From: Phycisphaeraceae bacterium
GTDB lineage: Bacteria; Planctomycetota; Phycisphaerae; Phycisphaerales; Phycisphaeraceae
Length of the DNA stretch: 48,307 nucleotides
Assembly: GCA_029260675.1 (NCBI GenBank)
Contig: JAJDCV010000282.1
Coordinates: 1-48,307 of the forward strand
Reading direction: 5' to 3'
Part shown: positions 1 through 48,307 of the stretch, in pieces
Layout of the letters: each line of letters opens with the position of its first letter
Position numbering within the stretch: position 1 is the first letter of the stretch
Notes under the pieces: model-generated
Database searches by the model: none
Told to the model about the DNA's origin: nothing
The model's input: the letters and a program-made list of their open reading frames with translations, nothing else
Position numbers and translations under genes: made by a program

Positions 1-99
1 GTACGAGAGCGCCAATAACAAAAGCCCGACGCCGACGGCGAGCTGCCTGGTATTTGACTTGGGAAACGGCCCCTGATCGTGATGGCTTGGTTTAGGCAT
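1..99 (-). CDS. hypothetical protein, N-terminal fragment running off the window start
   Basis: ATG at 99..97, overlapping the end of the ahbAB gene by 8 nt. Reads MPKPSHHDQGPFPKSNTRQLAVGVGLLLLALSY with no stop down to position 1. The hydrophobic stretch suggests a membrane anchor or signal peptide. Too short for the ORF track, so this is a weak call. Confidence 0.25.
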   Translation of the reverse strand, partial: MPKPSHHDQGPFPKSNTRQLAVGVGLLLLALSY

Positions 100-1087
100 C
101 GGTGAAGTACTTGACGCGTTGTTTTTTGAATTCGGTGCTGCTGTAGAGCGTGCGTTCGCCGGTGACCCCGAAGGGGGCGAGGTCTTGTTTGATCCGGTCG
201 ATCACGGCCTGGCATTCTTCTTCGCTGCGTGCGTGGATCATGGTGTATAGGTTGTAGGGCCAGGCGTCCGAGCACGGGCGCTGGTAGCAGTGGCTGACCT
301 CGGGCGCATCGGCGGCGATCTTGCCGGCCTCTTCGATGTGCTGATCGGGGACGCGCCAGACGGCCATGCCGTTGGCGGTGAACCCGGCCTGGCGGTGGCG
401 CAGGATCGCGGCGAATCGGCGCATCACGCCGGCGTCCTGCATCTTCTTCATCCAGGCACACAGCTCGTCGAAACCAACGCCGGCTTCCTGGCAGGCCTGT
501 TCGAACGGCTGATCGACAAGCGGCAGGTCTTCCTGAAGGGCGCGGATATAGGCCTTGTCGGTTTCGGTCAGCTCGACGGGGTCTTTATGGCTTTGGTGTC
601 TGGGACGCGGCGCTGCCCCCGGTTTGCCGGGCTGGTCGCCGCCGACGTCAAGCTTTACGCCGATACGGAAGGTGCGGATGGTTGGTAGCGGCAGGTAGTC
701 TTCGAACTTTGCGTCCTTTGCCAGCTGCTTCATGTGCTCGTCCAGCGACTCGCCGGGCGGCACGGCCAGGGTGAACCATAGGTTGAACTCGGCGTCGCGG
801 CGGTAGTTGTGGCTGACGCCGGGGTGTTGGCTGACCACGTCCGCGGCCTCTTGTAAACGCTCCTCGGGCACGCGCGCCGCGGCAAGTGTGCCGGTGTAGC
901 CGAGCATCTTGGTGTCGAAGATCGCGGAGACCTGCCGGATGATCCCGGTGGCCTTGAGTGCTTTAACACGAACCAAGACCTCCTGGGCGGTCAAACCGAG
1001 TTCGTGACCCATCGCCTGCCAAGGCGAGTCGGACAAGGGGAAATCGAACTGCATGCGGTTAAGCAGTTGCTTGTCCAGTTCGTCCAT
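92..1087 (-). CDS. ahbAB: fused AhbA-AhbB type siroheme decarboxylase (NirD/L/G/H family, two Lrp/AsnC-like halves)
   Basis: Internal ATG of ORF 92..1315 at residue 77 (MDELDKQLLNRMQFDFPLSDSPW...). The longer ORF would overlap hemA. There are two tandem halves with the family pattern (LDxxDxxLLN..FPL...P, then a second half LTETDKAYIRALQEDLPLVDQPF) joined by a Pro/Gly-rich linker. The gene sits next to hemA. Confidence 0.8.
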   Translation of the reverse strand: MDELDKQLLNRMQFDFPLSDSPWQAMGHELGLTAQEVLVRVKALKATGIIRQVSAIFDTKMLGYTGTLAAARVPEERLQEAADVVSQHPGVSHNYRRDAEFNLWFTLAVPPGESLDEHMKQLAKDAKFEDYLPLPTIRTFRIGVKLDVGGDQPGKPGAAPRPRHQSHKDPVELTETDKAYIRALQEDLPLVDQPFEQACQEAGVGFDELCAWMKKMQDAGVMRRFAAILRHRQAGFTANGMAVWRVPDQHIEEAGKIAADAPEVSHCYQRPCSDAWPYNLYTMIHARSEEECQAVIDRIKQDLAPFGVTGERTLYSSTEFKKQRVKYFTDA

Positions 1088-1119
1088 GACGTGTTCGCGG
1101 GTTGGTTGAGTCGTCGGGG

Positions 1120-2412
1120 TCAATTCTGTTCTCCGGATGATCCGTTGCCGGCCTGCTTGCTTGCGATGTCGTGCAGTGTCTGTGCCAGTGTTTTCGAGAC
1201 ACCGGTGCCGCCGTGCTCTCGGAGTGTGGATACGCAGGGGTGCATGAACTTGTTGACCAGGCGTTGGGTTGCCTGGAGGATCGCGGCTCGCTGCTCGTCG
1301 GTCAAGCCGGAGCACGCGTTGAACAATTCTTCCAGCTCGTGGTCGTGAACGGCCTGGGCGTCCTGGTAGAGCTGCTGGATCATCGGTCGTGCCTGGCTGA
1401 CTGCCAGCCAGTGATCGAACTCATCGATCGATTCGTCGAGGATCTGCTCGCATCGCCCGACCTGGTTCATGCGGTGTTGTTGATTCTCGGCGACGATGCG
1501 GCCCAGCTCGTCGATGTCGTAGAGGTAGACGCTGCCGTACTCGCCGACCGCGGGGTCGACGTTGCGCGGTACGGCCAGGTCGATCAGGAAGATCGGGCGT
1601 CGGCGTCGTTGCTTCTGGATGGCTTCGATGCGCTGTGTCGTGATGATCGGGCGTGGGCAACGGGTCGCGGCGACGACGATGTCGGCGTTGGCGAGCTGTT
1701 CGTCGAGTTGGTCGTAGGGTACGGCCGAACCGTTGCAGGCCTCGGCGAGCACGCGGGCGTTGTTCAGCGTCCGGCTGGTGATGGTGAAGTTGTGGGCGTC
1801 GGCCTTGCGCAGGTGCTGGCAGACGAGCTGGGCCATCTCGCCGGCGCCGATCACCAGCACGTGCTTGTCGGCAAAGTCGCTGAAGATACTCCGGGCGACG
1901 TCCACGGCGACGGAGGGCACGGAGACCTTGCGTCGTCCGATCTCGGTCTCGCTGTGTACGCGTTTGGCGGTGTTGAACGCCTGGTGGAACAGGCGGTTGA
2001 GGTGTCGGCCTGTGGTGCCCTGCTCGCTGGCCTGGGCGAAGGCGGCCTTGACCTGCCCGACGATCTGGTTTTCACCGACGACCATCGAGTCCAGACTCGA
2101 CGCGACACGGAAAAGGTGGCGCACCGCCTGCTCGTCCTTGAGCCGGTAGAGATGTTGTTTAAAGGATCGCACCGGCAGATCGCGGGCCTGGGCCAGGAAC
2201 GAGATGATCTCGTTCTCCGTGGGGTGGTCCTGCTCGGTCGCGATCAGGACCTCGACACGGTTGCAGGTCGAGAGGATCGCCGCCTCACAGCCGGGGTACT
2301 GGTTGCGCAGCAACATCAGCGCGGTGGATACGCCCTCGGCACTGAAGGCGAGCTGCTCGCGCACCTCGACGGGCGCGGTGCGGTGGTTCAAGCCGATCAA
2401 CATAATCGTCAT
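1120..2412 (-). CDS. hemA: glutamyl-tRNA reductase
   Basis: 430 aa. The N-terminus MTIMLIGLNHRTAPVEVREQLAF and the dinucleotide-binding VLVIGAGEMA motif are typical of HemA. The ATG at 2412..2410 overlaps the ccmD stop (ATGA). Confidence 0.9.
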   Translation of the reverse strand: MTIMLIGLNHRTAPVEVREQLAFSAEGVSTALMLLRNQYPGCEAAILSTCNRVEVLIATEQDHPTENEIISFLAQARDLPVRSFKQHLYRLKDEQAVRHLFRVASSLDSMVVGENQIVGQVKAAFAQASEQGTTGRHLNRLFHQAFNTAKRVHSETEIGRRKVSVPSVAVDVARSIFSDFADKHVLVIGAGEMAQLVCQHLRKADAHNFTITSRTLNNARVLAEACNGSAVPYDQLDEQLANADIVVAATRCPRPIITTQRIEAIQKQRRRRPIFLIDLAVPRNVDPAVGEYGSVYLYDIDELGRIVAENQQHRMNQVGRCEQILDESIDEFDHWLAVSQARPMIQQLYQDAQAVHDHELEELFNACSGLTDEQRAAILQATQRLVNKFMHPCVSTLREHGGTGVSKTLAQTLHDIASKQAGNGSSGEQN

Positions 2413-2588
2413 GACGGGTCACTCCCCCCCCGATTAGACCCAGGATTGCCCTGTGGATATTTACCTGCGTTGTCTTGGTTATCGTTCGTTTTCTGCCGAC
2501 GGGCCGACAGCCATAAGGTCGCGGCATAACCCCACAGCAACAGGATCGTGACGGCGTAGGCGGCGACGGCGTGGGTGGTCGCGCTCAT
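2409..2588 (-). CDS. ccmD: haem exporter protein D (CcmD), 59 aa, absent from the ORF track
   Basis: Hand translation gives MSATTHAVAAYAVTILLLWGYAATLWLSARRQKTNDNQDNAGKYPQGNPGSNRGGSDPS*. It has one TM helix followed by RRQ, as in CcmD. The ATG overlaps the ccmC stop (ATGA at 2585..2588) and the stop overlaps the hemA ATG (ATGA at 2409..2412). It sits in the canonical position after ccmC. Confidence 0.55.
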   Translation of the reverse strand: MSATTHAVAAYAVTILLLWGYAATLWLSARRQKTNDNQDNAGKYPQGNPGSNRGGSDPS

Positions 2589-3289
2589 GTGAGTCCTCCC
2601 GCGGGGCGGACCGGGATCACATCTAGCGACGGGTCGTCCGCTTCCTGCATGGATAAGGTTTCAGCCCGTTGCAGGTGGAACCGCGCCGCGATCAGGCCGG
2701 CCGCCAGCATCGTCACCGGCACGAAGCAGGACAGCAGTGTCAATTTCATCTCAGGCGCCAGCGCGATCGACGATGGGTGGATGTCGGGCATCAGCTTGAC
2801 CGACAGATAAACCAACGGCACATCCAGGAAAGCCACAACCCCGTACACGGAGCTGACCAGCGCCCTTCGTTGGCGCGACTCGATCGACGGGCGGATCACC
2901 AGGTAGGCGACGTAGAGCAGCCACAGCACGAGACTGAAAGTGAGCCTCGGGCTCCAGGTCCACCACTGTCCCCAGGCGCTGTGTCCCCAGATCATCCCGG
3001 TCAGCAGGACGATGCTGCACAGCAGCACCGCAACTTTCGCCGAGGACGCAGCCAGGTCGTCCCAGACCTGACGCCGCTGCCAGAGGTACCCGATGCTGGC
3101 GATGAACGTGACCATACACGCCAGGAAGGTGTTAATCGCCACCGGCATGTGCAGGTAGAAGACTTTCTGCACCGTGCCCATCGTCGCCTCGGTCGGCGTC
3201 CAGGCGAAGACCATCGCGACCGCCGCGGCAAACATTGCCGCCGTTGCCAGCCAGTACGCGGTCCAGATTTTCTTTTTCAGCGTATTCAT
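2585..3289 (-). CDS. ccmC: haem exporter protein C (CcmC)
   Basis: 234 aa polytopic membrane protein with the Trp-rich WWD motif WGHSAWGQWWTWSPRLT. Confidence 0.9.
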   Translation of the reverse strand: MNTLKKKIWTAYWLATAAMFAAAVAMVFAWTPTEATMGTVQKVFYLHMPVAINTFLACMVTFIASIGYLWQRRQVWDDLAASSAKVAVLLCSIVLLTGMIWGHSAWGQWWTWSPRLTFSLVLWLLYVAYLVIRPSIESRQRRALVSSVYGVVAFLDVPLVYLSVKLMPDIHPSSIALAPEMKLTLLSCFVPVTMLAAGLIAARFHLQRAETLSMQEADDPSLDVIPVRPAGGLT

Positions 3290-3298
3290 GGGCCGCCT

Positions 3299-3976
3299 TT
3301 ATGGTTCTAGGATCAGCTCAAATACCAGCCAGCTCACGACCAGGTAGACCGCGTCGAACGCGATCAACACCGTCAGGCCCACCGAGCCCAGGGGTTCGCC
3401 CTCGCCGAAGAGCCGCGCCATCATCTGGGTCGATGCGATCACCAGCGGCAGCGACAATGGGAACACGACCATCGCCAGCAGGCCGCCCTGCAATCGGGTC
3501 GAACTCACCGCCGCGGCGAAGAGTGTCCCGACCGCTGCGAACCCGACGAAACCCCCCGCCATGATCGCGGCGAAACCGAAAGGCGAAGCCGACAGGTCGA
3601 AGCCGAACATCACGACCGCGACCGGCGTGACGACCAACGCCAGCGCCACCATCAGCGCCAGGTTGCTTATAAGTTTGCCGGCGTAGATCACGCCCCGGTC
3701 GATCGGAGCCAGCATCAGCCCGGCCAGCGCCCCGTCGTGACGCTCGACCGCCATGGTTTTTTCAAAGCACAACACCCCGCCGAACAGGTACGCGACCCAG
3801 AGTACGGCCGTGGCCGCCATCCCCGACGCGACCTGCTGCGGGCCGAGCCCAAGACCCAGCACCACGACGATCAGCACGCCCAGCACCACGACCAGCCCAA
3901 GGGTCTGTCGGCTGCGCGCCTCGATGCGCAGGTCCTTGCCGCTGACTAATGCGATCTGTCGCAGCACCTTGGTCAT
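3299..3976 (-). CDS. ccmB: haem exporter permease CcmB
   Basis: 225 aa, six hydrophobic segments. It lies between ccmA and ccmC, and its ATG overlaps the ccmA stop (ATGA). Confidence 0.85.
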   Translation of the reverse strand: MTKVLRQIALVSGKDLRIEARSRQTLGLVVVLGVLIVVVLGLGLGPQQVASGMAATAVLWVAYLFGGVLCFEKTMAVERHDGALAGLMLAPIDRGVIYAGKLISNLALMVALALVVTPVAVVMFGFDLSASPFGFAAIMAGGFVGFAAVGTLFAAAVSSTRLQGGLLAMVVFPLSLPLVIASTQMMARLFGEGEPLGSVGLTVLIAFDAVYLVVSWLVFELILEP

Positions 3977-4725
3977 CCGATCACCTCCCGCGTGACTTCC
4001 TCGGCATCGGCGTCGAGTACCGGCCGATCCGAGACGACGCCACCCTGACGCAGTACCACGACGCGCTGCGCCAATTCCAGGCTCTGGCGGACGTCGTGGT
4101 TGGTCAGGATCACGGTCTTGCCGTCGGCGTGCAGTTCGGACAGCAGAGCCGACACCGCCCGGACCGATGGCACGTCGAGTCCCGAGAAAGGCTCGTCGGC
4201 CAGCAGCAGTTCGGGCGCGTGCATCAGCGCCCGCGCGATCGACAAGCGTTGGGTCATCCCCCGGCTGAATGTCTTGACGACGCTCTGAGCGCGGTCGGCC
4301 AACCCGACACGCTCAAGCATGTCCAAGGCCCGTTGCTTGGGGCGCGACACGTCGTAGAGTTTCCCGAAGAAGATCAGGTTCTCGGCCGCCGAGAGGTCGC
4401 GGTAGAGCATCGGCTGGTGCCCGATCATGCCGAGCCTGGCCCGCAGCGCGGGGCTGGGACGTGCCGCCGATTCACCGAACAGGCACAACCCGCCGCGGGT
4501 CGCCGGGCTTAGCATCGCCAGCGTGTGCAGCAGCGTGCTCTTGCCCGCGCCGTTGGCGCCCAACAGCGCCAGGTACGAACCCATCGGCACGTCCAGGGTG
4601 ATATCACGCAGCACCCACCGCTCATCGTAGCGCTTGCTCAATCTGCGCATCGCCACCGCCGGGCTTGCCGTGCCGGGTACGGCATCGGCGAGAGGCATGA
4701 TGGATTCGGCGGTGATCGCTGTCAC
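3973..4725 (-). CDS. ccmA: haem exporter ATP-binding protein CcmA
   Basis: Walker A GANGAGKST, signature-like FSRGMTQRLSIARAL, Walker B LLLADEPFSGLD. GTG start at 4725 preceded by AAGGAAGG. An alternative ATG lies at 4698. Confidence 0.85.
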   Translation of the reverse strand: MTAITAESIMPLADAVPGTASPAVAMRRLSKRYDERWVLRDITLDVPMGSYLALLGANGAGKSTLLHTLAMLSPATRGGLCLFGESAARPSPALRARLGMIGHQPMLYRDLSAAENLIFFGKLYDVSRPKQRALDMLERVGLADRAQSVVKTFSRGMTQRLSIARALMHAPELLLADEPFSGLDVPSVRAVSALLSELHADGKTVILTNHDVRQSLELAQRVVVLRQGGVVSDRPVLDADAEEVTREVIG

Positions 4726-4750
4726 GTCGGCCTTCCTTGCGTTCTATGGT

Positions 4751-6025
4751 TTACGCAGCCGCGCTACTTGGCCCGCTTTTTTTCTTCGGCTTCAGCATCA
4801 CGAAAGTCCCGGCAAACACGAGCAGCACCGCGCCTCCACCGGCGATCAGTTTGATCATCACGGCCTGTGATGCGGGGGCGGCGGCACCGTGCACGGCTTC
4901 ATCGGGTGGTGCGTCGGGGGCCTGGATCACCAGACTCGTTGACGTGCCGGGCTGGACCTGCTTGGCGCTGTACATCCGGAACGTCTTCTCGCCTGCCTCG
5001 AACGGCGCCGCGGTCTCCAGGCCCTGCGCGGTGACTTCCAAGCCGTTGTCCGGCAGGATGACCATCAGGTGGTCGATCGCCGCGGGGTTTGCCAGCGCCA
5101 GGTTAAACAGGCCGTCTTCGGGCAACAGCATGTAGTCCACACGGAACTCGGTGGTGCCAGGCAGCAGTGGCATCGAATTAAGGATCTGGCCGCCTTGAAG
5201 CTCGAAGCCGCCGGTGTGGAATCCTTGCCCGGGCTGGACATTGTTCGCACCGACCGGGATCGGTAGCGCGAGGGTGGTACGGCCCGTGTTATGCGGATGG
5301 TCGTGTTTAGTTTCGTCATCCTGTACCGAAGCAAGCTCGTTGGCCACACCGATGTAGCTGCGGTCTGTCGGGTTGTTGATGGACCAGATCTCGGTGAGGT
5401 GCAGGTGCTGGTCAATCTGATTAGCCATCACGTGGCGCATCGCGATCCGCCATTGCGGTGCGGTGTCGGTTGTCTCGTAGACCTTCAGACTGATCAGTTG
5501 CTCGGGGTCATTGGGCCCCATCGGACGGCCGACGGATTCATAAGTCACGCCGGCGTATTCGATGATGGCCACCGGCTGCACCGGGGGGTCTAGCGGGATG
5601 CCCGTGATGACGGCCGTACCTTTGGCGTCCAGGTGGATGGTCAACTTCTTTAGCAGACCACTTCCCTGGTAAATATTGACGACCGCCTGACCGCCCGCGA
5701 TTGCCGGGCCGTCCTGTGTGCCTTGGACAGCTTTGATCATCAGCGACCCGGTGGTGATGCCCCCCGGGGTCTGTGCTGGGATCTGCGGATGATCTGCGGG
5801 CAACGGCGGATGGCCTTGCGGTAATTCGGGCTGATCTTGAGGCAGTTCGGGGTGGCCCTGGGGCAACGGCGGATGGCCCTGGGGGAGCGACCCGCCGTCC
5901 GGCTGCGTGGCCGGGGCGGCTTGCGCCTGCTCGGCCGGCTGCGTGTCTTGTGCGGACAGTGGGGTCGTCGCGTTGAAGATCGACACCGCGACGATCATGG
6001 CTGTCATGCAAATCAGGCGTTTCAT
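4751..6025 (-). CDS. hypothetical exported protein with His-Pro heptad repeats, beta-rich body and C-terminal TM anchor, embedded in the ccm operon
   Basis: Internal ATG (MKRLICMTAMIVAVSIFNATTPLSAQ, signal-peptide-like) overlaps the ccmF stop (ATGA at 6022..6025). It has five heptads PQGHPPL/PQGHPEL/PQDQPEL/PQGHPPL/PADHPQI. The C-terminal IAGGGAVLLVFAGTFVMLKPKKK looks like a membrane anchor. I recognise no family. Confidence 0.6.
   Translation of the reverse strand: MKRLICMTAMIVAVSIFNATTPLSAQDTQPAEQAQAAPATQPDGGSLPQGHPPLPQGHPELPQDQPELPQGHPPLPADHPQIPAQTPGGITTGSLMIKAVQGTQDGPAIAGGQAVVNIYQGSGLLKKLTIHLDAKGTAVITGIPLDPPVQPVAIIEYAGVTYESVGRPMGPNDPEQLISLKVYETTDTAPQWRIAMRHVMANQIDQHLHLTEIWSINNPTDRSYIGVANELASVQDDETKHDHPHNTGRTTLALPIPVGANNVQPGQGFHTGGFELQGGQILNSMPLLPGTTEFRVDYMLLPEDGLFNLALANPAAIDHLMVILPDNGLEVTAQGLETAAPFEAGEKTFRMYSAKQVQPGTSTSLVIQAPDAPPDEAVHGAAAPASQAVMIKLIAGGGAVLLVFAGTFVMLKPKKKSGPSSAAA
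5777..5884 (-). repeat. five imperfect 21-bp tandem coding repeats (His-Pro heptads)
   Basis: On the plus strand the unit ggcaacggcggatggcc(c/t)tg(c/g)gg recurs. It encodes residues 48..83 of the 4751..6025 protein. Confidence 0.6.
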
Positions 6026-8130
6026 TTCGATGCCTCCGCGTATAGCTCGGTGCTTGTTGTCTGGGTTTGTGATGCGCATTGACCCTCACCGGCCAGCGCC
6101 AGGGGGATCGTGCCCGGGGCGTGCGCGTGAGGATTGTGTTTCGGCGACTTGGTCGGGTCGTGGGCGACGGCGGTAGCCTTGATCAGCTTCGGCATCAGGC
6201 AGAAGACCGCGCCCAGGCTCATGACGATCCCGCCGACCCATATCCACGCGACCAGAGGATTGATGATCACTTGGATGGCCACGAGCTGGCCGTCGTTTTC
6301 CCAGCCGGCGAGTGTCACATAAGAGTCTTGCTTCAACGATGAGTTTAGAGCGACCTGCGCGCTGGGCTGCTCGGACTTGTCGTAGAACCGCATCTCCGGA
6401 TGAAGTTTCTGCCCGGCGTCCCCGGGGCCGGCGTCCGGCGGGGTCAGTGTGACATGCGCTTCAACCGACGTGTAATTGACTTTACGGGACTGTTTCAGCT
6501 CGCCGAAGGTGATGGTGTACCCGTTGAAGTCGGCTGAGGCACCCGGCGCGAGTTGGAAGGTGTGCTTGGTGCCAAACAGGCTCGACCCGGCAACCCCGAC
6601 CATGAGCATGACTACGCCCATGTGTACGAACTGCCCGCCGTAACGGCGGTGGTTGGCGTCGATGACACACATCGCCGCGGTCAACCACCGCTCGTCCTCG
6701 ATCTTCCGACGCTGCCGGACGGTCCGGGTCAACCCGACGCCGACACTGCACACCGCGACGGCCGTGATGGCGGTGCAGGCCAGCGCCCAGGGATTGGTCA
6801 TGCCAAAAACCATGGCCGCGATCACGGCAACGATCGCCGCGATGCCCGGCACAATCAGGCCCCGGATCAGCTGCCGTCCCGCGCCCTGGCCGTAACTCAG
6901 CAACGGCCCGACCGACATCACCGCGATCAGGGCCAGCGCCAGCGGGATCACGACCTTGTTGTAGAACTCGGCGCCGACTGTCACCGGCTGGGGCATCACC
7001 ACGCCGCTGATCAGCGGGAAGATCGTCCCGACTAAGGTGGCAAGCGTCATCAGCACCAGCAGCACGTTCAGCGCGAGGAATGCGCCCTCGCGAGTCAGCA
7101 TCCCCGCGATGGTGTCTTCACTCTTAATCAACCGGCGGCGGGCGACGACAACGACGATGCTCAGCAACACGCACACGCCCAGGAACACCAGGAAGAACGT
7201 CCCGATCACCGACTCACCAAACGAATGCACCGATTGCACGACGCCGCTGCGTGTCAGGTAGGTCCCGAAGATGCACAGCAGGAAGGTGCAGGAGATCAGC
7301 GCCGCGTTCCAGACCTTGAACATCCCCCGGTGCTGCTGGACCATCACCGAGTGAAGCAGCGCGGTCCCGGTCAGCCAGGGCAGCAGCGAGGCGTTTTCAA
7401 CCGGGTCCCAGGCCCAGTACCCGCCCCAGCCCAATTCGATGTACGCCCACTTGGCGCCGAGGATGATCCCGACGGTCAGGAAAAGCCAGGACACCATCAG
7501 CCAACTGCGTGTCGCGCCGATCCACTGGTTGTCTTTACGCCCGGCGATCAGTGCCGCCAGCAGCATCGCCCAGGGGATCGTGTACCCGGCATACCCGACA
7601 AACAGCAACGGCGGGTGCGCGATCATGTAGGGGTCTTGCAGCAGCGGGTTCAGCCCGTGGCCGTCGACCGCCTGTGCCGGCAGTTGCACGAACGGGTTGG
7701 CGGCGAACAGCATCAGGGCCGCGAAGAACCCGCATACCAATGCCAACACGCCGAGCATCGCGGCCTGCTCCGTGCGCTCACGGTTTCTAAACCCGTGCGC
7801 CGCGACCGCGGCCATCCCCGCCAGCAGCAGGGTCCAGAGCATCAGGCTGCCTTCCTGCCCGGCCCAGAAGGCGGCGACCTTGTAGCCCATCGGCAACGCA
7901 CGTTCGGTGTAGCTGGCGACGTAGGCGTTCTGGAAGTCGCTGTTGATCAACGCCGACAGCAGCGCCCAGGACCCGGCCACGATCGCCAGGCCAAGAACGT
8001 AGTGCAGCCAACGCGCCAAAGTAAGCATCTTGTCGTTGCCGAACTTCGCCGCCGCGACTGATGTGAACAACGCCCCCGCCGCCGCAAGCACCGCAATCGC
8101 CAGACTCAGGTTTCCGATCAGGGCGTTCAT
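6022..8130 (-). CDS. ccmF: cytochrome c-type biogenesis protein CcmF (haem lyase component)
   Basis: Large polytopic protein with the WWD motif LGWGGYWAWDPVENASLLPWL. The ATG at 8130 (MNALIGNLS...) overlaps the ccmE stop (ATGA). The C-terminal tail is His-rich (HDPTKSPKHNPHAHAPG). Confidence 0.9.
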   Translation of the reverse strand: MNALIGNLSLAIAVLAAAGALFTSVAAAKFGNDKMLTLARWLHYVLGLAIVAGSWALLSALINSDFQNAYVASYTERALPMGYKVAAFWAGQEGSLMLWTLLLAGMAAVAAHGFRNRERTEQAAMLGVLALVCGFFAALMLFAANPFVQLPAQAVDGHGLNPLLQDPYMIAHPPLLFVGYAGYTIPWAMLLAALIAGRKDNQWIGATRSWLMVSWLFLTVGIILGAKWAYIELGWGGYWAWDPVENASLLPWLTGTALLHSVMVQQHRGMFKVWNAALISCTFLLCIFGTYLTRSGVVQSVHSFGESVIGTFFLVFLGVCVLLSIVVVVARRRLIKSEDTIAGMLTREGAFLALNVLLVLMTLATLVGTIFPLISGVVMPQPVTVGAEFYNKVVIPLALALIAVMSVGPLLSYGQGAGRQLIRGLIVPGIAAIVAVIAAMVFGMTNPWALACTAITAVAVCSVGVGLTRTVRQRRKIEDERWLTAAMCVIDANHRRYGGQFVHMGVVMLMVGVAGSSLFGTKHTFQLAPGASADFNGYTITFGELKQSRKVNYTSVEAHVTLTPPDAGPGDAGQKLHPEMRFYDKSEQPSAQVALNSSLKQDSYVTLAGWENDGQLVAIQVIINPLVAWIWVGGIVMSLGAVFCLMPKLIKATAVAHDPTKSPKHNPHAHAPGTIPLALAGEGQCASQTQTTSTELYAEASK

Positions 8131-8543
8131 TGGGATGCCTCCAACCGCTTGGCGTGTTCTTCGGACTGGTACTTGCTGGCACACTTGGTCATCAGGGTGT
8201 CTGCCTGGAAGACGCCGGCCTCGTCGAGCTTGCCCTCGACCATCACCTCGCCGCCGGGCTTGAAGGTGTCGGGGACGACGCCCTGGTAATGCACGGAGAC
8301 GCGGTTGCTCTCGCCGTGCAGGTCGAACTTCGCGGTCAACATGGCCGGGGCAACATCGACATTCTCCTGATCGACGAGCCCAAACAGCCTGACCCGCCGG
8401 TCCTGGTAGGCCGTGTCCTGCACGAAATCATCCACGTGCAGGTAGTAAACCCAGCCGCTCTTGACCCCCGCCACCGCCAGGTAGCCCACGGAGGCGATCA
8501 GGACCATACCGGCGATCAACATCTTGATACGTACATGTGTCAT
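8127..8543 (-). CDS. ccmE: haem chaperone CcmE, Cys-variant (CXXXY instead of HXXXY)
   Basis: MTHVRIKMLIAGMVLIASVGYLAV TM anchor followed by an OB-fold-like body. The C-terminal LMTKCASKY aligns with the E. coli LAKHDENY haem-binding site. The Cys codon is at 8181..8183. Start taken at ATG 8543, because the ORF-track extension to 8654 is hydrophobic nonsense. Confidence 0.85.
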   Translation of the reverse strand: MTHVRIKMLIAGMVLIASVGYLAVAGVKSGWVYYLHVDDFVQDTAYQDRRVRLFGLVDQENVDVAPAMLTAKFDLHGESNRVSVHYQGVVPDTFKPGGEVMVEGKLDEAGVFQADTLMTKCASKYQSEEHAKRLEASQ

Positions 8544-8699
8544 AAGCCCGTCCCTTTTACACAGCGCGTCGGGATACCTCACACAAAGCAAGTGCCAAAC
8601 CACGATCACTGTTGGCACCGATGGACGATTCATAATTATCATAAAATCAAGCATTTACAAGCTATATTGGGTTTGTGTCTCCGGCCGGGGCCCCGGCAA

Positions 8700-8715
8700 C
8701 TCTCAACTTTGAGAA
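8700..8715. promoter_or_regulatory. palindrome CTCTCA-ACTT-TGAGAA, candidate transcription-factor site
   Basis: Read directly in the ccmE / hexahaem divergent intergenic region. The same TTCTCA-N4-TGAGAA architecture occurs at 26075..26090, and a degenerate copy at 31665..31680. Confidence 0.35.
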
Positions 8716-9206
8716 CCCCCATTCAAGGGCCGTCCTGTCACCGGGAAGCATCGACGGAGACCCGGGAGGGATCTCAGCATGGATCCGGTTGGAAACGGCC
8801 GGATACAGACCACCCCCAAGGCCAGGCAATGGGTGCGGTCGAAGTCGCCTCTCAAGATCGAGGCGGGCATAGCGGTACAACCCGACTCACCCGCCTGATC
8901 CGTAACCCCGACCACAATACCTCTGTTTGAAGGTAACCGGGGCTCATGCCGGACGATTCAGGCGCAGATAAAAAATCACGGGCCTTGGTTGTCCAAAGGG
9001 GTGGACCTGGTGAAACGGCTTGGCGTTCCTGGCTGAGCCACGAACTGCCAAGCCTGGATCCGTCCGAGGCCCGTTAGGGCGGGGCGAACGGATGGGGCGG
9101 CCAGTAAACGCCTCATCGATTTTGGAACCCCCGGCCCGACCACGAGCCGTGGCGATTTAGTATCGCGGAGGCTGCGATCAAACGACCCGTCATCACAACC
9201 AGCCAC

Positions 9207-10037
9207 ATGCCGAACCTCCGGCTGAACTGCCGACCCGGCTCGCTGATCGGGGTCGCCTATTGCCTGAGCCTGGCGATGCTGTGCCTCTTGTGGCTACCGC
9301 CACAAAATTCAGAAGCACGGACCTCATCGAACTACGGAACCAGGGTGAAGTCTTCCCGGTTCAATGTTGATCCACGGTGTGGCCAATGCCATCAGCCGCA
9401 ACGGACCAAGTCCCACCCGGTGGATGTCGTCCCGAGCTTCGCCCTACCCAAAGCCTTCCCCCTCACGGACGGGCTGATGACCTGCCAGACATGCCACGAC
9501 GTGATCACCGCACGAGATCATACCGAAGCCCGGATCACCAAGACCGTGAAGCTCAAAGGGTCGAGCCGGGGCAACAACCTGTGCCAAAGCTGCCATAAGC
9601 AGACCGACTCAACGCTCGCCCGGTCGATGCACGGCTCACTGGGCGGGTTGGCACACAGACGGCCTGATACGGATCAGCCCCGTCGGCCCCGGTGGGACAG
9701 TTCAGGGAACAACACCAACCGTTCAAACCTGTGCCTGACATGCCATGACGGCGTACTCGCATCGGAGTCACGTATCCGCATGGGCAACTTCAGGCCCAAC
9801 CAATCCACCCGGGGCGACCACCCGGTCAATATCTACTACGCACAAGCCGCCCGGGACATGATCCTCAATGATGCGGATGGTCGGCTCGTGAATAGCACGC
9901 AACTCGACCCCCGCCTGCGTCTCTTCAATGGCGAGATGAGCTGCGAGACCTGCCACGACCTCTATTCAGAAAACGAGCGCTTGCTTGTGATCTCGAATCA
10001 GCGATCAAAACTCTGCATGTCCTGCCACGAGATCTGA
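9207..10037 (+). CDS. hexahaem c-type cytochrome, secreted
   Basis: Six CXXCH motifs (CGQCH, CQTCH, CQSCH, CLTCH, CETCH, CMSCH) and a hydrophobic N-terminal signal. It ends CMSCHEI, like doubled-CXXCH (paired CXXCH) family proteins. Confidence 0.8.
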   Translation: MPNLRLNCRPGSLIGVAYCLSLAMLCLLWLPPQNSEARTSSNYGTRVKSSRFNVDPRCGQCHQPQRTKSHPVDVVPSFALPKAFPLTDGLMTCQTCHDVITARDHTEARITKTVKLKGSSRGNNLCQSCHKQTDSTLARSMHGSLGGLAHRRPDTDQPRRPRWDSSGNNTNRSNLCLTCHDGVLASESRIRMGNFRPNQSTRGDHPVNIYYAQAARDMILNDADGRLVNSTQLDPRLRLFNGEMSCETCHDLYSENERLLVISNQRSKLCMSCHEI

Positions 10038-10122
10038 CCGCGGGGCGACCCAATGGCCTGGCCTCATAACAGGCCTGACCGGATCACAACACCTGCTTGA
10101 ATATGCCCGCGCGACTCCGTGA

Positions 10123-11754
10123 TCAGTTGTTGTAGTTCTCGTCGTCGTGGTCCTCGCCGTGGCACAACAGCGTACACGTCCCGCTTCGGTTCCCCTGGTC
10201 GATGAAGAACGGCCCGACGTTGCCCGCCTTCGGCGAGGGGAAGACCACGGAGTTGTCAAAGTTGATCAGGTGGCTGTTGTTGGCTGTGGTCCCAGCTACG
10301 GAGTCGATCCCGTGTGCGTCGTGACAGACCGAACACGGGGTGTCCTCACCGCGGATGTGTTTATCATGCTCCTTGAAGCTGTCGTCATTGAGGATGCTGT
10401 TGCGTTCGTGACACCGGTAACACAGGGCGTAGGCCGAAGCGCTCTCGGTGGTATGGTCTGTGGTGTCGTAGCGTGCGAGCAGCAGCGGACGGAAGCTTGA
10501 GCCGTGCGCTCCGCCTGCCCCGGATCCCGGAGAGTCCGAGCCGTGGCAGTCGGTGCAATAAACCCGGCTTGAGACGGTCCACGCGGGCTTCAGGCTCGGG
10601 ACATCGTTGTTGCGTCCGGTCGTGGTGACCGGGTGGAACGAAATGGCGGACGGGCTGAACTCCTCGCGGGTGTTGTTATTGACAATCTCACGGCTGATCC
10701 ATGGCTGAACGGCGGCCTGGTCGTCGTGGCATTTGAAGCAGACCTCGAACTCGAACTGAGCCGGCGACACCGGGGCCCCGGAGCTGGTGATGCCGTCGAC
10801 CGATCCGAAGTTCGGATGGATGTTCGGTGCCGCCGCCTGCCCGGTGTCGATCGTGTGCGGCTCGTGGCAGTCCGCACAGCCGACGTGATCGGGGATCGGG
10901 TCCAGGGGGTCTGAAATGCTATCGGTGTCGTGGACAAACAACTTGCCCATGTCGGCAGCGATGTTCGGTCCAGAGGTCGTGCCGTCGTGGCAGGCCAGGC
11001 AGGCGGCCCGGTCATTGACGCCATTGAGCAGGAACGGCCCGCTGGGCGCGGTGTGTGTCTTGTGACAGCCCTGGCAGTTCTCATGCCCGGTCACGGTGGT
11101 CGAGAGGATCTGGTGACAGCTGTTGCAAAGCTGTGAGTTGGTGTTATCCATCACCGTGAAGTCCCCGAACGTGTTGTCGTGCGCGTCGTGGCAGGTCGTA
11201 CACTGCAGTTCCTGGTTCGTGTCCAGCCGGACGTCGGCGGGAAGCCCCGCGGGGGAACGCAGTTTCGGGTCCTGCCCTGCCAGGACGGAGTCGTAGCGGA
11301 ACGAGACGGGGTGATCGTCTGAAAGATCGGTCTGGAGGTTGGCGTCCGAGATCGGCATGGTCGTCACGCCGCCGGACATCTGGATGACCTGGCCCTGCGA
11401 CACCACGCTGCCCAAGGCGATCGTGCCGTCGTGACAAGACAGGCACATCTTGCTTGTGCCGGTCGGCTGACCCGGGACGGCGTCCAGCGAGCTGCTGGAA
11501 TACACGGTGTAGGCACCGACCGGCTCGAAACGGTTCCACAAAGGATGCACCGGCGAAGCCGCGTGGGGCGTGTGGCAGAACACGCACACCCGCTGCTCGG
11601 TTGCGGCGACGATCGGCCCCGGACCCGTCACCGACAGGTTGTGCGGCGTGTCGATGATGCTGGCGCCCTGCCCGATCTGACCCTCGGCCGACACAGACAA
11701 AAATACCGCCGACACGATCACGACGGCCGACAGGATAACGGTGAGTGCTTTCAT
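10123..11754 (-). CDS. dodecahaem c-type cytochrome, Sec signal, no lipobox
   Basis: Eleven CXXCH motifs plus a terminal CTLLCH (CX3CH). The N-terminus MKALTVILSAVVIVSAVFLSVSA is signal-like. The DTPHNLS...CVFCHTPH pattern matches the Geobacter-type paired-CXXCH family. The ATG overlaps the upstream NHL gene stop (ATGA). Confidence 0.85.
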   Translation of the reverse strand: MKALTVILSAVVIVSAVFLSVSAEGQIGQGASIIDTPHNLSVTGPGPIVAATEQRVCVFCHTPHAASPVHPLWNRFEPVGAYTVYSSSSLDAVPGQPTGTSKMCLSCHDGTIALGSVVSQGQVIQMSGGVTTMPISDANLQTDLSDDHPVSFRYDSVLAGQDPKLRSPAGLPADVRLDTNQELQCTTCHDAHDNTFGDFTVMDNTNSQLCNSCHQILSTTVTGHENCQGCHKTHTAPSGPFLLNGVNDRAACLACHDGTTSGPNIAADMGKLFVHDTDSISDPLDPIPDHVGCADCHEPHTIDTGQAAAPNIHPNFGSVDGITSSGAPVSPAQFEFEVCFKCHDDQAAVQPWISREIVNNNTREEFSPSAISFHPVTTTGRNNDVPSLKPAWTVSSRVYCTDCHGSDSPGSGAGGAHGSSFRPLLLARYDTTDHTTESASAYALCYRCHERNSILNDDSFKEHDKHIRGEDTPCSVCHDAHGIDSVAGTTANNSHLINFDNSVVFPSPKAGNVGPFFIDQGNRSGTCTLLCHGEDHDDENYNN

Positions 11755-12842
11755 GGCTGGTCCTCCCCCAGGTAGTCGAACACCTGAACCCGACGGTTAT
11801 AGGTATCGGCCACCCAGATACGGTTCTGTGGATCGACCCATATCCCGGCGGGCAGCCAGAACTGCCCGCGTCCGCGTCCCTCTTCGCCGAAGGTCATCAG
11901 AAGCCGGCCCTGCGAGTCGAAGACCTGCACCGCCTCGAAGGAGGCGTCGATGACATACAGGTGGCCATCACGATCGACCCCCAGCCCCTTGGGACGGGCG
12001 AAGTAACCCGGCAGGTTCCCGCCGCGGCCGATCTGACGGATCGGTTTAAGGTCCACGTCGAATTGCTGCACACGGAAGTTCAACGTATCGCTGACGTACA
12101 GCCGGCCCGAAGCGTCGACCGCGACGTTCGTCGGGAAGTTGAACCCGCCCAACTCCACACCGCGCCCACCCAGGCGCTGGATCAGCTGCCCATCTAGGGT
12201 CATCACCACCACCAGGTGAGCCTTCACGTCCGCGACGAACAGCCGGCCACGTTCGGCGTCGATCGCGATGCCCGCCGGCCGACTTAGTAATTCCCCACCC
12301 ATCCTCTTGAGATAGACCCCGTGCTGGTCAAACACGACCAGATCACCCTCGACAGAGTCCGCGACGATCAATCTGCCCGCCGGGTCGTACGCCACGCCGG
12401 TCGGTTGCGAGAACCGGCCCACGTCATCCTTGTTATTGTCATCGTCCTCGTCGGCGGGCGGGGCCCATTGCTGATACACCCGTGTAGACAGGTCAAAGAC
12501 GTGGACGACCTGGGCGTTGGAATCCGCAACAAAAAGCCTGTCCGCGCCGTCCGAGCAAACAGCGAAGGGGCTGAGCATTTTCTCCTCAGGCTCACGCCCG
12601 AACAGCGTCGCGCCGACGTTATCCAGAAACGACTTGGCGGGTTTGAGGTCCTGACCGCTGCTTATCGCGCCGACGTAACGTATGCGCGCCTTTTCGGGCG
12701 GCGCTGGCCAGATGGGGTCGTCCGGTTGTGCCTGGAAGATCATCCCCGCCGGGGTCTGACACCCTAGCAGCGCGGCCACCGCGCCCAAGGCGCAAGCACG
12801 CCGTAACCATCCGCCGACCGATGCGAGATGTATCCCTGTCAT
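11751..12842 (-). CDS. NHL-repeat six-bladed beta-propeller lipoprotein
   Basis: Internal ATG at 12842 (MTGIHLASVGGWLRRACALGAVAALLGCQTP, lipobox LLGC) with GGAAAGG upstream. The longer ORF to 13100 would overlap the barrel gene. It has repeated F..P.G.A.D..GRLyVAD...RV..F units. Confidence 0.8.
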   Translation of the reverse strand: MTGIHLASVGGWLRRACALGAVAALLGCQTPAGMIFQAQPDDPIWPAPPEKARIRYVGAISSGQDLKPAKSFLDNVGATLFGREPEEKMLSPFAVCSDGADRLFVADSNAQVVHVFDLSTRVYQQWAPPADEDDDNNKDDVGRFSQPTGVAYDPAGRLIVADSVEGDLVVFDQHGVYLKRMGGELLSRPAGIAIDAERGRLFVADVKAHLVVVMTLDGQLIQRLGGRGVELGGFNFPTNVAVDASGRLYVSDTLNFRVQQFDVDLKPIRQIGRGGNLPGYFARPKGLGVDRDGHLYVIDASFEAVQVFDSQGRLLMTFGEEGRGRGQFWLPAGIWVDPQNRIWVADTYNRRVQVFDYLGEDQP

Positions 12843-12864
12843 GGCTTGCCTTTCCGGGTGGATG

Positions 12865-14913
12865 CTAGAAGTTCCTCCGTACGCCGGCAAATAAGCTCTG
12901 CGACGTCGTGTCGCTTGAGTTGGAGCTGAACACCTCGTTGCGGATCTGCAGGAACGCGCTGGTCTGTCGATAACGCCAGTCCAGGTCAAACCGCTGCTCA
13001 AAAGACGTGCTGTCTTCGCCGATGTCTTCGGAAAGGTCGAACCACAGCAGCTCGATGCGGCCGTTGAGTTTCCTGCTGAACTCATGAGTGAACGTGCCAC
13101 TGGCGGTGAACTGAGTGGCCGTGTTGTCTTCGTCGATAAACTCGGTCTCGGTGTGCTGAACCCGGATGTCCAGCGAGTCCGTCGATGAGATACGGTCGTG
13201 CAGGATCACCTCGAAGCGGGTCTGCTCGAACGGGGAGATATCGCTGTCGTGGTCGATGTGTTCGGCCTCGAAGATCAGGACGCCGAGCCGGTATTCCACG
13301 CCCACCGCCAACTCCTCGACGTTGTTAGGCACCACCACGATGAGCCGATCGCTGCGGATAGATTCGTCGATGCTCAGGTACCGCATAAACACCCCCAGGC
13401 CGGACAACGGGCCCTCTTGTAAGTCGTACCGAAGGCCCAGGCCGACGGTGTTTGAGGTGACGTTGTGTGCCGGCTCGGGATCGACCGTGTAATCGATCTC
13501 GACGTTCTCGCCGGCGGTGATCCGACCGGTCAGGACGCGCCGCAACTCGATGCGGTTGGCCAGCACGGTGACCCGGTAGTCGATGCCCTCGCTGTAAACA
13601 GCCGGGCCGACCGGGTTGGCGATGTTGTGTACGACGATGCTTGCCGCGTCGATATTGCTGCGTGCGAGGATCACGGGGCTGGGTCCCACAAAAGCGTGCG
13701 GCTCGCGGACAACCTGAAACGGTTGGCCACGTTCGCCGTTGTCTTGCTGATCGTAGCGCAGGCGCAGGTCGCCGGAGAGCCGGCCGCGGGGCACCAGCTT
13801 CGTGTATTCCAGCGCCAGGTCGCCGAACTTCCCATCGGTCTTGAACCCGTCCGAGAAATCCTCGGCATGTCCGCCCACCTGTGCCGTCGTGACGAGGCTG
13901 TCGTACAGCCGATGACGGACAAGCGCATCGCCGTTGTAAGCACGCTGGGTCAGCCCCGCGCGTTGCTGATCCAGCGCGGTGAAGTGGTACCGGGACTCCA
14001 GGGTCGGGGAGTGCGTGAGCCTCACGATCTCATCCCATCGGAACCTCTCTTCGGCGAAGTCGCCCTGCTGATCGAAGAACTCGAAACGCGATCGGATGTT
14101 GCTCTGGTGATCGTTGCCGAAATCCACCGTATGGGTCAGGTCGGTGTCGTGCCGGGTGTAATGGATATCCGCCCTGACCGGCGCAGTCAGGTCGATTTTG
14201 TTAAGCCGGTAGTTGAAATCCAGGTCCTGATATTCCCCGAGGTTGATCTGGCTGGAGATATCTACAAGGTCTTCGATCTGGTCGAAGCTGTTATTCCCGC
14301 TTGTGGACGGATCATTCTGGCTGGTTTTTCGCTGTGTGTAGCTGAAGCTGTGCCGGGCCTGGGGGAGCGTGACCAGCCAGTTGAAACCGGAGGCGGTGTC
14401 CGTGCTCTCGATCGTCGGGCCGAACTGCCGGTCCAGCAGTGTCTGGAACTGCCGGGTGAAGACGGTCAGGGGGGTGTTGCTTCGCCGCAGGATCGTCGCC
14501 CGCGCGTCGTATTCCTGGAGCGTTTCACCGACCTGGCGGTCCCCGCTGGGCGTGTCGCTGTCGAAGTCGTTTTGCTCAAGAATCATCGACCCGAACAGCG
14601 ATAGATGCACCAGGTTAGGGTGCCGGATAAACCCGTCCGTCGAGACCTCGAACAACTCGCGGAACTCCTGCTCGGTCTCGGTGGTGGTGGGTTGCCCGGT
14701 GGTGTCCGAGGTGTCTTCCTGCCAGCGGTACTCCAGCCCCAGCGAAGCATGGACGTTGTCGAACTCCAGCAGCGGCAACTCCCGCCGGGGGTTGATAACG
14801 ATCGGATCCTCCTGGCCATAGACCGGGCCGCAGACCCCAAGCAGCATCGACATCCCGGTGGTCAGTAACGCCGGGCGTGCGGGGTGTCGCACATTCAGTT
14901 TATGCGGTGTCAT
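12865..14913 (-). CDS. large outer-membrane beta-barrel protein (porin-like component)
   Basis: 682 aa with a signal-like N-terminus (...MLLGVCGPVYGQED). There are no long hydrophobic helices. Amphipathic short strands rich in Y/F/R/D/T/N/G alternate throughout. The C-terminus ends ...LFAGVRRNF, with the terminal Phe typical of OMPs. The ATG overlaps the upstream cytochrome stop (ATGA). Confidence 0.65.
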   Translation of the reverse strand: MTPHKLNVRHPARPALLTTGMSMLLGVCGPVYGQEDPIVINPRRELPLLEFDNVHASLGLEYRWQEDTSDTTGQPTTTETEQEFRELFEVSTDGFIRHPNLVHLSLFGSMILEQNDFDSDTPSGDRQVGETLQEYDARATILRRSNTPLTVFTRQFQTLLDRQFGPTIESTDTASGFNWLVTLPQARHSFSYTQRKTSQNDPSTSGNNSFDQIEDLVDISSQINLGEYQDLDFNYRLNKIDLTAPVRADIHYTRHDTDLTHTVDFGNDHQSNIRSRFEFFDQQGDFAEERFRWDEIVRLTHSPTLESRYHFTALDQQRAGLTQRAYNGDALVRHRLYDSLVTTAQVGGHAEDFSDGFKTDGKFGDLALEYTKLVPRGRLSGDLRLRYDQQDNGERGQPFQVVREPHAFVGPSPVILARSNIDAASIVVHNIANPVGPAVYSEGIDYRVTVLANRIELRRVLTGRITAGENVEIDYTVDPEPAHNVTSNTVGLGLRYDLQEGPLSGLGVFMRYLSIDESIRSDRLIVVVPNNVEELAVGVEYRLGVLIFEAEHIDHDSDISPFEQTRFEVILHDRISSTDSLDIRVQHTETEFIDEDNTATQFTASGTFTHEFSRKLNGRIELLWFDLSEDIGEDSTSFEQRFDLDWRYRQTSAFLQIRNEVFSSNSSDTTSQSLFAGVRRNF

Positions 14914-15575
14914 CCCGGCACCGCCTCACCCTGGTCGGGCGTCTGAGGTGATACATCACCGGAATTAATTTCGTTTAGCGCCTCCGGCTTAAGAAAATAA
15001 GTCCGGTCCCCACCGTGGCCGGAGTGGCAATCCAGGCATGATCGTTTCGGGTCCGTGTGCGCCTGGGGGGTCGGCCCCAGTGTGTCGGGCATCGCGTGAC
15101 AGGTGACGCACATGACCCGGGGCGGATCCCGGAGCATGAATACCGTCGTCGACTGGTGCGGGTCGTGGCAGGCCATGCAGTCGCCAACCGCCACGGGCCC
15201 GTGCATCAGCTCGAACTGCTCGGGTTTATTGCCGTGGCATTGGACGCAGACCGAGGCATCGGGCATCAGCGCAGCCGGTTCATGTGAGGTGTGGCAGGCC
15301 TGGCAATTTCCCTCGGAATAAGGCTCGTGGAAGTTGTACTTAATCGCCAGCCGTCTGCGAGCCTGCGCCGCGGGTGAGTTGGATAGTGCTTCTGGCGGGG
15401 CGTTGGGGTCCGGGACGCCGTCGAAGAAGAATGACAGCGTCTCGTAGTGCTCTTCCGGGTTGCAACCGGTCAATGCCAACAGCGGGGGCACGCCCAGGAC
15501 CAGAACAGGCAACAGGTACAGCACCCCGACGAAGCGCTTCCGCCGGACGCAACCTGACCTGACGCGGGCTTTCAT
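14910..15575 (-). CDS. pentahaem c-type cytochrome lipoprotein
   Basis: Five CXXCH motifs (CQACH, CVQCH, CMACH, CVTCH, CLDCH) and a lipobox LLALTGC. The ATG overlaps the NHL gene stop (ATGA). Confidence 0.85.
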   Translation of the reverse strand: MKARVRSGCVRRKRFVGVLYLLPVLVLGVPPLLALTGCNPEEHYETLSFFFDGVPDPNAPPEALSNSPAAQARRRLAIKYNFHEPYSEGNCQACHTSHEPAALMPDASVCVQCHGNKPEQFELMHGPVAVGDCMACHDPHQSTTVFMLRDPPRVMCVTCHAMPDTLGPTPQAHTDPKRSCLDCHSGHGGDRTYFLKPEALNEINSGDVSPQTPDQGEAVPG

Positions 15576-16861
15576 TTCTCAGACCCGGTAGCGCTGTTTT
15601 CCACCGGTGTTTCGACTGGTGGCCGCTGCGGGTCCGTCTTGGGATCAGCCGGCTCGGTGGCGCCTGGTGGCAGCGCCCCGGACCCTGTGTCCGCGCCCCG
15701 GACGTCGGAAACCCCCAGGTTCACTTCCGCCTGGTCCGCGCGGATGTCCTCGGGCGTAGCGCCTGGCTTGAGTTGACCCAGCGCGTAGACCGCGACTTTC
15801 GCCGGCCCGAATTGGTTGGTCACGATCAGCAGCCTCTCGGCCTGGAACGCGGGGTGGATATCCTTCTCAAACAGGTCCAGGTCGCCGTCATGAACCGTCA
15901 CGCCCACGGGCAGGAACATGGCCCCGGGGTGGTCGCCCACGTTACCGAACCAGGTCAGCAGCTTGCCCTGGTGGTTGAAGACCTGGACGTTCTGGAAAGC
16001 GGCATCCACGATGTAGATCCGCCCGTCAACATCGGTCGCCAGGTGCTTGGGCCGGACAAACTCTCCGATCGCGGTCGTGAGTTTCCCGAACCCCATAAGC
16101 AGCTCGCCGTCGGGTGAAAAGATCTGGATCCTGGCCTTAAGCGCATCCCCGACGATGACGCGCCCCTGGCGGTCAACATCAATCCCCAGCGGACGCACGA
16201 ACTGACCGTCTTCCGCGCCGCCGCCCTCCTGGCCGATCCGTCCGATTTCCTGCCCGTTGGATCGGTCCAGGATCAGCACTTGCTTGCTGATATAGTCGGT
16301 GACGTAGATCCGGTCCTGTGTCACGGCCAGAGCACCGGGCTTGAATAGCCCCGGCTCAAAACGTGTCAGGTAGCGCTCGTTCTGGTCATACACGACGATC
16401 CGGTTGGCCCCCAGGTCCGCGACGTAGATCAGCCCGTCGGGCGCAATCGCGACGTCGGTCGGCCTGATCAGGCGGGTGATCCCCCCGCTGCCGATCACAC
16501 GGGTCTGCTGGCTGCGGAGGTCCAGCACGACCACGCTGGGGTTACGGATATCACAGACGTAGATCCGTCCATTGGCCGCCTCCACGCCGTAGGGCTTGTT
16601 GATCGGCAGGACCTGCTGCCCGGCCTCGCCGTAGATAAGCGCATCGAGCTTGCCGCCATCGGGCTCGACGTCCTTACTGAATTGATAGGAGTGAAGGAAT
16701 TGGATCCGGGGCTGATCGGGATAGGGAGGCCAAAAGGAATAGCGCTTGTTGGGCGCTTGGGCGGTGGGCGTGCTCCCGCAGCCGGTCAGGGCCATCAGCG
16801 CGATCAGCCCCGCCAGGGAGGCCTTAGAGAAAGTGCGGGTGATCAAGCGTGTATCCGTCAT
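15572..16861 (-). CDS. NHL-repeat beta-propeller lipoprotein
   Basis: 429 aa, lipobox LMALTGC, six NHL-like units (e.g. PYGVEAANGRIYVCDIRNPSVVVLD, PTDVAIAPDGLIYVADLGANRIVVYD). The tail is Pro-rich. Confidence 0.8.
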   Translation of the reverse strand: MTDTRLITRTFSKASLAGLIALMALTGCGSTPTAQAPNKRYSFWPPYPDQPRIQFLHSYQFSKDVEPDGGKLDALIYGEAGQQVLPINKPYGVEAANGRIYVCDIRNPSVVVLDLRSQQTRVIGSGGITRLIRPTDVAIAPDGLIYVADLGANRIVVYDQNERYLTRFEPGLFKPGALAVTQDRIYVTDYISKQVLILDRSNGQEIGRIGQEGGGAEDGQFVRPLGIDVDRQGRVIVGDALKARIQIFSPDGELLMGFGKLTTAIGEFVRPKHLATDVDGRIYIVDAAFQNVQVFNHQGKLLTWFGNVGDHPGAMFLPVGVTVHDGDLDLFEKDIHPAFQAERLLIVTNQFGPAKVAVYALGQLKPGATPEDIRADQAEVNLGVSDVRGADTGSGALPPGATEPADPKTDPQRPPVETPVENSATGSEK

Positions 16862-17023
16862 AACCAGTTGCTCCCGCCACTTGCCCAGCCCTGAAGCTCA
16901 ATCCACTGCAACGGGTTATAATACCTGTATCCGGAAATCGGTGCCGAGGTCGATAAAAGGCGAGAAGACACGAACGGCGTGGCACCTGTTTTTTTAATTG
17001 AAGCCTTAACAGGAGCCGCTGGT

Positions 17024-17047
17024 CGGGCTGGTCGAGAGACCAGCCCG
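17024..17047 (-). terminator. perfect 10-bp GC-rich stem-loop just downstream of the tetrahaem gene (terminator or attenuator)
   Basis: The arms cgggctggtc and gaccagcccg flank a gaga loop, 19 nt after the stop at 17066. No clear U-tract follows on the minus strand, so its function is uncertain. Confidence 0.35.
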
Positions 17048-17065
17048 CCAGTGGCCTTTTATTGG

Positions 17066-17686
17066 CTATTTTATGTGGCAGGCCAGGCACAGCTGGCTGC
17101 CGTTGTTGGTGACGCGGAGCAACTCTGGCAGGTTCGCCTTATTGTGAACCGAGTGGCAAGACGCGCAACTGACGACGCTCTCGGCCTGACCTGCAACGGT
17201 CATGGACCGGACCCGCACGCCGTTGGCCTTGGGGTCGGGAGCCAAGCCGGTGTCGGCGAAGTCGTACACGGCCACGGCACCGACCGGGTGGTCGTCGCTG
17301 AGGTCGCCCGTGCCGCCACCCATCTGCTTGCTGGCACCGATGAACGTGGTACCGTTGGTCGTGCCGCCGAAGCTATCTAAGGCGATCGACCCGTCGTGGC
17401 AACTCATGCATGCCTGACTGTCACGGTCCAGGCCGGCGAAACCGTCGTTGGATGTCTGGCCTTCATAAAGGGTGTAATTGGCATACGAGGGAACCTCGTG
17501 GTTCCACAATAGCCCAAGCGTGGCGCCATTGGGCGCGTTGTGAGGCGCGTGGCAGGGCTGACAGATCGTCGAGCCAGACCAGCTCTCGGCACTGAAGTCG
17601 TGGGCGGAGCCTGAAAGGGCCGCCGAGGCCACCCCCGCGAAGACCAAGACACAGGCCATCGATAGGATGTGTTGACTGAGTTTCAT
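17066..17686 (-). CDS. small secreted tetrahaem c-type cytochrome
   Basis: ATG at 17686 (MKLSQHILSMACVLVFAGVASA) with GGAG 8 nt upstream. The ORF-track start at 17728 is a TTG. Four CXXCH motifs (CQPCH, CMSCH, CASCH, CLACH). It ends CLACHIK. Confidence 0.8.
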   Translation of the reverse strand: MKLSQHILSMACVLVFAGVASAALSGSAHDFSAESWSGSTICQPCHAPHNAPNGATLGLLWNHEVPSYANYTLYEGQTSNDGFAGLDRDSQACMSCHDGSIALDSFGGTTNGTTFIGASKQMGGGTGDLSDDHPVGAVAVYDFADTGLAPDPKANGVRVRSMTVAGQAESVVSCASCHSVHNKANLPELLRVTNNGSQLCLACHIK

Positions 17687-17768
17687 TTTTACATCTCCAT
17701 TTCCAAAAGGGTTTGTGTGTTCAAACAAGAAAGCTCACCGTCCGTGTCTCGTCGCCACAAGATCTTGG

Positions 17769-17784
17769 TGCAAATGGCGTACCT
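17769..17784 (-). promoter_or_regulatory. sigma-54 type -24/-12 promoter
   Basis: Minus strand reads AGGTACGCCATTTGCA against the consensus TGGCACG-N4-TTGCW. The GG-N10-GC spacing is correct. It lies about 85 nt upstream of the tetrahaem ATG. Confidence 0.55.
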
Positions 17785-18066
17785 AAAGTAAAATGAGTCT
17801 TTTGATCCCCTGGTCGCCGTGTCAGACTGAAAAAACGACTTTCCTTGCCCCTTCTAGACCCCGGCATCCATAATTGAGAATGCACGGGCCGGCGATAGTC
17901 CATTCCCGAGAACCCCAACCTCGGGGCCTTGATTACACTTCCGGATTAATCCCGATGCGATTCAAACACCGCTCCAGGATCCGAGAAACCCCCTAAATCT
18001 CCAGGATTCTCAAGTCTACGCAATAGCTGCAACCCGGGGATCCGTGTCTGGATATGGCGGTTCACC

Positions 18067-19134
18067 TCACGGGCCGTCAGCTGTTTCAGCCGGGCCCAAA
18101 CCCTCTGCCGCCGTGCTCTTCTCAAAGGCGTTGCGGTAGGCATTCGATGCCTGCTCATACTCGCCCGCCTGCTGGTGGACCCGGCCCAGGAAGTAGAAGG
18201 CGTCGGCGGGGTCGGGGTTGATTTTCAGGGCCTCGGTCAGCGCGGTGCGAGCCTCGTCGAAACGTTCCAGCGCGACCAGCGCTCGTCCGCGCAGGGTTTG
18301 GATGCGCCAAGGGGGGACCAGGCCGGGCTCGAGCGCATCAAGAACCACCAGGGCCTCGGCGGGCTCGCCGATCATCAGATGGACCTGGGCCAGTGTCAGG
18401 CGGAGTTCAAGGTCGTCGGGGTTGGTGTCCAGCCCGCGTTTTAATTCTTCATGCGCGAGTTTGATCTGACCTTTTTCCAGGAGTCTCTGCGCCAGGTGCA
18501 GGTGGCGTGAGGCGACGTGGTTCGGGGTGCTCCCGACCGTGCCGTTGGTATCCAAGCGTTTCTTGAGTGCTTCGCTGTCGATCGTGCCCCGGGTAAATTC
18601 CAGGTAGGCCCGCATGTCTTTGGTATAGGACTCCCGCAGCCCCGGGAGGCGTGCGATGCGTTCGCCTTGGTCGTTGACGATGACGGTGCTGGGCCAGACG
18701 CGGACCGACATCAGGCCGGACGCTTCGTAATCCGGATCCACCACGACCGGCCAGGGCCACTTTTCCGACCCGGTTAGCTGGGCGGCACCGACCCCCGCGC
18801 CGTGCCCACTGACCACGGCGATGGGCTGCACATCCGCCCCGGTCGCCTCGTCGGTTAAAATCGCACGCAGCTGAGTCATCGCCTCGTCGCTGCGCGCCTG
18901 GTCGGCCATCACGAACAGAACGATGCTGATCTTCCCGGGCGCGGGCACCGAGACGTCTTTGTCGGCGGTGTCGGTCGCCCGCCAGCGGATGGGCTGAGGC
19001 GTTTCCGCCACGTCTTCCTGTCCGTATGCCGTGATGCCGGCGAACAGCGCGGCGAGACACGCGATCACGGGGTACAGCGTTCTCGGGTTGTGATTCGGAT
19101 TGGGTGTGTTGTGTGTCATGTTTGTTGCCCTCAC
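18067..19134 (-). CDS. membrane-anchored CXXC-less redoxin (TlpA-like fold) fused to TPR repeats
   Basis: The GTG at 19134 overlaps the upstream cytochrome stop (GTGA). An alternative ATG at 19119 has GAGGG upstream. The redoxin-like segment ISIVLFVMADQARSDEAM lacks the CXXC. The C-terminal half carries TPR-like repeats (...ALKINPDPADAFYFLGRVHQQAGEYEQA...). It is a paralogue of 28944..30008. Confidence 0.7.
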   Translation of the reverse strand: MRATNMTHNTPNPNHNPRTLYPVIACLAALFAGITAYGQEDVAETPQPIRWRATDTADKDVSVPAPGKISIVLFVMADQARSDEAMTQLRAILTDEATGADVQPIAVVSGHGAGVGAAQLTGSEKWPWPVVVDPDYEASGLMSVRVWPSTVIVNDQGERIARLPGLRESYTKDMRAYLEFTRGTIDSEALKKRLDTNGTVGSTPNHVASRHLHLAQRLLEKGQIKLAHEELKRGLDTNPDDLELRLTLAQVHLMIGEPAEALVVLDALEPGLVPPWRIQTLRGRALVALERFDEARTALTEALKINPDPADAFYFLGRVHQQAGEYEQASNAYRNAFEKSTAAEGLGPAETADGP

Positions 19135-20549
19135 TGGGCTTTAGGTTTGTAATCGACGGGCCTGACTCGATCGTAGGCCTTGGGCTTGTGGCATCCCGGC
19201 GAGCAGGAGCCGCCGGTTTCGGTTTGTTTGTAATTGATCGGCAGTTCCCACTTGCCGTAGGGCACAGACTCCCGCAGGTGCAGCGCAAGTGTGCTGGCGT
19301 GGACGCTGTGGCAGGCGCGGCAGCTTCGGCCACGTGGGTCCTTGTTGACGTGCAGGTAGTGCATATTCGTGCGGCCGTTTCGGAAACCGGTGAGCCCCTT
19401 GGCGTCGGGCGTGAGCACCAGCTGCTCGTCGTGACATTCGAAACACAAGCGGTATGACTCGATATCAAACGGCTGGTAGAACGTCGCGGGGTACTCGTCG
19501 ATCAAGAGTTTTGCGAACTCCGAACCGTGGACGTTGTGACAACCCCCGCAGCTCCCCTCGGCGACCGGGCCGTGCTTGATGAGGTCGGGGTCCTTGACTT
19601 CCGAAACCGACGCAACCGCCCTGCCGTCGTCCGTCGTGATGGGCTGATCGTGGCAGGTCAGGCAGAGATCGACGGGCTTGTCTTTCATGAGTTTTGCCAG
19701 GTCGCCGCCGTGGGGCGTGTGGCAGTTGACGCAGCCGCGTTCCTGTGTGACGGCGGAGTGCTGGTGCTTCGCCTCGCTGACGGCCTGCTTGATGTCCTCG
19801 TGGCAGGTCGTGCAAAGCTCGCCCGGGGCCTGCTTGACCAGCATGGGGAAGTCCGTTGCGTGGGCGTTGTGACAACCCAGGCAATCCTCTTGAGCCGGCT
19901 CGTGGACAAACCCGACCTCCGTGAGTTGCTGCCGCATCTCCATGTGGCAGCCGACGCACAACTCCATGCCCGTCTCGATCAACAGCTTGGGGTTCTTGGA
20001 TGCGTGCGGCTCGTGACACATCCCGCATGCCCCGGCGGCGACCGGGCCATGAACAAATTGCTTGTCGCCTACCACGTCCTGATGGCAAGATGCACACAGC
20101 TCGCTCATCGAAGGCTTCTTCAGTGAGTTGCGATCGAACCCGCCGTGGGGGTCGTGGCATCCTGTGCAGTCGCGCGTGACCAGCGGGTCGTGAAGCGTCT
20201 GGGCGTCTTCGACCTCGATCACGTGGCAGAAGGTGCAGGCATCCGCCTTCTCGCGCGCGGGAACGTAGCTGTGGGTTTTGGCGTCGGTGAGTGTGTGGCA
20301 GGCGTCGCAGGCGTTGACGTTTACCGGGCCGTGCAGCACGTCGTGGCGCTTGACGTTCGCGTGACAGTCCGCGGTGACGCAGCTGACCTGCTCGATCTCG
20401 GTGGTGGGCTTGGAGGGGGCTTGGGCAGCCAACTCCCCGGCGTTGGCTGGATCAGATGCGGGGGCCTGGGCGCGGAGCGTGGTCGCGATGCCCGCGAGTC
20501 CGATCGCCACGATCAACAAGAAGGCCGAGGTTAGGTGGTAGTACTTCAT
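19131..20549 (-). CDS. 15-haem-motif c-type cytochrome (paralogue 1)
   Basis: 13 CXXCH motifs plus an N-terminal CVTADCH (CX4CH) and a C-terminal GGSCSPGCH (CX3CH). It has a signal peptide. The ATG overlaps the upstream gene stop (ATGA). Confidence 0.85.
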   Translation of the reverse strand: MKYYHLTSAFLLIVAIGLAGIATTLRAQAPASDPANAGELAAQAPSKPTTEIEQVSCVTADCHANVKRHDVLHGPVNVNACDACHTLTDAKTHSYVPAREKADACTFCHVIEVEDAQTLHDPLVTRDCTGCHDPHGGFDRNSLKKPSMSELCASCHQDVVGDKQFVHGPVAAGACGMCHEPHASKNPKLLIETGMELCVGCHMEMRQQLTEVGFVHEPAQEDCLGCHNAHATDFPMLVKQAPGELCTTCHEDIKQAVSEAKHQHSAVTQERGCVNCHTPHGGDLAKLMKDKPVDLCLTCHDQPITTDDGRAVASVSEVKDPDLIKHGPVAEGSCGGCHNVHGSEFAKLLIDEYPATFYQPFDIESYRLCFECHDEQLVLTPDAKGLTGFRNGRTNMHYLHVNKDPRGRSCRACHSVHASTLALHLRESVPYGKWELPINYKQTETGGSCSPGCHKPKAYDRVRPVDYKPKAQ

Positions 20550-22174
20550 GAAGGGTCCCCATCTGTGGAGGTATCGCCGGGCCGGATCGTGGTCGGCGAC
20601 GGGTCAGCCGGTGGCGTTGCCGGGGGTGTCGCCGGGGGTGTCGGCTTGGGTGTCGGCCCACTGGAACGCCGGTAGGTTTTTTGTTCGTGGCATCCCGGTG
20701 AGCACGACCCGCCGTTCTCGGTCTTTGTGAAATTGATGGGCATGGCCCACTGCGAACCCTCGAAAGGCACGTCGGCGGCGATGTGGTCCGGGCGGTCGCT
20801 GCCGTGGATGTCGTGGCAGGCCTTGCAGGTCCGGCCTTTCTTGTCGCGATGGACGTGCAGGTAGTGCAGGTTCTGATCGCCCTCGCGGAAGCCGGTGAGC
20901 TGATCGGTGGTCTCGGTCAGCACCAGGTCGGCGCTGTGGCAGCTGAAGCACAGCGCGTAGTTAGTGAGGTCGAACGAGGCGTAGAAGGTGTCGGGGAAGG
21001 ATTGTCGCAGGAGGCGGGCGTTCTCGCCGCCGTGGACGCTGTGGCAGGCCGCGCAGTCCCCGGCTCGCACGGGCCCGTGCAGGAAACGGCGGTTCAGGGT
21101 CGACTGCATGTCGGCGATGGTCCGGCCGTCGGTCGCCTCGATGGGTTCGTTGTGGCATCGCATGCACAGGTGGTCGGCCCGGTCACGAAGCAGGTTCGGG
21201 CCGGCCGCGGCGTGTGGGTCGTGGCAGTTGGCACAGCCGTCTTCGATAAACAGCGCATCGTGCGATACCGGCTGCGATTTGATGCGCTCGGCCATCTGCT
21301 CGTGACAAGCGAAGCAGCTATCCGCAACCGGGGCGGGTAACTGATACGGGAACGCGCTGGTATGTGCGTCGTGACAACCGGTGCAGTTCTCTTTGGCGGG
21401 CTCGTGGATAAACGGCGAGTTCGCGAGCTTGACCTGGATACCCGTGTGGCAACTGAAACAGTGATCGGGCTGCTCACCCTGGCGCAGCAGGTTGCTTGCG
21501 TTGGCCTCGTGTGGTTGGTGGCAGACGGTGCACTGACCAGAAGCAAACGGGCCGTGGGCGTACTTCTGTAACGGTGTTTCGTGGCACGTCGCGCAGGTTA
21601 GTTCGATGCTCGGCTGTGTCAGCAGAAACTTGGCGTCGGACCGGTGCGGGTCGTGGCAGGCGACACAGCCTGAGTCCTCAATCGCCGCGTGCTGTTGTGT
21701 GCGTGCGCCGAGGACGGGATGGCAGAAGGTGCAGGTCTGGTTGCCGGCTCGTTTCATGGGGTAGACATGGGCACCGGCATCGGGCTCGTGGCAGGACTGG
21801 CAGTTGGCGACCGCAACCGGGCCGTGGACGTGCTTGGCGTTGACCAGGCCGGTGTGGCAGCCGGGCGTGACGCACGAAGCGTCTTCAGGCAGAGCCGTAG
21901 TCGGGCGGGGCAAAGACTCGACGGGGTCGGTCATCTGCAAGGCGTCTATACCGGCGGGGTCAGGGTGTTGGGTTTTAGTTCCGATGGGCGATTCGTAGTG
22001 CCCGGTTGACGCCGCGGCGGGCGCATCGGTCTTGCGTGCCGACCCGTCTGGGTCGCTCGGTTCTTCGTGCCCACAGCCCGAGAGCAATAGAAACAGGCAC
22101 ACACAAAGCAAACCCGGCGCGCATCGCCTCCACCTGCTGGGACCGGCTCGTGATTTAGCCGGGCGTTGGATCAC
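20546..22174 (-). CDS. 15-haem-motif c-type cytochrome lipoprotein (paralogue 2)
   Basis: The GTG start overlaps the upstream stop (GTGA). Lipobox LLLSGC. It has 13 CXXCH motifs plus CVTPGCH and GGSCSPGCH, and a Pro/Thr-rich tail PTPKPTPPATPPATPPADPSP. Confidence 0.85.
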   Translation of the reverse strand: MIQRPAKSRAGPSRWRRCAPGLLCVCLFLLLSGCGHEEPSDPDGSARKTDAPAAASTGHYESPIGTKTQHPDPAGIDALQMTDPVESLPRPTTALPEDASCVTPGCHTGLVNAKHVHGPVAVANCQSCHEPDAGAHVYPMKRAGNQTCTFCHPVLGARTQQHAAIEDSGCVACHDPHRSDAKFLLTQPSIELTCATCHETPLQKYAHGPFASGQCTVCHQPHEANASNLLRQGEQPDHCFSCHTGIQVKLANSPFIHEPAKENCTGCHDAHTSAFPYQLPAPVADSCFACHEQMAERIKSQPVSHDALFIEDGCANCHDPHAAAGPNLLRDRADHLCMRCHNEPIEATDGRTIADMQSTLNRRFLHGPVRAGDCAACHSVHGGENARLLRQSFPDTFYASFDLTNYALCFSCHSADLVLTETTDQLTGFREGDQNLHYLHVHRDKKGRTCKACHDIHGSDRPDHIAADVPFEGSQWAMPINFTKTENGGSCSPGCHEQKTYRRSSGPTPKPTPPATPPATPPADPSPTTIRPGDTSTDGDPS

Positions 22175-23718
22175 GGCTGCGCCTCGCTTGGGGTGGCATC
22201 GATCCGGGGCACGGATTTCAGTGCGTCCAGAGTGTATTTGTAGTTCTCGATCGAGACGTTGAGCAGGGCCGTCGCGTAGGTGACGTTGTGCACGCCGTGA
22301 CCGAGTTCGACCAGGCGGACATTGTGATCCGCGTCGTCCATGAGGCGTTGGAGCTTGAGAAGCTCATCGGGCGGTATCACCGCGGCAGCCAGATCCCCGC
22401 TTGCCAGTATTTGCTGCTGTTTGGTGTATGCCAGGTGCTCGCCGATCGTGTCACGCCACTCTTCGAGCACACCGCTGTAATGACCTTCATGGCAGTAATC
22501 ACAGGAGGCCTGGGCCGCGAGGTAGGTTTGCCCGGTGACCTCGGCGACTTCCTGGCTGAACTCACGCTGCTGGTGGCACGCAACGCAATCGACCTGGGCG
22601 CTATACATCGGGCTGGGCATGTCCGGCACGCCCCGGCCACCGATACCGCTGTACAAATTAGCCGGGCCGTTGTGCGACAGGTCGTGGCACTGGGCACAGC
22701 TGCTCTTCTCCCCGCCGACATGCGGGTCCGGCCCCGCCATCAACCCCCCCGTAGCCGCGAGCCCGGCCGTGAGGTGGTGCACGATCTGCACGTGGCAGCT
22801 GGAGCACTCGACCTTGTGATCGGTGATGTGCGTCTTGTGCATGAAGCTGGTCTCGCCGTAACGGGCAACCTGCGTCGCTTTGTTGTGGCAGGTCCAGCAC
22901 AGCTGCTTGGGCACGGCCCCGTCGCCCGATACCGCGTCGACATGACAGTTTTCACACGTCACACCACGGTCGATGTAGTCTTCGTGATTGAATACCCCTG
23001 TCGCGAGCTTGATCTCCGAAGCCGGTGCTTCGTGGCACGATCGGCATCCGCCCAGCGTCTGGTCGTCGCGCCCGTGTTCCAGGCCTTTGAAATGGCACAG
23101 GAAGCAGGTGTCCAGCGTCACGACCAGGTGCTGACCCTGCACGATCTGGGAGTGGCACGACACGCACCGCAGCTCCTTGCCCCGTCGAAGATCGGTCAGG
23201 TGCGGCGTGTGGTCGAACTTGATCGTGATCTCCGTGCCGCGCTGGGTTTGGATTGGCCAGTCGACTTTGCCTTCGAGCAGGCGTTGGCTGTGGCATTCCT
23301 CACGCATACACGAGCTGTCCCGGACCTCCGCGTGGGGCTTGGAGCCGTAGGTGTTGGTGATGTATTTCACGCCCTGGCTGGAGGCCTGCCACTTGCCTTG
23401 AAGCGTCTTCTCGATCCCCGGCTCGAAGTGGCACAGCACACACGCCACGTCTTTGTGCGTCGAGGTGTGCCAGGCCTGGTAATACGGCTCCATGATGTGA
23501 CATGACCGGCAGAAATCCGGCTGCATCGAGTACTCGGCAAAGCCCAACGACCCGACGACAAATCCCACTAATACCAACAACACCCATCCCCACCGGCTTG
23601 GTACGACGCGCAGCCATCGCCCTTCCCGCCGGCGCAAACCCAGCCACCGCCAGCCACGCAGGCGATGATCGGGAGCCGACACTTCTTCGATAGGACGATC
23701 CGAATTCTCTGCACACAT
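22171..23718 (-). CDS. membrane-anchored NapC/NirT/NrfH-type multihaem cytochrome (12 motifs)
   Basis: A single N-terminal TM segment (WGWVLLVLVGFVVGSLGF) is followed by FCRSCHIMEPYYQAWHTSTHKDVACVLCH, the classic NapC/NirT start. In total there are 11 CXXCH motifs plus CMREECH (CX4CH). Confidence 0.8.
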   Translation of the reverse strand: MCAENSDRPIEEVSAPDHRLRGWRWLGLRRREGRWLRVVPSRWGWVLLVLVGFVVGSLGFAEYSMQPDFCRSCHIMEPYYQAWHTSTHKDVACVLCHFEPGIEKTLQGKWQASSQGVKYITNTYGSKPHAEVRDSSCMREECHSQRLLEGKVDWPIQTQRGTEITIKFDHTPHLTDLRRGKELRCVSCHSQIVQGQHLVVTLDTCFLCHFKGLEHGRDDQTLGGCRSCHEAPASEIKLATGVFNHEDYIDRGVTCENCHVDAVSGDGAVPKQLCWTCHNKATQVARYGETSFMHKTHITDHKVECSSCHVQIVHHLTAGLAATGGLMAGPDPHVGGEKSSCAQCHDLSHNGPANLYSGIGGRGVPDMPSPMYSAQVDCVACHQQREFSQEVAEVTGQTYLAAQASCDYCHEGHYSGVLEEWRDTIGEHLAYTKQQQILASGDLAAAVIPPDELLKLQRLMDDADHNVRLVELGHGVHNVTYATALLNVSIENYKYTLDALKSVPRIDATPSEAQP

Positions 23719-23730
23719 AATGGATGACTC

Positions 23731-25926
23731 CTAGATCAAACCAAGCCCCGCCAGGACGATCAACGTGACCATCGCCAGCCCGATCGACATCGCCAATACA
23801 CCTATGACTAAAGAGGCCCTGCGCTGCCAAACCGGTGGCGTCTCCATACGCAGCGACTCCAGTTCGCCCGACTGCCTCAGCTGGCGGTATTCCATCGGCC
23901 GTTCGTGACGCAACTCGTCCTCGTCCACCACCCCGGTGAAGATCACATCATCCACCGGGAACTTCTCCGGGCGCAGATTCGCGTTAAAGAAGTGGATCGT
24001 AAAGATGAACCCCACCGCCAGCAGCGCTTCATACCCGTGCACGATGGTTGCGATGTTGAATCCCCACCCCGGGATGACGATCGAGAACACCGCGGGGAAC
24101 CAGAGCATCAACCCGGTGCCCCCGATGATGAAAGTCCCGACGATCTCGGCCCAGTAGTCGAACTTTTCCCAGTAGGTCCAACGGTCAAGCGCCGGCTTGC
24201 CCTTGCCGGTGAAGAACCAGCGGAACATCCCCAGGCAATCGGAGAAATCCTTGAGCCTGGGCAGGAGGGTGTGCGGGCCGGTGAGGAGTTTACGCGCCGG
24301 TTGCCGGCTGAATCGTTTGTAGATCCCCACGAAATGGATCACGAAATTCAAGCACAGGATGATCGCAAAGAGCCGATGCCAGAGCCCCGCGGCGTACCCC
24401 CCGCCCAGCATCACGGTCAACCCCTTGGCCCATCCCTGGTCGGAGAAGAACAAAGGCATCCCGGTCAGTGTCAGCCCGAAGAAGGTGATCGCGACCAGCG
24501 CGTGGTTCAGCCGGTTGATCTTGCGGAAACGCTTGATCGACTTGCCCTTGGCGGCGGTGTGCAGCTTCGCCTTGCGTGCGGTGTGTCGGCGGCGCTCGAT
24601 CAGCGACCGGATCAGCCACAGCACCGAGTGCACGCCGTAGAACACGAACGTGATGCTCATCAGGATCACGAAGTAGAGCCAGACGCCGTGGAGGATCGGG
24701 AAGTTCTCCCCGTCACGGTAATCGGCGTGCGGCATGAACTGTGCGAACTTGGCGTTGGCGGATTTGTGACAGGATCGGCAGGTGTCCACGAGGTTGTCCG
24801 CGTGAAGCCGGGACATCGGGTCGGCGACCGGCTGGATGTCGTGCGCCCCGTGGCAGTCGCTGCACCGGGCGGCCCGGCTGGAGCCCAGCTCGTTGACCTG
24901 CCCGTGATAACTCATCCGGTAGGTTTCGTAGAGCGAGGCCTTACCCCGCTTGTCGTTGTCGATGCGGTCGTGGCACTGACCGCACTCCCCGATGATGTCA
25001 CGCATAAACCCGGGGGTGGCGGCGTGGGTGATCGCGTGGGAGGCGTGGCAGTCGCTGCAGACCGGGGCGTTGGGGTCGCCTGCCGTGAGCTTTTGGCCGT
25101 GGATGCTGTTGGCGTAGACCTCCTCGATGCCGCGGTGGCATTGGCCGCAGGTTTCGGGGACCTGATTACGATGGATCTTTGAGGCCTCGTCGGCGGCGGG
25201 CCTGATTTCGTGCCCGCCGTGACAGTCGGCGCAGGTCGCGGCGACGATCAGCCCCGCCATCTTCACCGCCCGGCCGTGGACGCTCTGCATGTAGCTCTGA
25301 ACGTATTCGGTCTCATCGTGCCCGTTGGTTGTCTTCTCCTGGTGCTGGCTGTGGCAGCCACCGCAGAGATTGATGACGTTCAGCGGGTAGGTTTTCGACC
25401 GGCGGTCCGAGGACGGGTAGACGTCGTGCCCGCCGTGGCAATCGGCACAGGACGGCGCGCGGACGTCCCCGTCGGCGGCCGCCTCGGCATGGATGCCCCG
25501 GCGGTGTTCGGCCGCGGCCGGCTCGTGACAACTGGCCGTGCAACTGGCCGGCTCGAGTGTCATCGCGTGAGGCAAGACCTCCGCGTCCTGGTGGCAATCC
25601 GTGCATGCCAGCGCGGCGTGCGGGCCGTCCATAAGCGCATCAGGCGGCGTGAAAAGCGTTGGCCGGGATTCGGACTGACGATCCAGCAACATCGGGTCCT
25701 GCGGCGGCGCGACCATCGACCGGCGTTCCGATGGAGACAGGTCGGTGATCCGCCGTTGGCCGTGGCAGTCGTAGCAGCGGTCGTTCTGGGTCTGGGCCTG
25801 GGTCAACCTGACCGCCTGTGCCTGAGGCCAAGGCCCGGTCACCAGGAGAGCAACCATCGCCAGCAGGCCGGACGCGGCTAGACCGGCGGCGGTGGGATTG
25901 CTCGAGATCGGTTTCGGCCTTGGCAT
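23731..25926 (-). CDS. CbcL-like fusion: periplasmic multihaem c domain (11 motifs) plus C-terminal b-type cytochrome membrane domain (HydC/FdnI-like)
   Basis: Signal peptide, then 10 CXXCH motifs plus CTASCH. About six TM helices follow, with conserved His residues (NHALVAITFFG, LWHRLFAIILCLNFVIHF, IVHGYEALLAVGFIFTIHFFN). Confidence 0.8.
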   Translation of the reverse strand: MPRPKPISSNPTAAGLAASGLLAMVALLVTGPWPQAQAVRLTQAQTQNDRCYDCHGQRRITDLSPSERRSMVAPPQDPMLLDRQSESRPTLFTPPDALMDGPHAALACTDCHQDAEVLPHAMTLEPASCTASCHEPAAAEHRRGIHAEAAADGDVRAPSCADCHGGHDVYPSSDRRSKTYPLNVINLCGGCHSQHQEKTTNGHDETEYVQSYMQSVHGRAVKMAGLIVAATCADCHGGHEIRPAADEASKIHRNQVPETCGQCHRGIEEVYANSIHGQKLTAGDPNAPVCSDCHASHAITHAATPGFMRDIIGECGQCHDRIDNDKRGKASLYETYRMSYHGQVNELGSSRAARCSDCHGAHDIQPVADPMSRLHADNLVDTCRSCHKSANAKFAQFMPHADYRDGENFPILHGVWLYFVILMSITFVFYGVHSVLWLIRSLIERRRHTARKAKLHTAAKGKSIKRFRKINRLNHALVAITFFGLTLTGMPLFFSDQGWAKGLTVMLGGGYAAGLWHRLFAIILCLNFVIHFVGIYKRFSRQPARKLLTGPHTLLPRLKDFSDCLGMFRWFFTGKGKPALDRWTYWEKFDYWAEIVGTFIIGGTGLMLWFPAVFSIVIPGWGFNIATIVHGYEALLAVGFIFTIHFFNANLRPEKFPVDDVIFTGVVDEDELRHERPMEYRQLRQSGELESLRMETPPVWQRRASLVIGVLAMSIGLAMVTLIVLAGLGLI

Positions 25927-26010
25927 ACTTGACCCTCGCCGTGGTTGAGCTGCGGTAAGCCAGGTGACATGCGCCCTGGGCGCAAACTTACCGCAATGTA
26001 TGGGTCAGTC

Positions 26011-26026
26011 TGCATACCCCATGCCA
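26011..26026 (-). promoter_or_regulatory. sigma-54 type -24/-12 promoter
   Basis: Minus strand reads TGGCATGGGGTATGCA with correct GG-N10-GC spacing. It lies about 85 nt upstream of the ATG at 25926. Confidence 0.55.
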
Positions 26027-26074
26027 AGCGGCAGCGACTTAAAGCCAGCTATAAACGTATGTTAATCCCGGGCG

Positions 26075-26090
26075 TTCTCATGGTTGAGAA
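26075..26090. promoter_or_regulatory. perfect palindrome TTCTCA-TGGT-TGAGAA (extended GCGTTCTCATGGTTGAGAATGC), candidate upstream activator site
   Basis: Read directly. It is centred roughly 80-85 nt upstream of the predicted start of the 26011..26026 sigma-54 promoter. Confidence 0.4.
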
Positions 26091-26177
26091 TGCGTAGGGC
26101 CCCTCGCTCCCGATCGCAAGAGACCGGAAACAGACCTGCGGGTACGCCGCTATGCCATTGTGATGATGGGCGGTGGG

Positions 26178-27137
26178 TTACGCCTGTGTGTGCATAGGGT
26201 CCAGGAAACTGTGTTTGTAATACACCAGCAGCCCCGCAAAACTCAGCAGCAGGCACACCGCCAGCACCCCCATCACCGTCTGCTGCCGGCGCACTTCCCG
26301 CTGGCGCTTGATCAGCTCGTGGGTCTCGGTCGTGTGATCGGTGACTTCCTGGATTTCCGCTGCGAAGTTATCGATCTCGCGCATGTTGAAGCTGTGGAAG
26401 ATCTGCCGGAGCTTGGAGTGGACCTCACCGACGTGGTGATGGAGTTTTTCCAACTCGAGGTTGCGGTACCCCCAGGACTCCAGTTCGTTGTAGAGCTGAC
26501 CCGACTCGCTGATACGCTGCTCGGTCTCGGTCAACGTCTGCTTGATCTGCTTAACCACCGCCATGGTGGAGGCTTCGTGACAGGGGCTGCAACGCCCCGC
26601 CTCGGCCCGGCCTGCGGTATCGATGATCTGGGGCGTCGCGTCGGTGATCTTGTGTGAGCCCTGGCCGTGGCAGTACAGGCAGGTCGGGTCGCCGAAGTCA
26701 CCGTGCGGGCTGCCCAGGTGTTTTTCCTTGATCTGGTCGTGGCACTTGCCGCAGAAGTAGGAGACGCTTCGGCCGGTGGTGTTGCTGACGATGCCGTCCT
26801 GTGAACGCCGCATCGTCAGGAACTCGGGGTTGCGTCGCTGGTGTGCGGCACGCTTCAGGGCGTCGGTGGATTCGAACTGATCCGGGCGGACCGCCGGGTT
26901 GCCCCCGTGACAGCCATCGCACCCGACGTTGGCCTCGTAATGGACGCTGTGCTTCCACTGCAGCTCGACGATCTCGCTGGATCGGCCGGGCAGATCCCGA
27001 TGGCACTGCACGCAGGCGTTGTCGGCATAGCGGTCGGTCGGGGCCGAAGGCTCCGCCGCCGGGGGGGTGGTTTTGTCCGCGGGGCTGGCGAGGGTTAACG
27101 CCGCCACCAGGCAAGCCGACAGGATGGAGCCGGTCAT
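26178..27137 (-). CDS. pentahaem c-type cytochrome with C-terminal TM anchor (probable c-subunit of the Rieske/cyt b complex)
   Basis: Five CXXCH motifs (CVQCH, CDGCH, CGKCH, CLYCH, CSPCH), then a coiled-coil-like segment and a C-terminal TM helix VMGVLAVCLLLSFAGLLVYY. The ATG overlaps the subunit IV stop (ATGA). Confidence 0.8.
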   Translation of the reverse strand: MTGSILSACLVAALTLASPADKTTPPAAEPSAPTDRYADNACVQCHRDLPGRSSEIVELQWKHSVHYEANVGCDGCHGGNPAVRPDQFESTDALKRAAHQRRNPEFLTMRRSQDGIVSNTTGRSVSYFCGKCHDQIKEKHLGSPHGDFGDPTCLYCHGQGSHKITDATPQIIDTAGRAEAGRCSPCHEASTMAVVKQIKQTLTETEQRISESGQLYNELESWGYRNLELEKLHHHVGEVHSKLRQIFHSFNMREIDNFAAEIQEVTDHTTETHELIKRQREVRRQQTVMGVLAVCLLLSFAGLLVYYKHSFLDPMHTQA

Positions 27138-27808
27138 AGCTGTGACTCCTTATTATCCTGCGTATCGGGCGAATCTGGGGATAAATCCGGGGGCGGGGGC
27201 GGCGAGTCAAGGATCCGGCGTATGGCCTTGCGCTCGTGGGCGATCATGATGTAGAAGATGACCACCGTCACCGCCGTCATCACGAACAGGAACGGCTGTT
27301 CCAGGAAGTACTCACTGGGCGAAGCGAGTTGCTCGTGCCCGTCCACCATGTGCTCCGGCCAGCCGCCCCAGATCGTCAGGCCCATCAGCACGAAGATAGA
27401 GGCCGTCACCACCAGCCGATACCCCCAGCCCGGCCGACGGTGCGCGCCGCGGCGGTACCAGAACGGCAGCAACAACACCGCCAGCAACACCGGGCCCTGG
27501 CTTAACACGCCCAGGGTCTTACCGCTGATCCCAAACAGCTCCGTGGGCATCAGACGCAGGTGCTGGTAGACCGCCAGGAAATACCACTCGGGTTTGATCC
27601 CCATCGGTGTGGCGCCCTGCGGGTTGGCCGGCTCCTCGACGTGCATCACGCCCTTGAGCCCCGCCATCTCCAGCAGCACCGGCAGTGTCGCCAGCAGCAT
27701 GATCACCGCCAGCGTACACAGCACCACCACGATCATCTTGATGTTCTCGTTGGGCCAGAACGGCTCGAGCTGGTCCGGTCGGTATTGCTTTTTGTAATCA
27801 ACAGCCAT
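27134..27808 (-). CDS. cytochrome b C-terminal half (b6f subunit IV-like)
   Basis: 224 aa membrane protein with the PEWYFL motif (GIKPEWYFLAVYQ). Confidence 0.8.
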   Translation of the reverse strand: MAVDYKKQYRPDQLEPFWPNENIKMIVVVLCTLAVIMLLATLPVLLEMAGLKGVMHVEEPANPQGATPMGIKPEWYFLAVYQHLRLMPTELFGISGKTLGVLSQGPVLLAVLLLPFWYRRGAHRRPGWGYRLVVTASIFVLMGLTIWGGWPEHMVDGHEQLASPSEYFLEQPFLFVMTAVTVVIFYIMIAHERKAIRRILDSPPPPPDLSPDSPDTQDNKESQL

Positions 27809-27834
27809 CGGTCACTCCTGGACTCGTGAGCCTC

Positions 27835-28494
27835 TTACAACGGTCTGGATATCCCGGTTCGGCGGATCATAGCGAAGTGCATAGCCATGAACGCGCTGAT
27901 TGTCGCGGGGATGATCCAGATATGCAGCGCAAAGAAGAATCCCAGCGTCTCGCCGCTGATCGCCTCGCCACGCCTGACCCAGCGGACGATGTCCTCCCCG
28001 ATCACCGGGATCGCGCTGGGGATCTCCGTCCCGACCTTGGCGCCCCAGTAGCTCAGCTGCGTCCAGGGCAGCAGGTACCCGGTGAACGCCAGGATCAGTG
28101 TCAGCATCAGCAGCACCACCCCGCTGACCCAGTGCAGTTCGCGCGGCGAGCGGTAGACCTTGTAGTACGCGATCCGGGCCATGTGCATCAGGACCATCAC
28201 GATCATCAGGTTCGCGCTGACGGTGTGGATCCGCTGCACCAGCCAGCCCATCGAGACGTTGGACTTGATGAAGGTCACGCTGTCCCAGGCGTTGGCCGGG
28301 TCGGGCTTGTAGTACATCAGCAGCAACACGCCGGTGAAGACCTGAACGAGAAAAATCAACAGGGACAGCCCCCCGAAGCACGCCGCCCAACCCAGGGTCT
28401 TGGGGACGCGCTTCTTTGTAACGTTCTTCTCGATCAACGGCGTGAGGTTGTACCGCCGATCGAACCACCCGAAGATTGTTTTGACGATTCGCAT
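27835..28494 (-). CDS. cytochrome b N-terminal half (cytochrome b6-like)
   Basis: Four-helix cytochrome b core (FGGLSLLIFLVQVFTGVLLLMYY, RIHTVSANLMIVMVLMHM, HIWIIPATISAFMAMHF). ATG at 28494 preceded by AAGGAA. A GTG lies one codon upstream at 28497. Confidence 0.85.
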   Translation of the reverse strand: MRIVKTIFGWFDRRYNLTPLIEKNVTKKRVPKTLGWAACFGGLSLLIFLVQVFTGVLLLMYYKPDPANAWDSVTFIKSNVSMGWLVQRIHTVSANLMIVMVLMHMARIAYYKVYRSPRELHWVSGVVLLMLTLILAFTGYLLPWTQLSYWGAKVGTEIPSAIPVIGEDIVRWVRRGEAISGETLGFFFALHIWIIPATISAFMAMHFAMIRRTGISRPL

Positions 28495-28503
28495 CACGGT
28501 TCC

Positions 28504-28947
28504 TTACACAGAGATAATGATCTTGCCGTCTTTGACCTCGAAGGGGATGGGCTTGAGCGGCTCGTTCACGGGCCCGCTGACCACGCCCCCGTCCGAGCCG
28601 AACACCGCGCCATGACAGGGGCAGTGGAACTGGGCATCGCTGCTGACCCAGTTCACGGCACAACCCAGGTGCGGGCAAGAAGCGCTAAAAACGTGGGGCC
28701 CATCCGCGGTCGCCAGGATGATGACCTGCAGGCCGCGGTAAGCCTCGTACCTCGCCTGACCCTGCACGAGCTGATCCAGCGGGATCTCCAGCGGCTTGCC
28801 TTCACCGATGCGCGAGGGTTGGCTGGTCACGAACGATGCCACCGGATACGCGACCATCGCCGCGGACGCAGCGGTCATCGCACCGATGCACGCCCGGCAG
28901 AACGTCCGTCGGCCGTTGTGTTGTTCACATGTCTTGTCACAGCTCAT
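28504..28947 (-). CDS. Rieske [2Fe-2S] protein with twin-arginine signal
   Basis: CPHLGC...CPCHG Rieske boxes and an N-terminal NGRRTFCRA Tat-like motif. The ATG overlaps the upstream stop (ATGA). Confidence 0.85.
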   Translation of the reverse strand: MSCDKTCEQHNGRRTFCRACIGAMTAASAAMVAYPVASFVTSQPSRIGEGKPLEIPLDQLVQGQARYEAYRGLQVIILATADGPHVFSASCPHLGCAVNWVSSDAQFHCPCHGAVFGSDGGVVSGPVNEPLKPIPFEVKDGKIIISV

Positions 28948-30008
28948 GGTGTCGGCTCCAACTCGTAGTAGTCCAAAAGGAGTTCGGCGGCCCGCTTGAA
29001 GCTGGCGGCGGCCGCCTCGCTGTCCCCGGCCTGTTCCTGGATCAGGCCCAGCAGGTAATGCGCCCGCGGTTCGGAGGGGTTCTCCGTGAGCACCTTCCGC
29101 GTCAGCTTCTCCGCCTCAGGCAGTTCGTCACCGCCGCGGCGGGTCATCACAAACGCCAAGCCCAGCGCCGCGTCTGACGCCTTGGGATCCTGTTCCAAGG
29201 CCCGGTTGAAATGCTGCTCGGCCTCGGAGAGCCTGCCTCGCCGCAGCTTGAGTGTTCCCATCCCCACCCACGCGGCCGTCTGCTTCGGATCCAATTCAAG
29301 CGACTCGGCGTACTTCTGCTCCGCTAACGCCACCAACCCCCGGGCGGAGAGCTGGCCGGCCAGCATCGTCAGCCGGCGGGCCCGGGCCTGGTCTTCGGTC
29401 AACCCGGAATCGGCCTGCGGGTGACGCCTAGCCTCGAACTGCTCGGCCGACAGCTTCCCCGCCGCCATCAGCAGCGCGTCAGCCATTCGGTCCGAAAAAT
29501 CATTTGTCAGCGCGGCGACGGCGTGAACGATTCGACCCTCGGCATCAATCACCGCCACGCTCGGCAGCACCGCCACACGGTAGGCATCAAACGCATCTCG
29601 TTTGGCGTCGTGCAGGACGGCGATCGGGGACACGTCGGCCCCCCCGCCTTCCGTCCCCTCGGCTTGCTCTAAACGGGTGACAATCAACATCGCATCGATC
29701 GGCTCACCGCGGAACCGTTCATCGGCCAGAACCTCTTTCAACTGGGCGCAGGCACGCAAGGTTCCGCTGTGGTACAGCTCCCCGAATACCAGAACCACCA
29801 TCCGGCCGCGCAGCGAATCGGTGCTGATGACTTCCCCCGCCTCTTCTGTGAACTGGATTTTCGGGGCATCGTCGCCCTGCCGCAGGTGGGTCACCGCCAA
29901 AGCGGGATCGACCCAGGCCGTTAAAGCCAGCAGGGCCAGCCCGACAACGGCCCAGGCAGGGACCAAGCCGGCTCGGATATCAGGCGCATAGCGCTTGGCA
30001 AAGATCAC
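28944..30008 (-). CDS. membrane-anchored CXXC-less redoxin (TlpA-like fold) fused to TPR repeats (paralogue of 18067..19134)
   Basis: The GTG start overlaps the upstream cytochrome stop (GTGA). No in-frame ATG lies before the TM segment. The redoxin-like MVVLVFGELYHSGTLRAC lacks the CXXC. TPR-like repeats are present (AEQKYAESLELDPKQTAAWVGMGTLKLRRGRLSEAEQHFNRALEQDPK...). Confidence 0.7.
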   Translation of the reverse strand: MIFAKRYAPDIRAGLVPAWAVVGLALLALTAWVDPALAVTHLRQGDDAPKIQFTEEAGEVISTDSLRGRMVVLVFGELYHSGTLRACAQLKEVLADERFRGEPIDAMLIVTRLEQAEGTEGGGADVSPIAVLHDAKRDAFDAYRVAVLPSVAVIDAEGRIVHAVAALTNDFSDRMADALLMAAGKLSAEQFEARRHPQADSGLTEDQARARRLTMLAGQLSARGLVALAEQKYAESLELDPKQTAAWVGMGTLKLRRGRLSEAEQHFNRALEQDPKASDAALGLAFVMTRRGGDELPEAEKLTRKVLTENPSEPRAHYLLGLIQEQAGDSEAAAASFKRAAELLLDYYELEPTP

Positions 30009-31447
30009 TGCGAACCTCCTGTGTTGTAAGCCGTCTCGCCCGCCGGCTTATCAGTCGCACCGCCGGCTTGTACCGCCTCGCGGGTGTAGGACCGGGTGTC
30101 GTGGCAGCCCGGCGAGCAGCTCCCGCCGGTCGGCGTCGTCTGGAACTTGATCTCGAGCAGCCAATCGCTGTCGCCGAACGGGACCGAATCGCGGATGTGG
30201 AACGGGTTGCGGGATGCGTGGACCTCGTGGCAGGCCCGGCAGGTCCGACCCTTCTTCTGATTGACGTGGACCCAGTGCAGGTTCAGCTCGCCTTCTCGGA
30301 ACCGCGTGAGCCCCTTGCCGTGACGGTCCTCAACCAGATCGGGCTGGTGGCAGGTGAAGCATAACCCGTAACGCTCAATGGTAAACGGGGCATAAAACTG
30401 GGGGGGGTAATCCTTGACAAGCATGTTGGCCCGGTCGCCTGTGTGAGGCTGGTGGCAGACGGTGCAGCTATCCTCTCGGATCGGGCCGTGGTGATCCGGG
30501 TTGTCCGCGAGCAGTTCCGCCATGTCGGTCAGCGTCCGGCCATCTTCTGTCTGGATCGGTTTGTCGTGACAGCTCAGGCACATCTGGGTCTGATCCGCCC
30601 GTTGCAGCTTGGGTAGCGGCGAGTTGTGCGGCGCGTGGCAGCCCAGGCACCCGCCGGATTCGGTCATGGCCCCGTGGACCACCGGGGCGCCCGCCAGCTG
30701 CTCCTGTATCTGTGTATGACAGCTGAAGCACAGGCCCGGGGCCTCCTGATTCAGTTGGTACTGGAAGTCGGAGGCATGGGCGTCGTGGCAGTCGGTGCAG
30801 CCGTCCTTGACCGGCGCATGGGTGTGCCGCTGCTGTCCAGGATCACCCTTGAGGTCCTGGCCGTGGCAGGTCAGACACAGGGCCTGCGGTTTATCGACCA
30901 GCAGGCTGGGCTCCCACGAGGAATGCGGCTCGTGGCAGAGGATGCAGGCCCCGGACGCAACAGGGCCGTGCTTGAACTTCTTCTGGGAAAAACCGTCTTG
31001 TTTGTGGCAACTCACACACAGACCACGCGTCGGGTCGTCGACCAGCATCATCTGGTAGTCCGACCCGTGCGGGTCGTGGCACTGGGTGCATCGGCCCTGT
31101 TCAACCGGGGCATGGATCACGTCACGATGCTCCAGCGTGTGGCAGGTCTGACACAATTGATCGCCTGGCAAAGTGAGCTTGAACGTGTGCTGGGATTCCG
31201 AGAGGTATTCGTGACAGGCCTCGCACTTACCCTGAGCGACCGGGCCGTGCGTGACCTTGGATGTGCCGACCCCCGCGTGGCAGTTGACGCTCTGACAGGT
31301 ATCGGTCTTGGTGGTGGGTCTGGGCTCCGGGGTCTCGCCCCGAAGCTGACCGAACCCGCCGGCAACCAGAACGATCCACAAGCAAGCCACGCCGCAGCGA
31401 CGCATGGTAGCGCGCCGTCGTATCGAGTCGATCAGTTTATCCGCCAT
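30005..31447 (-). CDS. 15-haem-motif c-type cytochrome (paralogue 3)
   Basis: 13 CXXCH motifs plus an N-terminal CQSVNCH (CX4CH) and a C-terminal GGSCSPGCH (CX3CH). The C-terminal roughly 110 aa are collinear with the two other paralogues. Confidence 0.85.
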   Translation of the reverse strand: MADKLIDSIRRRATMRRCGVACLWIVLVAGGFGQLRGETPEPRPTTKTDTCQSVNCHAGVGTSKVTHGPVAQGKCEACHEYLSESQHTFKLTLPGDQLCQTCHTLEHRDVIHAPVEQGRCTQCHDPHGSDYQMMLVDDPTRGLCVSCHKQDGFSQKKFKHGPVASGACILCHEPHSSWEPSLLVDKPQALCLTCHGQDLKGDPGQQRHTHAPVKDGCTDCHDAHASDFQYQLNQEAPGLCFSCHTQIQEQLAGAPVVHGAMTESGGCLGCHAPHNSPLPKLQRADQTQMCLSCHDKPIQTEDGRTLTDMAELLADNPDHHGPIREDSCTVCHQPHTGDRANMLVKDYPPQFYAPFTIERYGLCFTCHQPDLVEDRHGKGLTRFREGELNLHWVHVNQKKGRTCRACHEVHASRNPFHIRDSVPFGDSDWLLEIKFQTTPTGGSCSPGCHDTRSYTREAVQAGGATDKPAGETAYNTGGSQ

Positions 31448-31597
31448 ATGGGTCCGCCTCTGGATCAGGTGAGCGTCGGATAACTACATGGACTGGGTTC
31501 CGGCCTCATTCAAAACATCAAAGGTAGGCGCCAGCTATGACATGAGACTCGCCGCGCCTACCCTTACCACACCGGGCGAACCCGCCGAACAGGTCAT

Positions 31598-31613
31598 CGC
31601 ACATCGTGTGCCA
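31598..31613 (-). promoter_or_regulatory. sigma-54 type -24/-12 promoter
   Basis: Minus strand reads TGGCACACGATGTGCG with correct GG-N10-GC spacing. It lies about 150 nt upstream of the ATG at 31447. Confidence 0.5.
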
Positions 31614-31664
31614 GAGATAAATCGTTGACTGAAACCGTGTACAGGGCTCAGATTAGCGGGGGGA

Positions 31665-31680
31665 TTCCTAATCTTGGGAA
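31665..31680. promoter_or_regulatory. degenerate palindrome TTCCTA-ATCT-TGGGAA
   Basis: It has the same half-site spacing as 26075..26090 and a similar distance to the adjacent sigma-54 promoter (centre about 85 nt upstream of the predicted start). Confidence 0.25.
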
Positions 31681-31720
31681 CTTCCTGGGAGGAGTTTGTC
31701 TTGTGATTAGGACAAACCCG

Positions 31721-31745
31721 GCGGGGCAGGAAGGACCTGTCCCGC
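31721..31745 (-). terminator. stem-loop downstream of the histidine kinase gene (possible intrinsic terminator)
   Basis: 10-bp stem (gcggggcagg / cctgtccccgc side, one G-U pair) with a 5-nt loop, about 45 nt after the stop at 31790. On the minus strand it is followed by CGGGUUUGUCC and a second 7-bp hairpin (31694..31717). Confidence 0.4.
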
Positions 31746-31789
31746 TCGGCTGTGGATGAAACAAAGGGCTTCCCCCGGGGCGCTGGGTG

Positions 31790-33124
31790 TCAATCTCGTC
31801 TGATATCCGGCTTCATCACCAACCCTTGCCTGATAGGCAGGCGGATCGTCGCGGTGACGCCTTGGCCGGGTCGGTTGGTGAATTCAATGTGTCCGCCCTG
31901 ATTACGGATGAGGTTGTAGCTGATCGCCAGGCCCAGCCCGGTCCCCTTGCCCACGGGCTTGGTGGTGAAGAAAGGTTCGAAGACCCGGGCCAGGTGCTTG
32001 GGGTCGATCCCCGGGCCGTTGTCACTGATCCAGACCCTGCACGCCTGCCCGTCGTAGGCCGTGCCGATGGTCAGCCTTGGGGCGGTCACATCGTCCAGCG
32101 CATCGAGCGCGTTGAACAGCAGGTTGGTCAGCACCTGCTGCAGCGCGTGGGACTGGACCTCGATGCCCGGATCGTCGTCGGCGAATTGCTTCTGGATCGT
32201 GACGGCGCGCTGGCGGTGGTCGAAGCGGACCATCTGAAGCGCCGACTCCACCACGCTGTTGATCGGGACGTGCTCCCACTGGTAGTCCGTCGGGTGGGCA
32301 AAATCGGTGAGTTGCTGGACGATCTGCTTGATCCGCTGGACCTGCTGCCGCAGGGCGTCGATGTTCTCGGGCTTGATGTGGCGCTCGTTGCGTTGCATCA
32401 GTTGCAGCACGCCGTCCATGCTGGCAAGCGGGTTGGAGACCTCGTGCGCGACGCCGGCCGCCATCTGCCCCAGCCCGACCATCTTCTCCTGCTGGATCAT
32501 CGCCTGCTGTTGCCGGCGCAGGGTCTTGACCAGGATGCGGTTTCGGCGGTTTTGTGCGATCAGCCTGCCGCGGTGCCGGCGTAGCGTTGAGGTGATGTGG
32601 TTGCTCAGGTAAACGGTCACGGTCAAGGTGACGATCCAGCCGATCAGGACCAGGCGGTGCTCCAGCGTCAGTGGCCAGCTGCCGGTCAACTCCAGGCTTA
32701 ACGCCAGCAGCAGCACCGCCGCCGCCATGCCGCCGTAGGCCTGCCTCGGGGCCAGCAACATGCTGGTGAAGACCATATGGAAGACGAAGAAACCCAGCAG
32801 CGGGCTATGCGCGCCGCCGGTCCAGGCACAAAGCAACGCGAGGCACGCCAGATCGGGCAGGATGTGCAGCCACACAAACATACCGCCGGGTTCGGGGTGT
32901 GAACGCAAGGAGTGACTGACACTCAGCCAAAGCACGTTGTTGTAGGCGAGGATCGCCAAGCCCACCCACGTGATCGAGTAGGCCTTGTCGTGCCACTGCA
33001 ACCAGACGGCGTCCAGCAGCGACCCCAGGACTACCGCCGCGCCGGCGACCCAGCGCAGACCAACCAGCCACCTGAGCTGGTTGGTCATGAGCCTGCTGGG
33101 CTGTATCGGTTTCGCTTCCGCCAT
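31790..33124 (-). CDS. sensor histidine kinase with a six-TM N-terminal domain
   Basis: H box [13 protein letters not shown] box [17 protein letters not shown]1 [10 protein letters not shown]2 [13 protein letters not shown]. The N-terminal roughly 190 aa are hydrophobic helices with no large periplasmic loop. Confidence 0.85.
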
Positions 33125-33144
33125 ATGCTTTACCTGCCCGGGGT

Positions 33145-34197
33145 TTAAGACCCCGCAGCGGCGGCCGGTCCGTCCTCCCGGATCGACTCCCGCAGGTCCA
33201 GCATCTTAACCCCGTCCGTGTAATCAGTCAGCACGACACGCCGGAGTTGCTTCAGCGAGCGGATGACCTGGGCCATCCGCTGAAGGTTGTCGTGGATCTG
33301 CCCCAGGTTCTTCTCCAGAGCCACATCCGATCCAGACCGCCGGCGGAGCAGTGTCAGTTGCAGCTCGATCGTGGCGATCGCGTTGTTCAGTTCGTGGTTA
33401 AGGGTCAGCGCCATCTGCTGGAGCGCCTGGACCCTGCGGAGCTCGTTTTCCTGGAGCTTCTCGGCGAGGTTGTTATACGCACGGGCCAGCTCATCAAATT
33501 CGTCTTGCTGGCCGACCGTGACCCGGTGCGCGAAGTTTTCCTGGGCGAGTTCCCGGCTGGCGTGGACCAGCCGGGCGACCGGTCGCAGGACCATGCCCGC
33601 GGCCCGCAACATCAGCAGGATCGAGCCATTGATCACGAGCAGGAAACCGATCGCGATGGACACGACCAGCCAGCGGAACCGCCCGGTCAGTTTCGATTGC
33701 TCGGCCTGGGCATGCCCCTGGACGTGCCGGGCGATGCGTAGCAGGCTCTTTCGCATCTGGGACGCGGCGTCCAGCGCCGCGAGGTTGTGGTGCCGGGCCA
33801 GCTCTCGGTCCTGTGAAGTCGCCAGGATGCCTACCCGGGACTCGAAGCCATCGATCCGGCTGACCAGGTCTTCGTAGTCTCGACGGATCTCCATCTCGTC
33901 GAGTACGTAGTGCGAGCCGATCAAATCGGAGAGCCGACGCATCGACTCCACCGCGTCGATCAGCCCGTCGAGGTGGTGCTGCCGGCCCGTCTGCAAGGCG
34001 TAAAGCTCGACCTCTATCCCCGAGAGCGTGGTGCTTAATTCGTTGACCTGGTTGACCGCGACCGAGGCCCGGTTGTGCAGGTGGTCCAGGTCCACGAAGA
34101 CGCGCTGAAGTGACCACAACGCCGCGACAGCCAACACCATCAGCAGCGCGGTCAGCGAAAAGAGGATGAGTAGAAGTTTGTGGCGAAGCATGGTCAC
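33145..34197 (-). CDS. two-TM sensor-like protein with HAMP and DHp (HisKA-like) domains but no ATPase domain
   Basis: TM1, a roughly 140-aa periplasmic segment and TM2 (WLVVSIAIGFLLVINGSILLML), then a HAMP-like linker and LNHELNNAIATIE (H-box-like). The protein ends about 70 aa later with no N/G1/G2 boxes. The GTG at 34197 overlaps the upstream stop. An ATG lies at 34191. Confidence 0.7.
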   Translation of the reverse strand: MTMLRHKLLLILFSLTALLMVLAVAALWSLQRVFVDLDHLHNRASVAVNQVNELSTTLSGIEVELYALQTGRQHHLDGLIDAVESMRRLSDLIGSHYVLDEMEIRRDYEDLVSRIDGFESRVGILATSQDRELARHHNLAALDAASQMRKSLLRIARHVQGHAQAEQSKLTGRFRWLVVSIAIGFLLVINGSILLMLRAAGMVLRPVARLVHASRELAQENFAHRVTVGQQDEFDELARAYNNLAEKLQENELRRVQALQQMALTLNHELNNAIATIELQLTLLRRRSGSDVALEKNLGQIHDNLQRMAQVIRSLKQLRRVVLTDYTDGVKMLDLRESIREDGPAAAAGS

Positions 34198-35252
34198 GGC
34201 CCCTCGGATGACTCAGTTGACGCCGGCGGCGATGGCTCGGGGTGTGCATCGACGGCCGCCTGGGTGTGCGTCGCGTCGCTGGGGACACGGGGGGGGGCAT
34301 CAGGGGAACCAAGTCTTCCCCACCCCTCGCCAAGCTGTCCGGACATGTCGTGCACGGCGTCGTATTCGTCGGTACCGCAAGGGACGAAACGTTCCGCCCC
34401 AAACATCGATAGGGCCTGCCGCCCCGCCTCTTCCTCGTGCATACGCAGAAGAGCACGCAACAACTGCTCCGTCTGGCTATCGTCCAGGTCACGGCGCACG
34501 ATCAAAGCGTTGTTGGGCACCGCTTCGCTGGACACCAGCCGGCGGAACCTGCTCCCCGTGTGCCTGGACTCGAAGGCATCGATCCGCAGGTCCTTGGCGG
34601 CACCGGCATCGACCCGACCGCTGAAGACCTCCTCGATCGCCTGATCGTGCGTCCCGACCCAGCGCATCACGACGGCATCATCCCCGGCAAGCATGCCGCC
34701 CCGTGCCAGGGCATAGATCGGGAACAAGTGCCCCGCCGTTGTCGTTCGAACCATCGCGATCGACCGGCCGGCCAGGTCGTCCAGGGTTTGGATCGGTGAG
34801 TCGTCACGGACAAATATCACGCCCCGGTAGGTCGTCACGCCGTCCGCCGTCTGCGGCTTAACCAGAACCCTGGCCTGCAGCTGATCCAGCGTCAGCGTCG
34901 CCACCATAGACCCCATGAACGCGCCGTCGATCCGGCCCCTGGCCATGTCGTTCAACGCCCCGTGGTAGGTATTGGAAGTCACCAGTTCGACTGGCCGATC
35001 CAGGGCGTCCGCGAGGTAGTCCGCCAAAGCCCGGTAGCGCTGACGCTGCGCGAAGATGTCGCGTTCGGGTATCAGTCCCAAGTAGAGCTCTGCCTGGTCG
35101 GCGGCTCCCGCCGAGCCTGCACCACCGCGGCGCTCCGAAGCGGACAACCCGGCGGGAGCTCGGCTGAGCCAAAACACCAGGGCTAACACCAACAACGCCA
35201 GCGTGATACTCAGGGCCGTGGTTGAAATACGCATGCGACCGATCGACATCAT
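34194..35252 (-). CDS. PhnD-like (phosphonate-type) periplasmic substrate-binding protein, membrane-anchored
   Basis: N-terminal TM/signal segment, then LYLGLIPERD...YRALADYL...GRIDGAFMGS...YRGVIFVRDDSPI...LAGRSIAMV..., the pattern of the PhnD/phosphonate-bd SBP family. No ABC permease or ATPase genes are adjacent. Confidence 0.65.
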   Translation of the reverse strand: MMSIGRMRISTTALSITLALLVLALVFWLSRAPAGLSASERRGGAGSAGAADQAELYLGLIPERDIFAQRQRYRALADYLADALDRPVELVTSNTYHGALNDMARGRIDGAFMGSMVATLTLDQLQARVLVKPQTADGVTTYRGVIFVRDDSPIQTLDDLAGRSIAMVRTTTAGHLFPIYALARGGMLAGDDAVVMRWVGTHDQAIEEVFSGRVDAGAAKDLRIDAFESRHTGSRFRRLVSSEAVPNNALIVRRDLDDSQTEQLLRALLRMHEEEAGRQALSMFGAERFVPCGTDEYDAVHDMSGQLGEGWGRLGSPDAPPRVPSDATHTQAAVDAHPEPSPPASTESSEGP

Positions 35253-35331
35253 TCACATCCCGTTGCTATATATAGACGTGACATCGTTCTGAAGTACACC
35301 TACAAACACCGCGCCAGACGGGGGGGTCGCT

Positions 35332-35347
35332 TGGCATCGGGTTTGCA
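35332..35347 (+). promoter_or_regulatory. sigma-54 type -24/-12 promoter
   Basis: Plus strand reads TGGCATCGGGTTTGCA, matching the consensus positions of TGGCACG-N4-TTGCA except two, with correct spacing. It lies about 60 nt upstream of the ATG at 35408. Confidence 0.6.
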
Positions 35348-35407
35348 AAGTATTATTACGGTCCCGGGCGGGGCCATCGATCTGTAATCTCCAGCGAGGC
35401 GACCGTC

Positions 35408-35788
35408 ATGATCATCCAGTTCTGCCCAGAAAAAAACGACGACCCGAAGGTGATCGGCGACCTCAAAACCCTCGTCAAGTTCATCGAGGTCTACTGTGAC
35501 GGTCAACACGCGGATGATTCACGCGAAGCGGTCGAGTTGAAAACCCATGACCTAAAAGAACTTACGGGCAAACAACCCCGCTTGTGCCCCGACTGCCAGA
35601 AGCTGCTGGCACACGCCCTGGTCAAACGGACCGTCTGCCCGATGGACCCCAAGCCCCAGTGCAAGCACTGCCCCAAACACTGCTATCACCCGAACTACCG
35701 CCAAAAAATCAAGGAAGTCATGAAGTACTCCGGCAAAAAACTCTTGATGCGCGGGCGGGTGGATTATCTGCTGCACCTGTTTTTTTAA
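35408..35788 (+). CDS. YgbA-like (nitrous-oxide-stimulated promoter family) Cys-rich protein
   Basis: 126 aa. The pattern FIEVYC...LCPDCQKLLAHALVKRTVCPMDPKPQCKHCPKHCYHPNYRQKIKEVMKYSG matches my recollection of the YgbA family. GAGG lies 8 nt upstream of the ATG. Confidence 0.6.
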   Translation: MIIQFCPEKNDDPKVIGDLKTLVKFIEVYCDGQHADDSREAVELKTHDLKELTGKQPRLCPDCQKLLAHALVKRTVCPMDPKPQCKHCPKHCYHPNYRQKIKEVMKYSGKKLLMRGRVDYLLHLFF

Positions 35789-35867
35789 CGTGACATGAGA
35801 CGACTTAGGCTGTAAATTCTTAAAGTTGAGAATAGCTCGCCCTGAATCAGACGATCGGAAGTAAAAC

Positions 35868-37133
35868 ATGACCCCTCCCAACACACCGGGCAACGGCTCC
35901 TCGACCATGACCCACCTGCGTGTCCTGGGCGATACCGACGGCCAACCCTCCCCCCCCGCGCCGCCGCTTCGCCTGGTCTTCTGGGAATCCACCGCCGGGT
36001 GTAACCTCGAGTGCGTCCACTGTCGGCGCCTGGAGGTCTCACGCGAGTTGAGTCGTAAGGACCTGGATCATCAGCAGGCCATGAAATTCATTGAGAGCTT
36101 GCCAGAGACCGGCAACCCGATCGTGGTGTTCTCAGGCGGTGAACCCCTGATGCGCCCGGATATCTTCGAACTGGCACAACGCGCCAAAGAGATCGGCCTG
36201 CCCACCGCCTTGGCGACCAACGGCACACCCGTCGATGACGCCGTCGCCAAGCGCATCGTCGATACCGGATTCCGACGGGTCTCCATCAGCTTCGACGGGC
36301 CCAGCCCCGACACACACGACAAGTTCCGCGGGATCGACGGCGCGTTCGAGGAATCGATCCGCGGGTTCAAGGCCCTGCGCAAGCTCGGGATGTCGATGCA
36401 GATCAACACCACCATCACCAAGCACAACTTCCACCTGCGCGACGAGATGTACCAGCTCGCGGTGGACCTGGGCGCCGATGCCCTGCACATCTTCATGCTG
36501 GTCCCCGTCGGCTGCGGGATGGAACTCAGCGAAGACGTCAAGCTGGACGACCAGGAGTACGAGGCGGCGCTGAACTGGATCTACGACAAGTCGCTGGAAG
36601 AACAGCTTCACTTAAAGGCAACCTGCGCCCCGCACTACTTCCGTGTGATGCGCCAGCGCGCCATGGCCGAGGGCCGACCGATGCCCCAGTCCGGCCACCC
36701 TCACAAGGGGATGGCGGACACCCGGCCGATGCCTTCGATGGGTTCCCCAACAGGTCACCCAGGCGGACACCCGGGGGGTCACCCCGGAAGTCATCCCGGG
36801 GGCGGTGACGACAACGCAAACATGAGCGCCATGACCAAGGGCTGCCTGGCCGGGCAGGCGGTGTGCTTCGTCTCGCACACCGGCGAGGTCTTCCCCTGCG
36901 GATACCTGCCGGTCAGCTCCGGCAACGTCAAGGACACCCCGTTCCCCGACATCTGGCGCGACAGCCAGATCTTCTCCGAACTACGCGACGACTCGAACAT
37001 CACCGGCAAGTGCGGATGCTGCGAATATAAAAAAGTCTGCATGGGCTGCCGTGCCCGAGCGTTTGCCGACACCGGCAGCTACCTGGCGACCGAACCGAAC
37101 TGCGGGCACACACCGGTGCGGCTGGGCGGCTGA
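35868..37133 (+). CDS. radical SAM/SPASM enzyme of the AhbC/AhbD (NirJ-like) alternative haem biosynthesis family, with a His/Gly/Pro-rich insertion
   Basis: CNLECVHC (CX3CX2C) radical SAM motif, GGEPL, and the C-terminal Cys cluster CGCCEYKKVCMGC. The insertion ...GHPHKGMADTRPMPSMGSPTGHPGGHPGGHPGSHPGGG... lies between the core and the SPASM region. Confidence 0.8.
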   Translation: MTPPNTPGNGSSTMTHLRVLGDTDGQPSPPAPPLRLVFWESTAGCNLECVHCRRLEVSRELSRKDLDHQQAMKFIESLPETGNPIVVFSGGEPLMRPDIFELAQRAKEIGLPTALATNGTPVDDAVAKRIVDTGFRRVSISFDGPSPDTHDKFRGIDGAFEESIRGFKALRKLGMSMQINTTITKHNFHLRDEMYQLAVDLGADALHIFMLVPVGCGMELSEDVKLDDQEYEAALNWIYDKSLEEQLHLKATCAPHYFRVMRQRAMAEGRPMPQSGHPHKGMADTRPMPSMGSPTGHPGGHPGGHPGSHPGGGDDNANMSAMTKGCLAGQAVCFVSHTGEVFPCGYLPVSSGNVKDTPFPDIWRDSQIFSELRDDSNITGKCGCCEYKKVCMGCRARAFADTGSYLATEPNCGHTPVRLGG

Positions 37134-37255
37134 AGACGGATGATAAGTACCGGGCCGGCGCGAGTCCGGCACGGGGTTTGTTTACAAAAGAATCAGGGCG
37201 GGCGGGACGGACCCGCTGCGGACGACAGACGGTTGAATCAAAAGGAGCCTCGGCC

Positions 37256-38521
37256 ATGATCGATGTGAGCGTCCTCTACAGCGGGTTGGAAACACCCAGC
37301 ACCCCCCACCGCTACGGACGGGAGATCACCCAGATCGATCCGCCGGAGCATCAGAAGATGGCCATCGCCAAGAGCGCCTCGGAACGCCGGCCGATCGTCG
37401 TCTGGAATATCACCCGCACCTGTAACCTCAAGTGCGTCCACTGCTACACCGACTCCGAGGCCAAACGTTACCCCGACGAGCTTTCGACCGAGCAGTGCAA
37501 GGCGGTCCTGGATGACCTGGCGGACTTCAAAGTCCCCGCCGTGCTCTTCTCCGGCGGCGAGCCGTTAAGCCGGCCTGACGTCCTGGAGCTCGCCGAGTAC
37601 GGCCGATCATTGGGCCTGCACGTCGTGCTCTCGACCAACGGCACACTGATCGACGCCGAGAAGGCCAAACGCTTCGTCGAATTGGGGTTCGCCTACATCG
37701 GGATCAGCCTCGATAGCGCCACCCCCGCTATCCACGACGAGTTCCGCGGCAAGGAAGGCGCGTTCGACAAGACGATGCGCGGCTTCCACCACTGCGTCGA
37801 TGCCGGGCAGAAGGTCGGGCTACGGCTGACGCTGACCCGTCAGACGGCCAGGGACCTGGACCAGATCTTCGACCTGATCGAGCGCGAAGGCATCAACCGC
37901 GCCTGCTTCTACCACCTCTGCCCGGCGGGCCGGGGCAACAACCTCATCAGCCTGACCCAGAAGGAAACACGCGAGGTCGTCGAAACCATCTTCGACCGCA
38001 CGCACGATCTGAACAAACGCGGCAAGCGTGTCGAGATCCTGATGGTGGACAACCACTGCGACGGGCCGGCGCTCTACCTGAAAATGCTCAAGGAAGGCAA
38101 CCCCCGCGCACAACAGGTCCTGGACATGATCACCTGGAACGGCGGCGCGAAAAACTCCAGCGGGGTCGGGATCTCCAACATCGATTTCTACGGCAACGTC
38201 CACGCCGACCAGTTCTCGATGTACCGCACATTCGGGAACGTCAAGGAACGAAAGTTCTCGGAGATCTGGCAAGACACCAGCGACCCGATCATGGCGGGGC
38301 TGAAGGATCGGCTGCCGTTGTTGAAGGGCCGGTGTGCGACTTGCCGGTTCAAGAACGCCTGCGGCGGCGGCCTGCGGGCACGGGCCGAGTCGATGACCGG
38401 CGACCCTTGGGCCTCAGACCCCTATTGCTACCTCACCGACGAAGAAATCACCGGCGAACCCGTCGGCGTTACCGATGATGAAAATCGGACCCCGGCATCC
38501 GTCGCCGAGCCCGCTAAATGA
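37256..38521 (+). CDS. radical SAM enzyme of the AhbC/AhbD (NirJ-like) family
   Basis: ATG at 37256 with AAAGGAG 9 nt upstream. CNLKCVHC radical SAM motif, GGEPL, and a C-terminal CATCRFKNAC-X21-C auxiliary-cluster motif of the CX2CX5CXnC type. Confidence 0.8.
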   Translation: MIDVSVLYSGLETPSTPHRYGREITQIDPPEHQKMAIAKSASERRPIVVWNITRTCNLKCVHCYTDSEAKRYPDELSTEQCKAVLDDLADFKVPAVLFSGGEPLSRPDVLELAEYGRSLGLHVVLSTNGTLIDAEKAKRFVELGFAYIGISLDSATPAIHDEFRGKEGAFDKTMRGFHHCVDAGQKVGLRLTLTRQTARDLDQIFDLIEREGINRACFYHLCPAGRGNNLISLTQKETREVVETIFDRTHDLNKRGKRVEILMVDNHCDGPALYLKMLKEGNPRAQQVLDMITWNGGAKNSSGVGISNIDFYGNVHADQFSMYRTFGNVKERKFSEIWQDTSDPIMAGLKDRLPLLKGRCATCRFKNACGGGLRARAESMTGDPWASDPYCYLTDEEITGEPVGVTDDENRTPASVAEPAK

Positions 38522-38529
38522 GCTGAACC

Positions 38530-39909
38530 ATGTGCAAATCGATCCTGATTGCAGAAGACGAATCGGTGTTGCGGCAGAGCCTCGCCGAACTGCTTTCCGA
38601 TGAGGGCTATGTAGTCCATCAGGCTTCGGACGGCAAAGAGGCCTTCGGTCTGATCCTCAAACAGCCGGTGGACCTGGTCCTGACGGATATCCGCATGCCG
38701 CAGATGGACGGGATCGAGCTGCTGGCCAAGCTCCAGCAGACCGCGCCGCAGACACCGGTCATCATCGTCACCGCCTACGGCACGGTCGAGAGCGCCGTCG
38801 CCGCCATGCGCTCCGGGGCGCATGATTACCTGCTCAAACCCGTCAATTTCGATGACGTTTTGCTGAAAGTAGAACGCGCCATCGAGTTCGGGGAGATGTC
38901 CCGGACCCGACAGGTCATCACCGAACAGCTCGCCGCAGAAAGCACCTTCCACAACCTCGTCGGCGAGGCCCAGAACATGACCAAGCTCTTCGGCATGGTC
39001 AGAAAACTGGCGACCGTCAAGACCAGCGTCCTGATCGTCGGGGAGTCCGGCACGGGCAAGGAGCTCTTCGCCCGGGCGGTACACTACAACGGCATCACAC
39101 GCGACAAACCCTTCGTCGCCGTCAACTGCGGCGCGATCCCCGACAGCCTGATCGAGTCCGAGCTGTTCGGCTACCGACGCGGAGCCTTCACCGGCGCGAT
39201 CCGTGACAAGAAAGGCTACTTCGAGGCGGCACACCACGGGACGCTCTTCCTCGATGAAATCTCCACACTCCCGCTGAGTGTACAGAGCTCCCTGCTGCGC
39301 GCTTTGGAACAGCGCGTCGTTGTACCCGTCGGCGACACCCAGCCCAGACCCGTCGACGTCCGGATCATCGCCGCCAGCAACCGTGATCTTAAGAAGATGG
39401 TCGACAACGGCGAGTTCCGCGAGGACCTGCTCTACCGGCTGGATGTGGTCAAGCTCGAACTGCCCCCCCTTCGGCAGCGCAAGGAAGATATCCCCGCCCT
39501 GGTCCACCACTTCATCCAGAAGTATACCCAGCAGATGAACAAGCGCGTGCTGGGCATCACCAACGACGCGATGCGCGCCATGCTCGCCCACGAGTGGCGG
39601 GGCAACATCCGTGAGCTTGAAAACGTCATCGAGCGGGCCGTCATCTTCGCCGAAGACAGGCACATCGAATCCCACGACATGCCTTTCGCCATCCCCGGCC
39701 TCGTCCACGACGACAGCGAATCACTCAAGGAAGCCATGCGGCAATTCGAGCGGCACCACATCGTCTACTGCCTGCGCCGTCACGAATACGACAAAGCCGA
39801 GACCGCCAAACACCTGGATATCGGCGTCTCGAGCCTCTACCGAAAGCTCGACGAGTTGGACATCCCCAAGAACATGCAGGAACAAGACCCCGCAGAAGCC
39901 TCGGCCTGA
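38530..39909 (+). CDS. NtrC-family sigma-54-dependent response regulator (receiver + AAA+ + Fis-type HTH)
   Basis: Receiver domain with LVLTDIRMPQMDG. AAA+ domain with GESGTGKE, GAFTGA (ELFGYRRGAFTGA) and LFLDEI. C-terminal HTH ETAKHLDIGVSSLYRKL. Confidence 0.9.
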   Translation: MCKSILIAEDESVLRQSLAELLSDEGYVVHQASDGKEAFGLILKQPVDLVLTDIRMPQMDGIELLAKLQQTAPQTPVIIVTAYGTVESAVAAMRSGAHDYLLKPVNFDDVLLKVERAIEFGEMSRTRQVITEQLAAESTFHNLVGEAQNMTKLFGMVRKLATVKTSVLIVGESGTGKELFARAVHYNGITRDKPFVAVNCGAIPDSLIESELFGYRRGAFTGAIRDKKGYFEAAHHGTLFLDEISTLPLSVQSSLLRALEQRVVVPVGDTQPRPVDVRIIAASNRDLKKMVDNGEFREDLLYRLDVVKLELPPLRQRKEDIPALVHHFIQKYTQQMNKRVLGITNDAMRAMLAHEWRGNIRELENVIERAVIFAEDRHIESHDMPFAIPGLVHDDSESLKEAMRQFERHHIVYCLRRHEYDKAETAKHLDIGVSSLYRKLDELDIPKNMQEQDPAEASA

Positions 39910-39934
39910 CCGGGCCCGAAACATGACCCGCCGA

Positions 39935-41074
39935 TCAGATCTTGACGAATGCGCGCTTAAGATACAGCCAGAAACACAAACCCCAGAGCAGCGCCCACAC
40001 GACCAGCGCGTTGATCAAGGCCGCGGTCGGCTGCGATACGTTTACTAAACCCAGCGCCCCCTCGACAAAGACCCCCACCTTGGGGTTCAGCCAAGTGTGC
40101 GCCAGCGACTCGGTGATCAAATAGATCAGGATCGGGTTGGTCCCCACCACCGCGACGATCCACCCGCCGCGCTTCAACCCAAGCCCGTCGATGATCCAGT
40201 AGAAAAACGCCAAGGCAAGCAGGCACCAGCCGCCCGAGGCGATCACATAAGGGCTGGTGCAGATGCGCTTGATCATCGGCGCCACACCGAAATAGCTCAT
40301 GCCGTAACCAACCACCACCGCCACGACGCCCCACATCGCGATCGTCGCCGCCTTCTTATGTATGGAGCCCGGGCCGATCAATAGTTTGCCCGCCAGCGCA
40401 CCCCAGATCGTGTGCGCCGCGGTCGGGACGCAGTTGATCGCCACCCAGTGGTCCGTATTGATCTTCCCCATCAGCAGCATATCGACGTAAGCCCCGAAGT
40501 TCGCACCGGCGGCGAAGGTCTGGTCATAAGGCGCGACGTGGATAAACCGATACGCCAAACCAGTCGCGCCGATCAAGGCCAATGAAACCCCCAACTGCGC
40601 CATCATCGGCCAACCCATGATCAAAAAAGCGATCAGGATCGTCACCGACAACTGCGTCAACACGTTCCACAACTCCCAGACCAACTCACCCGCGTAGATG
40701 CAATGCAGCCCCGTCCCCAGCAAAAACAAGATCAAGCATCGGCGGACGATGTGCATGAACCGGCGGGCCCAGGTGTCGCCACGCTCGGCCCGCTTGCGCA
40801 TCGAGAAAACCATCGACACGCCCACGATAAACATGAACGCCGGCTGAACCAGGTCCCAGAAAGTAAACCCCCCGTAGGCCGGGTGAAAAAACTGATCCGC
40901 GATGGGATCGAGCCAGGATATCTCAAGCCCGCGCAACGCCCCGTACACCCCCGCGCCCTCGGCGACCAGCAGCGTCATCACCAGCCCGCGGTAGACGTCA
41001 AGCGAGAACAGCCGACCGCTCGGTGCGTTCATCGGGTTTGAACGGTCATCGGTGCCGGCGGCCGTGTCACCCAT
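39935..41074 (-). CDS. DUF5009 / heparan-alpha-glucosaminide N-acetyltransferase-like membrane acyltransferase
   Basis: The RLFSLDVYRGLVMTLLV opening motif is followed by about 10 TM helices. The start is uncertain: ATG 41074 overlaps the upstream gene by 8 nt, and ATG 41032 is the alternative. Confidence 0.55.
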   Translation of the reverse strand: MGDTAAGTDDRSNPMNAPSGRLFSLDVYRGLVMTLLVAEGAGVYGALRGLEISWLDPIADQFFHPAYGGFTFWDLVQPAFMFIVGVSMVFSMRKRAERGDTWARRFMHIVRRCLILFLLGTGLHCIYAGELVWELWNVLTQLSVTILIAFLIMGWPMMAQLGVSLALIGATGLAYRFIHVAPYDQTFAAGANFGAYVDMLLMGKINTDHWVAINCVPTAAHTIWGALAGKLLIGPGSIHKKAATIAMWGVVAVVVGYGMSYFGVAPMIKRICTSPYVIASGGWCLLALAFFYWIIDGLGLKRGGWIVAVVGTNPILIYLITESLAHTWLNPKVGVFVEGALGLVNVSQPTAALINALVVWALLWGLCFWLYLKRAFVKI

Positions 41075-42923
41075 GCCCCTCACCCCCAACCGCCGGATCC
41101 GACAACGCACGCACCAGCACACGCTTGAGCACATACGCCGACACCGACGCCACCGCAAGACAAATCAGCAGGTCCATCCACCTGGAGAAAATCATCGCAC
41201 CGACGCCCAGGAGCATGGAAAAGATGAATCCCATCGACGCGAACCAGCCGATCACACTCAGCCCAAACTCGCCGCGCTCCGCCTTGAGTCCCTCACGGAC
41301 ACGGACCAGTCGCCAGCCCGCACCCGGGGGGCGGATGTCCCGGCAGAACTCCACGGCCTTGCGTGTCGGCTCAGACGACATCAGCAGCGTCACGCCAACC
41401 CAGAGGATCCCGGTACCAAACGTGGTGACCAGCAGCCGGTAGGCGAACCAGTCGATCGGCCGGCCGGCGGCGTTCAGTAACGCGTTGCCGGCCGCGTCCA
41501 CCGGGCTCGCCAGCCACCTTTCACAGGCGTTGCCGATCACCAGTGCGCCCACAACCGCCGCGATCTCCGACCAGGCCGTGACACGCCACCAGTACCAGCG
41601 CAGGATCAACACCGTCGCCACCCCGCTGGTGATCACCGTCAGATACTTGTACGCCTTGAGGATCCCCACCAACTGGGTCGATGTCACCAGCGCCAGGATC
41701 ATCAGCACAACCATCGCCAGCCGGGACGCCAACACCAGCTCCCTCTGCGGCGCATCTTTCCGGATAAACGGGTGATACATATCGTTGACAAGATACGACG
41801 CACCCCAGTTCAGCTGCGTATCCAGCGTGCTCATATACGCGGCGAGCATCGCGGCGACCATGACGCCCTTGATCCCCGTGCCCAGCATCAGGTTGATCAT
41901 CTCCGGGAAAGCGTGTTCCGCGGCGTCTCCGGTCAGCTCCGGGAAGAATACCATCGACGCCAGCCCGACAACGATCCAGGGCCAGGGCCTCAGCACGTAG
42001 TGGCAGAAATTGTACCACAGGAACGCCAGCATCGAGTCTCTCTCGGAGCGCGTCGCCAGCAGCCGCTGCACGAAGTACCCCGTCCCCGGCGCGGCCGGCC
42101 ACCAGGCGACGAAGACGTAACACATAAACGTGAACGCAATCAGATCCATCGATGACAGCGAGAGGTCCGGCGCAAAAGCCAACAGGCCCGGCTCGAAGTT
42201 CTGTGCGGCCGAAAGCCCCTGCACAAAACCCCCGCCGTCAGACACGGCGTTGAACGACACCACCGCCAGCCAGATCGTCCCCACCATCGCGAGCACGAAC
42301 TGAACCAGGTCGGTATACACCACCCCGTAGAGCCCCGCCGCCATCGAGTAGGACAGCGCGCAGAATCCGAGGATGATCAGCACCGTGTCGGTCTGCGTCA
42401 GATTGATCCAGGGTGCGCCCCCGGCGATCGGGGCCCAGGTGATCAGCGGGTCATCGCCCAGGCCCATGACCGCCTGGATCACCTTCGAGGCCGCGATCGT
42501 CACCGACGCCATGATGATGCAGTTGACCATCACCCCGTCAAAGAGCACCTTGAAGACGCGCAGGACCGACCGCTGCGGCGAGGCGTCGTATCGGCACCGG
42601 ATGAACTCGACCTCGGTCAGCACCTTGGTGCGACGCCAGAGCCTGGCAAAGAAGAATATCGTCGCGGTCTGCCCGATCGCCGCCGACCACCAGAACCAGT
42701 TGCCCTGGATCCCTTCGTTACGCGACAGGCCCGCGACATACAGCGGCGTGTCGGTCGAGAAAGTGGTCGCCACCAGAGACGTCCCGGCGATCCACCAGGG
42801 TAATGATCGGCCGGCGATAAAAAAGTCAGTCGTGTTGTGCGAGGCCTTCTTGGCAAACACAAAGCCCAGCACCATCGCGATCGTGACATACAAGGCGACG
42901 ACCAACCAGTCGATTCCTGTCAT
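41067..42923 (-). CDS. sodium:solute symporter family (SSF) transporter
   Basis: 618 aa polytopic protein. The N-terminus DWLVVALYVTIAMVLGFVFAKKASHNTTDFFIAGRSLPWWIAGTSLVATTFSTDTPL is typical of SSF/SLC5 carriers. Confidence 0.8.
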   Translation of the reverse strand: MTGIDWLVVALYVTIAMVLGFVFAKKASHNTTDFFIAGRSLPWWIAGTSLVATTFSTDTPLYVAGLSRNEGIQGNWFWWSAAIGQTATIFFFARLWRRTKVLTEVEFIRCRYDASPQRSVLRVFKVLFDGVMVNCIIMASVTIAASKVIQAVMGLGDDPLITWAPIAGGAPWINLTQTDTVLIILGFCALSYSMAAGLYGVVYTDLVQFVLAMVGTIWLAVVSFNAVSDGGGFVQGLSAAQNFEPGLLAFAPDLSLSSMDLIAFTFMCYVFVAWWPAAPGTGYFVQRLLATRSERDSMLAFLWYNFCHYVLRPWPWIVVGLASMVFFPELTGDAAEHAFPEMINLMLGTGIKGVMVAAMLAAYMSTLDTQLNWGASYLVNDMYHPFIRKDAPQRELVLASRLAMVVLMILALVTSTQLVGILKAYKYLTVITSGVATVLILRWYWWRVTAWSEIAAVVGALVIGNACERWLASPVDAAGNALLNAAGRPIDWFAYRLLVTTFGTGILWVGVTLLMSSEPTRKAVEFCRDIRPPGAGWRLVRVREGLKAERGEFGLSVIGWFASMGFIFSMLLGVGAMIFSRWMDLLICLAVASVSAYVLKRVLVRALSDPAVGGEGHG

Positions 42924-43082
42924 GTGGCGCGTCCTGTCATCTCAAGCATGAAGGGAAGGAAATCATTTCGGTCGGCCGAACAACCATACCCGGACAGGAG
43001 AACCCGGATTGCGGTTTCCGGTATCCGCCCACAGCCAGCGCACCCGATCGGGTGGATCGATGGGCTAAACTAGCACAGTAAT

Positions 43083-43198
43083 TTGTATTGTCAAGTTGAG
43101 GCGTATGGATTCCGATAAGCCAGAAAAATCTGGATTTAAAGCGTTGGCAAAGGCGCCTATACTCGGGTATGATCCGCCATCTTGTATTAACAACTTGA
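43083..43198. promoter_or_regulatory. two 17-nt direct repeats 99 bp apart (TTGTATTGTCAAGTTGA / TTGTATTAACAACTTGA), candidate operators
   Basis: 14 of 17 positions are identical. The cores GTCAAGTTG and CAACTTGAC are reverse complements of each other. They lie in the divergent region between the symporter and the DUF4832-like gene. A TTGACG-N16-GATAGT sigma-70-like pair follows the second copy. Confidence 0.3.
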
Positions 43199-43274
43199 CG
43201 CGTCGCCGATCTCCTGGATAGTGTGTTCTACGCAACAGAGTCCGGCGGCAACACGGCCAACCCAGGAGCCCGCC

Positions 43275-44636
43275 ATGAAACGGACCCGCACCCAACTGCG
43301 CACCCCATGGATCGTCTTCGCCCAGGTCTCGCTGCTGCACCTGGCTGCCTGCGGCGCACTCTCGGCGGAGAAGGTGTTCACCGCCGACAACCAACAGGAC
43401 TTCGCCAACCCCGAGCGCGGCCTCTACACGCAGTTCACCGCACAGGCCGAGTCGGGCCCCTTGATCCTTGAAGACCTCGAAGCGCTGCGTGCCGAGAACA
43501 TGACGCTGCTGCTTCGGATGTACTACCTCAAAACCTTCGTCGACAAGCCGTTGAGCGGAGCCCAACTCGATATGATCCAAAACGACTTCGCCGTGATCCG
43601 CCAGGCCGGGGCCAAGTGCGTGCTGCGCTTTGCCTACAGCCAGGGGATCGGCGAACCGGACGCACCCATCGACATCGTCCTTGGCCACATGGACCAGCTC
43701 GCACCGATCCTCAGAGAGAACGCCGACGTCATCGCCACCGTGCAGACCGGGTTCGTCGGTGCCTGGGGGGAATGGCACGCCTCGACGAACAACCTCGCCG
43801 AACCCGAAAACGCCAAACAGATCGTCCGCAAATGGCTCGATATTTTGCCCCCCTCACGCACCATCCAGCTACGCACGCCCCGGCAGAAGTGGATGATCAT
43901 GGATAACCAGACACCCCTGCAAGCCGACGACGCGTTCGCCGAAACTCCCCTGGCACGGATCGGCCACCACAACGACTGCTTCCTGTCAAGCCCCACCGAC
44001 GTGGGCACCTACGAAGATATCGAAAAGGAAAAAACCTACCTCCACGCCGAGACACGCCACGTCCCGATGGGCGGAGAGACCTGCGCAAAAGCCGAGTTCT
44101 GCGCGCCCGACAACGCACGCGACGAGATGCAAGACCTGCACTTCAGCTACCTGAATCTCGGCTACCACCCCGACGTCATCAACGCCTGGCGCGACAACGG
44201 CTACCTCGATGAAGTCAAACGCCGACTAGGCTATCGCCTCAGCCTGACGTCCATCGAATACGCCGAATCCGTGAGCCCAGGCGCGGACCTGCCGATCACG
44301 TTGACCCTCTCAAACACAGGGTTTGCCGCCCCCTATAACCCACGCGATGTGAAGCTGATCCTGATCTCAGAAGACGGCTCATCCCAGTGGGCCACCAACC
44401 TCCCCGACGACCCGCGCCGCTGGTTGCCAGGGGAAATGATCGTTATCAATACCTCCCTTCATATACCCGAAACCCAGACAGCGCCCGGGACATACCGGCT
44501 TATGCTCGCGCTGCCCGACCCCGAGCCTAGCCTAGCCGACCGCCCCGAGTACGCGATCCGCCTGGCCAACCCCGGGCTATGGGATCCAACCACGGGCCGG
44601 CACGACCTGGGCATCACGATCCAGATCACCGAGTAA
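43275..44636 (+). CDS. secreted DUF4874/DUF4832-like protein (putative glycan-active enzyme)
   Basis: ATG at 43275 with AGGAG 5 nt upstream and a signal-like N-terminus. The motifs NPERGLYTQF and GFVGAWGEWH are ones I associate with DUF4874/DUF4832. Confidence 0.55.
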   Translation: MKRTRTQLRTPWIVFAQVSLLHLAACGALSAEKVFTADNQQDFANPERGLYTQFTAQAESGPLILEDLEALRAENMTLLLRMYYLKTFVDKPLSGAQLDMIQNDFAVIRQAGAKCVLRFAYSQGIGEPDAPIDIVLGHMDQLAPILRENADVIATVQTGFVGAWGEWHASTNNLAEPENAKQIVRKWLDILPPSRTIQLRTPRQKWMIMDNQTPLQADDAFAETPLARIGHHNDCFLSSPTDVGTYEDIEKEKTYLHAETRHVPMGGETCAKAEFCAPDNARDEMQDLHFSYLNLGYHPDVINAWRDNGYLDEVKRRLGYRLSLTSIEYAESVSPGADLPITLTLSNTGFAAPYNPRDVKLILISEDGSSQWATNLPDDPRRWLPGEMIVINTSLHIPETQTAPGTYRLMLALPDPEPSLADRPEYAIRLANPGLWDPTTGRHDLGITIQITE

Positions 44637-45797
44637 CTAGCCCCCGTACCAGCCGTCGCAATACAGCCCCGCCAGCGCCAACCACCCCGCGGTCTCCGCC
44701 TGGTGGGCCACGGGCTGGTCCCAGAGATCAAGCCGGACACGGTCGGCCAACTCACCGAGAAGACGTGAACGGATCGACCGTACCAACAGATCGCACGCAT
44801 CGGGGTAGCGCGTCAATTCACTGACCAGCACAAGCCGGTGCGGGCGGATGAAGTTCACCACGTTGGCGATCCCGTTCGCCAGGTAGCCGTAGAGTGTTTC
44901 CAGCGGTTGATCACCTGACTGGTACGCAGACGACCGCTCCATCAGCGACAGGCCCCCGCCCCCGGATTGATCCCCGGCACCGCCCCCGGTTTTTTCAGCA
45001 GAACCCCCCGCCCCCTCGATGCGTTCTAGGTATGCGCTGCTGAAGATGCGTTCGAGACACCCGGTCTGCCCGCAGTAGCACCGCTCGGTGTCCGCGAAGT
45101 AGCGCATGTGCCCCAGCTCGTTGGCGCTGCTGACACACCCTCGGTTGGGCCGGCCCCCGATCAACACCGCCGCACCCAGCGCACCGTCGCTGATGTTGAC
45201 CAGTAATACGTCATGCTCAGTGTCAGCGCGATGGGTCAACTGCCAACGCGCCGCCAGCGCGTGCATGTCGTTCTCAATCACCACCGGCAGATCCCCCGCC
45301 GCGTCGCAGATCGGCGCCAGGCTCACCGGCCCCCGGCCAGGCACGACCATCCCGGAAAGGACTCGCCTGGATGCGGAATCGTACAACCCCGGCACGCTCA
45401 CCCCGACCCCCATCGTCTGCGGACCGATCGTCTTGCCCAACAACGCCGCGGCGGCCGCGATAAGCCGGCCCGGGCTATCCGAGACAAAACGCGCCAGAGG
45501 TTTGCCCAGCAGATGGCCTTGAAGATTAACCCGGGCGACACCGACCGCACCCGGCCAGACCGTCAGACCGATCATGTGCCGCCGGCCCGGATCGATCTCC
45601 AGGGGCACCCTCGGCCGCCCCCCGCTGCTGGGCAGGGCTTCGCACTCACGCAAAACCCCCCCTTCCATCAATGCCGAGGCCACGACACCCACCCGATTCG
45701 GCGAGATCCCCGTCAACCCATGCAGCTCCGACCGGCTCCGGGCCCCGTGCCGCCAGAGCTGCTGAAGCATCGAACGGTGTTCATCTGTAATCTTCAC
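44637..45797 (-). CDS. ROK-family transcriptional regulator
   Basis: N-terminal winged-HTH-like segment (SRSELHGLTGISPNRVGVVASAL), a ROK sugar-kinase-like body and the Zn motif H..Y......CYCGQTGCLE. GTG start at 45797, with an alternative ATG at 45770. The stop abuts the convergent upstream gene. Confidence 0.75.
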   Translation of the reverse strand: MKITDEHRSMLQQLWRHGARSRSELHGLTGISPNRVGVVASALMEGGVLRECEALPSSGGRPRVPLEIDPGRRHMIGLTVWPGAVGVARVNLQGHLLGKPLARFVSDSPGRLIAAAAALLGKTIGPQTMGVGVSVPGLYDSASRRVLSGMVVPGRGPVSLAPICDAAGDLPVVIENDMHALAARWQLTHRADTEHDVLLVNISDGALGAAVLIGGRPNRGCVSSANELGHMRYFADTERCYCGQTGCLERIFSSAYLERIEGAGGSAEKTGGGAGDQSGGGGLSLMERSSAYQSGDQPLETLYGYLANGIANVVNFIRPHRLVLVSELTRYPDACDLLVRSIRSRLLGELADRVRLDLWDQPVAHQAETAGWLALAGLYCDGWYGG

Positions 45798-45928
45798 AGA
45801 TCAATTAATATCATAAAATTAATTAGTATTCAACTATTATATCCAATTTAAAGCATATATGTATTGAATATTCCAACTTATTATGTATATTGATATTAAG
45901 TTTAAGGATTAATCTTTCAAGGTGAAAA
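45798..45928. promoter_or_regulatory. AT-rich divergent promoter/operator region
   Basis: About 130 bp that is overwhelmingly A/T in an otherwise GC-rich window. It has multiple short palindromes and repeats (TTAATATCATAAAATTAATTA, TATTGAATATT, TATATTGATATT). It lies between the ROK regulator and the nucleotidyltransferase operon. Confidence 0.5.
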
Positions 45929-46741
45929 ATGATGGATAAGGCGGTGATACTCGCCGGGGGCATGGGCACGCGGATGCGTAAGCAGGACGAGGCCGCCGGC
46001 CTGACGGACGACCAGGCGCGTGTGGCAGAATCCGGGGTCAAGGCGCTGATACCCATCGATCGGCCATTCCTGGACTACGTCCTGACCGTGCTCGCCGAGG
46101 CCGGGTACAAGCAGGTCTGCCTGGTGATCGGGCCGGACCACGACAATATCCGGGACTACTACCAGAAGCAGGCCCCACCGCAACACCTCTCGATCGAGTT
46201 CGCGGTGCAGGCTAAGCCGCTGGGCACCGCCAACGCGGTCGCCGCCGCCGAATCTTTCGCCGCGGGCGACCCCTTCCTGATGATCAACAGCGACAACCAC
46301 TACCCCCTGGACGCGGTCCGCGCCCTGCGTGATATCCACGGCCCCGGGCTCGCCGGGTTCGAGCGGCAGGCGCTGATCGACAAGAGCAACATCCCCGCAG
46401 ACCGGGTGCTGAAATTCGCCGCCGCGGACATTGATAATTCCGGTTACCTGCGTCGTGTCATCGAAAAGCCCACGGCAGAACAGTTGGCGGCGCTGGGCGA
46501 GCCGGTGTACCTGAGCATGAACTGCTGGCGGTTCACGCCAAACATTTTCGAGGCGTGTCGGAAGATCGACCCTTCGCCGCGCGGCGAGTACGAAATCACC
46601 GACGCGGTGCAATACTGCATCGATCACCTCGGTGAACGGTTCGAGGTCATCAAGTCGGACTCCCCGGTGCTGGACCTGTCCTCACGTCAGGACGTCGCGC
46701 CGGTGACGGCGTTGTTGGCGGGCACGGGGGTGTCGTTCTGA
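45929..46741 (+). CDS. sugar-1-phosphate nucleotidylyltransferase
   Basis: The N-terminal AVILAGGMGTRMR matches the LAGGxGTRL pyrophosphorylase motif. AAGGTGA is the RBS. The stop overlaps the next ATG by 1 nt (TGATG). Confidence 0.75.
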   Translation: MMDKAVILAGGMGTRMRKQDEAAGLTDDQARVAESGVKALIPIDRPFLDYVLTVLAEAGYKQVCLVIGPDHDNIRDYYQKQAPPQHLSIEFAVQAKPLGTANAVAAAESFAAGDPFLMINSDNHYPLDAVRALRDIHGPGLAGFERQALIDKSNIPADRVLKFAAADIDNSGYLRRVIEKPTAEQLAALGEPVYLSMNCWRFTPNIFEACRKIDPSPRGEYEITDAVQYCIDHLGERFEVIKSDSPVLDLSSRQDVAPVTALLAGTGVSF

Positions 46742-48093
46742 TGAACACGAAACACGTTGACACGGATGCCGCGGCCGAAGCGCTGACCCGGGCGGGCATG
46801 GGTAGGGCGCAAGCCGATCTGAAATCGCAATGCCTCGCGGGCTTGTCCGACTCGGTGTCGCGGATGGGGGGGCAAAGTGCCAAAGCCTACTTCATCCCCG
46901 GCCGGATCGAGGCGCTGGGCAAACACGTCGACTACGCCGGCGGACGGAGCCTGACCTGCGCCACCGAGCAGGGGTTCTGCATGGTCGTCTCACCGAGAGA
47001 TGACAACCAGGTTCGCATCATCGAGCCGACCCGGAAGCTCGAGGCGTCGTTCGCGCTGGACCCCCAACTCGAGCCCTGCGCTGACGACTGGACCAACTAC
47101 CCGATGACGCTCAGCCGACGGATCGCACAAAACTTCCTCCGCAGTTACCAAGGCAAACTGCGCGGCTGTGACATCGCCTTCACCAGCGACCTGCCCCAGG
47201 CCGCCGGGCTCAGCAGCTCCAGCGCCATGATCATTGCGATCTTCATGGCGATCGGCGATGTCAACGGTCTTGAACAGCACCCGGCATACACGGCCCAGAT
47301 CAAGTCGGACCTCGACCTCGCCGGCTACCTGGGCGCCGCCGAAAACGGGCTGAACTACGGCTCACTTAAAGGCGACCGCGGTGTGGGCACACTTGGCGGG
47401 AGCCAGGATCACACCGCGATCCTCTGCGCACAGGCCAACACGCTTAGCCGATTCTCCTACCTCCCGGTCCAGATGGAATCGCGGGTGAGCCTCCCGCAAG
47501 ACCACGTCTTTGTGATCGGTGTCAGCGGGGTCCACGCCGAGAAGGCCGGCAACGCCCAGGCGCAGTACAACCGGGCGTCTTCCCTGGCGCGTGAAGGCGC
47601 CGCGCTGTGGTGCCGCGAGACCGGCCGAGACGACCCGCACCTGGCGGCGGCGGTGGATTCATCTGCCGGTGCGATCGAGCATCTGTGCGAGATCATCGGC
47701 AAGGCCGAGGCGCCGCTGCGCCAACGTGTCCAGCACTTCCTTGATGAGACTTACCATATTGTCCCCCGAGCCTGCGATGCGTTGAGCGCGGGAGACCTCA
47801 AAGCCTTCGGTGAGTTGACCGACCGGTCGCAGCACGGGGCCGAGACAAAACTGGGCAATCAGGTGCCGCAGACCGTTTACCTGGCCAGGAGCGCCCGCAA
47901 ACTGGGCGCTTCCGGGGCGAGCGCGTTCGGGGCGGGATTCGGGGGTAGCGTGTGGGCTTTGGTTAAAGAAGATCACGCAGAGAAATTCATAGCCGACTGG
48001 TCCCGGGGATACAAGAAGGCGTTTCCGGAGCAGGCCGGTGAGGCCGTATTCATCACCACTCACGCAGGCCCAGCCGCGATGCGCGTGTGGTAA
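46741..48093 (+). CDS. GHMP-family sugar kinase (galactokinase-like)
   Basis: GRIEALGKHVDYAGG resembles the galactokinase signature. LPQAAGLSSSSAMIIA is the GHMP ATP-binding motif. Confidence 0.75.
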   Translation: MNTKHVDTDAAAEALTRAGMGRAQADLKSQCLAGLSDSVSRMGGQSAKAYFIPGRIEALGKHVDYAGGRSLTCATEQGFCMVVSPRDDNQVRIIEPTRKLEASFALDPQLEPCADDWTNYPMTLSRRIAQNFLRSYQGKLRGCDIAFTSDLPQAAGLSSSSAMIIAIFMAIGDVNGLEQHPAYTAQIKSDLDLAGYLGAAENGLNYGSLKGDRGVGTLGGSQDHTAILCAQANTLSRFSYLPVQMESRVSLPQDHVFVIGVSGVHAEKAGNAQAQYNRASSLAREGAALWCRETGRDDPHLAAAVDSSAGAIEHLCEIIGKAEAPLRQRVQHFLDETYHIVPRACDALSAGDLKAFGELTDRSQHGAETKLGNQVPQTVYLARSARKLGASGASAFGAGFGGSVWALVKEDHAEKFIADWSRGYKKAFPEQAGEAVFITTHAGPAAMRVW

Positions 48094-48131
48094 GCCCGGG
48101 CATGAAGTGCGGCTTTCAACGACGACCCAAG

Positions 48132-48307
48132 TTAGCTCGTCACGGTGCGCAGATTGCCGGCTCGTCCGGGGACAGCGATCTGCTGGAACGAGCCTGTCGA
48201 GGCGGACTCCCGTGCGGCCAGGCACATCGCGGCGCTGAGCAGCCCGTCGTCGAGTGTGGACTTAGATTTCGCCTGGCCACGGATGACGTGCAGGAAATTC
48301 TTGATCA
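48132..48307 (-). CDS. C-terminal fragment of a Gfo/Idh/MocA-like oxidoreductase (5' end outside the window)
   Basis: Hand translation gives ...IKNFLHVIRGQAKSKSTLDDGLLSAAMCLAARESASTGSFQQIAV...TS* with the stop at 48132..48134. The pattern F..I.G...P..T..DGL.A..I..A..ES..TG is typical of the C-terminal helix region of this family. Confidence 0.4.
   Translation of the reverse strand, partial: IKNFLHVIRGQAKSKSTLDDGLLSAAMCLAARESASTGSFQQIAVPGRAGNLRTVTS

Follow-up and report, generated by a model that had tools for sequence, protein, structure and literature searches.

Gene content of the cytochrome block

The window analysed here is a 48,307-nucleotide stretch of a Phycisphaeraceae genome assembly (GCA_029260675.1, contig JAJDCV010000282.1), and within it lies a 22-kb block with ten multihaem cytochrome ORFs, belonging to a Phycisphaerae planctomycete. 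Translation and motif counting gave 91 CXXCH and 9 CX3CH/CX4CH haem motifs in these ORFs, with 6 in the plus-strand gene at 9207..10037 and, on the minus strand, 12 in 10123..11754, 5 in 14910..15575, 4 in 17066..17728, 15 in each of 19131..20549 and 20546..22174, 12 in 22171..23718, 11 in 23731..25926, 5 in 26178..27137 and 15 in 30005..31447. The counts per ORF given in the original prediction were thereby reproduced exactly. None of the 34 other translated ORFs of the window contains CXXCH, so the clustering of haem motifs is far above chance. The motif count found CXXCK in none of the ten cytochrome ORFs, and the numbers of His residues permit bis-His ligation for all haems but one, in the 6-haem protein at 9207..10037, which has only 11 His for its 6 haems. 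The block appears to comprise three operons on the minus strand, with their genes closely packed, and Pfam searches of the block and its flanks found no molybdopterin or FeS reductase subunits.

A probable outer-membrane module of OmcE type

An outer-membrane operon had been predicted at 10123..16861; a module of this kind is indeed present there, but its boundary should be moved to 17728, which adds a tetrahaem gene. The resulting six-gene module (10123..17728, minus strand) consists of an OmcE subunit, two NHL propeller lipoproteins, a 12-haem and a 5-haem cytochrome, and a large beta-barrel. By full-length phmmer comparison, the tetrahaem protein (17066..17728) is a homologue of the OmcE nanowire subunit over its entire length (PDB 9YUQ and 7TFS; 9yuq_N, E 9.7e-20; 7tfs_A, E 1.2e-17) and hence a candidate nanowire subunit. 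It shares 33% identity over 237 aa with Geobacter sulfurreducens OmcE, whose reference sequence was retrieved together with its locus, and it scores 158 bits with an OmcE-family HMM. The four CXXCH motifs and four further residues, H43, H63, H147 and H195, show no variation among 50 homologues, and the haem motifs and the extra His are also kept in the Planctomycetota and Verrucomicrobiota copies. The start codon is probably the ATG at 17686, which gives 206 aa as in relatives. Directly 3' of the stop codon, a very stable RNA hairpin without a U-tract (16985..17070, minus strand) has an MFE of -41.4 kcal/mol (z = -7.1; 0 of 200 shuffles equally stable).

The 12-haem cytochrome (10123..11754), which carries a signal peptide, combines an N-terminal OmcE-like tetrahaem domain (residues ~11-215) with an 8-haem C-terminal extension. 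The N-terminal domain matches 7tfs_A (E 1.5e-29) and 9yuq_N (E 4e-22) and retains 8 of 8 conserved Cys-motif and His positions, and the protein is 37% identical to G. sulfurreducens OmcE over 228 aa. With 37-41% identity between Phycisphaerae and Verrucomicrobiota, it is among the best-conserved proteins of the module. The two NHL-repeat beta-propeller lipoproteins are encoded at 15572..16861 (lipobox LTGC; Pfam NHL and DUF5128) and at 11751..12842 (lipobox LLGC; Pfam NHL, 113 bits), the latter within an ORF of 11751..13100 whose start is most likely the ATG at 12842. They resemble the NHL protein of the Geobacter omcE cluster at 30% (E 3e-35) and 33% (E 6e-56) identity, respectively. The 5-haem lipoprotein cytochrome (14910..15575, lipobox LTGC) matches MtrA (6r2q_A, E 2.6e-6) and the 8-haem cytochrome of the Geobacter omcE cluster (32% identity, E 5e-17). 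The lipoboxes of the block proteins are consistent with a periplasm/outer-membrane arrangement. Next to the module, the 6-haem cytochrome has an OmcE-like C-terminal half (OmcE-family HMM, 37 bits over residues 198-275; 9yuq_N, E 0.003), and its homologues adjoin an OmcE-like gene in two other loci (L007 and L003/L008).

The remaining member of the module, a 682-aa protein (12865..14913) that has no Pfam match, is confidently predicted to be an outer-membrane beta-barrel. Its AlphaFold2 model (pLDDT 80.4) has ~28-30 strands and an inserted domain at ~residues 399-477, and Foldseek matched it to large barrels, with the best TM-score of 0.40 to MtrB (6r2q_B), followed by TonB-dependent receptors, FimD and LptD. 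The AlphaFold2 model of the tetrahaem protein (pLDDT 48.5) is useless and gives no support for its fold. The barrel family comprises 2719 representative clusters.

The minimal omcE nanowire clusters of Desulfuromonadia have the same composition as this six-gene module (Petersen et al., bioRxiv 10.1101/2025.10.22.684050), and homology to the Geobacter cluster was found for every part except the barrel, which shows no sequence similarity to the 752-aa omcE-adjacent barrel of Geobacter even with a 142-sequence profile. The planctomycete module differs from that of Geobacter in its barrel, which comes from an unrelated sequence family, and in having a 12-haem protein with an OmcE-like N-terminal domain. 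It is also linked to three quinol modules, and the operons are preceded by sigma-54-like sites.

Inner-membrane and periplasmic modules

The three quinol-pool modules of the original prediction were recovered with Pfam and NCBIfam. A CbcL-like fusion (23731..25926) joins a periplasmic 11-haem c domain to a membrane cytochrome b of the FdnI/HydC type (PF01292, 31.4 bits; cut-off 30.1), with 5-6 hydrophobic segments after the 11 c-haem motifs. All 11 motifs and 6 His of the membrane domain are invariant in 42 homologues; the family has at least 1771 homologues, of which the named ones are all from Phycisphaerae/Planctomycetota. Directly downstream lies a membrane-anchored quinol dehydrogenase of the NapC/NirT/NrfH type (22171..23718), with 8 further haems, in which an N-terminal PF03264 domain (41.9 bits; cut-off 24.1) follows a single transmembrane segment at residues 38-56; the NrfH model TIGR03153 gives 44 bits, under its cut-off. 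The third module is a Rieske/cytochrome b core (27134..28947; PF00032, PF00033 at 194.7 bits, PF00355), made up of a subunit-IV-like C-terminal part of cytochrome b (27134..27808), a b6/ExtP-like cytochrome b (27835..28497) and a Rieske 2Fe-2S protein (28504..28947). The cytochrome b scores 232 bits with the NCBIfam cytochrome b6 model and 227.9 bits with cytb_ExtP (cut-off 290 bits), both under cut-off, and the operon is similar to ExtOPQ of Geobacter. A 5-haem cytochrome anchored in the membrane by a C-terminal segment at residues 287-305 (26178..27137; motifs and Pfam) is likely the cytochrome c subunit of this complex.

Three 15-haem paralogues with 40-42% mutual identity accompany these modules. 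The first (19131..20549), an MtrA/DmsE-like cytochrome with a signal peptide, scores 209 bits with Paired_CXXCH and 155.6 bits with the DmsE family, under the cut-off of 192; the second (20546..22174) is a lipoprotein (lipobox LSGC); the third (30005..31447), also MtrA/DmsE-like and the first gene of the Rieske operon, matches MtrA (6r2q_A, E 7.5e-12). All three resemble the 11-haem cytochrome of the Geobacter omcE cluster, at 39% identity over 329 aa (E 3e-71), 39% (E 7e-66) and 35% (E 2e-54), respectively. The Rieske operon also encodes a protein (28944..30008) with a redoxin-like domain (AhpC/Redoxin, under cut-off) and CcmH/CycH-type TPRs (49.2 bits; cut-off 42), in which a single Cys leaves no CXXC motif. 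The last gene of the CbcL-like operon (18067..19134) encodes a TPR protein with a weak CcmH/CycH-type match, and its position is kept in L016, L017 and L020-L023.

Regulation and flanking genes

Each of the three operons is preceded by a sigma-54-like -24/-12 element on the minus strand: AGGTACGCCATTTGCA (17769..17784) before the OmcE-like gene, TGGCATGGGGTATGCA (26011..26026) before the CbcL-like operon and TGGCACACGATGTGCG (31598..31613) before the 15-haem/Rieske operon. A promoter scan placed another such site at 35332..35347 on the plus strand. In all, 4 of the 8 sigma-54-like sites in the window fall, correctly oriented, in four relevant intergenic regions that make up ~1% of the search space. 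Similar sites precede the OmcE-like gene in L004 and L008 and the 15-haem gene in L008, and the CbcL-like operon has equivalents in L016 (TGGCACGCGGTGTGCA) and L017. Directly upstream of the cytochrome operons, here and in L016, L017 and L020-L023, is a minus-strand sensor operon (31790..35252) that encodes, by Pfam, a periplasmic phosphonate-binding-type protein (34194..35252), a HAMP histidine kinase (33145..34197) and a second histidine kinase (31790..33124). The plus-strand genes that follow encode a YgbA_NO-family protein (35408..35788; PF11756, 'nitrous oxide-stimulated promoter'), AhbD-like (35868..37133) and AhbC/NirJ1-like (37178..38521) radical-SAM enzymes (NCBIfam, 436 and 479 bits, both under cut-off) and an NtrC-type sigma-54 activator/response regulator (38530..39909). 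Of these genes, that for the YgbA_NO protein is found again in L016, L017 and L021-L023, a radical-SAM gene in L016, L017, L022 and L023, and the activator gene in L016, L017, L021, L003/L008 and L007. The elements upstream of all three operons, together with the nearby conserved sensor operon and NtrC-type activator, suggest that the operons are co-regulated.

The haem genes predicted on the flanks were likewise borne out by Pfam and NCBIfam. On the minus strand of the left flank are an AhbA-AhbB fusion (92..1315; siroheme decarboxylase of the alternative haem pathway), with both NCBIfam models over cut-off (AhbA, 248.7 bits; AhbB, 246.8 bits) and two copies each of the Pfam NirDL-like HTH and AsnC domains, followed by HemA, glutamyl-tRNA reductase (1120..2412; GlutR_N, Shikimate_DH, GlutR_dimer), and System I cytochrome c maturation genes (2585..8654): CcmC (2585..3289), CcmB (3299..3976), CcmA (3973..4725), CcmF (6022..8184) and CcmE (8127..8654), with a conserved 442-aa protein without a family match at 4751..6079. 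The same Ccm gene order occurs beside the cytochrome block in L004, L001/L005 and L006. The right flank carries a sugar-type symporter, a ROK protein, sugar-activating enzymes and two DUF domains (Pfam).

Distribution

A genome search showed that the synteny of the block is not unique to this contig. MAG OFTM326 (L020) has exactly the same gene order throughout, Dive100_bin3.48 keeps it over all of the part covered by its locus, and variants are found in further Planctomycetota, the genome record of strain ZRK34 among them. The outer-membrane module is present in MAGs of both Phycisphaerae and Verrucomicrobiota as well as in the ZRK34 record, and it is syntenic in seven distinct Phycisphaerae/Planctomycetota loci (L004, L001/L005, L003/L008, L006, L007, L016, L017) and in seven Verrucomicrobiota loci. 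In the two more distant loci sampled from Planctomycetota, L022 and L023, no OmcE module lies within 10 kb of the CbcL/NapC/15-haem operon, and for this reason the widespread CbcL/NapC/15-haem core may serve another purpose. FeGenie matches to CbcL and to the 'DFE' cytochromes of D. ferrophilus have been noted in Phycisphaerae (10.1101/2022.03.26.485925), and the searchable literature yielded no earlier report of an OmcE-type nanowire cluster in Planctomycetota.

A proposed route for electrons

Most likely, the block conducts electrons from the inner membrane to the cell surface, and we consider it probable that it forms a respiratory supercluster for extracellular electron transfer with an OmcE-type nanowire module. 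The steps proposed here follow from homology and layout. Up to three modules would oxidise quinol at the inner membrane: the CbcL-like fusion, the NapC/NrfH-type 12-haem protein and an ExtOPQ-like complex of Rieske protein, split cytochrome b and membrane-anchored 5-haem subunit. The three MtrA-like 15-haem paralogues, including the lipoprotein, would carry electrons across the periplasm to the six-gene module, a putative cytochrome-nanowire cluster at and beyond the outer membrane. There the tetrahaem protein would polymerise outside the cell and the barrel and propellers would export or anchor the filament, while the 12-haem protein might, more speculatively, be the wired base that joins it to the periplasmic cytochromes. 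The Ahb/HemA and Ccm genes nearby would supply and attach the ~100 haems. The physiological role of cytochrome filaments is itself disputed, as one paper reports that physiological evidence for them as conduits of extracellular electron transfer is lacking (PMC11077965), and in D. ferrophilus, mutants that lack NHL-associated cytochrome clusters showed no phenotype with Fe(III) oxide (PMC9769857).

The claim that the arrangement matches no described system did not hold, since the outer-membrane part has the gene content of an omcE cluster and the Rieske/b operon resembles ExtOPQ. The view that the block is electron-transfer wiring and not an enzyme acting on a soluble substrate fared better, being in line with the large barrel, the MtrA matches and the lipoboxes. 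The absence of CXXCK, although confirmed, is by itself a weak argument against catalysis, since the active-site haems of HAO/ONR-type enzymes are bound by CXXCH. The lack of homology to such families is the better one, as no protein reached threshold for NrfA, HAO, OTR or MccA (the best being a 17-bit partial NrfA match). A periplasmic system acting on NO, hydroxylamine, nitrite or a sulfur oxyanion, with the outer-membrane module secondary, would find some encouragement in the YgbA_NO gene that adjoins the sensor operon in 5 of 6 CbcL-like-anchored loci and in the core operons without an adjacent outer-membrane module (L022, L023), yet the near-complete potential for bis-His ligation and the lack of molybdopterin or FeS catalytic subunits also tell against it, and it seems very improbable.

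The direction of electron flow, whether mineral or humic reduction or electron uptake, is not fixed by sequence alone, and in principle the route could run inward and bring electrons to the quinone pool from Fe(II), sulfide minerals, a cathode or a partner cell, with the Rieske/cytochrome b complex, which would fit uphill or downhill branching, working in reverse or feeding a high-potential acceptor. A preprint on Tenderiales, an order of electroautotrophs, reportedly discusses NHL proteins alongside multihaem cytochromes, a point that we count in favour of uptake. NHL-associated multihaem clusters of D. ferrophilus have been proposed for this role (PMC5815863), but a putative oxidative protein of extracellular electron transfer was found in only 3 of 139 Phycisphaerae OTUs of a boreal-lake survey, the sugar genes of the right flank suggest a heterotroph, and carbon-fixation and Cyc2-type genes are absent within the window. 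Uptake seems unlikely. A porin-cytochrome conduit without a nanowire is rather unlikely as well. Here the barrel would sheathe an MtrA-like cytochrome as MtrB does MtrA, the OmcE-like tetrahaem and 12-haem proteins would be monomeric periplasmic or surface cytochromes, and the surface would be the only place where electrons leave the cell, with soluble shuttles, humic substances or chelated metals as acceptors. The MtrB and MtrA matches of the barrel and of the 15-haem and 5-haem proteins fit such a conduit, as does the origin of the Verrucomicrobiota relatives in samples of humic bog, peat and thaw ponds, for which humics have been put forward as the acceptor (PMC5615132; 10.64898/2026.05.27.727921). 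Against this, the barrel lies outside the MtrB/PioB family, the full accessory set that defines nanowire-type omcE clusters is present, and all four of the extra His that are invariant in the OmcE family are retained.

Haem motifs and family content of the block

Translation and motif counting exactly reproduced the ten multihaem ORFs of the original prediction between 9207 and 31447, with 6, 12, 5, 4, 15, 15, 12, 11, 5 and 15 haem motifs, as well as its total of 91 CXXCH plus 9 CX3CH/CX4CH motifs. No CXXCH occurs in the remaining 34 ORFs translated from the window. Pfam and NCBIfam scans also bore out the three proposed inner-membrane modules, namely a NapC/NirT-anchored 12-haem protein (22171..23718), a fusion of an 11-haem c domain with cytochrome b (23731..25926), and a Rieske protein with a split cytochrome b and a 5-haem subunit (26178..28947). 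The dedicated haem and Ccm genes expected at the flanks are present, with CcmABC, CcmE, CcmF, HemA and an AhbA-AhbB fusion on the left and AhbC/AhbD-like radical-SAM genes on the right.

The block had further been described as free of catalytic signatures. Motif counts found no CXXCK in any of the ten cytochrome ORFs, and the Pfam/NCBIfam scans found no molybdopterin or FeS reductase subunits. Searches for the NrfA, HAO and OTR families gave no homology at the cut-offs; what they left was a single NrfA-family match of 17.2 bits (cut-off 24.1), along with an MccA-type PDB match at E 0.013. A catalytic reading of the block as NrfA, HAO, OTR or MccA was rejected because the family searches fell below their cut-offs. 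Family searches also led to rejection of the Cyc2 and Mtr/Pcc readings.

The outer-membrane module

The claim that no known system matches the block did not survive for the outer-membrane module (10123..17728, minus strand), which has the whole content of minimal omcE clusters and by that content is probably an OmcE-type nanowire cluster (10.1101/2025.10.22.684050). Its genes run, on the minus strand, in the order OmcE-like tetrahaem protein, NHL lipoprotein (lipobox LTGC), 5-haem lipoprotein (LTGC), barrel, second NHL lipoprotein (LLGC) and 12-haem cytochrome.

The first gene (17066..17728) encodes a protein that matches OmcE chains from end to end in phmmer searches of solved structures (9yuq_N, E 9.7e-20; 7tfs_A, E 1.2e-17). 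It is 33% identical over 237 aa (E 2e-24) to the OmcE of the G. sulfurreducens omcE locus (L018), with which the module proteins were compared directly. 7TFS is the G. sulfurreducens OmcE filament, and its sequence retrieves a 98%-identical G. sulfurreducens protein whose neighbours are purHDE, resB and ccsB. This is the neighbourhood described for omcE, and 9YUQ is the OmcE nanowire bundle of D. soudanensis (10.1101/2025.10.22.684050). The four CXXCH motifs and four further histidines (H43, H63, H147 and H195 in the window numbering) are invariant in an alignment of 50 OmcE homologues, and the eight OmcE ligand positions are kept both in the tetrahaem proteins and in the 12-haem N-domains of Phycisphaerae and Verrucomicrobiota. 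From its sequence, the gene is predicted to encode an OmcE-family tetrahaem subunit. An AlphaFold2 model of the protein, built without haems from a 50-sequence alignment, is unusable, with a pLDDT of 48.5.

Two observations concern the expression and copy number of this gene. A very stable hairpin of -41.4 kcal/mol (16985..17070, minus strand; z -7.1), which has no U-tract, lies between the OmcE-like stop codon and the NHL gene; by analogy with pilin operons, it could let more of the major subunit be made than of the accessory proteins. One verrucomicrobial locus, L009, carries two OmcE-like tetrahaem genes in tandem.

Most of the other parts of the module also have relatives at the Geobacter locus. 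Both NHL proteins have Pfam NHL matches as well as lipoboxes, and each is similar to a Geobacter NHL protein (30% identity and E 3e-35 for 15572..16861; 33% and E 6e-56 for 11751..12842, where the start was re-assigned to 12842). The 5-haem lipoprotein is 32% identical (E 5e-17) to the 8-haem cytochrome of the omcE locus, and the 15-haem paralogues found elsewhere in the block are 35-39% identical (E up to 3e-71) to its 11-haem cytochrome. The N-domain of the 12-haem protein (10123..11754) is 37% identical over 228 aa (E 6.5e-35) to Geobacter OmcE; residues 1-215 match the OmcE chains at E 1.5e-29 and 4e-22, which is stronger than the OmcE-like gene itself. Next to the module on the plus strand, the 6-haem protein (9207..10037) has an OmcE-like C-terminal half, as judged with an OmcE-family HMM, and 11 histidines for 6 haems. 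Its homologues adjoin the OmcE-like gene in the Phycisphaerae/Planctomycetota loci L003/L008 and L007, and none is present in the loci from Dive100_bin3.48 (L004) and OFTM326 (L001). Speculatively, this protein caps or tips the end of a filament.

The barrel (12865..14913) is the exception. This 682-aa protein has no Pfam family match. Its AlphaFold2 model (pLDDT 80.4) has some 28-30 strands and an inserted domain at about residues 399-477, and the Foldseek matches are exclusively large outer-membrane barrels, with MtrB best (TM-score 0.40) and TonB-dependent receptors, the usher FimD and LptD following. Ten relatives were found by word-index search and 2719 representative clusters by exhaustive profile search; the named sequences among the top relatives are from Planctomycetota. 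Profiles of 9 and 142 sequences gave no significant match to the 752-aa protein adjacent to omcE in Geobacter, the best full-sequence E being 0.053 in a 7-sequence database. The genome scan used a barrel alignment of 7 sequences. In the Verrucomicrobiota loci L009-L015, the cytochrome encoded immediately before the barrel carries from 5 to 21 haems; in Phycisphaerae it carries 5.

Inner-membrane and periplasmic modules

The remaining cytochromes are encoded, with the outer-membrane genes, in three tightly packed minus-strand operons whose genes overlap by 4 nt or are separated by very short gaps. The CbcL-like protein (23731..25926) scores 31.4 bits against PF01292 (cut-off 30.1), and its 11 c-haem motifs and six membrane-domain histidines are invariant among 42 members sharing 51-80% identity. 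This pattern fits a cytochrome b with two or more haems that is fused to a haem wire in the periplasm. At least 1771 homologues exist, and the named ones are all from Phycisphaerae/Planctomycetota; an exact look-up of the window's own protein returned no record. The NapC-type protein (22171..23718) has one transmembrane helix (residues 38-56) and a PF03264 match over residues 43-193 (41.9 bits, cut-off 24.1), followed by eight further haems, and it falls below the NrfH equivalog (44 bits against 134).

The three 15-haem proteins (19131..20549, 20546..22174 and 30005..31447) are 40-42% identical to one another and match MtrA; one of them is a lipoprotein. In the Rieske operon (26178..28947, with the 15-haem gene 30005..31447 at its head) the series opens with a large multihaem cytochrome and continues with the Rieske protein and cytochrome b to a small membrane subunit and, last, a small multihaem cytochrome. 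The cytochrome b scores 227.9 bits against cytb_ExtP (cut-off 290) and 232 against the cytochrome b6 subfamily (cut-off 325; both NCBIfam). Judged by sequence, each inner-membrane or periplasmic part appears to have a Geobacter-type counterpart.

Conservation of gene order

The contiguous 22-kb arrangement, which the original prediction could not match to any described system, recurs in identical order in the metagenome-assembled genome (MAG) of Phycisphaeraceae bacterium OFTM326 and as variants in other Planctomycetota. The OFTM326 loci (L001/L005/L020) carry the sensor operon, the 15-haem/Rieske operon, the CbcL operon and the outer-membrane module in the same succession. The locus of Planctomycetota bacterium Dive100_bin3.48, as fetched, begins within the CbcL-like gene, and its proteins, those of the Ccm/HemA flank included, are 65-92% identical to those of the window. 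In three further loci the outer-membrane module is inverted and no Rieske operon separates the kinases from the CbcL-like gene: L016 (on a 5.5-Mb contig), L021, and L017, from Planctomycetales bacterium ZRK34, whose genome record (CP050848.1) is complete and bears no MAG label. In two more distant Planctomycetota loci, L022 and L023, the sensor genes are retained together with the CbcL-like gene and the downstream multihaem and TPR genes; L023 has retained the NapC-type gene as well, along with two separate 15-haem genes. No outer-membrane module lies within 10 kb of the CbcL-like core in either locus. The core order of (tetrahaem), NHL, multihaem lipoprotein, barrel, NHL and 12-haem protein was found in seven distinct Phycisphaerae/Planctomycetota loci and seven Verrucomicrobiota loci. 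This synteny, in related MAGs and in variant loci, argues that the block is a conserved feature of the lineage rather than a one-off.

Regulation

Elements resembling sigma-54 promoters were defined as GG-N10-GC with at least 9 of 11 consensus positions. They are not enriched over the window as a whole (8 found against 6.7 expected; 2 against 1.7 for the strict consensus). Half of the eight are correctly oriented in four intergenic regions that together cover some 1% of the space searched: 17769..17784 (minus) before the OmcE-like gene, 26011..26026 (minus) before the CbcL-like operon, 31598..31613 (minus) before the 15-haem/Rieske operon, and 35332..35347 (plus) before a ygbA-like gene. In L004, L008, L016 and L017 the orthologous genes are preceded by equivalent sites. 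The argument that these four sites are functional therefore comes from position, orientation and conservation and not from the window-wide count.

A gene for an NtrC-type sigma-54 activator (38530..39909) is present in the window. Of the six loci anchored on the CbcL-like gene, three show it, as do L003/L008 and L007. In each of the six CbcL-anchored loci, a sensor operon, consisting of a binding protein and two histidine kinases, immediately precedes the cytochrome operons. The four sites suggest a single regulon under the activator encoded at 38530..39909. Divergent from the sensor operon is a gene of the YgbA_NO family ('nitrous oxide-stimulated promoter'; 35408..35788, plus strand), which has the same position in L016, L017, L021, L022 and L023.

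Relation to known systems

The closest parallel to the outer-membrane module is the omcE cluster of Desulfuromonadia, with which it has in common an OmcE tetrahaem protein with all eight ligand positions, two NHL lipoproteins, at least two homologous multihaem cytochromes and a large barrel. Cytochrome maturation genes adjoin both, although these are ResB/CcsB (System II) in Geobacter and Ccm (System I) in the window. The differences are considerable. The host belongs to Planctomycetota, with relatives of the cluster in Verrucomicrobiota; the barrel, compared by sequence only, has no detectable similarity to the Geobacter barrel; and the 12-haem protein with its OmcE-like N-domain has no counterpart in the G. 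sulfurreducens locus. Furthermore, the gene order differs, adjacent glycosylation genes are lacking, and the module is physically joined to inner-membrane quinol modules.

The inner-membrane modules recall several Geobacter proteins. In CbcL a c domain is fused to cytochrome b, and ImcH is a NapC/NirT module with extra haems. The CbcL-like protein, set beside CbcL (GSU0274) by domain logic, has the same combination of a periplasmic multihaem c domain and an FdnI/HydC-type cytochrome b but 11 c-haems rather than 9. The NapC-type protein resembles ImcH in its NapC/NirT module with extra haems but has 12 haems, with one transmembrane helix, against 7, and in the window the genes of the two types sit side by side in one operon. 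The Rieske operon parallels ExtN-O-P-Q-S of the extHIJKLMNOPQS cluster (PMC5877670). Like ExtOPQ(S), it encodes a Rieske protein (about 15 kDa) and a cytochrome b (about 24 kDa) along with one small membrane subunit and one small multihaem cytochrome; a large multihaem cytochrome comes before them, and the whole lies in a cluster associated with extracellular electron transfer (PMC5877670). It differs in that the c subunit has five haems instead of four and a C-terminal transmembrane anchor, in that its cytochrome b is below the ExtP cut-off, and in that the window lacks the rhodanese, the ExtI porin and the selenoprotein ExtKL of the Ext cluster.

With MtrCAB and Pcc (OmaB-OmbB-OmcB) the window shares a large barrel, periplasmic MtrA-like multihaem proteins and a lipoprotein cytochrome. 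Among solved structures, the 15-haem proteins and the 5-haem protein are best matched by MtrA and the barrel fold by MtrB. The barrel nevertheless falls outside the MtrB/PioB family, and its strands probably outnumber the 26 of MtrB. The window lacks an MtrC/OmcA-type decahaem protein and has NHL propellers and an OmcE subunit; the only MtrC/MtrF-domain matches above cut-off are partial ones in the 15-haem, NapC-type and CbcL-like proteins, and the OmcA/MtrC NCBIfam model scores 20.7 bits against 209.

The D. ferrophilus clusters DFE_0448-0451 and DFE_0461-0465 (PMC5815863) resemble the window in combining multihaem cytochromes with NHL propellers, and the Verrucomicrobiota porin-multihaem clusters do so in combining porin with multihaem genes (PMC5615132; 10.64898/2026.05.27.727921). 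These papers identified no OmcE-family subunit, and He et al. describe 8-haem periplasmic cytochromes; the two Verrucomicrobiota descriptions mention neither OmcE nor NHL (PMC5615132; 10.64898/2026.05.27.727921). The Verrucomicrobiota loci L009-L015 have the NHL, multihaem, barrel, NHL and 12-haem core in common with the window. FeGenie matches to CbcL and to 'DFE' cytochromes in Phycisphaerae have been noted in passing (10.1101/2022.03.26.485925).

Clusters of the omcE type have been listed in Thermodesulfobacteriota, Pseudomonadota, Aquificota, Campylobacterota and Nitrospirota (10.1101/2025.10.22.684050). Since neither Planctomycetota nor Verrucomicrobiota is among these five phyla, the window would add a phylum to the range of OmcE-type nanowire clusters, here with a distinct barrel family, a 12-haem OmcE-fusion protein and a physical link to likely quinol entry points. 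Titles and abstracts in the searchable literature contain no link between OmcE or cytochrome nanowires and a Planctomycetota gene cluster. Solved cytochrome nanowires come only from Desulfuromonadia and two archaea, and Phycisphaerae and Verrucomicrobiota, which abound as degraders of polysaccharides in anoxic sediments, peat and lakes, are added to the candidate groups for long-range electron transfer.

A proposed pathway and its alternatives

The comparisons establish the homology of the components to Geobacter-type counterparts (the barrel excepted), their domain architectures and lipoprotein signals, the barrel fold and the synteny across loci. In the proposed pathway, quinol would be oxidised by up to three inner-membrane modules, the 15-haem cytochromes would ferry electrons through the periplasm, and the barrel-associated cytochromes would pass them over the outer membrane into a polymer of the OmcE-like subunit. 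The 12-haem fusion protein might, speculatively, be the wired base of this filament, since no ligand position is lost from its OmcE-like domain and its chain runs on past the fourth haem into eight more; the 6-haem protein would, equally speculatively, be the cap. The filament base and tip are the pieces missing according to Petersen et al. (10.1101/2025.10.22.684050), and these two proteins are candidates for them. The joining of the cluster to likely entry points and regulators leads to a one-locus hypothesis for the whole pathway. The corresponding genes in Geobacter are scattered. ZRK34 (CP050848.1) carries the same arrangement, and the pathway would be directly testable there if the strain is in culture.

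It is much less probable that the inner-membrane and periplasmic core acts on a soluble substrate. In favour of this alternative, the CbcL-like core of some genomes (L022 and L023) has no outer-membrane module beside it, and the core is linked to the YgbA_NO-family gene. Against the filament pathway, the physiological role of cytochrome filaments is debated (PMC11077965), and deletions of the NHL-associated cytochromes of D. ferrophilus gave no Fe(III) oxide phenotype (PMC9769857). An extended form of the nanowire pathway seems to us rather improbable: Planctomycetota and Verrucomicrobiota would build OmcE-type nanowires in which the N-domain of the 12-haem 'base' seeds or ends the filament while its 8-haem tail threads the barrel of about 30 strands to reach the 15-haem cytochromes of the periplasm, and in some lineages the OmcE-derived 6-haem protein, one histidine short, would cap the other end. 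If this were true, it would supply candidates for nanowire initiation, anchoring, wiring and termination, and abundant heterotrophs of sediment and peat would be electroactive.

Accessory and flanking genes

Between ccmA and ccmF lies a gene for a 442-aa protein (4751..6079, minus strand) that belongs to no Pfam or NCBIfam family and has hydrophobic segments near both ends. Its gene holds this place in L001, L004 and L006 too (28-50% identity), L003/L008 have a homologue beside ccmC, and the protein may be a lineage-specific Ccm component. TPR proteins with a CcmH/CycH-type match are encoded one per cytochrome operon (28944..30008 and 18067..19134, both minus strand), but only 28944..30008 scores above the Pfam cut-off. 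This protein also has a redoxin-like domain, yet it contains a single cysteine and hence no CXXC. Instead of being thiol reductases, the two proteins may be chaperones dedicated to apocytochromes. The right flank (41067..48093) encodes a sodium:solute symporter, a DUF4874/DUF4832 protein, a ROK-family protein, a nucleotidyltransferase and a GHMP/galactokinase-like kinase, a set that fits a sugar-using heterotroph as host.

What the first reader, a model, noticed from the sequence alone, without database searches (positions are those of the whole stretch)
10123..16861. Translationally coupled five-gene operon: NHL propeller, 5-haem lipoprotein, 682-aa barrel, NHL propeller, 12-haem cytochrome
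The order on the minus strand is NHL lipoprotein (15572..16861), pentahaem lipoprotein (14910..15575), large beta-barrel ending in Phe (12865..14913), second NHL lipoprotein (11751..12842) and secreted dodecahaem cytochrome (10123..11754). Three of the four junctions are 4-nt ATGA start/stop overlaps. The fourth is a 22-nt gap with a GGAAAGG ribosome-binding site. This implies fixed stoichiometry. Porin-cytochrome conduits normally have a barrel plus one periplasmic and one surface cytochrome. Here the barrel is MtrB-sized (roughly 700 aa) rather than OmbB-sized. In addition, two lipidated six-bladed NHL propellers are built into the operon. NHL proteins are found near Geobacter cytochromes, but as far as I know no function in electron transfer has been established. 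They could be scaffolds, mineral or substrate binding heads, or assembly factors.
Basis: partly seen in the sequence, partly recalled or inferred. Interest (0 to 1): 0.85.

Follow-up and report, generated by a model that had tools for sequence, protein, structure and literature searches.

The report
Outer-membrane electron conduit with propeller partners
This is a real, widely conserved gene module of Planctomycetota and Verrucomicrobiota that most likely builds a haem-filled pore to carry respiratory electrons across the outer membrane. One of its cytochromes carries a built-in copy of the Geobacter OmcE "nanowire" unit, which suggests how such wires could be plugged into the cell.

Summary
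Five minus-strand genes sit at the stated coordinates, with three ATGA overlaps and one 22-nt gap. They encode an NHL lipoprotein, a 5-haem lipoprotein, a 682-aa protein, a second NHL lipoprotein and a cytochrome with 11 CXXCH plus 1 CX3CH.

AlphaFold2 models the 682-aa protein as a roughly 28-strand barrel (pLDDT 86). MtrB gives the highest TM-score among the listed Foldseek matches. The barrel belongs to an unnamed family of about 2,730 clusters at 50% identity.

The gene order is kept in 16 other loci from Planctomycetota, Verrucomicrobiota and unassigned metagenome contigs, even where barrel identity falls to 22%. Natural fusions of the 5-haem lipoprotein to the barrel exist.

- A conserved sixth gene (17066-17686) is a full-length homologue of OmcE, the Geobacter nanowire cytochrome.
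- The first ~200 residues of the "12-haem" protein are also an OmcE-type unit.
- The Geobacter omcE locus holds homologues of NHL2, of the 5-haem protein and of the upstream cytochromes.

NHL propellers inside cytochrome clusters are already described (Uet, D. ferrophilus DFE clusters, the Skennerton core operon, Gmet_0556). The Uet cluster of Ca. Tenderia has nearly the same parts list.

Verdict: a new variant of the porin-cytochrome/Uet/omcE-locus kind. The propellers are probably non-redox adaptors. Topology and direction of electron flow are unresolved.

The parts
17066..17686 (-). OmcE-type tetrahaem cytochrome (206 aa from ATG 17686; 4 CXXCH). It is the conserved sixth gene of the module and a candidate filament subunit or surface terminal.
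   Evidence: Full-length match to PDB 7TFS (OmcE, E 1.2e-17) and 9YUQ (E 9.7e-20). 33% identity to G. sulfurreducens OmcE. The 4 CXXCH and 4 extra His are invariant in 28 sequences. An orthologue lies upstream of the module in 13 of the 15 related loci whose upstream side is held.
17014..17056 (-). Very stable stem-loop between the OmcE-type gene and NHL1. It is probably a terminator, attenuator or mRNA stabiliser that uncouples expression of the small cytochrome from the five-gene unit.
   Evidence: Free energy -41.4 kcal/mol, z-score -6.7, 0 of 200 shuffles as stable. Hairpins at the same place in L004, L005, L007, L008 and L017, and after G. sulfurreducens omcE.
16918..16947 (-). Weak sigma-70-like promoter match 57 nt upstream of the NHL1 start codon.
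   Evidence: TCGGCA-18-TATTAT, 9 of 12 matches. The count in the region is not above the shuffles.
15572..16861 (-). NHL1: lipoprotein with a six-bladed NHL beta-propeller and the N-terminal motif Y-x-F-W-P-P-x-P-x-x-P-R-I-x-F.
   Evidence: Pfam NHL and DUF5128 hits. Lipobox LTGC. Orthologue in the same position in all 15 loci whose upstream side is held. No conserved His, Cys or Met.
14910..15575 (-). Pentahaem lipoprotein cytochrome with a MtrA/DmsE-like paired-CXXCH fold and the motif LSFFFDGVPDP just after the lipidated Cys.
   Evidence: Five CXXCH and a lipobox. Pfam Paired_CXXCH_1. Weak match to the C-terminal part of MtrA, 6r2q_A, E 2.6e-6. A 4-nt overlap with the barrel gene is kept in 9 of 14 loci. 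Fused to the barrel in P0158, P0186, P0208 and L007.
12865..14913 (-). Outer-membrane beta-barrel of about 28 strands, from a new unnamed family. C-terminal signature R/K-R-x-F.
   Evidence: AF2 pLDDT 85.9 with 28 long strands. Foldseek finds giant outer-membrane barrels, with the highest listed TM-score to MtrB 6r2q_B (0.41/0.43). No Pfam or NCBIfam family. 2,730 clusters at 50% identity.
13468..13737 (-). Domain of about 90 residues (roughly residues 393-482) inserted between barrel strands 17 and 18. It contains many of the family's invariant residues.
   Evidence: Secondary structure. Invariant columns N420, G443, D445, E456, R458, R459, G463, I465, V471, P479 and others. Present in all 15 aligned barrels.
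11751..12842 (-). NHL2: lipoprotein with a six-bladed NHL beta-propeller and the motif W-P-x-P-P-x-x-x-R-I-x-Y. It is the closer of the two propellers to the NHL gene that precedes omcE in Geobacter.
   Evidence: Pfam NHL, 4 repeats, E 1.8e-34. 33% identity, E 9e-57, to the G. sulfurreducens NHL lipoprotein next to omcE. 4-nt overlap with the 12-haem gene in the window and in 7 of 14 relatives.
10123..11754 (-). Cytochrome with 12 haem motifs (11 CXXCH plus 1 CX3CH) and a Sec signal but no lipobox. It consists of an N-terminal OmcE-type tetrahaem unit followed by eight more haems.
   Evidence: Motif count. The count is identical in every relative where the gene is complete and unbroken, 12 of 14. 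14 invariant non-motif His.
11110..11682 (-). OmcE-type tetrahaem unit inside the 12-haem protein (about residues 25-215).
   Evidence: PDB 7TFS E 1.5e-29 and 9YUQ E 4e-22 over residues 15-215. 37% identity to G. sulfurreducens OmcE. All eight axial ligands conserved.
18067..25926 (-). Upstream supply chain. It holds a TPR/thioredoxin-like maturation protein (18067-19134), two cytochromes with 15 haem motifs each (19131-20549; 20546-22174, a lipoprotein), a NapC/NirT-type membrane cytochrome with 12 motifs (22171-23718, ImcH-like) and a multihaem cytochrome fused to an FdnI-like cytochrome b (23731-25926, CbcL-like).
   Evidence: Pfam and NCBIfam hits. Haem-motif and hydrophobic-segment counts. 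The two 15-motif cytochromes are 39% identical to the G. sulfurreducens cytochrome two genes upstream of the NHL gene in the omcE locus. The same genes sit next to the module in L001.

Best explanation
The five genes, together with the OmcE-type gene just upstream, most likely encode an outer-membrane extracellular-electron-transfer module of a Phycisphaerae-like planctomycete.

Shown or strongly predicted:
- A barrel of about 28 strands from a large unnamed family.
- Two multihaem cytochromes.
- Two paralogous six-bladed NHL propellers that lack any conserved haem or metal ligand.
- Strict conservation of the order NHL1, lipoprotein cytochrome, barrel, NHL2, 12-haem across two phyla.
- Gene fusions that tie the pentahaem lipoprotein to the barrel's N-terminus.
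- An OmcE-type tetrahaem unit, once as a free protein and once as the head of the 12-haem protein.

Inferred mechanism:
- Quinol-oxidising inner-membrane cytochromes (ImcH-like and CbcL-like) and the two 15-motif cytochromes encoded upstream (one with a Sec signal, one a lipoprotein; their periplasmic location is inferred) pass electrons to the outer membrane.
- There a haem chain runs through the barrel, as MtrA does in MtrB.
- The pentahaem lipoprotein sits at or in the periplasmic mouth of the barrel.
- The 12-haem protein completes the trans-membrane wire.
- Its OmcE-type head, alone or extended by the free OmcE-type subunit, is the external contact.
- Each NHL propeller is a non-redox docking or assembly adaptor for the cytochrome encoded immediately after it. 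NHL2 is specific for the OmcE-type unit, the same gene pairing as in the Geobacter omcE locus.

The direction of electron flow (reduction of external acceptors or uptake from donors) cannot be read from the sequence.
For: - Barrel: AF2 pLDDT 85.9 with 28 strands. Highest listed TM-score to MtrB, then LptD, TonB-dependent receptors and ushers. C-terminal R/K-R-x-F in all 15 family members examined.
- Conservation: the same order in L004-L017, L021 and L025, with barrel identity down to 22%. The 12-haem protein always has 11 CXXCH plus 1 CX3-4CH where its gene is complete.
- Association of the 5-haem protein with the barrel: a 4-nt overlap in 9 of 14 loci, and fusions P0158, P0186, P0208 and L007 in which the barrel part has no signal peptide of its own.
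- OmcE link. 7TFS is OmcE according to PMC12954529.
- Geobacter omcE locus: it holds homologues of NHL2 (E 9e-57), the 5-haem protein (E 4e-17) and the two upstream 15-motif cytochromes (E 2e-71), followed by a 752-aa protein with no Pfam hit that ends KKFF.
- NHL proteins: a shared N-terminal WPP...PRI motif and no conserved His, Cys or Met.
- Supply chain.
- Precedents in the literature for the same logic: MtrCAB, ExtEFG (barrel, pentahaem lipoprotein, dodecahaem; PMC6148476) and Uet (28-strand barrel, two NHL proteins, 11xCXXCH cytochrome, extracellular tetrahaem).
Against: - No experiment exists for any member of this module.
- No multimer model could be made, and AF2 of the 12-haem protein failed (pLDDT 47). 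Whether either cytochrome fits in the barrel is untested.
- The barrel has no detectable sequence relation to MtrB/PioB or to the Geobacter 752-aa protein.
- Surface versus periplasmic placement of the two cytochromes is argued only indirectly, and Geobacter-style predictions would place them the other way round.
- Some verrucomicrobial NHL2 proteins lack the lipobox Cys, so membrane anchoring of NHL2 is not essential.
Confidence: 0.7

Rival explanations
1. The module is a nanowire assembly and anchoring machine rather than a simple conduit. The barrel, with its inserted plug-like domain, would be the export and anchoring pore for a polymer of the OmcE-type subunit. The NHL propellers would control polymerisation or filament shape. 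The 12-haem protein would be the filament base. This overlaps with the best explanation, and both could be true.
For: - An OmcE-type gene lies next to the module in most loci, and an OmcE-type head is present on the 12-haem protein in every locus.
- The strong hairpin after the small gene fits high, separate expression of a major subunit.
- The NHL-omcE pairing is conserved in Geobacter and in two further MAGs.
- The OmcS companion cluster is reported to need channel-like OscEFG for secretion and OscD for nanowire morphology (Shen 2025, as cited in PMC13194489; that OscD is propeller-like is my recollection of the abstract).
- Ushers, whose barrels carry an inserted plug, are among the Foldseek hits.
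Against: - The TM-score to MtrB (0.41) exceeds that to FimD (0.29).
- No Pfam usher or secretin match.
- L013 shows no free OmcE-type gene within the 7 kb held upstream, yet it keeps the module.
- The barrel is not related to the Geobacter 752-aa protein next to omcE.
- Polymerisation of the PVC protein is untested.
Confidence: 0.3
2. The module works in the opposite direction, as an electron-uptake conduit (oxidation of Fe(II), reduced humics, cathodes or partner cells), as proposed for the architecturally similar Uet cluster.
For: The Uet cluster, with the same parts list, is conserved in cathode-oxidising Tenderiales and in Gallionella. Relatives come from boreal humic lakes, where oxidative electron transfer is proposed.
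Against: The flanking ImcH-like and CbcL-like quinol oxidoreductases and the OmcE homology are Geobacter-type features of reductive electron transfer (the role of those Geobacter proteins is from my own knowledge). Multihaem conduits are reversible in principle, so sequence cannot decide.
Confidence: 0.3
3. The module is not an electron conduit. The barrel would be a substrate porin and the NHL proteins would be enzymes (lactonase, arylesterase or strictosidine-synthase-like propellers) working with periplasmic cytochromes on a soluble substrate.
For: Weak Pfam hits of the NHL proteins to SGL, Arylesterase and SSL_N.
Against: - These hits are far weaker than the NHL repeat hits and are typical cross-matches between propellers.
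- No conserved catalytic-type His or Cys.
- Fusion of the cytochrome to the barrel.
- Co-location with about 100 haem motifs, cytochrome maturation genes and hemA.
- A 28-strand barrel is far larger than known substrate porins.
Confidence: 0.04

Closest known systems
Uet (undecahaem electron transfer) cluster of Ca. Tenderia electrophaga and some Gallionella (bioRxiv 10.1101/2022.05.06.490989; PMC9900912)
   Same: The parts list is nearly the same: a predicted extracellular tetrahaem (UetA), a barrel predicted to have 28 strands (UetC), two NHL propeller proteins (UetH, UetI) directly before a cytochrome with 11 CXXCH predicted to be a long haem bar (UetJ), and adjacent cytochrome-maturation and TPR genes.
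   Different: Uet also has a prolyl isomerase, three trihaem c7-type cytochromes and a cupredoxin, and it has no pentahaem lipoprotein coupled to the barrel. It occurs in Gammaproteobacteria and Betaproteobacteria and is proposed for electron uptake. Sequence homology could not be tested here because no Uet sequences were available. The paper text does not mention OmcE at all (0 occurrences).
Geobacter sulfurreducens omcE locus (GSU0615-0619 by my own numbering; OmcE filament PDB 7TFS)
   Same: Homologues of the OmcE-type unit, NHL2, the 5-haem protein (partial) and the two upstream 15-motif cytochromes lie together. An NHL gene directly precedes the OmcE-type sequence in both. A strong hairpin follows the small cytochrome gene in both.
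   Different: In Geobacter, OmcE is only a free 232-aa protein, there is one NHL gene, and the adjacent 752-aa protein is unrelated in sequence to the window's barrel. No 12-haem fusion protein is present. The gene order differs.
Geobacter ExtEFG outer-membrane conduit (PMC6148476)
   Same: The cytochrome composition is identical: an outer-membrane integral protein, a pentahaem lipoprotein and a non-lipoprotein dodecahaem.
   Different: No NHL genes are described in the ext clusters. ExtE is predicted to have 21 transmembrane segments, against about 28 strands here. Homology could not be tested.
Shewanella MtrCAB (PDB 6R2Q)
   Same: A giant barrel that sheathes a haem wire. MtrB gives the highest TM-score among the listed structural matches of the 682-aa protein. 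The 5-haem protein weakly matches the C-terminal part of MtrA. The barrel gene directly follows a cytochrome gene.
   Different: No sequence membership in the MtrB/PioB, MtrA/DmsE or MtrC/OmcA families. The barrel has 28 rather than 26 strands and carries a conserved 90-residue insert. The module has two NHL propellers. The barrel-coupled cytochrome is lipidated.
NHL/beta-propeller-containing cytochrome clusters of Desulfobacterota (D. ferrophilus DFE_0448-0465; the core operon of Skennerton 2017; the osc cluster)
   Same: Six-bladed propeller lipoproteins are conserved next to large multihaem cytochromes and have been proposed to stabilise outer-membrane cytochrome complexes.
   Different: Those clusters centre on 16- and 26-haem cytochromes and a prolyl isomerase. 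No prolyl isomerase is in the module or among the window ORFs I scanned. The link to an OmcE-type unit and this barrel family are not part of those descriptions.

Membership tests
OmcE-type tetrahaem cytochrome (PDB 7TFS) | Full-length sequence homology to OmcE | tested here: met
   Small cytochrome 17066-17686: E 1.2e-17 to 7TFS over residues 25-220. N-terminal 200 residues of the 12-haem protein: E 1.5e-29. 33% and 37% identity to G. sulfurreducens OmcE.
OmcE-type tetrahaem cytochrome (PDB 7TFS) | Four CXXCH motifs plus four further conserved His as distal ligands | tested here: met
   All 8 Cys and 8 His columns are invariant in 28 sequences, comprising OmcE, the free small cytochromes and the 12-haem N-domains.
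OmcE-type tetrahaem cytochrome (PDB 7TFS) | Polymerises into an extracellular filament with an inter-subunit His-haem bond | not testable with these tools
   This needs microscopy or a multimer model with haems.
MtrCAB-type porin-cytochrome complex | Barrel belongs to the MtrB/PioB sequence family | tested here: not met
   The 682-aa protein matches no Pfam family at E<=0.01; its only NCBIfam hit is a sub-threshold match to a phage tail tube family over residues 412-489 (20 bits against a cut-off of 60). A profile search of PDB sequences finds nothing.
MtrCAB-type porin-cytochrome complex | Barrel of more than 20 strands, wide enough to hold a multihaem cytochrome | tested here: met
   The AF2 model has 28 strands at pLDDT 85.9. 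Highest listed TM-score to 6r2q_B. Whether the lumen is occupied was not tested.
MtrCAB-type porin-cytochrome complex | Periplasmic decahaem of the MtrA/DmsE family | tested here: not met
   TIGR03508 scores of 47.9 bits (5-haem) and 37.1 bits (12-haem), against a cut-off of 192.
Geobacter ExtEFG-type conduit | Outer-membrane integral protein, pentahaem lipoprotein and non-lipoprotein dodecahaem in one cluster | tested here: met
   Composition. Definition from PMC6148476.
Geobacter ExtEFG-type conduit | Sequence homology to ExtE, ExtF and ExtG | not testable with these tools
Uet cluster | Tetrahaem, 28-strand barrel, two NHL proteins and an 11xCXXCH cytochrome, co-located | tested here: met
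   compared with the description.
Uet cluster | Prolyl isomerase, trihaem c7 cytochromes and a cupredoxin in the cluster | tested here: not met
   None of these Pfam families was found in the module or in the window ORFs I scanned; ORFs 92-1315, 2585-3976, 6022-8654 and 39935-41158 were not scanned.
Uet cluster | Sequence homology to UetA, UetC, UetH, UetI and UetJ | not testable with these tools
   The sequences (ALP54622-ALP54629, ALP54908) could not be retrieved.
NHL-repeat six-bladed beta-propeller (PF01436) | Repeated NHL motifs forming six blades | tested here: met
   Pfam NHL at E 2e-16 (NHL1) and 1.8e-34 (NHL2). TRIM71 NHL domains are the top PDB matches. Six periodic P...D...V.D motifs appear in the 31-sequence alignment. 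The blade number was not confirmed by a model.
Chaperone-usher pore (FimD/PapC) | Usher sequence family with a plug domain in a 24-strand barrel | tested here: not met
   No Pfam Usher hit. TM-score to FimD of only 0.29. An inserted domain does exist, but its position and fold were not compared.

The most novel reading that the evidence does not exclude
The 12-haem protein is a built-in adaptor that joins a trans-barrel haem wire to an OmcE-type cytochrome nanowire. Its N-terminal OmcE-type unit would seed or cap a polymer of the free 206-aa subunit, while its other eight haems run into the 28-strand barrel. The NHL2-type propeller, which also precedes omcE in Geobacter, would be the dedicated factor that holds or releases the OmcE-type unit. 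That would give a first genetic picture of how cytochrome filaments are electrically and physically plugged into the outer membrane, and a function for the NHL proteins.
Probability: 0.25. Interest if true: 0.85.

Novelty: new variant of a known kind. Interest (0 to 1): 0.68.

Why it matters
- Extracellular electron transfer is characterised experimentally mainly in Shewanella and Geobacter. This module would extend a complete Geobacter-style chain (quinol oxidases, periplasmic cytochromes, outer-membrane conduit, OmcE-type unit) to Planctomycetota and Verrucomicrobiota, abundant phyla of sediments, soils and humic lakes.
- The barrel family is large (about 2,730 clusters at 50% identity) yet has no Pfam or NCBIfam model. 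Current annotation pipelines therefore miss it.
- The covalent OmcE-type head on a conduit cytochrome, the conserved pairing of an NHL gene with an OmcE-type sequence shared with Geobacter, and the natural cytochrome-barrel fusions give concrete, testable handles on two open questions. One is how cytochrome nanowires connect to outer-membrane conduits; PMC10553843 states that this step is not well understood. The other is what the NHL propellers found in so many cytochrome clusters do.

Tried and rejected
- AF2 of the 12-haem protein with a 52-sequence alignment gave pLDDT 47, which is unusable. No fold search was run on it.
- The Geobacter 752-aa protein next to omcE was tested against the window's barrel family by BLAST, by profile against sequence and by profile against profile. 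No relation was found. It also has no PDB, Pfam or NCBIfam match.
- The first genome scan with the 10-sequence alignment failed for lack of a conserved stretch. It was repeated with 7 sequences. That scan rests on one peptide pattern, so its PVC-only result does not show that the family is absent elsewhere.
- PADLOC models of defence systems gave no hits.
- A sigma-54 promoter search found one well-placed site, but the window-wide count equals the chance expectation. The sigma-70 scan was also no better than chance.
- The Shen 2025 paper on the osc cluster and the OmcE structure paper are not held. Statements about them rest on citing papers and on my memory.
- The idea that the 12-haem protein is a triplicated OmcE unit was rejected, because the spacing of haem motifs in residues 216-543 does not repeat the OmcE pattern.
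- The idea that the propellers carry a redox cofactor was rejected, because they have no conserved His, Cys or Met.

Full report
**1. The observation**

All five ORFs exist on the minus strand at the stated coordinates, each with an ATG start.
- NHL1: 15572-16861, 429 aa, lipobox LTGC.
- Pentahaem protein: 14910-15575, 221 aa, five CXXCH, lipobox LTGC.
- 682-aa protein: 12865-14913, ends RRNF.
- NHL2: 11751-12842, 363 aa, lipobox LLGC.
- 543-aa cytochrome: 10123-11754, 11 CXXCH plus CTLLCH, with a Sec-type signal and no lipobox.

Three junctions are ATGA overlaps. The fourth is the 22-nt spacer that contains GGAAAGG. Pfam confirms the NHL repeats and the paired-CXXCH cytochrome domains. The 682-aa protein matches no Pfam family; its only NCBIfam hit is a sub-threshold match to a phage tail tube family over residues 412-489, inside the insert described in section 2. 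The CX3CH site is invariant in 52 homologues, so twelve haems is reasonable.

**2. The 682-aa protein**

A word-indexed search found only 10 relatives. An exhaustive profile search found 2,730 clusters at 50% identity with E<=1e-3, and 1,342 with E<=1e-30. Most are 650-700 aa long. This is a large family that has no name.

AlphaFold2 with the 10-sequence alignment gives pLDDT 85.9 and pTM 0.65. The model has 17 long strands, then a roughly 90-residue domain of short strands (about residues 393-482), then 11 more long strands, so I count 28 barrel strands.

Foldseek against the PDB returns only giant outer-membrane barrels: TonB-dependent receptors, LptD, FimD and MtrB. MtrB (6r2q_B) has the highest TM-score among the 50 listed matches, at 0.41/0.43.

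The standard barrel-geometry formula gives a C-alpha diameter of about 51 Å for 28 strands, against about 48 Å for the 26 strands of MtrB. This is my own estimate, not a tool result.

The connections between strands are short on both faces. The inserted domain holds many of the invariant residues of the family and is present in all 15 barrels I aligned. All 15 end in R/K-R-x-F.

**3. Conservation**

A genome scan found 12 loci: five in Planctomycetota, including Phycisphaerae MAGs, and seven in Verrucomicrobiota MAGs. Context look-ups added L016, L017, L021 and L025.

- In all 16 loci the barrel gene is followed by an NHL gene and then a 535-603-aa cytochrome.
- In the 15 loci whose upstream side is present, the barrel is preceded by an NHL gene and a lipoprotein cytochrome.
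- Barrel identity falls to 22% while the order is unchanged.
- The last cytochrome keeps exactly 11 CXXCH plus 1 CX3-4CH wherever its gene is complete.
- The barrel-coupled lipoprotein cytochrome has 5 haems in Planctomycetota and in L009, and 11-21 haems in the other Verrucomicrobiota.
- The 4-nt overlap between the lipoprotein cytochrome and the barrel is kept in 9 of 14 loci. The overlap between NHL2 and the 12-haem gene is kept in 7 of 14.
- NHL1 and NHL2 are distinct orthologous lineages across both phyla.

The closest relatives of the window are a Planctomycetota MAG (74-85% protein identity) and a Phycisphaeraceae MAG.

**4. Gene fusions**

Three cluster representatives (P0158, P0186, P0208) and locus L007 encode a single polypeptide. 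It runs: lipoprotein signal, the motif LSFFFDGVPDP, five CXXCH, a Pro/Ala-rich linker of 80-120 residues, then the barrel. The barrel part has no signal peptide of its own.

This is strong evidence that the pentahaem lipoprotein and the barrel associate 1:1. It also ties the cytochrome to the barrel's N-terminus, which is periplasmic in known outer-membrane barrels (my own knowledge). LptE, a lipoprotein that sits inside the LptD barrel, is a precedent for this arrangement (my own knowledge).

**5.

The small gene just upstream (17066-17686, 206 aa, four CXXCH) matches PDB 7TFS over its full length (E 1.2e-17). It also matches 9YUQ, a 218-aa "putative multiheme cytochrome c" deposited as 16 chains (E 9.7e-20). 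7TFS is the OmcE nanowire of G. sulfurreducens (PMC12954529).

Residues 15-215 of the 12-haem protein match OmcE even better (E 1.5e-29). In an alignment of OmcE, the free small cytochromes and the N-domains of the 12-haem proteins (28 sequences), the four CXXCH motifs and four further His are all invariant. So the "dodecahaem" is an OmcE-type tetrahaem unit followed by eight more haems.

A free OmcE-type gene lies upstream of the module in 13 of the 15 related loci whose upstream side is held.

A very stable hairpin follows the small gene (-41.4 kcal/mol, z -6.7). Comparable hairpins follow its orthologues, and also Geobacter omcE, where a U-tract follows the hairpin. This fits separate, probably higher, expression of the small subunit.

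**6. The Geobacter omcE locus**

I recovered the G. sulfurreducens locus around omcE. It reads: ppcA-like gene, resB, ccsA, cytochrome (370 aa), cytochrome (330 aa, 8 haems), NHL lipoprotein (361 aa), omcE, and a 752-aa protein with no Pfam hit that ends KKFF.

| Geobacter protein | Window protein | Identity | E-value |
|---|---|---|---|
| NHL lipoprotein (361 aa) | NHL2 | 33% | 9e-57 |
| NHL lipoprotein (361 aa) | NHL1 | 30% | 2e-35 |
| 370-aa cytochrome | 15-motif cytochromes at 19131-22174 | 39% | 2e-71 |
| 330-aa cytochrome | pentahaem protein (partial match) | 32% | 4e-17 |

The 752-aa protein shows no relation to the window's barrel family, even profile against profile. The same locus type, with one or two NHL genes flanking omcE, occurs in two other MAGs.

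So an NHL2-type propeller gene directly precedes an OmcE-type sequence both in Geobacter and in the PVC module.

**7. The NHL proteins**

Both paralogues and the Geobacter protein share an N-terminal motif, (F/W)-W-P-P-x-P-x-x-P-R-I-x-(F/Y), after the lipobox. Six periodic P...D...V.D repeats follow, which fits six blades. No His, Cys or Met is conserved at 90% or more. A redox or haem-binding role is therefore unlikely, and a docking or assembly role is the simplest reading. Several verrucomicrobial NHL2 proteins lack the lipobox Cys.

**8. Genomic context**

Upstream on the same strand lie:
- a TPR/thioredoxin-like protein;
- two cytochromes with 15 haem motifs each;
- a NapC/NirT-type membrane cytochrome with 12 motifs, which is ImcH-like by architecture;
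- a multihaem cytochrome fused to an FdnI-like cytochrome b with about five hydrophobic segments, which is CbcL-like by architecture.

The names ImcH and CbcL come from my own knowledge of Geobacter.

Downstream lie ccmE and ccmF (annotated from the syntenic locus L001), an ABC-transporter ATPase and hemA. About 100 haem motifs are encoded between 9.2 and 31.4 kb. A sigma-54 activator, histidine kinases and a phosphonate-binding-like protein are nearby. The same regulator set flanks the module in L003, L016 and L017.

**9. Mechanism**

The best-supported reading is a porin-cytochrome conduit. A haem chain passes the 28-strand barrel. The pentahaem lipoprotein sits at or in its periplasmic mouth. 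The 12-haem protein completes the chain and presents an OmcE-type unit outside, possibly extended by the free subunit. Each propeller acts as an adaptor for the cytochrome encoded after it.

What is shown: the parts, their conservation, the fusions and the homologies. What is inferred: occupancy of the barrel, the topology, polymerisation, the role of the NHL proteins and the direction of electron flow.

The main rival, which is not exclusive, is a nanowire export and anchoring machine like the reported osc system (plus my memory of Shen 2025). A reversed, electron-uptake role as proposed for Uet is equally compatible with the sequence.

**10. Comparison with what is known**

NHL propellers in cytochrome clusters are already described:
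- D. ferrophilus, where they were proposed to stabilise the outer-membrane cytochrome complex (PMC5815863; PMC8322314);
- the core operon of ANME partner bacteria and Desulfuromonadales (PMC5539420);
- Ca. Dechloromonas occultata;
- Gmet_0556 of G. metallireducens, reported as important for iron reduction (as cited);
- the Uet cluster.

The Uet cluster has nearly the same parts list, including a barrel predicted to have 28 strands, two NHL genes before an 11xCXXCH cytochrome, and an extracellular tetrahaem. ExtEFG has the same cytochrome composition.

New here:
- the PVC-wide module, with a pentahaem lipoprotein translationally coupled or fused to the barrel;
- the size and anonymity of the barrel family, and its conserved insert;
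- the recognition that the tetrahaem and the head of the large cytochrome are OmcE-type units;
- the NHL-OmcE gene pairing shared with Geobacter.

Homology to the Uet and Ext proteins could not be tested. I therefore rate this a new variant of a known kind, with interest 0.68.

Noticed in passing
window 17014-17056 (-): A very stable stem-loop (-41.4 kcal/mol, z -6.7) lies right after the OmcE-type gene. Hairpins occupy the same position in L004, L005, L007, L008 and L017 and after G. sulfurreducens omcE, with different sequences. Two of them are followed by U-tracts.
   Followed up: partly
window 17769-17784 (-); 31790-35252 (-); 38530-39909 (+): A sigma-54-like -24/-12 element (AGGTAC-N5-TTGCA) lies about 83 nt upstream of the OmcE-type start codon. 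A sigma-54 activator, two histidine-kinase-type genes and a phosphonate-binding-like periplasmic protein are nearby, and the same regulator set flanks the module in L003, L016 and L017. The promoter match is not above chance across the window.
   Followed up: partly
window 22171-25926 (-): Two inner-membrane cytochromes. One is NapC/NirT-type with 12 haem motifs and one membrane anchor (ImcH-like). The other has 11 haem motifs fused to an FdnI-like cytochrome b (CbcL-like). They would link the quinol pool to the conduit.
   Followed up: partly
window 26178-31447 (-): A second cytochrome set: a 5-haem protein, a cytochrome b (petD-like) with four hydrophobic segments, a 288-aa ORF with no family, a second TPR/AhpC-TSA protein paralogous to 18067-19134, and a 15-motif cytochrome. 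It may be a separate quinol:cytochrome module with its own maturation factor.
   Followed up: no
window 18067-19134 and 28944-30008 (-): Two TPR plus thioredoxin-like (AhpC/TSA, CcmH-TPR) proteins sit inside the cytochrome operons. They may be specialised haem-attachment helpers for the non-standard CX3-4CH sites found in the 12-haem and 15-motif cytochromes. The Uet cluster also carries a TPR NrfG-like gene.
   Followed up: no
window 9207-10037 (+): A convergent hexahaem cytochrome (276 aa). Its C-terminal part weakly resembles the end of the OmcE-type unit (9YUQ, E 0.003). Homologues lie near the module in L007 and L008.
   Followed up: partly
L010 4958-7447; L014 1697-5020: In Verrucomicrobiota a large cytochrome with 8-9 haems and PKD domains (829-1107 aa), probably surface-exposed, is inserted between the OmcE-type gene and NHL1. 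In the same loci the barrel-coupled lipoprotein cytochrome is expanded to 11-21 haems.
   Followed up: partly
P0158, P0186, P0208; L007 9152-11977: Natural single-polypeptide fusions of the pentahaem lipoprotein to the barrel through a Pro/Ala-rich linker. The layout is reminiscent of the fused cytochrome-porin Cyc2.
   Followed up: yes
L018 10863-13121; L020; L023; L024: A conserved protein of about 750 aa directly after omcE in Geobacter-type loci. It has a signal peptide, ends KKxF and has no Pfam, NCBIfam or PDB match. It may be another unnamed outer-membrane barrel. Glycosyltransferase genes follow it.
   Followed up: partly
window 35868-38521 (+): Two adjacent radical-SAM proteins, one with a SPASM domain, lie between the sensor genes and the sigma-54 activator. 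Their substrate is unknown.
   Followed up: no
L026 (GCA_050261455.1): A 57%-identical homologue of the 12-haem protein sits on a contig labelled Bacillota, next to a cytochrome fused to cytochrome b561, an NHL protein and a 990-aa cytochrome. Either the bin is contaminated or the family occurs outside the PVC phyla.
   Followed up: no

Follow-up and report, generated by a model that had tools for sequence, protein, structure and literature searches.

A cytochrome-production island in a Phycisphaerae planctomycete, probably organised as a sigma-54 regulon under a local NtrC-type activator

Are the genes that make haem, attach it to protein and use it in respiration switched on together in the planctomycete locus considered here? 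The window, that is, the whole stretch of 48,307 nucleotides of Phycisphaeraceae DNA that was analyzed, carries genes for multihaem respiratory cytochromes, for their maturation and for the synthesis of haem; the gene content described in a previous sequence-only reading is now backed by Pfam and NCBIfam profiles. Sigma-54 regulons have been covered for Geobacter sulfurreducens (PMC2725144) and for Desulfovibrio vulgaris (PMC4641369). In the literature searched, we found no comparable analysis of Phycisphaerae; a text search of one Phycisphaerae genome survey (PMC11266412) gave no match for 'sigma', 'heme' or 'Rieske'. Our main finding is that the window is, with fair confidence, a cytochrome-production island organised as a sigma-54 regulon under a local NtrC-type activator. 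This is a canonical regulon of sigma-54 and an enhancer-binding protein (EBP), real and bigger than previously proposed; its mechanism is textbook, while its lineage, motif and gene set are new. If this is true, induction would be joint for the sirohaem-route synthesis of haem b, for haem attachment and for about 100 haem-binding sites.

The four promoters proposed earlier were all borne out in position, strand and GG-N10-GC spacing, but the set was too small: P5 and two weaker candidates, P1' and P6, are added below. P1 (TGGCATCGGGTTTGCA, 35332-35347, plus strand) precedes the ygbA, ahbD-like, ahbC-like and activator genes, while P2 (TGGCACACGATGTGCG, 31598-31613), P3 (TGGCATGGGGTATGCA, 26011-26026) and P4 (AGGTACGCCATTTGCA, 17769-17784), all on the minus strand, precede three sets of cytochrome genes. 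The distance from 16-mer to first ATG is 61, 151, 85 and 83 nt for P1 to P4, respectively. An approximate sigma-54 weight matrix of our making places them, in the same order, at ranks 2, 8, 1 and 5 among about 96,600 window positions (16.1, 11.2, 16.7 and 13.4 bits). The overall match count in the window is near chance, with 8 matches of at least 11 bits versus 7.0 in dinucleotide shuffles, 5 versus 1.8 at 13 bits or more, and 2 versus 0.19 at 16 bits or more; P2 and P4, taken singly, are within window chance. A 15.9-bit match inside hemA (1172-1187) is not conserved and is evidently spurious. The non-random feature of P1-P4 is their location: all lie within the intergenic 6.5% of the window, where each is the best match of its own intergenic region and is aimed at the next gene, and they occupy, in the correct orientation, 4 of the 14 largest intergenic gaps. 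By our Poisson estimate from the shuffles, about 0.2-0.45 such intergenic matches are expected (P ~1e-3 to 1e-4). The regulon idea was first said to fail if matches were equally frequent in coding sequence of the genome; in the window, intergenic DNA has about 14 times the site density of coding DNA. In many diverged Phycisphaerae genomes, the -24/-12 elements also recur 5' of the cyt480, CbcL/NapC-like and ygbA orthologues, as conserved islands amid diverged intergenic DNA (alignments of 52-70% mean identity). Judged by these comparisons, the view that P1-P4 behave as genuine sigma-54 promoters is supported.

The putative P2 operon (26178-31447, minus strand) encodes a 15-haem cytochrome (30005-31447; 13 CXXCH and 2 CX3-4CH motifs, hence 15 haems), a TlpA-TPR protein, a Rieske protein, cytochrome b and a pentahaem cytochrome. 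P2-type sites of at least 10 bits lie 5' of cyt480 in 19 of 32 loci, the orthologues in L018 (TGGCACGCAGTATGCA) and L003 reaching 16.7 and 16.8 bits, respectively. The putative P3 operon (18067-25926, minus strand) encodes CbcL-like and NapC-like proteins, two 15-haem cytochromes and a TPR protein; in a four-genome alignment of 52% mean identity, TGGCA.G..GT.TGCA is invariant at P3.

Upstream of P2, P3 and P5, and weakly of P4, we found a tandem enhancer that pairs a strong ATTCTCA-N4-TGAGAAT-like palindrome with a second, weaker site, which lies 32-33 bp upstream of it. At P2, site B (TTCCCAAGATTAGGAA, 31665-31680), centred 61 nt upstream of the -24 GG, is separated by 33 bp, centre to centre, from site A (GTCCTAATCACAAGAC, 31698-31713), and orthologous palindromes occur in L002, L003, L007-L012, L018 and L027. 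At P3, sites B (TTCTCAACCATGAGAA, 26075-26090; centre 58 nt upstream of the -24 GG) and A (CTCTTGCGATCGGGAG, 26107-26122) are 32 bp apart; the stretch from enhancer to promoter includes a conserved, AT-rich TAACA...TATAGCT block, which, like the two sites, stands out as an invariant island in alignment A2. When the palindrome matrix is trained on other genomes alone, P3 site B scores 21.5 bits, and the window holds 5 matches of at least 14 bits (0.37 expected), 4 of them intergenic. For 20 of 22 proximal sites, the best of 90 offsets tested for a second site is exactly 32 or 33 bp, on the side away from the promoter. P4 is the least certain of the four promoters. It precedes a tetrahaem cytochrome gene (17066-17686, four haem motifs), from which transcription possibly continues into 10123-16861, and its element (GGTAYGCCRTTTGC) stands out as conserved from poorly conserved surroundings when compared with a single genome, L018. 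The P4 enhancer pair (TTCTCAATTATGGATG, 17865-17880, and TTCTCGGGAATGGACT, 17897-17912) is weak (3.3 and 0.5 bits), its sites being 32 bp apart with only the left half-sites good; in L018, a strong palindrome (TTCTCAGATACAGGAA) lies 174 nt upstream of the P4 of that genome. The tandem enhancer shared by P2, P3 and, weakly, P4 supports a common activator, and to that extent the earlier claim of a single regulon stands; for P1, which has no upstream enhancer, the claim is less certain.

P5 (TGGCACTTGCTTTGTG, 8582-8597, minus strand), missed by the sequence-only reading, lies upstream of ccmE, the start codon of which is fixed at 8543 because every CcmE homologue has 138 amino acids. It reads GT at -12; this replacement of a near-invariant C by T, common to P5, P1' and P6, counts against them. 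Orthologues of P5 are found in L077 (TGGCACCGGCTTTGTG), L078 (TGGCATCGACTTTGTG) and L079 (TGGCATCGGCTTTGTG), and that of L080 is canonical (TGGCACTGGTTTTGCA, 17.2 bits). The enhancer is composed of site B (TTCTCAAAGTTGAGAG, 8700-8715), centred 112 nt from the -24 GG, upstream of an AT-rich intervening stretch, and site A (TTCCCGGTGACAGGAC, 8732-8747), 32 bp away. Site B is conserved in L077-L080, and site A at 32-33 bp in L077-L079; in L080, site A is degenerate and the best second site is at 19 bp. On these comparisons P5 is well supported. It probably drives ccmEF-ABCD-hemA-ahbAB, that is, on the minus strand from 8543 down to 92, ccmE, ccmF, a 442-aa gene, ccmA, ccmB, ccmC, a ccmD-like gene (2409-2588), hemA (1120-2412) and an ahbAB fusion (92-1087), a set based on Pfam and NCBIfam; both AhbA and AhbB profiles pass curated cut-offs. 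We infer co-transcription of this set, in which gaps nowhere exceed about 35 nt and the ccmD-like ORF overlaps the ccmC stop and the hemA start. Through P5, hemA and ahbAB would join the set, beyond ahbCD alone.

As previously stated, the window encodes a single EBP: the only sigma-54 activator found (38530-39909, plus strand) is of NtrC type, with REC, AAA+ and HTH_8 domains, D53, Walker A at 171 and GAFTGA at 218. All three domains are intact, and the HTH (IGVSSLYRKLDEL) is conserved among orthologues; rpoN, known from other planctomycetes, is absent from the window. A putative sensor operon (31790-35252, minus strand; Pfam and NCBIfam) encodes a PhnD-like periplasmic binding protein (34194-35252), a HAMP-HisKA protein (33145-34197) and a HisKA-HATPase kinase (31790-33124). 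This trio adjoins the activator and the cyt480 operon in L003, L081 and L083, and adjoins cyt480 in L002 and L018; the L007 clade has kept the HAMP and kinase genes but has no PBP352 match. The order of the activator, ygbA, sensor and cyt480-Rieske-cytochrome b genes persists as far as the cultured Fontivita pretiosa, whose activator is 75% identical, and this conservation supports a tie between the local activator and these operons. Across genomes, palindromes also go together with the orthologous activator and kinase genes: among loci that have either gene, 9 of 9 show a palindrome 5' of cyt480, versus 2 of 22 among those that do not (Fisher P = 2.7e-6), in a comparison whose presence side is partly circular, the matrix having been built from sites picked by eye, and whose loci represent only three or four independent lineages. 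L005, with a different adjacent activator (36% identity), has a 17-bit sigma-54 promoter yet no palindrome. The sites, their conservation, the tandem geometry, the gene order and the co-occurrence of motif and regulator are established in silico.

In the mechanism that we propose, the three-part sensor (PhnD-like binding protein, HAMP-HisKA protein and membrane HisKA-HATPase kinase) would perceive a periplasmic or redox signal, and the kinase would phosphorylate D53 of the activator. Activator dimers would occupy the strong proximal palindrome and the weaker site 32-33 bp further upstream, form an active ATPase oligomer and, by DNA looping, remodel the sigma-54 holoenzyme at the -24/-12 promoters. 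The targets would be the 15-haem cytochrome, Rieske/cytochrome b complex and pentahaem cytochrome at P2, the CbcL-like and NapC-like quinol dehydrogenases and two 15-haem cytochromes at P3, the tetrahaem cytochrome and perhaps the downstream NHL-repeat/cytochrome cluster at P4, and the maturation and haem-synthesis genes at P5. P1 would probably be included, via a module that lies about 485 bp past the promoter. Since the promoters share one enhancer motif, the neighbouring two-component activator probably turns on the whole island jointly.

P1 is conserved 5' of ygbA in L007, L008, L010, L011, L012, L027, L081, L082 and L083. The genes of the ygbA/ahbCD/activator operon described earlier are present by Pfam and NCBIfam, but their order by best NCBIfam match is ygbA-like (35408-35788), AhbD-like radical SAM (35868-37133), AhbC/NirJ1-like radical SAM (37256-38521, start corrected by alignment with L082) and activator, all on the plus strand. 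A palindrome upstream of P1 is absent in all seven genomes examined, and L007, L008, L010 and L011 have none from -700 to +900 nt around it. The only motif nearby is the downstream module, just past the ygbA stop (35796-35832), with half-site TGAGAC (35796-35801) and palindrome TTCTTAAAGTTGAGAA (35817-35832; 20.6 bits with the matrix trained on other genomes). Membership of P1 in the same regulon is therefore less certain, and the sigma-54 promoters could be real but the regulon split, a reading that we hold to be unlikely though deserving of weight: P2-P5 would answer to the local activator and P1 to a different EBP (for example, NO- or stress-responsive), the post-ygbA palindrome being an operator that represses or tunes a sigma-70-type ahbD-ahbC-activator promoter, much as NtrC represses glnAp1 and glnLp. 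The ygbA family is indeed described by Pfam as 'nitrous oxide-stimulated promoter', no sigma-54 site separates the module from the ahbD ATG 35 nt further on, a sigma-70-like GTGACA-17-TAAATT (35790-35818) overlaps the module, and where ygbA-ahbDC-activator has been relocated to another contig the module went along and did not stay with the sensor operon. However, the sigma-70-like sequence is a single consensus match (1 found versus 1.6 expected in shuffles), not obviously conserved in L081, whereas the module retains the half-site and palindrome geometry (31 bp between right half-sites versus 32-33 bp centre to centre elsewhere) at a constant ~450-485 bp from P1 in three lineages, the matching position being filled in L081 (9895), L082 (7323) and Fontivita L083 (12740); moreover, NtrC-type activators are able to act from downstream sites. 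We therefore retain a single regulon under the local activator as the preferred reading. Positive autoregulation, previously deduced from the position of the activator at the end of the P1 operon, is possible on that gene order, which is not conserved: the activator gene of the L007 clade lies on the other strand and has no sigma-54 site 5' of it, and in L081 it lies directly 3' of ygbA.

P1' and P6 are weaker candidates than P5, both reading GT at -12. P1' (TGGCGCGGTGTTTGTA, 35301-35316, minus strand) is back-to-back with P1 and aimed at the sensor operon; its block, TGGCGCG-N4-TTTG(T/C/A)A, is conserved in the window, L007, L008, L010-L012 and L027, and also in L081, L002 and L018. It is canonical (TTGCA) in L007, L012 and L027, weaker in Fontivita (TGGTCCGCATTTTGAT) and degenerate in L082, where the sensor operon does not adjoin. 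P6 (CGGCACGGGGTTTGTT, 37167-37182, plus strand), 74 nt 5' of the true ahbC-like ATG, is detected only if the matrix also accepts T in place of C at -12, and its conservation in L082 (CGGCACGCGGTTTGTA) says little because identity in the flanks is as high as 84%.

In principle, proteins of another regulator family could recognise a 6-4-6 palindrome, 16-bp inverted repeats with 4-bp (or 5-6-5) core spacing being typical of CRP/FNR-family sites too. We nevertheless find it improbable that an unlinked regulator (CRP/FNR-type or other dimeric redox, for example) binds these sites while the local activator controls only its neighbours or something else. L016 and L019 have palindromes with no activator gene within 10 kb; however, the sites come as tandem pairs about 80-140 bp 5' of the inferred sigma-54-type starts, not at the -41.5/-61.5 of sigma-70-type promoters, they follow the orthologous activator and kinase genes and are lost beside a different activator, and the L007-clade activator is transcribed divergently from the site-bearing P2 region. 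That the -24/-12 matches arose by chance in GC-rich DNA, the operons using ordinary sigma-70-type promoters, is hardly credible: the match count at 11 bits and the hemA match would fit it, but the four sites are intergenic, correctly oriented, conserved where flanking DNA is not and accompanied by a conserved enhancer architecture, and an intact sigma-54 activator is encoded alongside.

The archetypal sigma-54 enhancer is that of enteric NtrC at glnAp2, where dimer sites centred at -140 and -108, 32 bp apart, serve a GG-N10-GC promoter in a phosphorylation-driven manner, the activator gene lies downstream in the regulated glnALG operon, and NtrC sites also act as operators of sigma-70 promoters. 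The regulon proposed here shares the two dimer sites about three helical turns apart upstream of GG-N10-GC, the downstream activator gene and, by our proposal, phosphorylation-driven activity. It differs in its motif (TTCTCA-N4-TGAGAA versus TGCACC-N5-GGTGCA), in targets that are respiratory and haem genes rather than nitrogen assimilation, in the GT at -12 of P5 (supported) and of P1' and P6 (candidates), and in having one module about 485 bp downstream of the nearest promoter. A precedent is BccR of G. sulfurreducens, a response regulator that depends on sigma-54 and switches on cbcBA, an operon for a bc-type cytochrome (bioRxiv 10.1101/2021.04.15.440034). The likeness lies in architecture and spans two phyla, Planctomycetota and Desulfobacterota; unlike the BccR system, the window has several operons with Ccm, hemA and Ahb genes, a sensor made of a PhnD-like binding protein and two kinase-type proteins, and an enhancer motif defined in silico only. 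In both, a REC-AAA+-HTH regulator gene, divergent in the L007 clade, adjoins a cytochrome operon of quinol-oxidising b/c type that has a sigma-54 promoter, and respiratory cytochromes would be induced on demand.

Four sigma-54 promoters had been proposed in the window, and with them a single regulon joining the cytochrome operons and the haem-synthesis genes to a locally encoded NtrC-type activator. This interpretation is largely right, but it is incomplete and missed a fifth promoter (P5, before ccmE), and it is over-confident on promoter P1 and on autoregulation. The window probably holds a regulon of the canonical sigma-54/enhancer kind, in a lineage new for it, and the predicted regulatory mechanism is that of NtrC-type enhancers; what is new here is the motif definition and the wider gene set, which comprises haem synthesis, Ccm and cytochromes. 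Since the mechanism is canonical, the value of the locus lies in physiology and annotation, and not in a new principle.

Searches with Pfam and NCBIfam returned the gene content first described. The plus strand carries a ygbA-like gene, two radical-SAM genes and the NtrC-type activator, and the minus strand an operon of 15-haem cytochrome, TlpA-TPR, Rieske, split cytochrome b and pentahaem genes, another of CbcL-like, NapC-like, two 15-haem cytochrome and TPR genes, and a tetrahaem gene. The rest of the window holds ccmE-F-A-B-C, hemA, a fused ahbAB and further multihaem cytochromes with NHL-repeat proteins. AhbC- and AhbD-like radical-SAM genes are present, as the name ahbCD had implied, but the best NCBIfam matches place the AhbD-like gene first and the AhbC/NirJ1-like gene second. 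Both remain below the equivalog cut-offs: the AhbD model scores 436 against 500 at 35868-37133, while at 37256-38521 AhbC and NirJ1 score 479 and 486 against 650. Both the AhbA and the AhbB models exceed their NCBIfam cut-offs in the fused ahbAB (92-1087). The starts given by the longest ORF were wrong for three genes, namely ccmE (8127-8654), for which the 138-aa length of every homologue sets the start at 8543, the ahbC-like gene (37178-38521, corrected to 37256) and ahbAB (92-1315, corrected to 1087).

The four proposed 16-mers were all confirmed at the positions and strands first given: P1 (35332-35347, plus strand, before the ygbA-like gene), P2 (31598-31613, minus, before the operon headed by the 15-haem cytochrome gene cyt480), P3 (26011-26026, minus, before the CbcL-like operon) and P4 (17769-17784, minus, before the tetrahaem gene). 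Each has the GG-N10-GC spacing and matches TGGCACG-N4-TTGCW, and they end 61, 151, 85 and 83 nt, respectively, from the first ATG of the next gene. As a set they rank 1, 2, 5 and 8 among about 96,600 window positions when scored with a sigma-54 matrix that is our approximation of published consensus frequencies. The total of matches in the window is ordinary (8 of at least 11 bits, versus 7.0 in dinucleotide shuffles), and only the two best sites stand out by score (2 of at least 16 bits, versus 0.19). The non-random feature of P1-P4 is their location, not the match total: intergenic DNA makes up 6.5% of the window and holds all four sites, each being the best match of its own intergenic region and oriented toward the adjacent gene, where roughly 0.2-0.45 such sites are expected. 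Equal frequency of matches in coding sequence had been named as an outcome that would speak against the regulon; in the window, site density is about 14-fold higher in intergenic than in coding DNA, and this density and the location together leave the proposal standing.

One further match of 15.9 bits (TGGCACAGACACTGCA, 1172-1187, minus strand), inside the 3' end of hemA and before ahbAB, is unconserved in L077 and L080 and was therefore rejected as a chance match in coding DNA. Scans of the window for sigma-70 and terminator consensus sequences gave no more matches than shuffles, and Rfam detected no known RNA family anywhere in it. No rpoN gene lies within the window; rpoN has been reported for the planctomycete Rhodopirellula baltica.

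The palindrome TTCTCAACCATGAGAA precedes P3, and TTCCCAAGATTAGGAA precedes P2. Allowing at most one mismatch, TTCYCR-N4-YGRGAA occurs six times in the window against 1.7 expected, with four of the six occurrences intergenic, and a matrix trained solely on other genomes, from sites chosen by eye, finds five window matches of at least 14 bits against 0.37 expected. The strong proximal sites (site B) are each paired with a weaker second site (site A); across the window and its relatives, 20 of 22 proximal sites have their best second site, out of 90 offsets tested, at a distance of precisely 32 or 33 bp on the side away from the promoter. This spacing matches that of glnAp2, where two strong NtrC sites are spaced 32 bp apart. 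The proximal site is centred 58 nt (P3), 61 nt (P2), 90 nt (P4) or 112 nt (P5) upstream from the -24 GG. With sigma-54 enhancers expected roughly 80-150 bp upstream, P2, P3 and P5 have a predicted upstream enhancer, that of P4 is weak (in this genome its left half-sites alone are good), and the module nearest to P1 is about 485 bp downstream. Two other palindrome-like matches were set aside: the perfect palindrome TTCTCGCGCGCGGGAA (20248-20263), GC-rich and inside a cytochrome gene with no promoter nearby, is treated as chance, and a match at the start of the activator gene of Fontivita pretiosa (L083, 10014) coincides with the codons that encode the conserved peptide ILIVED and is judged a coding by-product.

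Upstream of ccmE there is a palindrome pair (8700-8715 and 8732-8747), separated from the gene by P5 (TGGCACTTGCTTTGTG, 8582-8597, minus strand) and an AT-rich stretch. A first register, TGGTTTGGCACTTGCT (8587-8602), was replaced by TGGCACTTGCTTTGTG, the sole register conserved in L077-L080. Both enhancer sites and the promoter are kept in three other genomes (L077-L079); L080 keeps site B and the promoter, and not site A. At the -12 element, L077-L079 (about 9945-9965) share the GT of the window, and L080 has the canonical TGGCACTGGTTTTGCA (17.2 bits). Further downstream, an unannotated 59-aa ccmD-like ORF (2409-2588, minus strand) overlaps ccmC at its stop and hemA at its start codon, overlaps by which glutamyl-tRNA reductase (hemA) is predicted to be translationally coupled to the Ccm operon, and ahbAB follows hemA after 32 nt. 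Given these overlaps and the short gap, P5 probably drives ccmE-F-x-A-B-C-D-hemA-ahbAB. The placing of haem synthesis in the regulon is thus strengthened through hemA and ahbAB, a route that the sequence-only reading had not seen.

The protein proposed as the regulator, encoded at 38530-39909 on the plus strand, is the sole one in the window with a sigma-54 interaction domain, as had been claimed. Its Pfam domains (PF00072, PF00158, PF25601 and PF02954; REC, AAA+, Fis-type HTH) all score well above cut-offs, and no NCBIfam equivalog cut-off is reached (best AtoC, 448 against 714). Its motifs are those expected of an active NtrC-type protein: GAFTGA at 218, Walker A GESGTGKE at 171 and D53 within LTDIRMP. 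Across nine orthologues there is no change in F220-T221-G222-A223, in D53 or anywhere in the Walker A motif, and GAFTGA varies at its second position, where L007 and L011 have S. As scored with the matrix of eye-chosen sites, the palindrome is found upstream of cyt480 in nine of nine loci with orthologous activator or kinase genes and in two of 22 loci without them, these loci representing only a few independent lineages. Such co-occurrence of motif and regulator, with the conservation of the HTH among orthologues, is indirect evidence that the local activator would bind the palindromes. Another regulator is found in L005 (Tepidisphaerales), where a different activator (36% identity) and a kinase (4689-6532) lie directly upstream of the same cytochrome operon; its strong sigma-54 promoter, TGGCATTCCGCTTGCA (17.2 bits), is present but the TTCTCA palindrome is not. 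In L005 the regulator is swapped and the predicted sigma-54 dependence kept. Sigma-54 sites are likewise present without the palindrome in L009, L021 and L025.

The adjacent divergent operon (31790-35252, minus strand) encodes a HisKA-HATPase kinase, a HAMP-HisKA protein and a PhnD-like binding protein, in a conserved gene order. The kinase (31790-33124) aligns over its full length to the NCBIfam ActS/PrrB/RegB redox-sensing model, far below the cut-off (129 against 350 bits), and its Fontivita orthologue has a PilS-like six-helix membrane domain, hints that the kinase may sense the redox state of the membrane or of quinones.

With the cytochrome b gene as query, 37 syntenic loci were recovered, nearly all labelled Planctomycetota; they are mostly Phycisphaerae (Phycisphaeraceae, Tepidisphaerales), with a few metagenome bins under other labels. 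Activator homologues of 85-93% identity occur in metagenome contigs and two complete genomes, and one of 75% in the cultured Fontivita pretiosa (CP191258), which carries the same locus. P1, P2, P3 and P5 are kept upstream of orthologous genes in multiple lineages. Scoring at least 10 bits, a GGCAC-type -24 and a TGC-type -12 element lie upstream of the cyt480 orthologue in 19 of 32 loci; cyt319, an intra-operon control, has such a sigma-54 match in six of 35. Every genome having the arrangement carries -24/-12 elements upstream of CbcL (the NapC-like gene in the L007 clade), and the same is true of ygbA. When the P3 region is aligned across four genomes (52% mean identity), the invariant islands fall exactly at -24/-12 and at two upstream inverted repeats. 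At P4, GGTAYGCCRTTTGC is conserved with L018 within a poorly conserved background; a metagenome scan for tetrahaem-gene orthologues returned two uninformative short contigs only, so that L018 is the one genome in which P4 conservation is seen. The Pirellulales and Sedimentisphaerales versions of the operon are without regulators and palindrome, and all but L028 (11.4 bits) are without a sigma-54 match above 10 bits.

The P3 alignment also contains a conserved AT-rich block (ATTAACA...TATAGCTGG.TTTA; window 26040-26070, alignment columns about 137-165) that separates the enhancer from the -24 element. The block is similar to an IHF site, from which it differs at two positions, and may be a DNA-bending element; P5, too, has such an AT-rich stretch in front of it. 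As for the -12 element, GT replaces GC (TTTGT for TTGC) in this genome at the supported P5 and at two candidates, P1' (35301-35316, minus strand) and P6 (37167-37182, plus strand). Orthologous sites switch between C and T: for P5, four genomes have GT and L080 has GC, and for P1', GC occurs in L007, L012 and L027. The GT may be a lineage-tolerated variant, possibly giving weaker or leakier promoters.

The case of P1 is different, as no enhancer palindrome was found upstream of it in any genome examined (scan from -700 to +900 nt; downstream sites only). The nearest module (35796-35832) directly follows the ygbA stop; L081, L082 and Fontivita have it in the corresponding place, some 450-485 bp beyond P1 on the downstream side. 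The module may be an enhancer that acts on P1 from downstream. It may also be the operator of a separate promoter for ahbD-ahbC-activator: it ends 35 nt before the ATG of the next gene, with no sigma-54 site between, and overlaps a sigma-70-like match (35790-35818) that is itself no better than chance. P1 is less certain than the other promoters to answer to the local activator. Positive autoregulation, which had been deduced from the position of the activator gene at the end of this operon, is possible: only 8 nt separate the activator gene from the ahbC-like gene before it, the stretch from P1 to the activator gene shows no convincing terminator, and hence its transcription from P1 and/or P6 (CGGCACGGGGTTTGTT), a weak candidate before the corrected ahbC-like start, is plausible. 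The arrangement is not a conserved one, as the L007 clade has the activator gene on the opposite strand, and sigma-54 scores upstream of it reach 8.3 bits at best (no site). Negative feedback through the palindrome that precedes ahbD is just as possible.

Immediately upstream of P1, on the opposite strand, the block TGGCGCG-N4-TTTG(T/C/A)A is conserved and makes P1' a candidate divergent promoter for the sensor operon. It has the canonical TTGCA in three genomes and is degenerate where the sensor operon is not adjacent. P1 and P1' stand back to back (35301-35347) with their -24 GG dinucleotides only about 18 bp apart, which would leave barely enough room for two holoenzymes at once. Among L007-clade genomes, only about 13 nt separate the -12 element of P1' from the annotated ATG, so that a transcript from it would be nearly leaderless.

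In L003, the L007 clade, L081 and L083, the activator gene has as its neighbours ygbA and/or the PhnD-like/HAMP/kinase genes, together with the cyt480-Rieske-cytochrome b operon. In the metagenome genome OFTM41 (L002, L082), ygbA-ahbD-ahbC-activator is on another contig than the sensor-cytochrome cluster. There the sensor operon (L002, 2200-2520) is preceded, in a messy alignment, by an apparent truncated ygbA remnant and a decayed palindrome, and the intact ygbA-ahbD-ahbC-activator unit adjoins integrase and phage-like genes (PF00589, DUF3987); this arrangement suggests a rearrangement or mobile-element event. A similar decayed palindrome is seen in L018 (OFTM326, 2230-2480), where a ygbA remnant is not demonstrated.

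The closest functional analogue is the Geobacter BccR-cbcBA system, in which cbcBA, a bc-type cytochrome operon, requires the sigma-54-dependent response regulator BccR, whose gene is transcribed divergently from it (bioRxiv 10.1101/2021.04.15.440034). A BccR-like layout, with a response regulator adjoining a b/c-type cytochrome operon that has a sigma-54 promoter, is found in L003, the L007 clade and L083, and in the window with the activator one operon removed from the cytochrome operon. The activator would resemble BccR (GSU0598) in function, a likeness that makes no claim of membership. The Geobacter RpoN regulon, as outlined in PMC2725144, also includes cytochromes. A survey of Phycisphaerae genomes (PMC11266412) covers carbon degradation and standard respiratory complexes and makes no mention of the island or its regulation.

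An inducible respiration, anaerobic or extracellular, is suggested by this conserved and, by prediction, jointly regulated island, which combines haem synthesis, cytochrome c maturation, Rieske/cytochrome b, CbcL-/NapC-like quinol dehydrogenases and 15-haem cytochromes. It is conceivable, though we hold it rather doubtful, that across much of the class Phycisphaerae a conserved three-part sensor and one sigma-54 activator form a master switch for the whole anaerobic, possibly extracellular electron-transfer apparatus (glutamyl-tRNA reductase, sirohaem-route haem synthesis, Ccm and about 100 haem sites in membrane and periplasmic cytochromes), tuned by the back-to-back divergent P1/P1', the downstream enhancer and the lineage-tolerated -12 GT. 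If so, supposedly polysaccharide-degrading bacteria would have a hidden respiratory lifestyle, testable in the cultured Fontivita pretiosa. The locus would be a clean natural example of the co-regulation of cofactor supply, cofactor attachment and apoproteins, and the defined palindrome and promoters offer handles for reporter fusions, DAP-seq and genome-wide regulon prediction. A conserved cluster at 10123-16861, also present in L019, L021 and L078-L080, may have its own promoter or be transcribed onward from P4. It contains multihaem cytochromes, two NHL-repeat beta-propeller proteins and, at 12865-14913, a protein of 682 aa that matches no Pfam family, and might form an electron conduit in the outer membrane.

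Follow-up and report, generated by a model that had tools for sequence, protein, structure and literature searches.

Results

The window analysed here, a 48,307-nt stretch of DNA from a Phycisphaeraceae bacterium, carries on its minus strand three genes for paralogous 15-haem cytochromes, designated A, B and C. Paralogue A (19131..20549) encodes a secreted protein of 472 aa, paralogue B (20546..22174) a protein of 542 aa with a lipobox (LLSGC), a linker of ~65 residues and a Pro/Thr tail, and paralogue C (30005..31447) a protein of 480 aa, its gene being the first of a Rieske/cytochrome b operon. Rechecking of the ORF coordinates placed all three where the original prediction had them, although the interval that it gave, 19131..22174, holds A and B but not C. 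Each protein opens with a CX4CH motif (CVTADCH in A, codons 20361..20381; CVTPGCH in B, codons 21854..21874; CQSVNCH in C, codons 31277..31297), contains exactly 13 CXXCH motifs and closes with a CX3CH motif that reads CSPGCH in all three (codons 19188..19205, 20687..20704 and 30101..30118, respectively), in agreement with the counts first reported. The common motif string and a pairwise identity of 41–42%, rising to 52–53% over the C-terminal ~120 residues, bear out the single blueprint that had been proposed; in A, the terminal module lies at ~19164..19493. As also predicted, the trio comprises one lipoprotein with a Pro/Thr tail (B) and two proteins with plain signals, the N-termini of A and C being hydrophobic, signal-like segments.

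The neighbours of these genes, all on the minus strand, include genes for membrane complexes. Two putative quinol dehydrogenase genes (22171..25926) lie upstream of B and A: a CbcL-like gene (23731..25926) with 11 haem-c motifs and a cytochrome b561/FdnI-like membrane domain, and a NapC/NirT-like gene (22171..23718) with one transmembrane (TM) segment and 12 haem motifs, both identified by Pfam (PF01292 and PF03264), NCBIfam, and motif and TM counts. The Rieske/cytochrome b module (26178..28947; PF00355, PF00033 and PF00032) comprises a Rieske protein (28504..28947), a cytochrome b6-like protein (27835..28497), a subunit IV-like protein (27134..27808) and, from haem and TM counts, a pentahaem cytochrome c with a C-terminal TM segment (26178..27137). 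B and A thus stand directly behind the CbcL-like and NapC-like genes, and C heads the Rieske/cytochrome b operon, as originally described; of the two operons proposed, the distinct membrane-complex neighbours were verified, but the two groups are co-directional and only 251 nt apart.

Both A and C are followed by a gene for a CXXC-less thioredoxin-fold protein with TPRs. The partner of A (18067..19134), a secreted protein recognised by Pfam TPR families, has a weak StoA-like match at its N-terminus and lacks CXXC, which is also absent from 45 of its 46 homologues. The paralogous partner of C (28944..30008), 24% identical to it, scored below the cut-off for Pfam AhpC-TSA/Redoxin and reached 49.2 bits for TPR_CcmH_CycH (cut-off, 42). 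The start of A's partner shares 4 nt with the stop of A, the partner of C overlaps both C and the Rieske gene by 4 nt each, and the NapC-like gene overlaps B (GTGA) as B overlaps A (ATGA). Through these 4-nt start/stop overlaps, the NapC-like gene, B, A and A's partner are translationally coupled, as are C, its partner and the Rieske gene.

A putative outer-membrane conduit cluster lies downstream (10123..17728, minus strand; Pfam and motif counts). It encodes a 4-haem cytochrome (17066..17728), an NHL propeller (15572..16861), a 5-haem lipoprotein cytochrome (14910..15575), a predicted outer-membrane beta-barrel of 682 aa (12865..14913), a second NHL propeller (11751..13100) and a 12-haem cytochrome (10123..11754). 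The AlphaFold2 (AF2) model of the barrel (pLDDT 85.9) has ~28 long strands, and its Foldseek matches were large outer-membrane barrels, including MtrB (6r2q_B, TM 0.41/0.43); the protein ends in RRNF. This NHL/cytochrome/barrel gene order is repeated at many loci, and the full run of 17 genes that begins with C and ends with the 12-haem cytochrome recurs in GCA_029260655.1. The same island contains System I cytochrome c maturation genes (2585..8654, minus strand), namely CcmE of the CXXXY variant (8127..8654), CcmF (6022..8184), a 442-aa protein of no named family (4751..6079) and CcmA/B/C-like genes (3973..4725, 3299..3976 and 2585..3289). System I (Ccm) matures both the CX3CH and the CX4CH spacing.

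By repeat analysis, each cytochrome consists of one extra N-terminal haem site (CX4CH) followed by seven doubled-CXXCH units. The doubled-CXXCH profiles PF09699/TIGR01905 scored 182–219 bits over 6–7 stretches per protein (PF09699 on A, 209 bits over 6 stretches), and an HMM built from units 2–5 detected units 1, 6 and 7. The last unit contains a beta-hairpin insertion as well as the invariant CX3CH site. The repeat had initially been assigned to a Geobacter-type CX4CH/CXXCH domain (TIGR01904), which was rejected as its identity, only C giving a match and that below threshold (18.3 against 27 bits). The AF2 model of A reached a pLDDT of 91.3 and a pTM of 0.78. MtrA (6r2q_A) was the only significant PDB match, both by sequence (E 6e-20) and by fold (E 1.5e-7, TM 0.61 on target, 278 columns); as AF2 models contain no haems, the pairing of His with haems and the linearity of the chain are presumptive. 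The C-terminal CX3CH module seems portable: 998 cluster representatives were found at E<=1e-3, in which it ends wires of many lengths, from 7- to 15-haem and concatenated forms. No solved structure matched it by sequence.

A, B and C belong to a family of 15-haem, MtrA-like cytochromes that is widespread but has no name. Among 102 aligned relatives from ~12 phyla, the last site was CX3CH in all, and the first was CX4CH in 93, CXXCH in 5 and CX3CH in 3. Of the 120 best database homologues, 88 kept the full motif string of A, B and C, and another 28 deviated solely at site 9, which is CX3CH there, a pattern far beyond chance. Both spacings are recognised, documented haem-binding variants (PMC11492766); therefore, the term non-canonical used for them at first was too strong, and the notable part is how strictly their positions are conserved. 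All 45 motif residues (15 Cys-Cys-His) were invariant in an alignment of 118 sequences, together with exactly 15 further His (in A, H73, 93, 120, 135, 167, 182, 216, 230, 264, 280, 326, 341, 397, 400 and 417), which fits 15 bis-His haems. Judging from these residues, the CX4CH and CX3CH sites are presumably occupied by haem, and each further His may be the distal ligand of one haem. In the terminal module, the non-ligand residues F357, Y358, T387, F389, R390, R408, W434, Y459 and R461 were also invariant in this alignment, which would seem to exceed the needs of simple electron transfer.

Alignment and phylogeny with database homologues separated A, B and C into three clades in a neighbour-joining tree (without support values), with 38–41% identity between and 45–52% within clades, and each clade keeps its own neighbours across Planctomycetota genomes. 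In the C clade, the Rieske gene is the first or second detected downstream neighbour in 8 of 13 cases, and so it is for the C of the window; in the B clade, ~10 of 19 orthologues have a lipobox, and a Pro/Thr tail is not a conserved feature. The three genes are old Planctomycetota lineages with fixed neighbours. Instead of the local triplication that had been supposed, the paralogy is old and runs through the whole lineage, in a family represented by one copy in most other phyla.

Discussion

The closest known system is the MtrA/DmsE/MtoA decahaem group (TIGR03508; 6R2Q chain A from Shewanella baltica MtrCAB), which is likewise built of doubled-CXXCH units (PF09699) and, like A, B and C, consists of secreted electron carriers in extracellular-electron-transfer gene clusters. 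However, A, B and C have 15 haems instead of 10, and their TIGR03508 scores (155.6, 124.2 and 119.5 bits) are below the family cut-off of 192.2. Beyond MtrA, they possess the additional N-terminal CX4CH haem and a three-haem end module with the beta-hairpin and the invariant CX3CH. Their genes, unlike that of MtrA, are not beside an MtrB-type porin gene and are coupled to quinol dehydrogenase genes and to a thioredoxin-fold/TPR partner.

Several other systems are comparable in part. The DFE_448-451 and DFE_461-465 clusters of Desulfovibrio ferrophilus were proposed as outer-membrane cytochrome complexes, and their 12- and 14-haem cytochromes, predicted to be periplasmic, as MtrA-like (Deng et al. 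2018, PMC5815863). By cluster description, the likeness, NHL-repeat beta-propeller proteins interspersed among multi-haem cytochromes, concerns the downstream cluster and not A, B and C, from which DFE_461 and DFE_449 differ in their reported 14 and 12 haems, haem counts being the only point compared. Phycisphaerae were found in a metagenome survey to carry mostly "DFE variants or CbcL" (bioRxiv 10.1101/2022.03.26.485925). The Geobacter conduit cytochromes ExtA, ExtG and OmaB, with 5–15 haems (PMC6148476), are of the same periplasmic multi-haem type; the GSU2203 family NF041028 scored 142.8 bits, below its cut-off of 325, and the likeness of GSU3218 is confined to its reported 15 haems (bioRxiv 10.1101/2022.05.22.492868). 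The family itself has members in Geobacteraceae, Geomonas and Desulfuromonadales, whose only annotation is "cytochrome c3 family protein", and no characterised Geobacter orthologue was identified from the NCBIfam profile scores and the relatives in Geobacteraceae. Tetrahaem cytochrome c3/HmcA, after which the databases name the family, is similarly bis-His and multi-haem with CX4CH beside CXXCH. However, the fold match is MtrA and not c3, and the profiles were below cut-off (PF02085, 19.7 against 22.9 bits; HmcA/TmcA, 30–36 against 400 bits).

Based on these data, A, B and C are probably periplasmic electron wires of 15 bis-His haems that lead from quinol oxidation to an outer-membrane conduit within an extracellular-electron-transfer island. 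Each secreted protein would hold its haems in one continuous MtrA-like chain. B and A would be fed by the two quinol dehydrogenases encoded just upstream, CbcL-like and NapC-like, C by the Rieske/cytochrome b complex via its pentahaem subunit, and all three would hand electrons towards the barrel/NHL/cytochrome conduit, or the flow may be reversed during electron uptake. Docking may take place at the conserved specialised haems of both chain ends, and the CXXC-less thioredoxin-fold/TPR protein may be a dedicated partner of A and C, which would either chaperone the apocytochrome or serve as a scaffold for docking. As the barrel gene is 4–16 kb from A, B and C, with other genes between and none adjoining, these proteins could have other acceptors, and family members in several phyla have no recognisable barrel or quinol dehydrogenase in their vicinity.

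The relationship to MtrA, the sole structural relative, raises the question of whether the 15-haem proteins are its true equivalents, threaded through the 682-aa barrel across the outer membrane. The barrel is MtrB-sized with an MtrB-like predicted fold, and a single 15-haem gene abuts the cytochrome/NHL/barrel cluster in several Planctomycetota loci (L032, L040, L046, L058, L075, L034 and L051). Such an insertion is unlikely, however: immediately before the barrel gene, where an inserted partner is usually encoded, lies the gene for the 5-haem lipoprotein; translational coupling ties A, B and C to inner-membrane modules; 15 kb separate C from the barrel gene; and no barrel homologue is detectable near many carriers in other phyla.

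The unusual conservation of the end module, with its invariant non-ligand residues, its portability as an end-cap and its lack of resemblance to any solved structure by sequence, could also be expected if the module were catalytic or ligand-binding, the protein being a terminal reductase or oxidase that receives electrons over a 12-haem wire and acts on a soluble periplasmic substrate. We consider this improbable. There are as many invariant non-motif His as haems, so that no haem is obviously five-coordinate; there is no similarity to catalytic modules of the NrfA, HAO, OTR or MccA type, and the NCBIfam matches are restricted to MtrA/DmsE-like and HmcA-like electron carriers. Moreover, the 12-haem cytochrome encoded in the outer-membrane cluster terminates in a related CX3CH module, which is easier to reconcile with a docking or terminal-haem role than with one specific chemistry.

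The shared blueprint and the similar predicted charge of the cores (pI 6.0–6.2) would suit periplasmic electron reservoirs (capacitors) that are redundant and lack specific partners, their gene order reflecting co-regulation only, and multi-haem redundancy is common in electroactive bacteria such as Geobacter (PMC6148476). This explanation is improbable, given that the distinct neighbours have been kept despite the divergence between the clades, that the genes are coupled translationally to different membrane complexes, and that the lipoprotein tendency and long linker are confined to the B clade. Finally, although spacings other than CXXCH are rarer, it is very improbable that the CX4CH and/or CX3CH sites are haem-free (disulfide or metal) and the proteins 13- or 14-haem cytochromes, since both sites have an invariant Cys, Cys and His, the distal His match in number, both spacings are documented haem binders (PMC11492766), and the switches at sites 1 and 9 (the latter between CXXCH and CX3CH) show the spacings to be interchangeable at bona fide haem positions.

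Returning to the periplasmic wires, the observations consist of motif architecture, conservation, fold similarity and gene order, and from them we infer haem occupancy, partners, direction of electron flow and physiological role. For the possible division of labour that the original prediction suggested, the support is the gene order conserved across Planctomycetota; such clade-specific neighbours are what long-standing sub-functionalisation would look like. If this is true, A and B on the one hand and C on the other would link different quinol-oxidising complexes to extracellular electron transfer in this uncultured Phycisphaerae (Planctomycetota) bacterium.

Results

The three paralogous cytochromes compared here, A (19131..20549, 472 aa), B (20546..22174, 542 aa) and C (30005..31447, 480 aa), all on the (-) strand, carry their haem motifs in an identical order, namely one CX4CH (CVTADCH, CVTPGCH and CQSVNCH, respectively), thirteen CXXCH and one CX3CH (CSPGCH in each), giving 15 by motif count. 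The original prediction described this blueprint accurately, and its ORFs, its motif string and the lipobox and tail of B were all recovered; its placement of the three paralogues at 19131–22174 holds for A and B, and C lies outside that range. Alignment of the three proteins gave one shared motif string, with pairwise identities of 41–42% overall and 52–53% across the last ~120 residues. B has a lipobox (LLSGC), a low-complexity linker of ~65 residues and a Pro/Thr-rich tail; the N-termini of A and C are hydrophobic. Of the B-clade proteins, about half have a lipobox, as do 1 of 22 A-clade and 1 of 12 C-clade proteins. The Pro/Thr tail lacks conservation, and predicted pI and charge did not separate the three clades. 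With their CXnCH motifs, a signal sequence or lipobox in each, and Ccm maturation genes in the window, A, B and C qualify as predicted c-type cytochromes.

As read from the sequence, each protein consists of an extra N-terminal haem site (CX4CH) and seven units of the form H-x7-9-CXXCH-xx-H ... CXXCH. Unit 6 bears an insertion of ~13 residues; unit 7 bears one of ~16 residues, predicted to form a beta-hairpin, and its second site is the CX3CH. An HMM built from units 2–5 of 102 relatives matches units 1, 6 and 7 in all three proteins at 18–50 bits. The C-terminal module ending in CX3CH (the end-cap) is therefore a diverged pair of doubled-CXXCH units and no foreign domain.

Family profiles place A, B and C firmly among the doubled-CXXCH domain proteins, whose domain is built of repeated units of ~41 residues with two CXXCH each: PF09699 (Paired_CXXCH_1) scored 209.2, 198.0 and 219.4 bits against a cut-off of 20.6, over 6–7 stretches, and TIGR01905 scored 190.2, 182.6 and 208.9 bits against 25.2. 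The DmsE/MtrA decahaem family (TIGR03508) remained under its cut-off of 192.2 with 155.6, 124.2 and 119.5 bits, and its members have ten haem motifs against 15 here. Scores also fell under the cut-off for the GSU2203 family (NF041028; 142.8, 104.2 and 101.0 against 325), cytochrome c3 (PF02085; B only, 19.7 against 22.9), HmcA (30.5 and 36.2 against 400) and TmcA (16.6 against 114). The "Geobacter-type" CX4CH/CXXCH signature suggested earlier was not borne out, as the CxxxxCH/CxxCH domain (TIGR01904) matched only C, at 18.3 bits (E 0.0014) against a cut-off of 27.

The AlphaFold2 model of A, computed from an alignment of 118 sequences, had a mean pLDDT of 91.3 (88–96 in the C-terminal module) and a pTM of 0.78. 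Its sole significant relative of solved structure was MtrA of the Shewanella baltica MtrCAB complex (6r2q_A; sequence E 6e-20), which Foldseek matched to the model at E 1.5e-7 and a target-normalised TM of 0.61 over 278 columns with 26% identity. A terminal-module profile matched nothing meaningful among PDB sequences. By analogy, A, B and C would be MtrA-like in their working, yet they stand outside the MtrA family.

In the window, the three genes lie in two strings on the (-) strand. The first runs from C through a thioredoxin-fold/TPR gene (28944..30008), a Rieske gene, a cytochrome b6-like gene and a subunit IV-like gene to a pentahaem cytochrome with a C-terminal TM segment. The second, 251 nt beyond, comprises a CbcL-like gene, a NapC/NirT-like gene, B, A and a second thioredoxin-fold/TPR gene (18067..19134). 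GTGA/ATGA overlaps of 4 nt join NapC-like/B, B/A, A/TPR partner, C/TPR partner and TPR partner/Rieske. No convincing intrinsic terminator was found in the 251-nt gap between the two strings, and a sigma-70 promoter scan gave promoter-like sites at no more than the shuffle level. The CbcL-like protein has 11 haem c motifs (one CX3CH), 5–6 TM-like segments and a cytochrome b561/FdnI-like membrane domain. The NapC/NirT-like protein (22171..23718, (-)) has 12 haem motifs (one CX4CH) and a single TM-like segment; an "ImcH-like" label was dropped for it on account of this layout, since ImcH has three TM helices, a CX3CH beside the membrane and six CXXCH (PMC6295460). Variant haem-motif spacings are common throughout the island, for example in this pair of dehydrogenase-like proteins (22171..25926, (-)), and the tabulated genes of the window carry 94 haem motifs together.

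A further cluster (10123..17728) begins 338 nt past the second string and encodes, in order, a 4-haem cytochrome, an NHL propeller, a 5-haem lipoprotein cytochrome, a putative barrel, a second NHL propeller and a 12-haem cytochrome. The barrel protein (12865..14913, (-), 682 aa) has about ten database homologues, no Pfam match and a C-terminal Phe (...RRNF); four genes separate it from A and fifteen from C. Predicted by AlphaFold2 from an alignment of database homologues (pLDDT 85.9), it consists of ~28 long antiparallel strands with a small beta domain inserted at residues ~399–477. Its profile matched nothing meaningful among PDB sequences; its fold matches large outer-membrane barrels, and the highest TM among the top matches was to MtrB (6r2q_B, 0.41/0.43).

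A System I maturation set is present in the window (CcmA/B/C, CcmE and CcmF). The CcmE homologue (8127..8654, (-); best NCBIfam E 5e-23, under the equivalog cut-offs) has CASKY in place of the haem-binding HXXXY, which suggests a variant System I in this organism; this CXXXY variant of CcmE occurs in Desulfovibrio and archaea. A dedicated haem lyase for the odd motifs was not adopted, as the one CcmF of the window appears to fit a general CcmABC-CcmE-CcmF set and as general Ccm systems tolerate both odd spacings; a second lyase may be encoded elsewhere in the genome. Between the ccmA-like gene and ccmF lies a 442-aa protein (4751..6079, (-)) with hydrophobic N- and C-terminal segments and no Pfam or NCBIfam match. 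Its homologues adjoin CcmF in one compared locus (L053) and lie near the island in another (L032), and the protein is possibly a maturation factor that has so far escaped recognition. A 276-aa protein with 6 CXXCH (9207..10037, (+)), between the NHL/cytochrome cluster and ccmE, is the only cytochrome gene here on the opposite strand.

Upstream of C, the stretch 31790..35252 (-) encodes a PhnD-like periplasmic binding protein, a HAMP histidine kinase-like protein and a second histidine kinase. In four compared loci (L002, L003, L018 and L053), this trio stands directly before the CbcL-like/NapC-like/B/A string, a position that suggests a dedicated sensor for the island. Just past the sensor genes is a radical SAM/SPASM-domain protein (35868..37133, (+)).

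A neighbour-joining tree of 102 family members, built without support values, placed A, B and C in three separate Planctomycetota clades, each with its own gene neighbours, as labelled by best BLAST matches to the window proteins (diverged barrels or dehydrogenases of other phyla may be missed by such labels). B-type genes stand after a CbcL-like or NapC-like gene and ahead of an A-type gene; A-type genes have the thioredoxin-fold/TPR gene next downstream; and C-type genes come before a series of thioredoxin-fold/TPR, Rieske, cytochrome b, subunit IV and pentahaem cytochrome genes. Identity averages 45–52% inside clades and 38–41% across them. In the assembly GCA_029260655.1, the whole stretch of 17 genes from C to the 12-haem cytochrome is syntenic, and its A homologue is 73% identical. 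Outside Planctomycetota, the family gene is usually single.

In 48 of 99 cases, the next gene downstream encodes the thioredoxin-fold/TPR protein, many of the other cases being at contig ends, and the pairing was seen in Nitrospirota, Geobacteraceae, Desulfuromonadales and Campylobacterota. The two TPR partners in the window are secreted paralogues (24% identity), each translationally coupled to a 15-haem gene. Both have a weak ResA/StoA/AhpC-like N-terminal domain, and one of the two scores above the cut-off for a CcmH/CycH-type TPR domain. Since CXXC is absent in 45 of 46 homologues, the partner is predicted to be a redox-inactive thioredoxin fold. It may be a docking scaffold or an apocytochrome chaperone, as are the TPR proteins CcmI and NrfG.

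The database search yielded 4391 matches at E<=1e-10. The best 120 of these are full-length at 50–90% identity and bear names no more specific than "cytochrome c3 family protein" or "predicted CXXCH cytochrome". A genome scan with one genome per species gave relatives at 35–57% identity (the top match, at 57%, in a Phycisphaera sp. MAG), nearly all with the same string of one CX4CH, thirteen CXXCH and one CX3CH. The carriers include Phycisphaerae, other Planctomycetota, Nitrospirota/Thermodesulfovibrionia, Ignavibacteria, Bacteroidota/Chlorobi, Acidobacteriota, Aminicenantes, Campylobacterota, Gammaproteobacteria, Desulfuromonadales/Geobacteraceae and Deferribacteres. Taken together, these data point to one large family, strongly conserved and as yet unnamed, that spans about a dozen phyla.

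The terminal-module profile matched 998 cluster representatives at E<=1e-3 among 1.84 billion, 811 of them at <=1e-10 and 361 at <=1e-30. Among the best 150 of the 998, the 15-haem string was the commonest (41), and the end-cap also closes 7-, 9-, 10-, 11- and 13-haem proteins as well as concatenated forms; many of the shorter motif strings are probably fragments. One concatenated protein of 1629 aa (P0241) has ~56 haem motifs arranged as four wires, each closed by a CX3CH end-cap (CVAGCH, CVAGCH, CRAGCH and CSRCCH). In the window, a related end module (Y-x-LC-x-x-CH ... CXXCH ... CTLLCH, the last a CX3CH) closes the 12-haem cytochrome (10123..11754, (-)), so that the end-cap is common to periplasmic and presumably outer cytochromes.

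Discussion

The crossing of the periplasm by electrons is understood in only a few model organisms: Geobacter uses small soluble periplasmic cytochromes, and in Shewanella CymA, FccA and STC feed MtrA. The most economical reading of our data as a whole, which we regard as fairly probable, is that A, B and C serve as haem wires in the periplasm. The CbcL-like and NapC-like quinol dehydrogenases would feed electrons to B and A, and the Rieske/cytochrome b complex would feed C via the pentahaem subunit; all three would pass the electrons on towards the barrel/NHL/cytochrome conduit and its 12-haem outer cytochrome. In Desulfovibrio ferrophilus, NHL/cytochrome clusters of this kind have been suggested to form outer-membrane cytochrome complexes (PMC5815863), and the flow might be reversed during electron uptake, as proposed for that organism. 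A lake-metagenome survey mentioned "DFE variants or CbcL" in Phycisphaerae (bioRxiv 10.1101/2022.03.26.485925).

In each of A, B and C, the CX4CH and CX3CH sites stand at opposite ends of the sequence. In a linear chain like that of MtrA, their haems would lie at the ends of the wire and so offer natural docking points. The 10 haems of MtrA span ~80 A, and a 15-haem chain scaled from it would measure ~120 A. A tethered B and a soluble A could act in series to bridge a wide periplasm, which might explain why the gene is multiplied in Planctomycetota only. It seems unlikely that any of the three is a porin-inserted true equivalent of MtrA: loci exist where a single 15-haem gene abuts a barrel cluster, but here the gene directly before the barrel gene encodes the 5-haem lipoprotein cytochrome, and the three 15-haem genes are themselves coupled to inner-membrane modules.

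In the 118-sequence alignment, all 45 motif Cys and His residues are invariant, and exactly 15 additional His are invariant as well (in A numbering H73, 93, 120, 135, 167, 182, 216, 230, 264, 280, 326, 341, 397, 400 and 417). Each haem could thus have a distal ligand of its own, and on the simplest interpretation each protein would hold 15 bis-His haems. The invariant non-ligand residues of the end module are many, including Y358, R390, R408, W434, Y459 and R461, and could befit a catalytic or ligand-binding site; the 15:15 ratio of haems to His and the lack of similarity to catalytic multihaem enzymes speak against this, and we consider it doubtful. Equally doubtful is the view of A, B and C as redundant capacitors, against which the conservation of gene order clade by clade speaks.

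Comparison with relatives is consistent with haem at the sites of unusual spacing. Ccm systems (System I) accept both CX3CH and CX4CH spacings. In the alignment of 102 family members, 93 have CX4CH at site 1, 5 have CXXCH and 3 have CX3CH. At site 9, 99 have CXXCH and 3 have CX3CH, a spacing that 28 of the 120 closest database homologues also show there; at site 15, the last, all 102 have CX3CH. Since the spacings swap at one aligned position, these sites appear to act as haem loops and not as disulfides or metal sites, consistent with putative haem sites at CX4CH and CX3CH, and it is highly improbable that they are empty of haem. Both are established haem-binding motifs (PMC11492766).

The 15-haem family is of the same kind as MtrA/DmsE/MtoA and, by their descriptions, resembles the periplasmic cytochromes of the Geobacter Ext/Pcc systems and the D. 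ferrophilus DFE clusters. It differs from all of these in haem number and in its fixed motif string, in its invariant CX3CH end-cap and dedicated CXXC-less thioredoxin-fold/TPR partner, and in its physical coupling to three kinds of quinol-oxidising module. Our literature searches turned up no name for the family and no characterisation of it, only passing mentions: GSU3218 of G. sulfurreducens is reported to have 15 haems and to be differentially expressed (bioRxiv 10.1101/2022.05.22.492868), and a range of "5 to 15 hemes" was given for Geobacter conduits (PMC6148476).

Beyond the haem-wire reading, we tentatively suggest, as a possibility, a previously unrecognised, phylum-spanning "trunk line", in which a 15-haem cytochrome and its CXXC-less TPR partner would plug CbcL-like, NapC-like and Rieske-cytochrome b modules into outer-membrane conduits. 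The CX3CH end-cap would then be a specific docking or reactive site, and Planctomycetota would have multiplied the module (the B and A tandem, plus C) for an unusually wide periplasm.

Should the family serve as the trunk line of extracellular electron transfer through the periplasm in the groups that carry it, it would provide a useful genomic marker and, given cultured carriers such as Geomonas spp. and Fontivita pretiosa, a tractable target. Phycisphaerae are usually seen as polysaccharide degraders. As we infer from sequence, the present genes imply extracellular electron transfer in this class, and, if the trunk role is true, its members would be able to respire or take up electrons from extracellular substrates. 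Such a family would not be surprising in principle to a specialist, yet it is large, well-defined and open to experiment.
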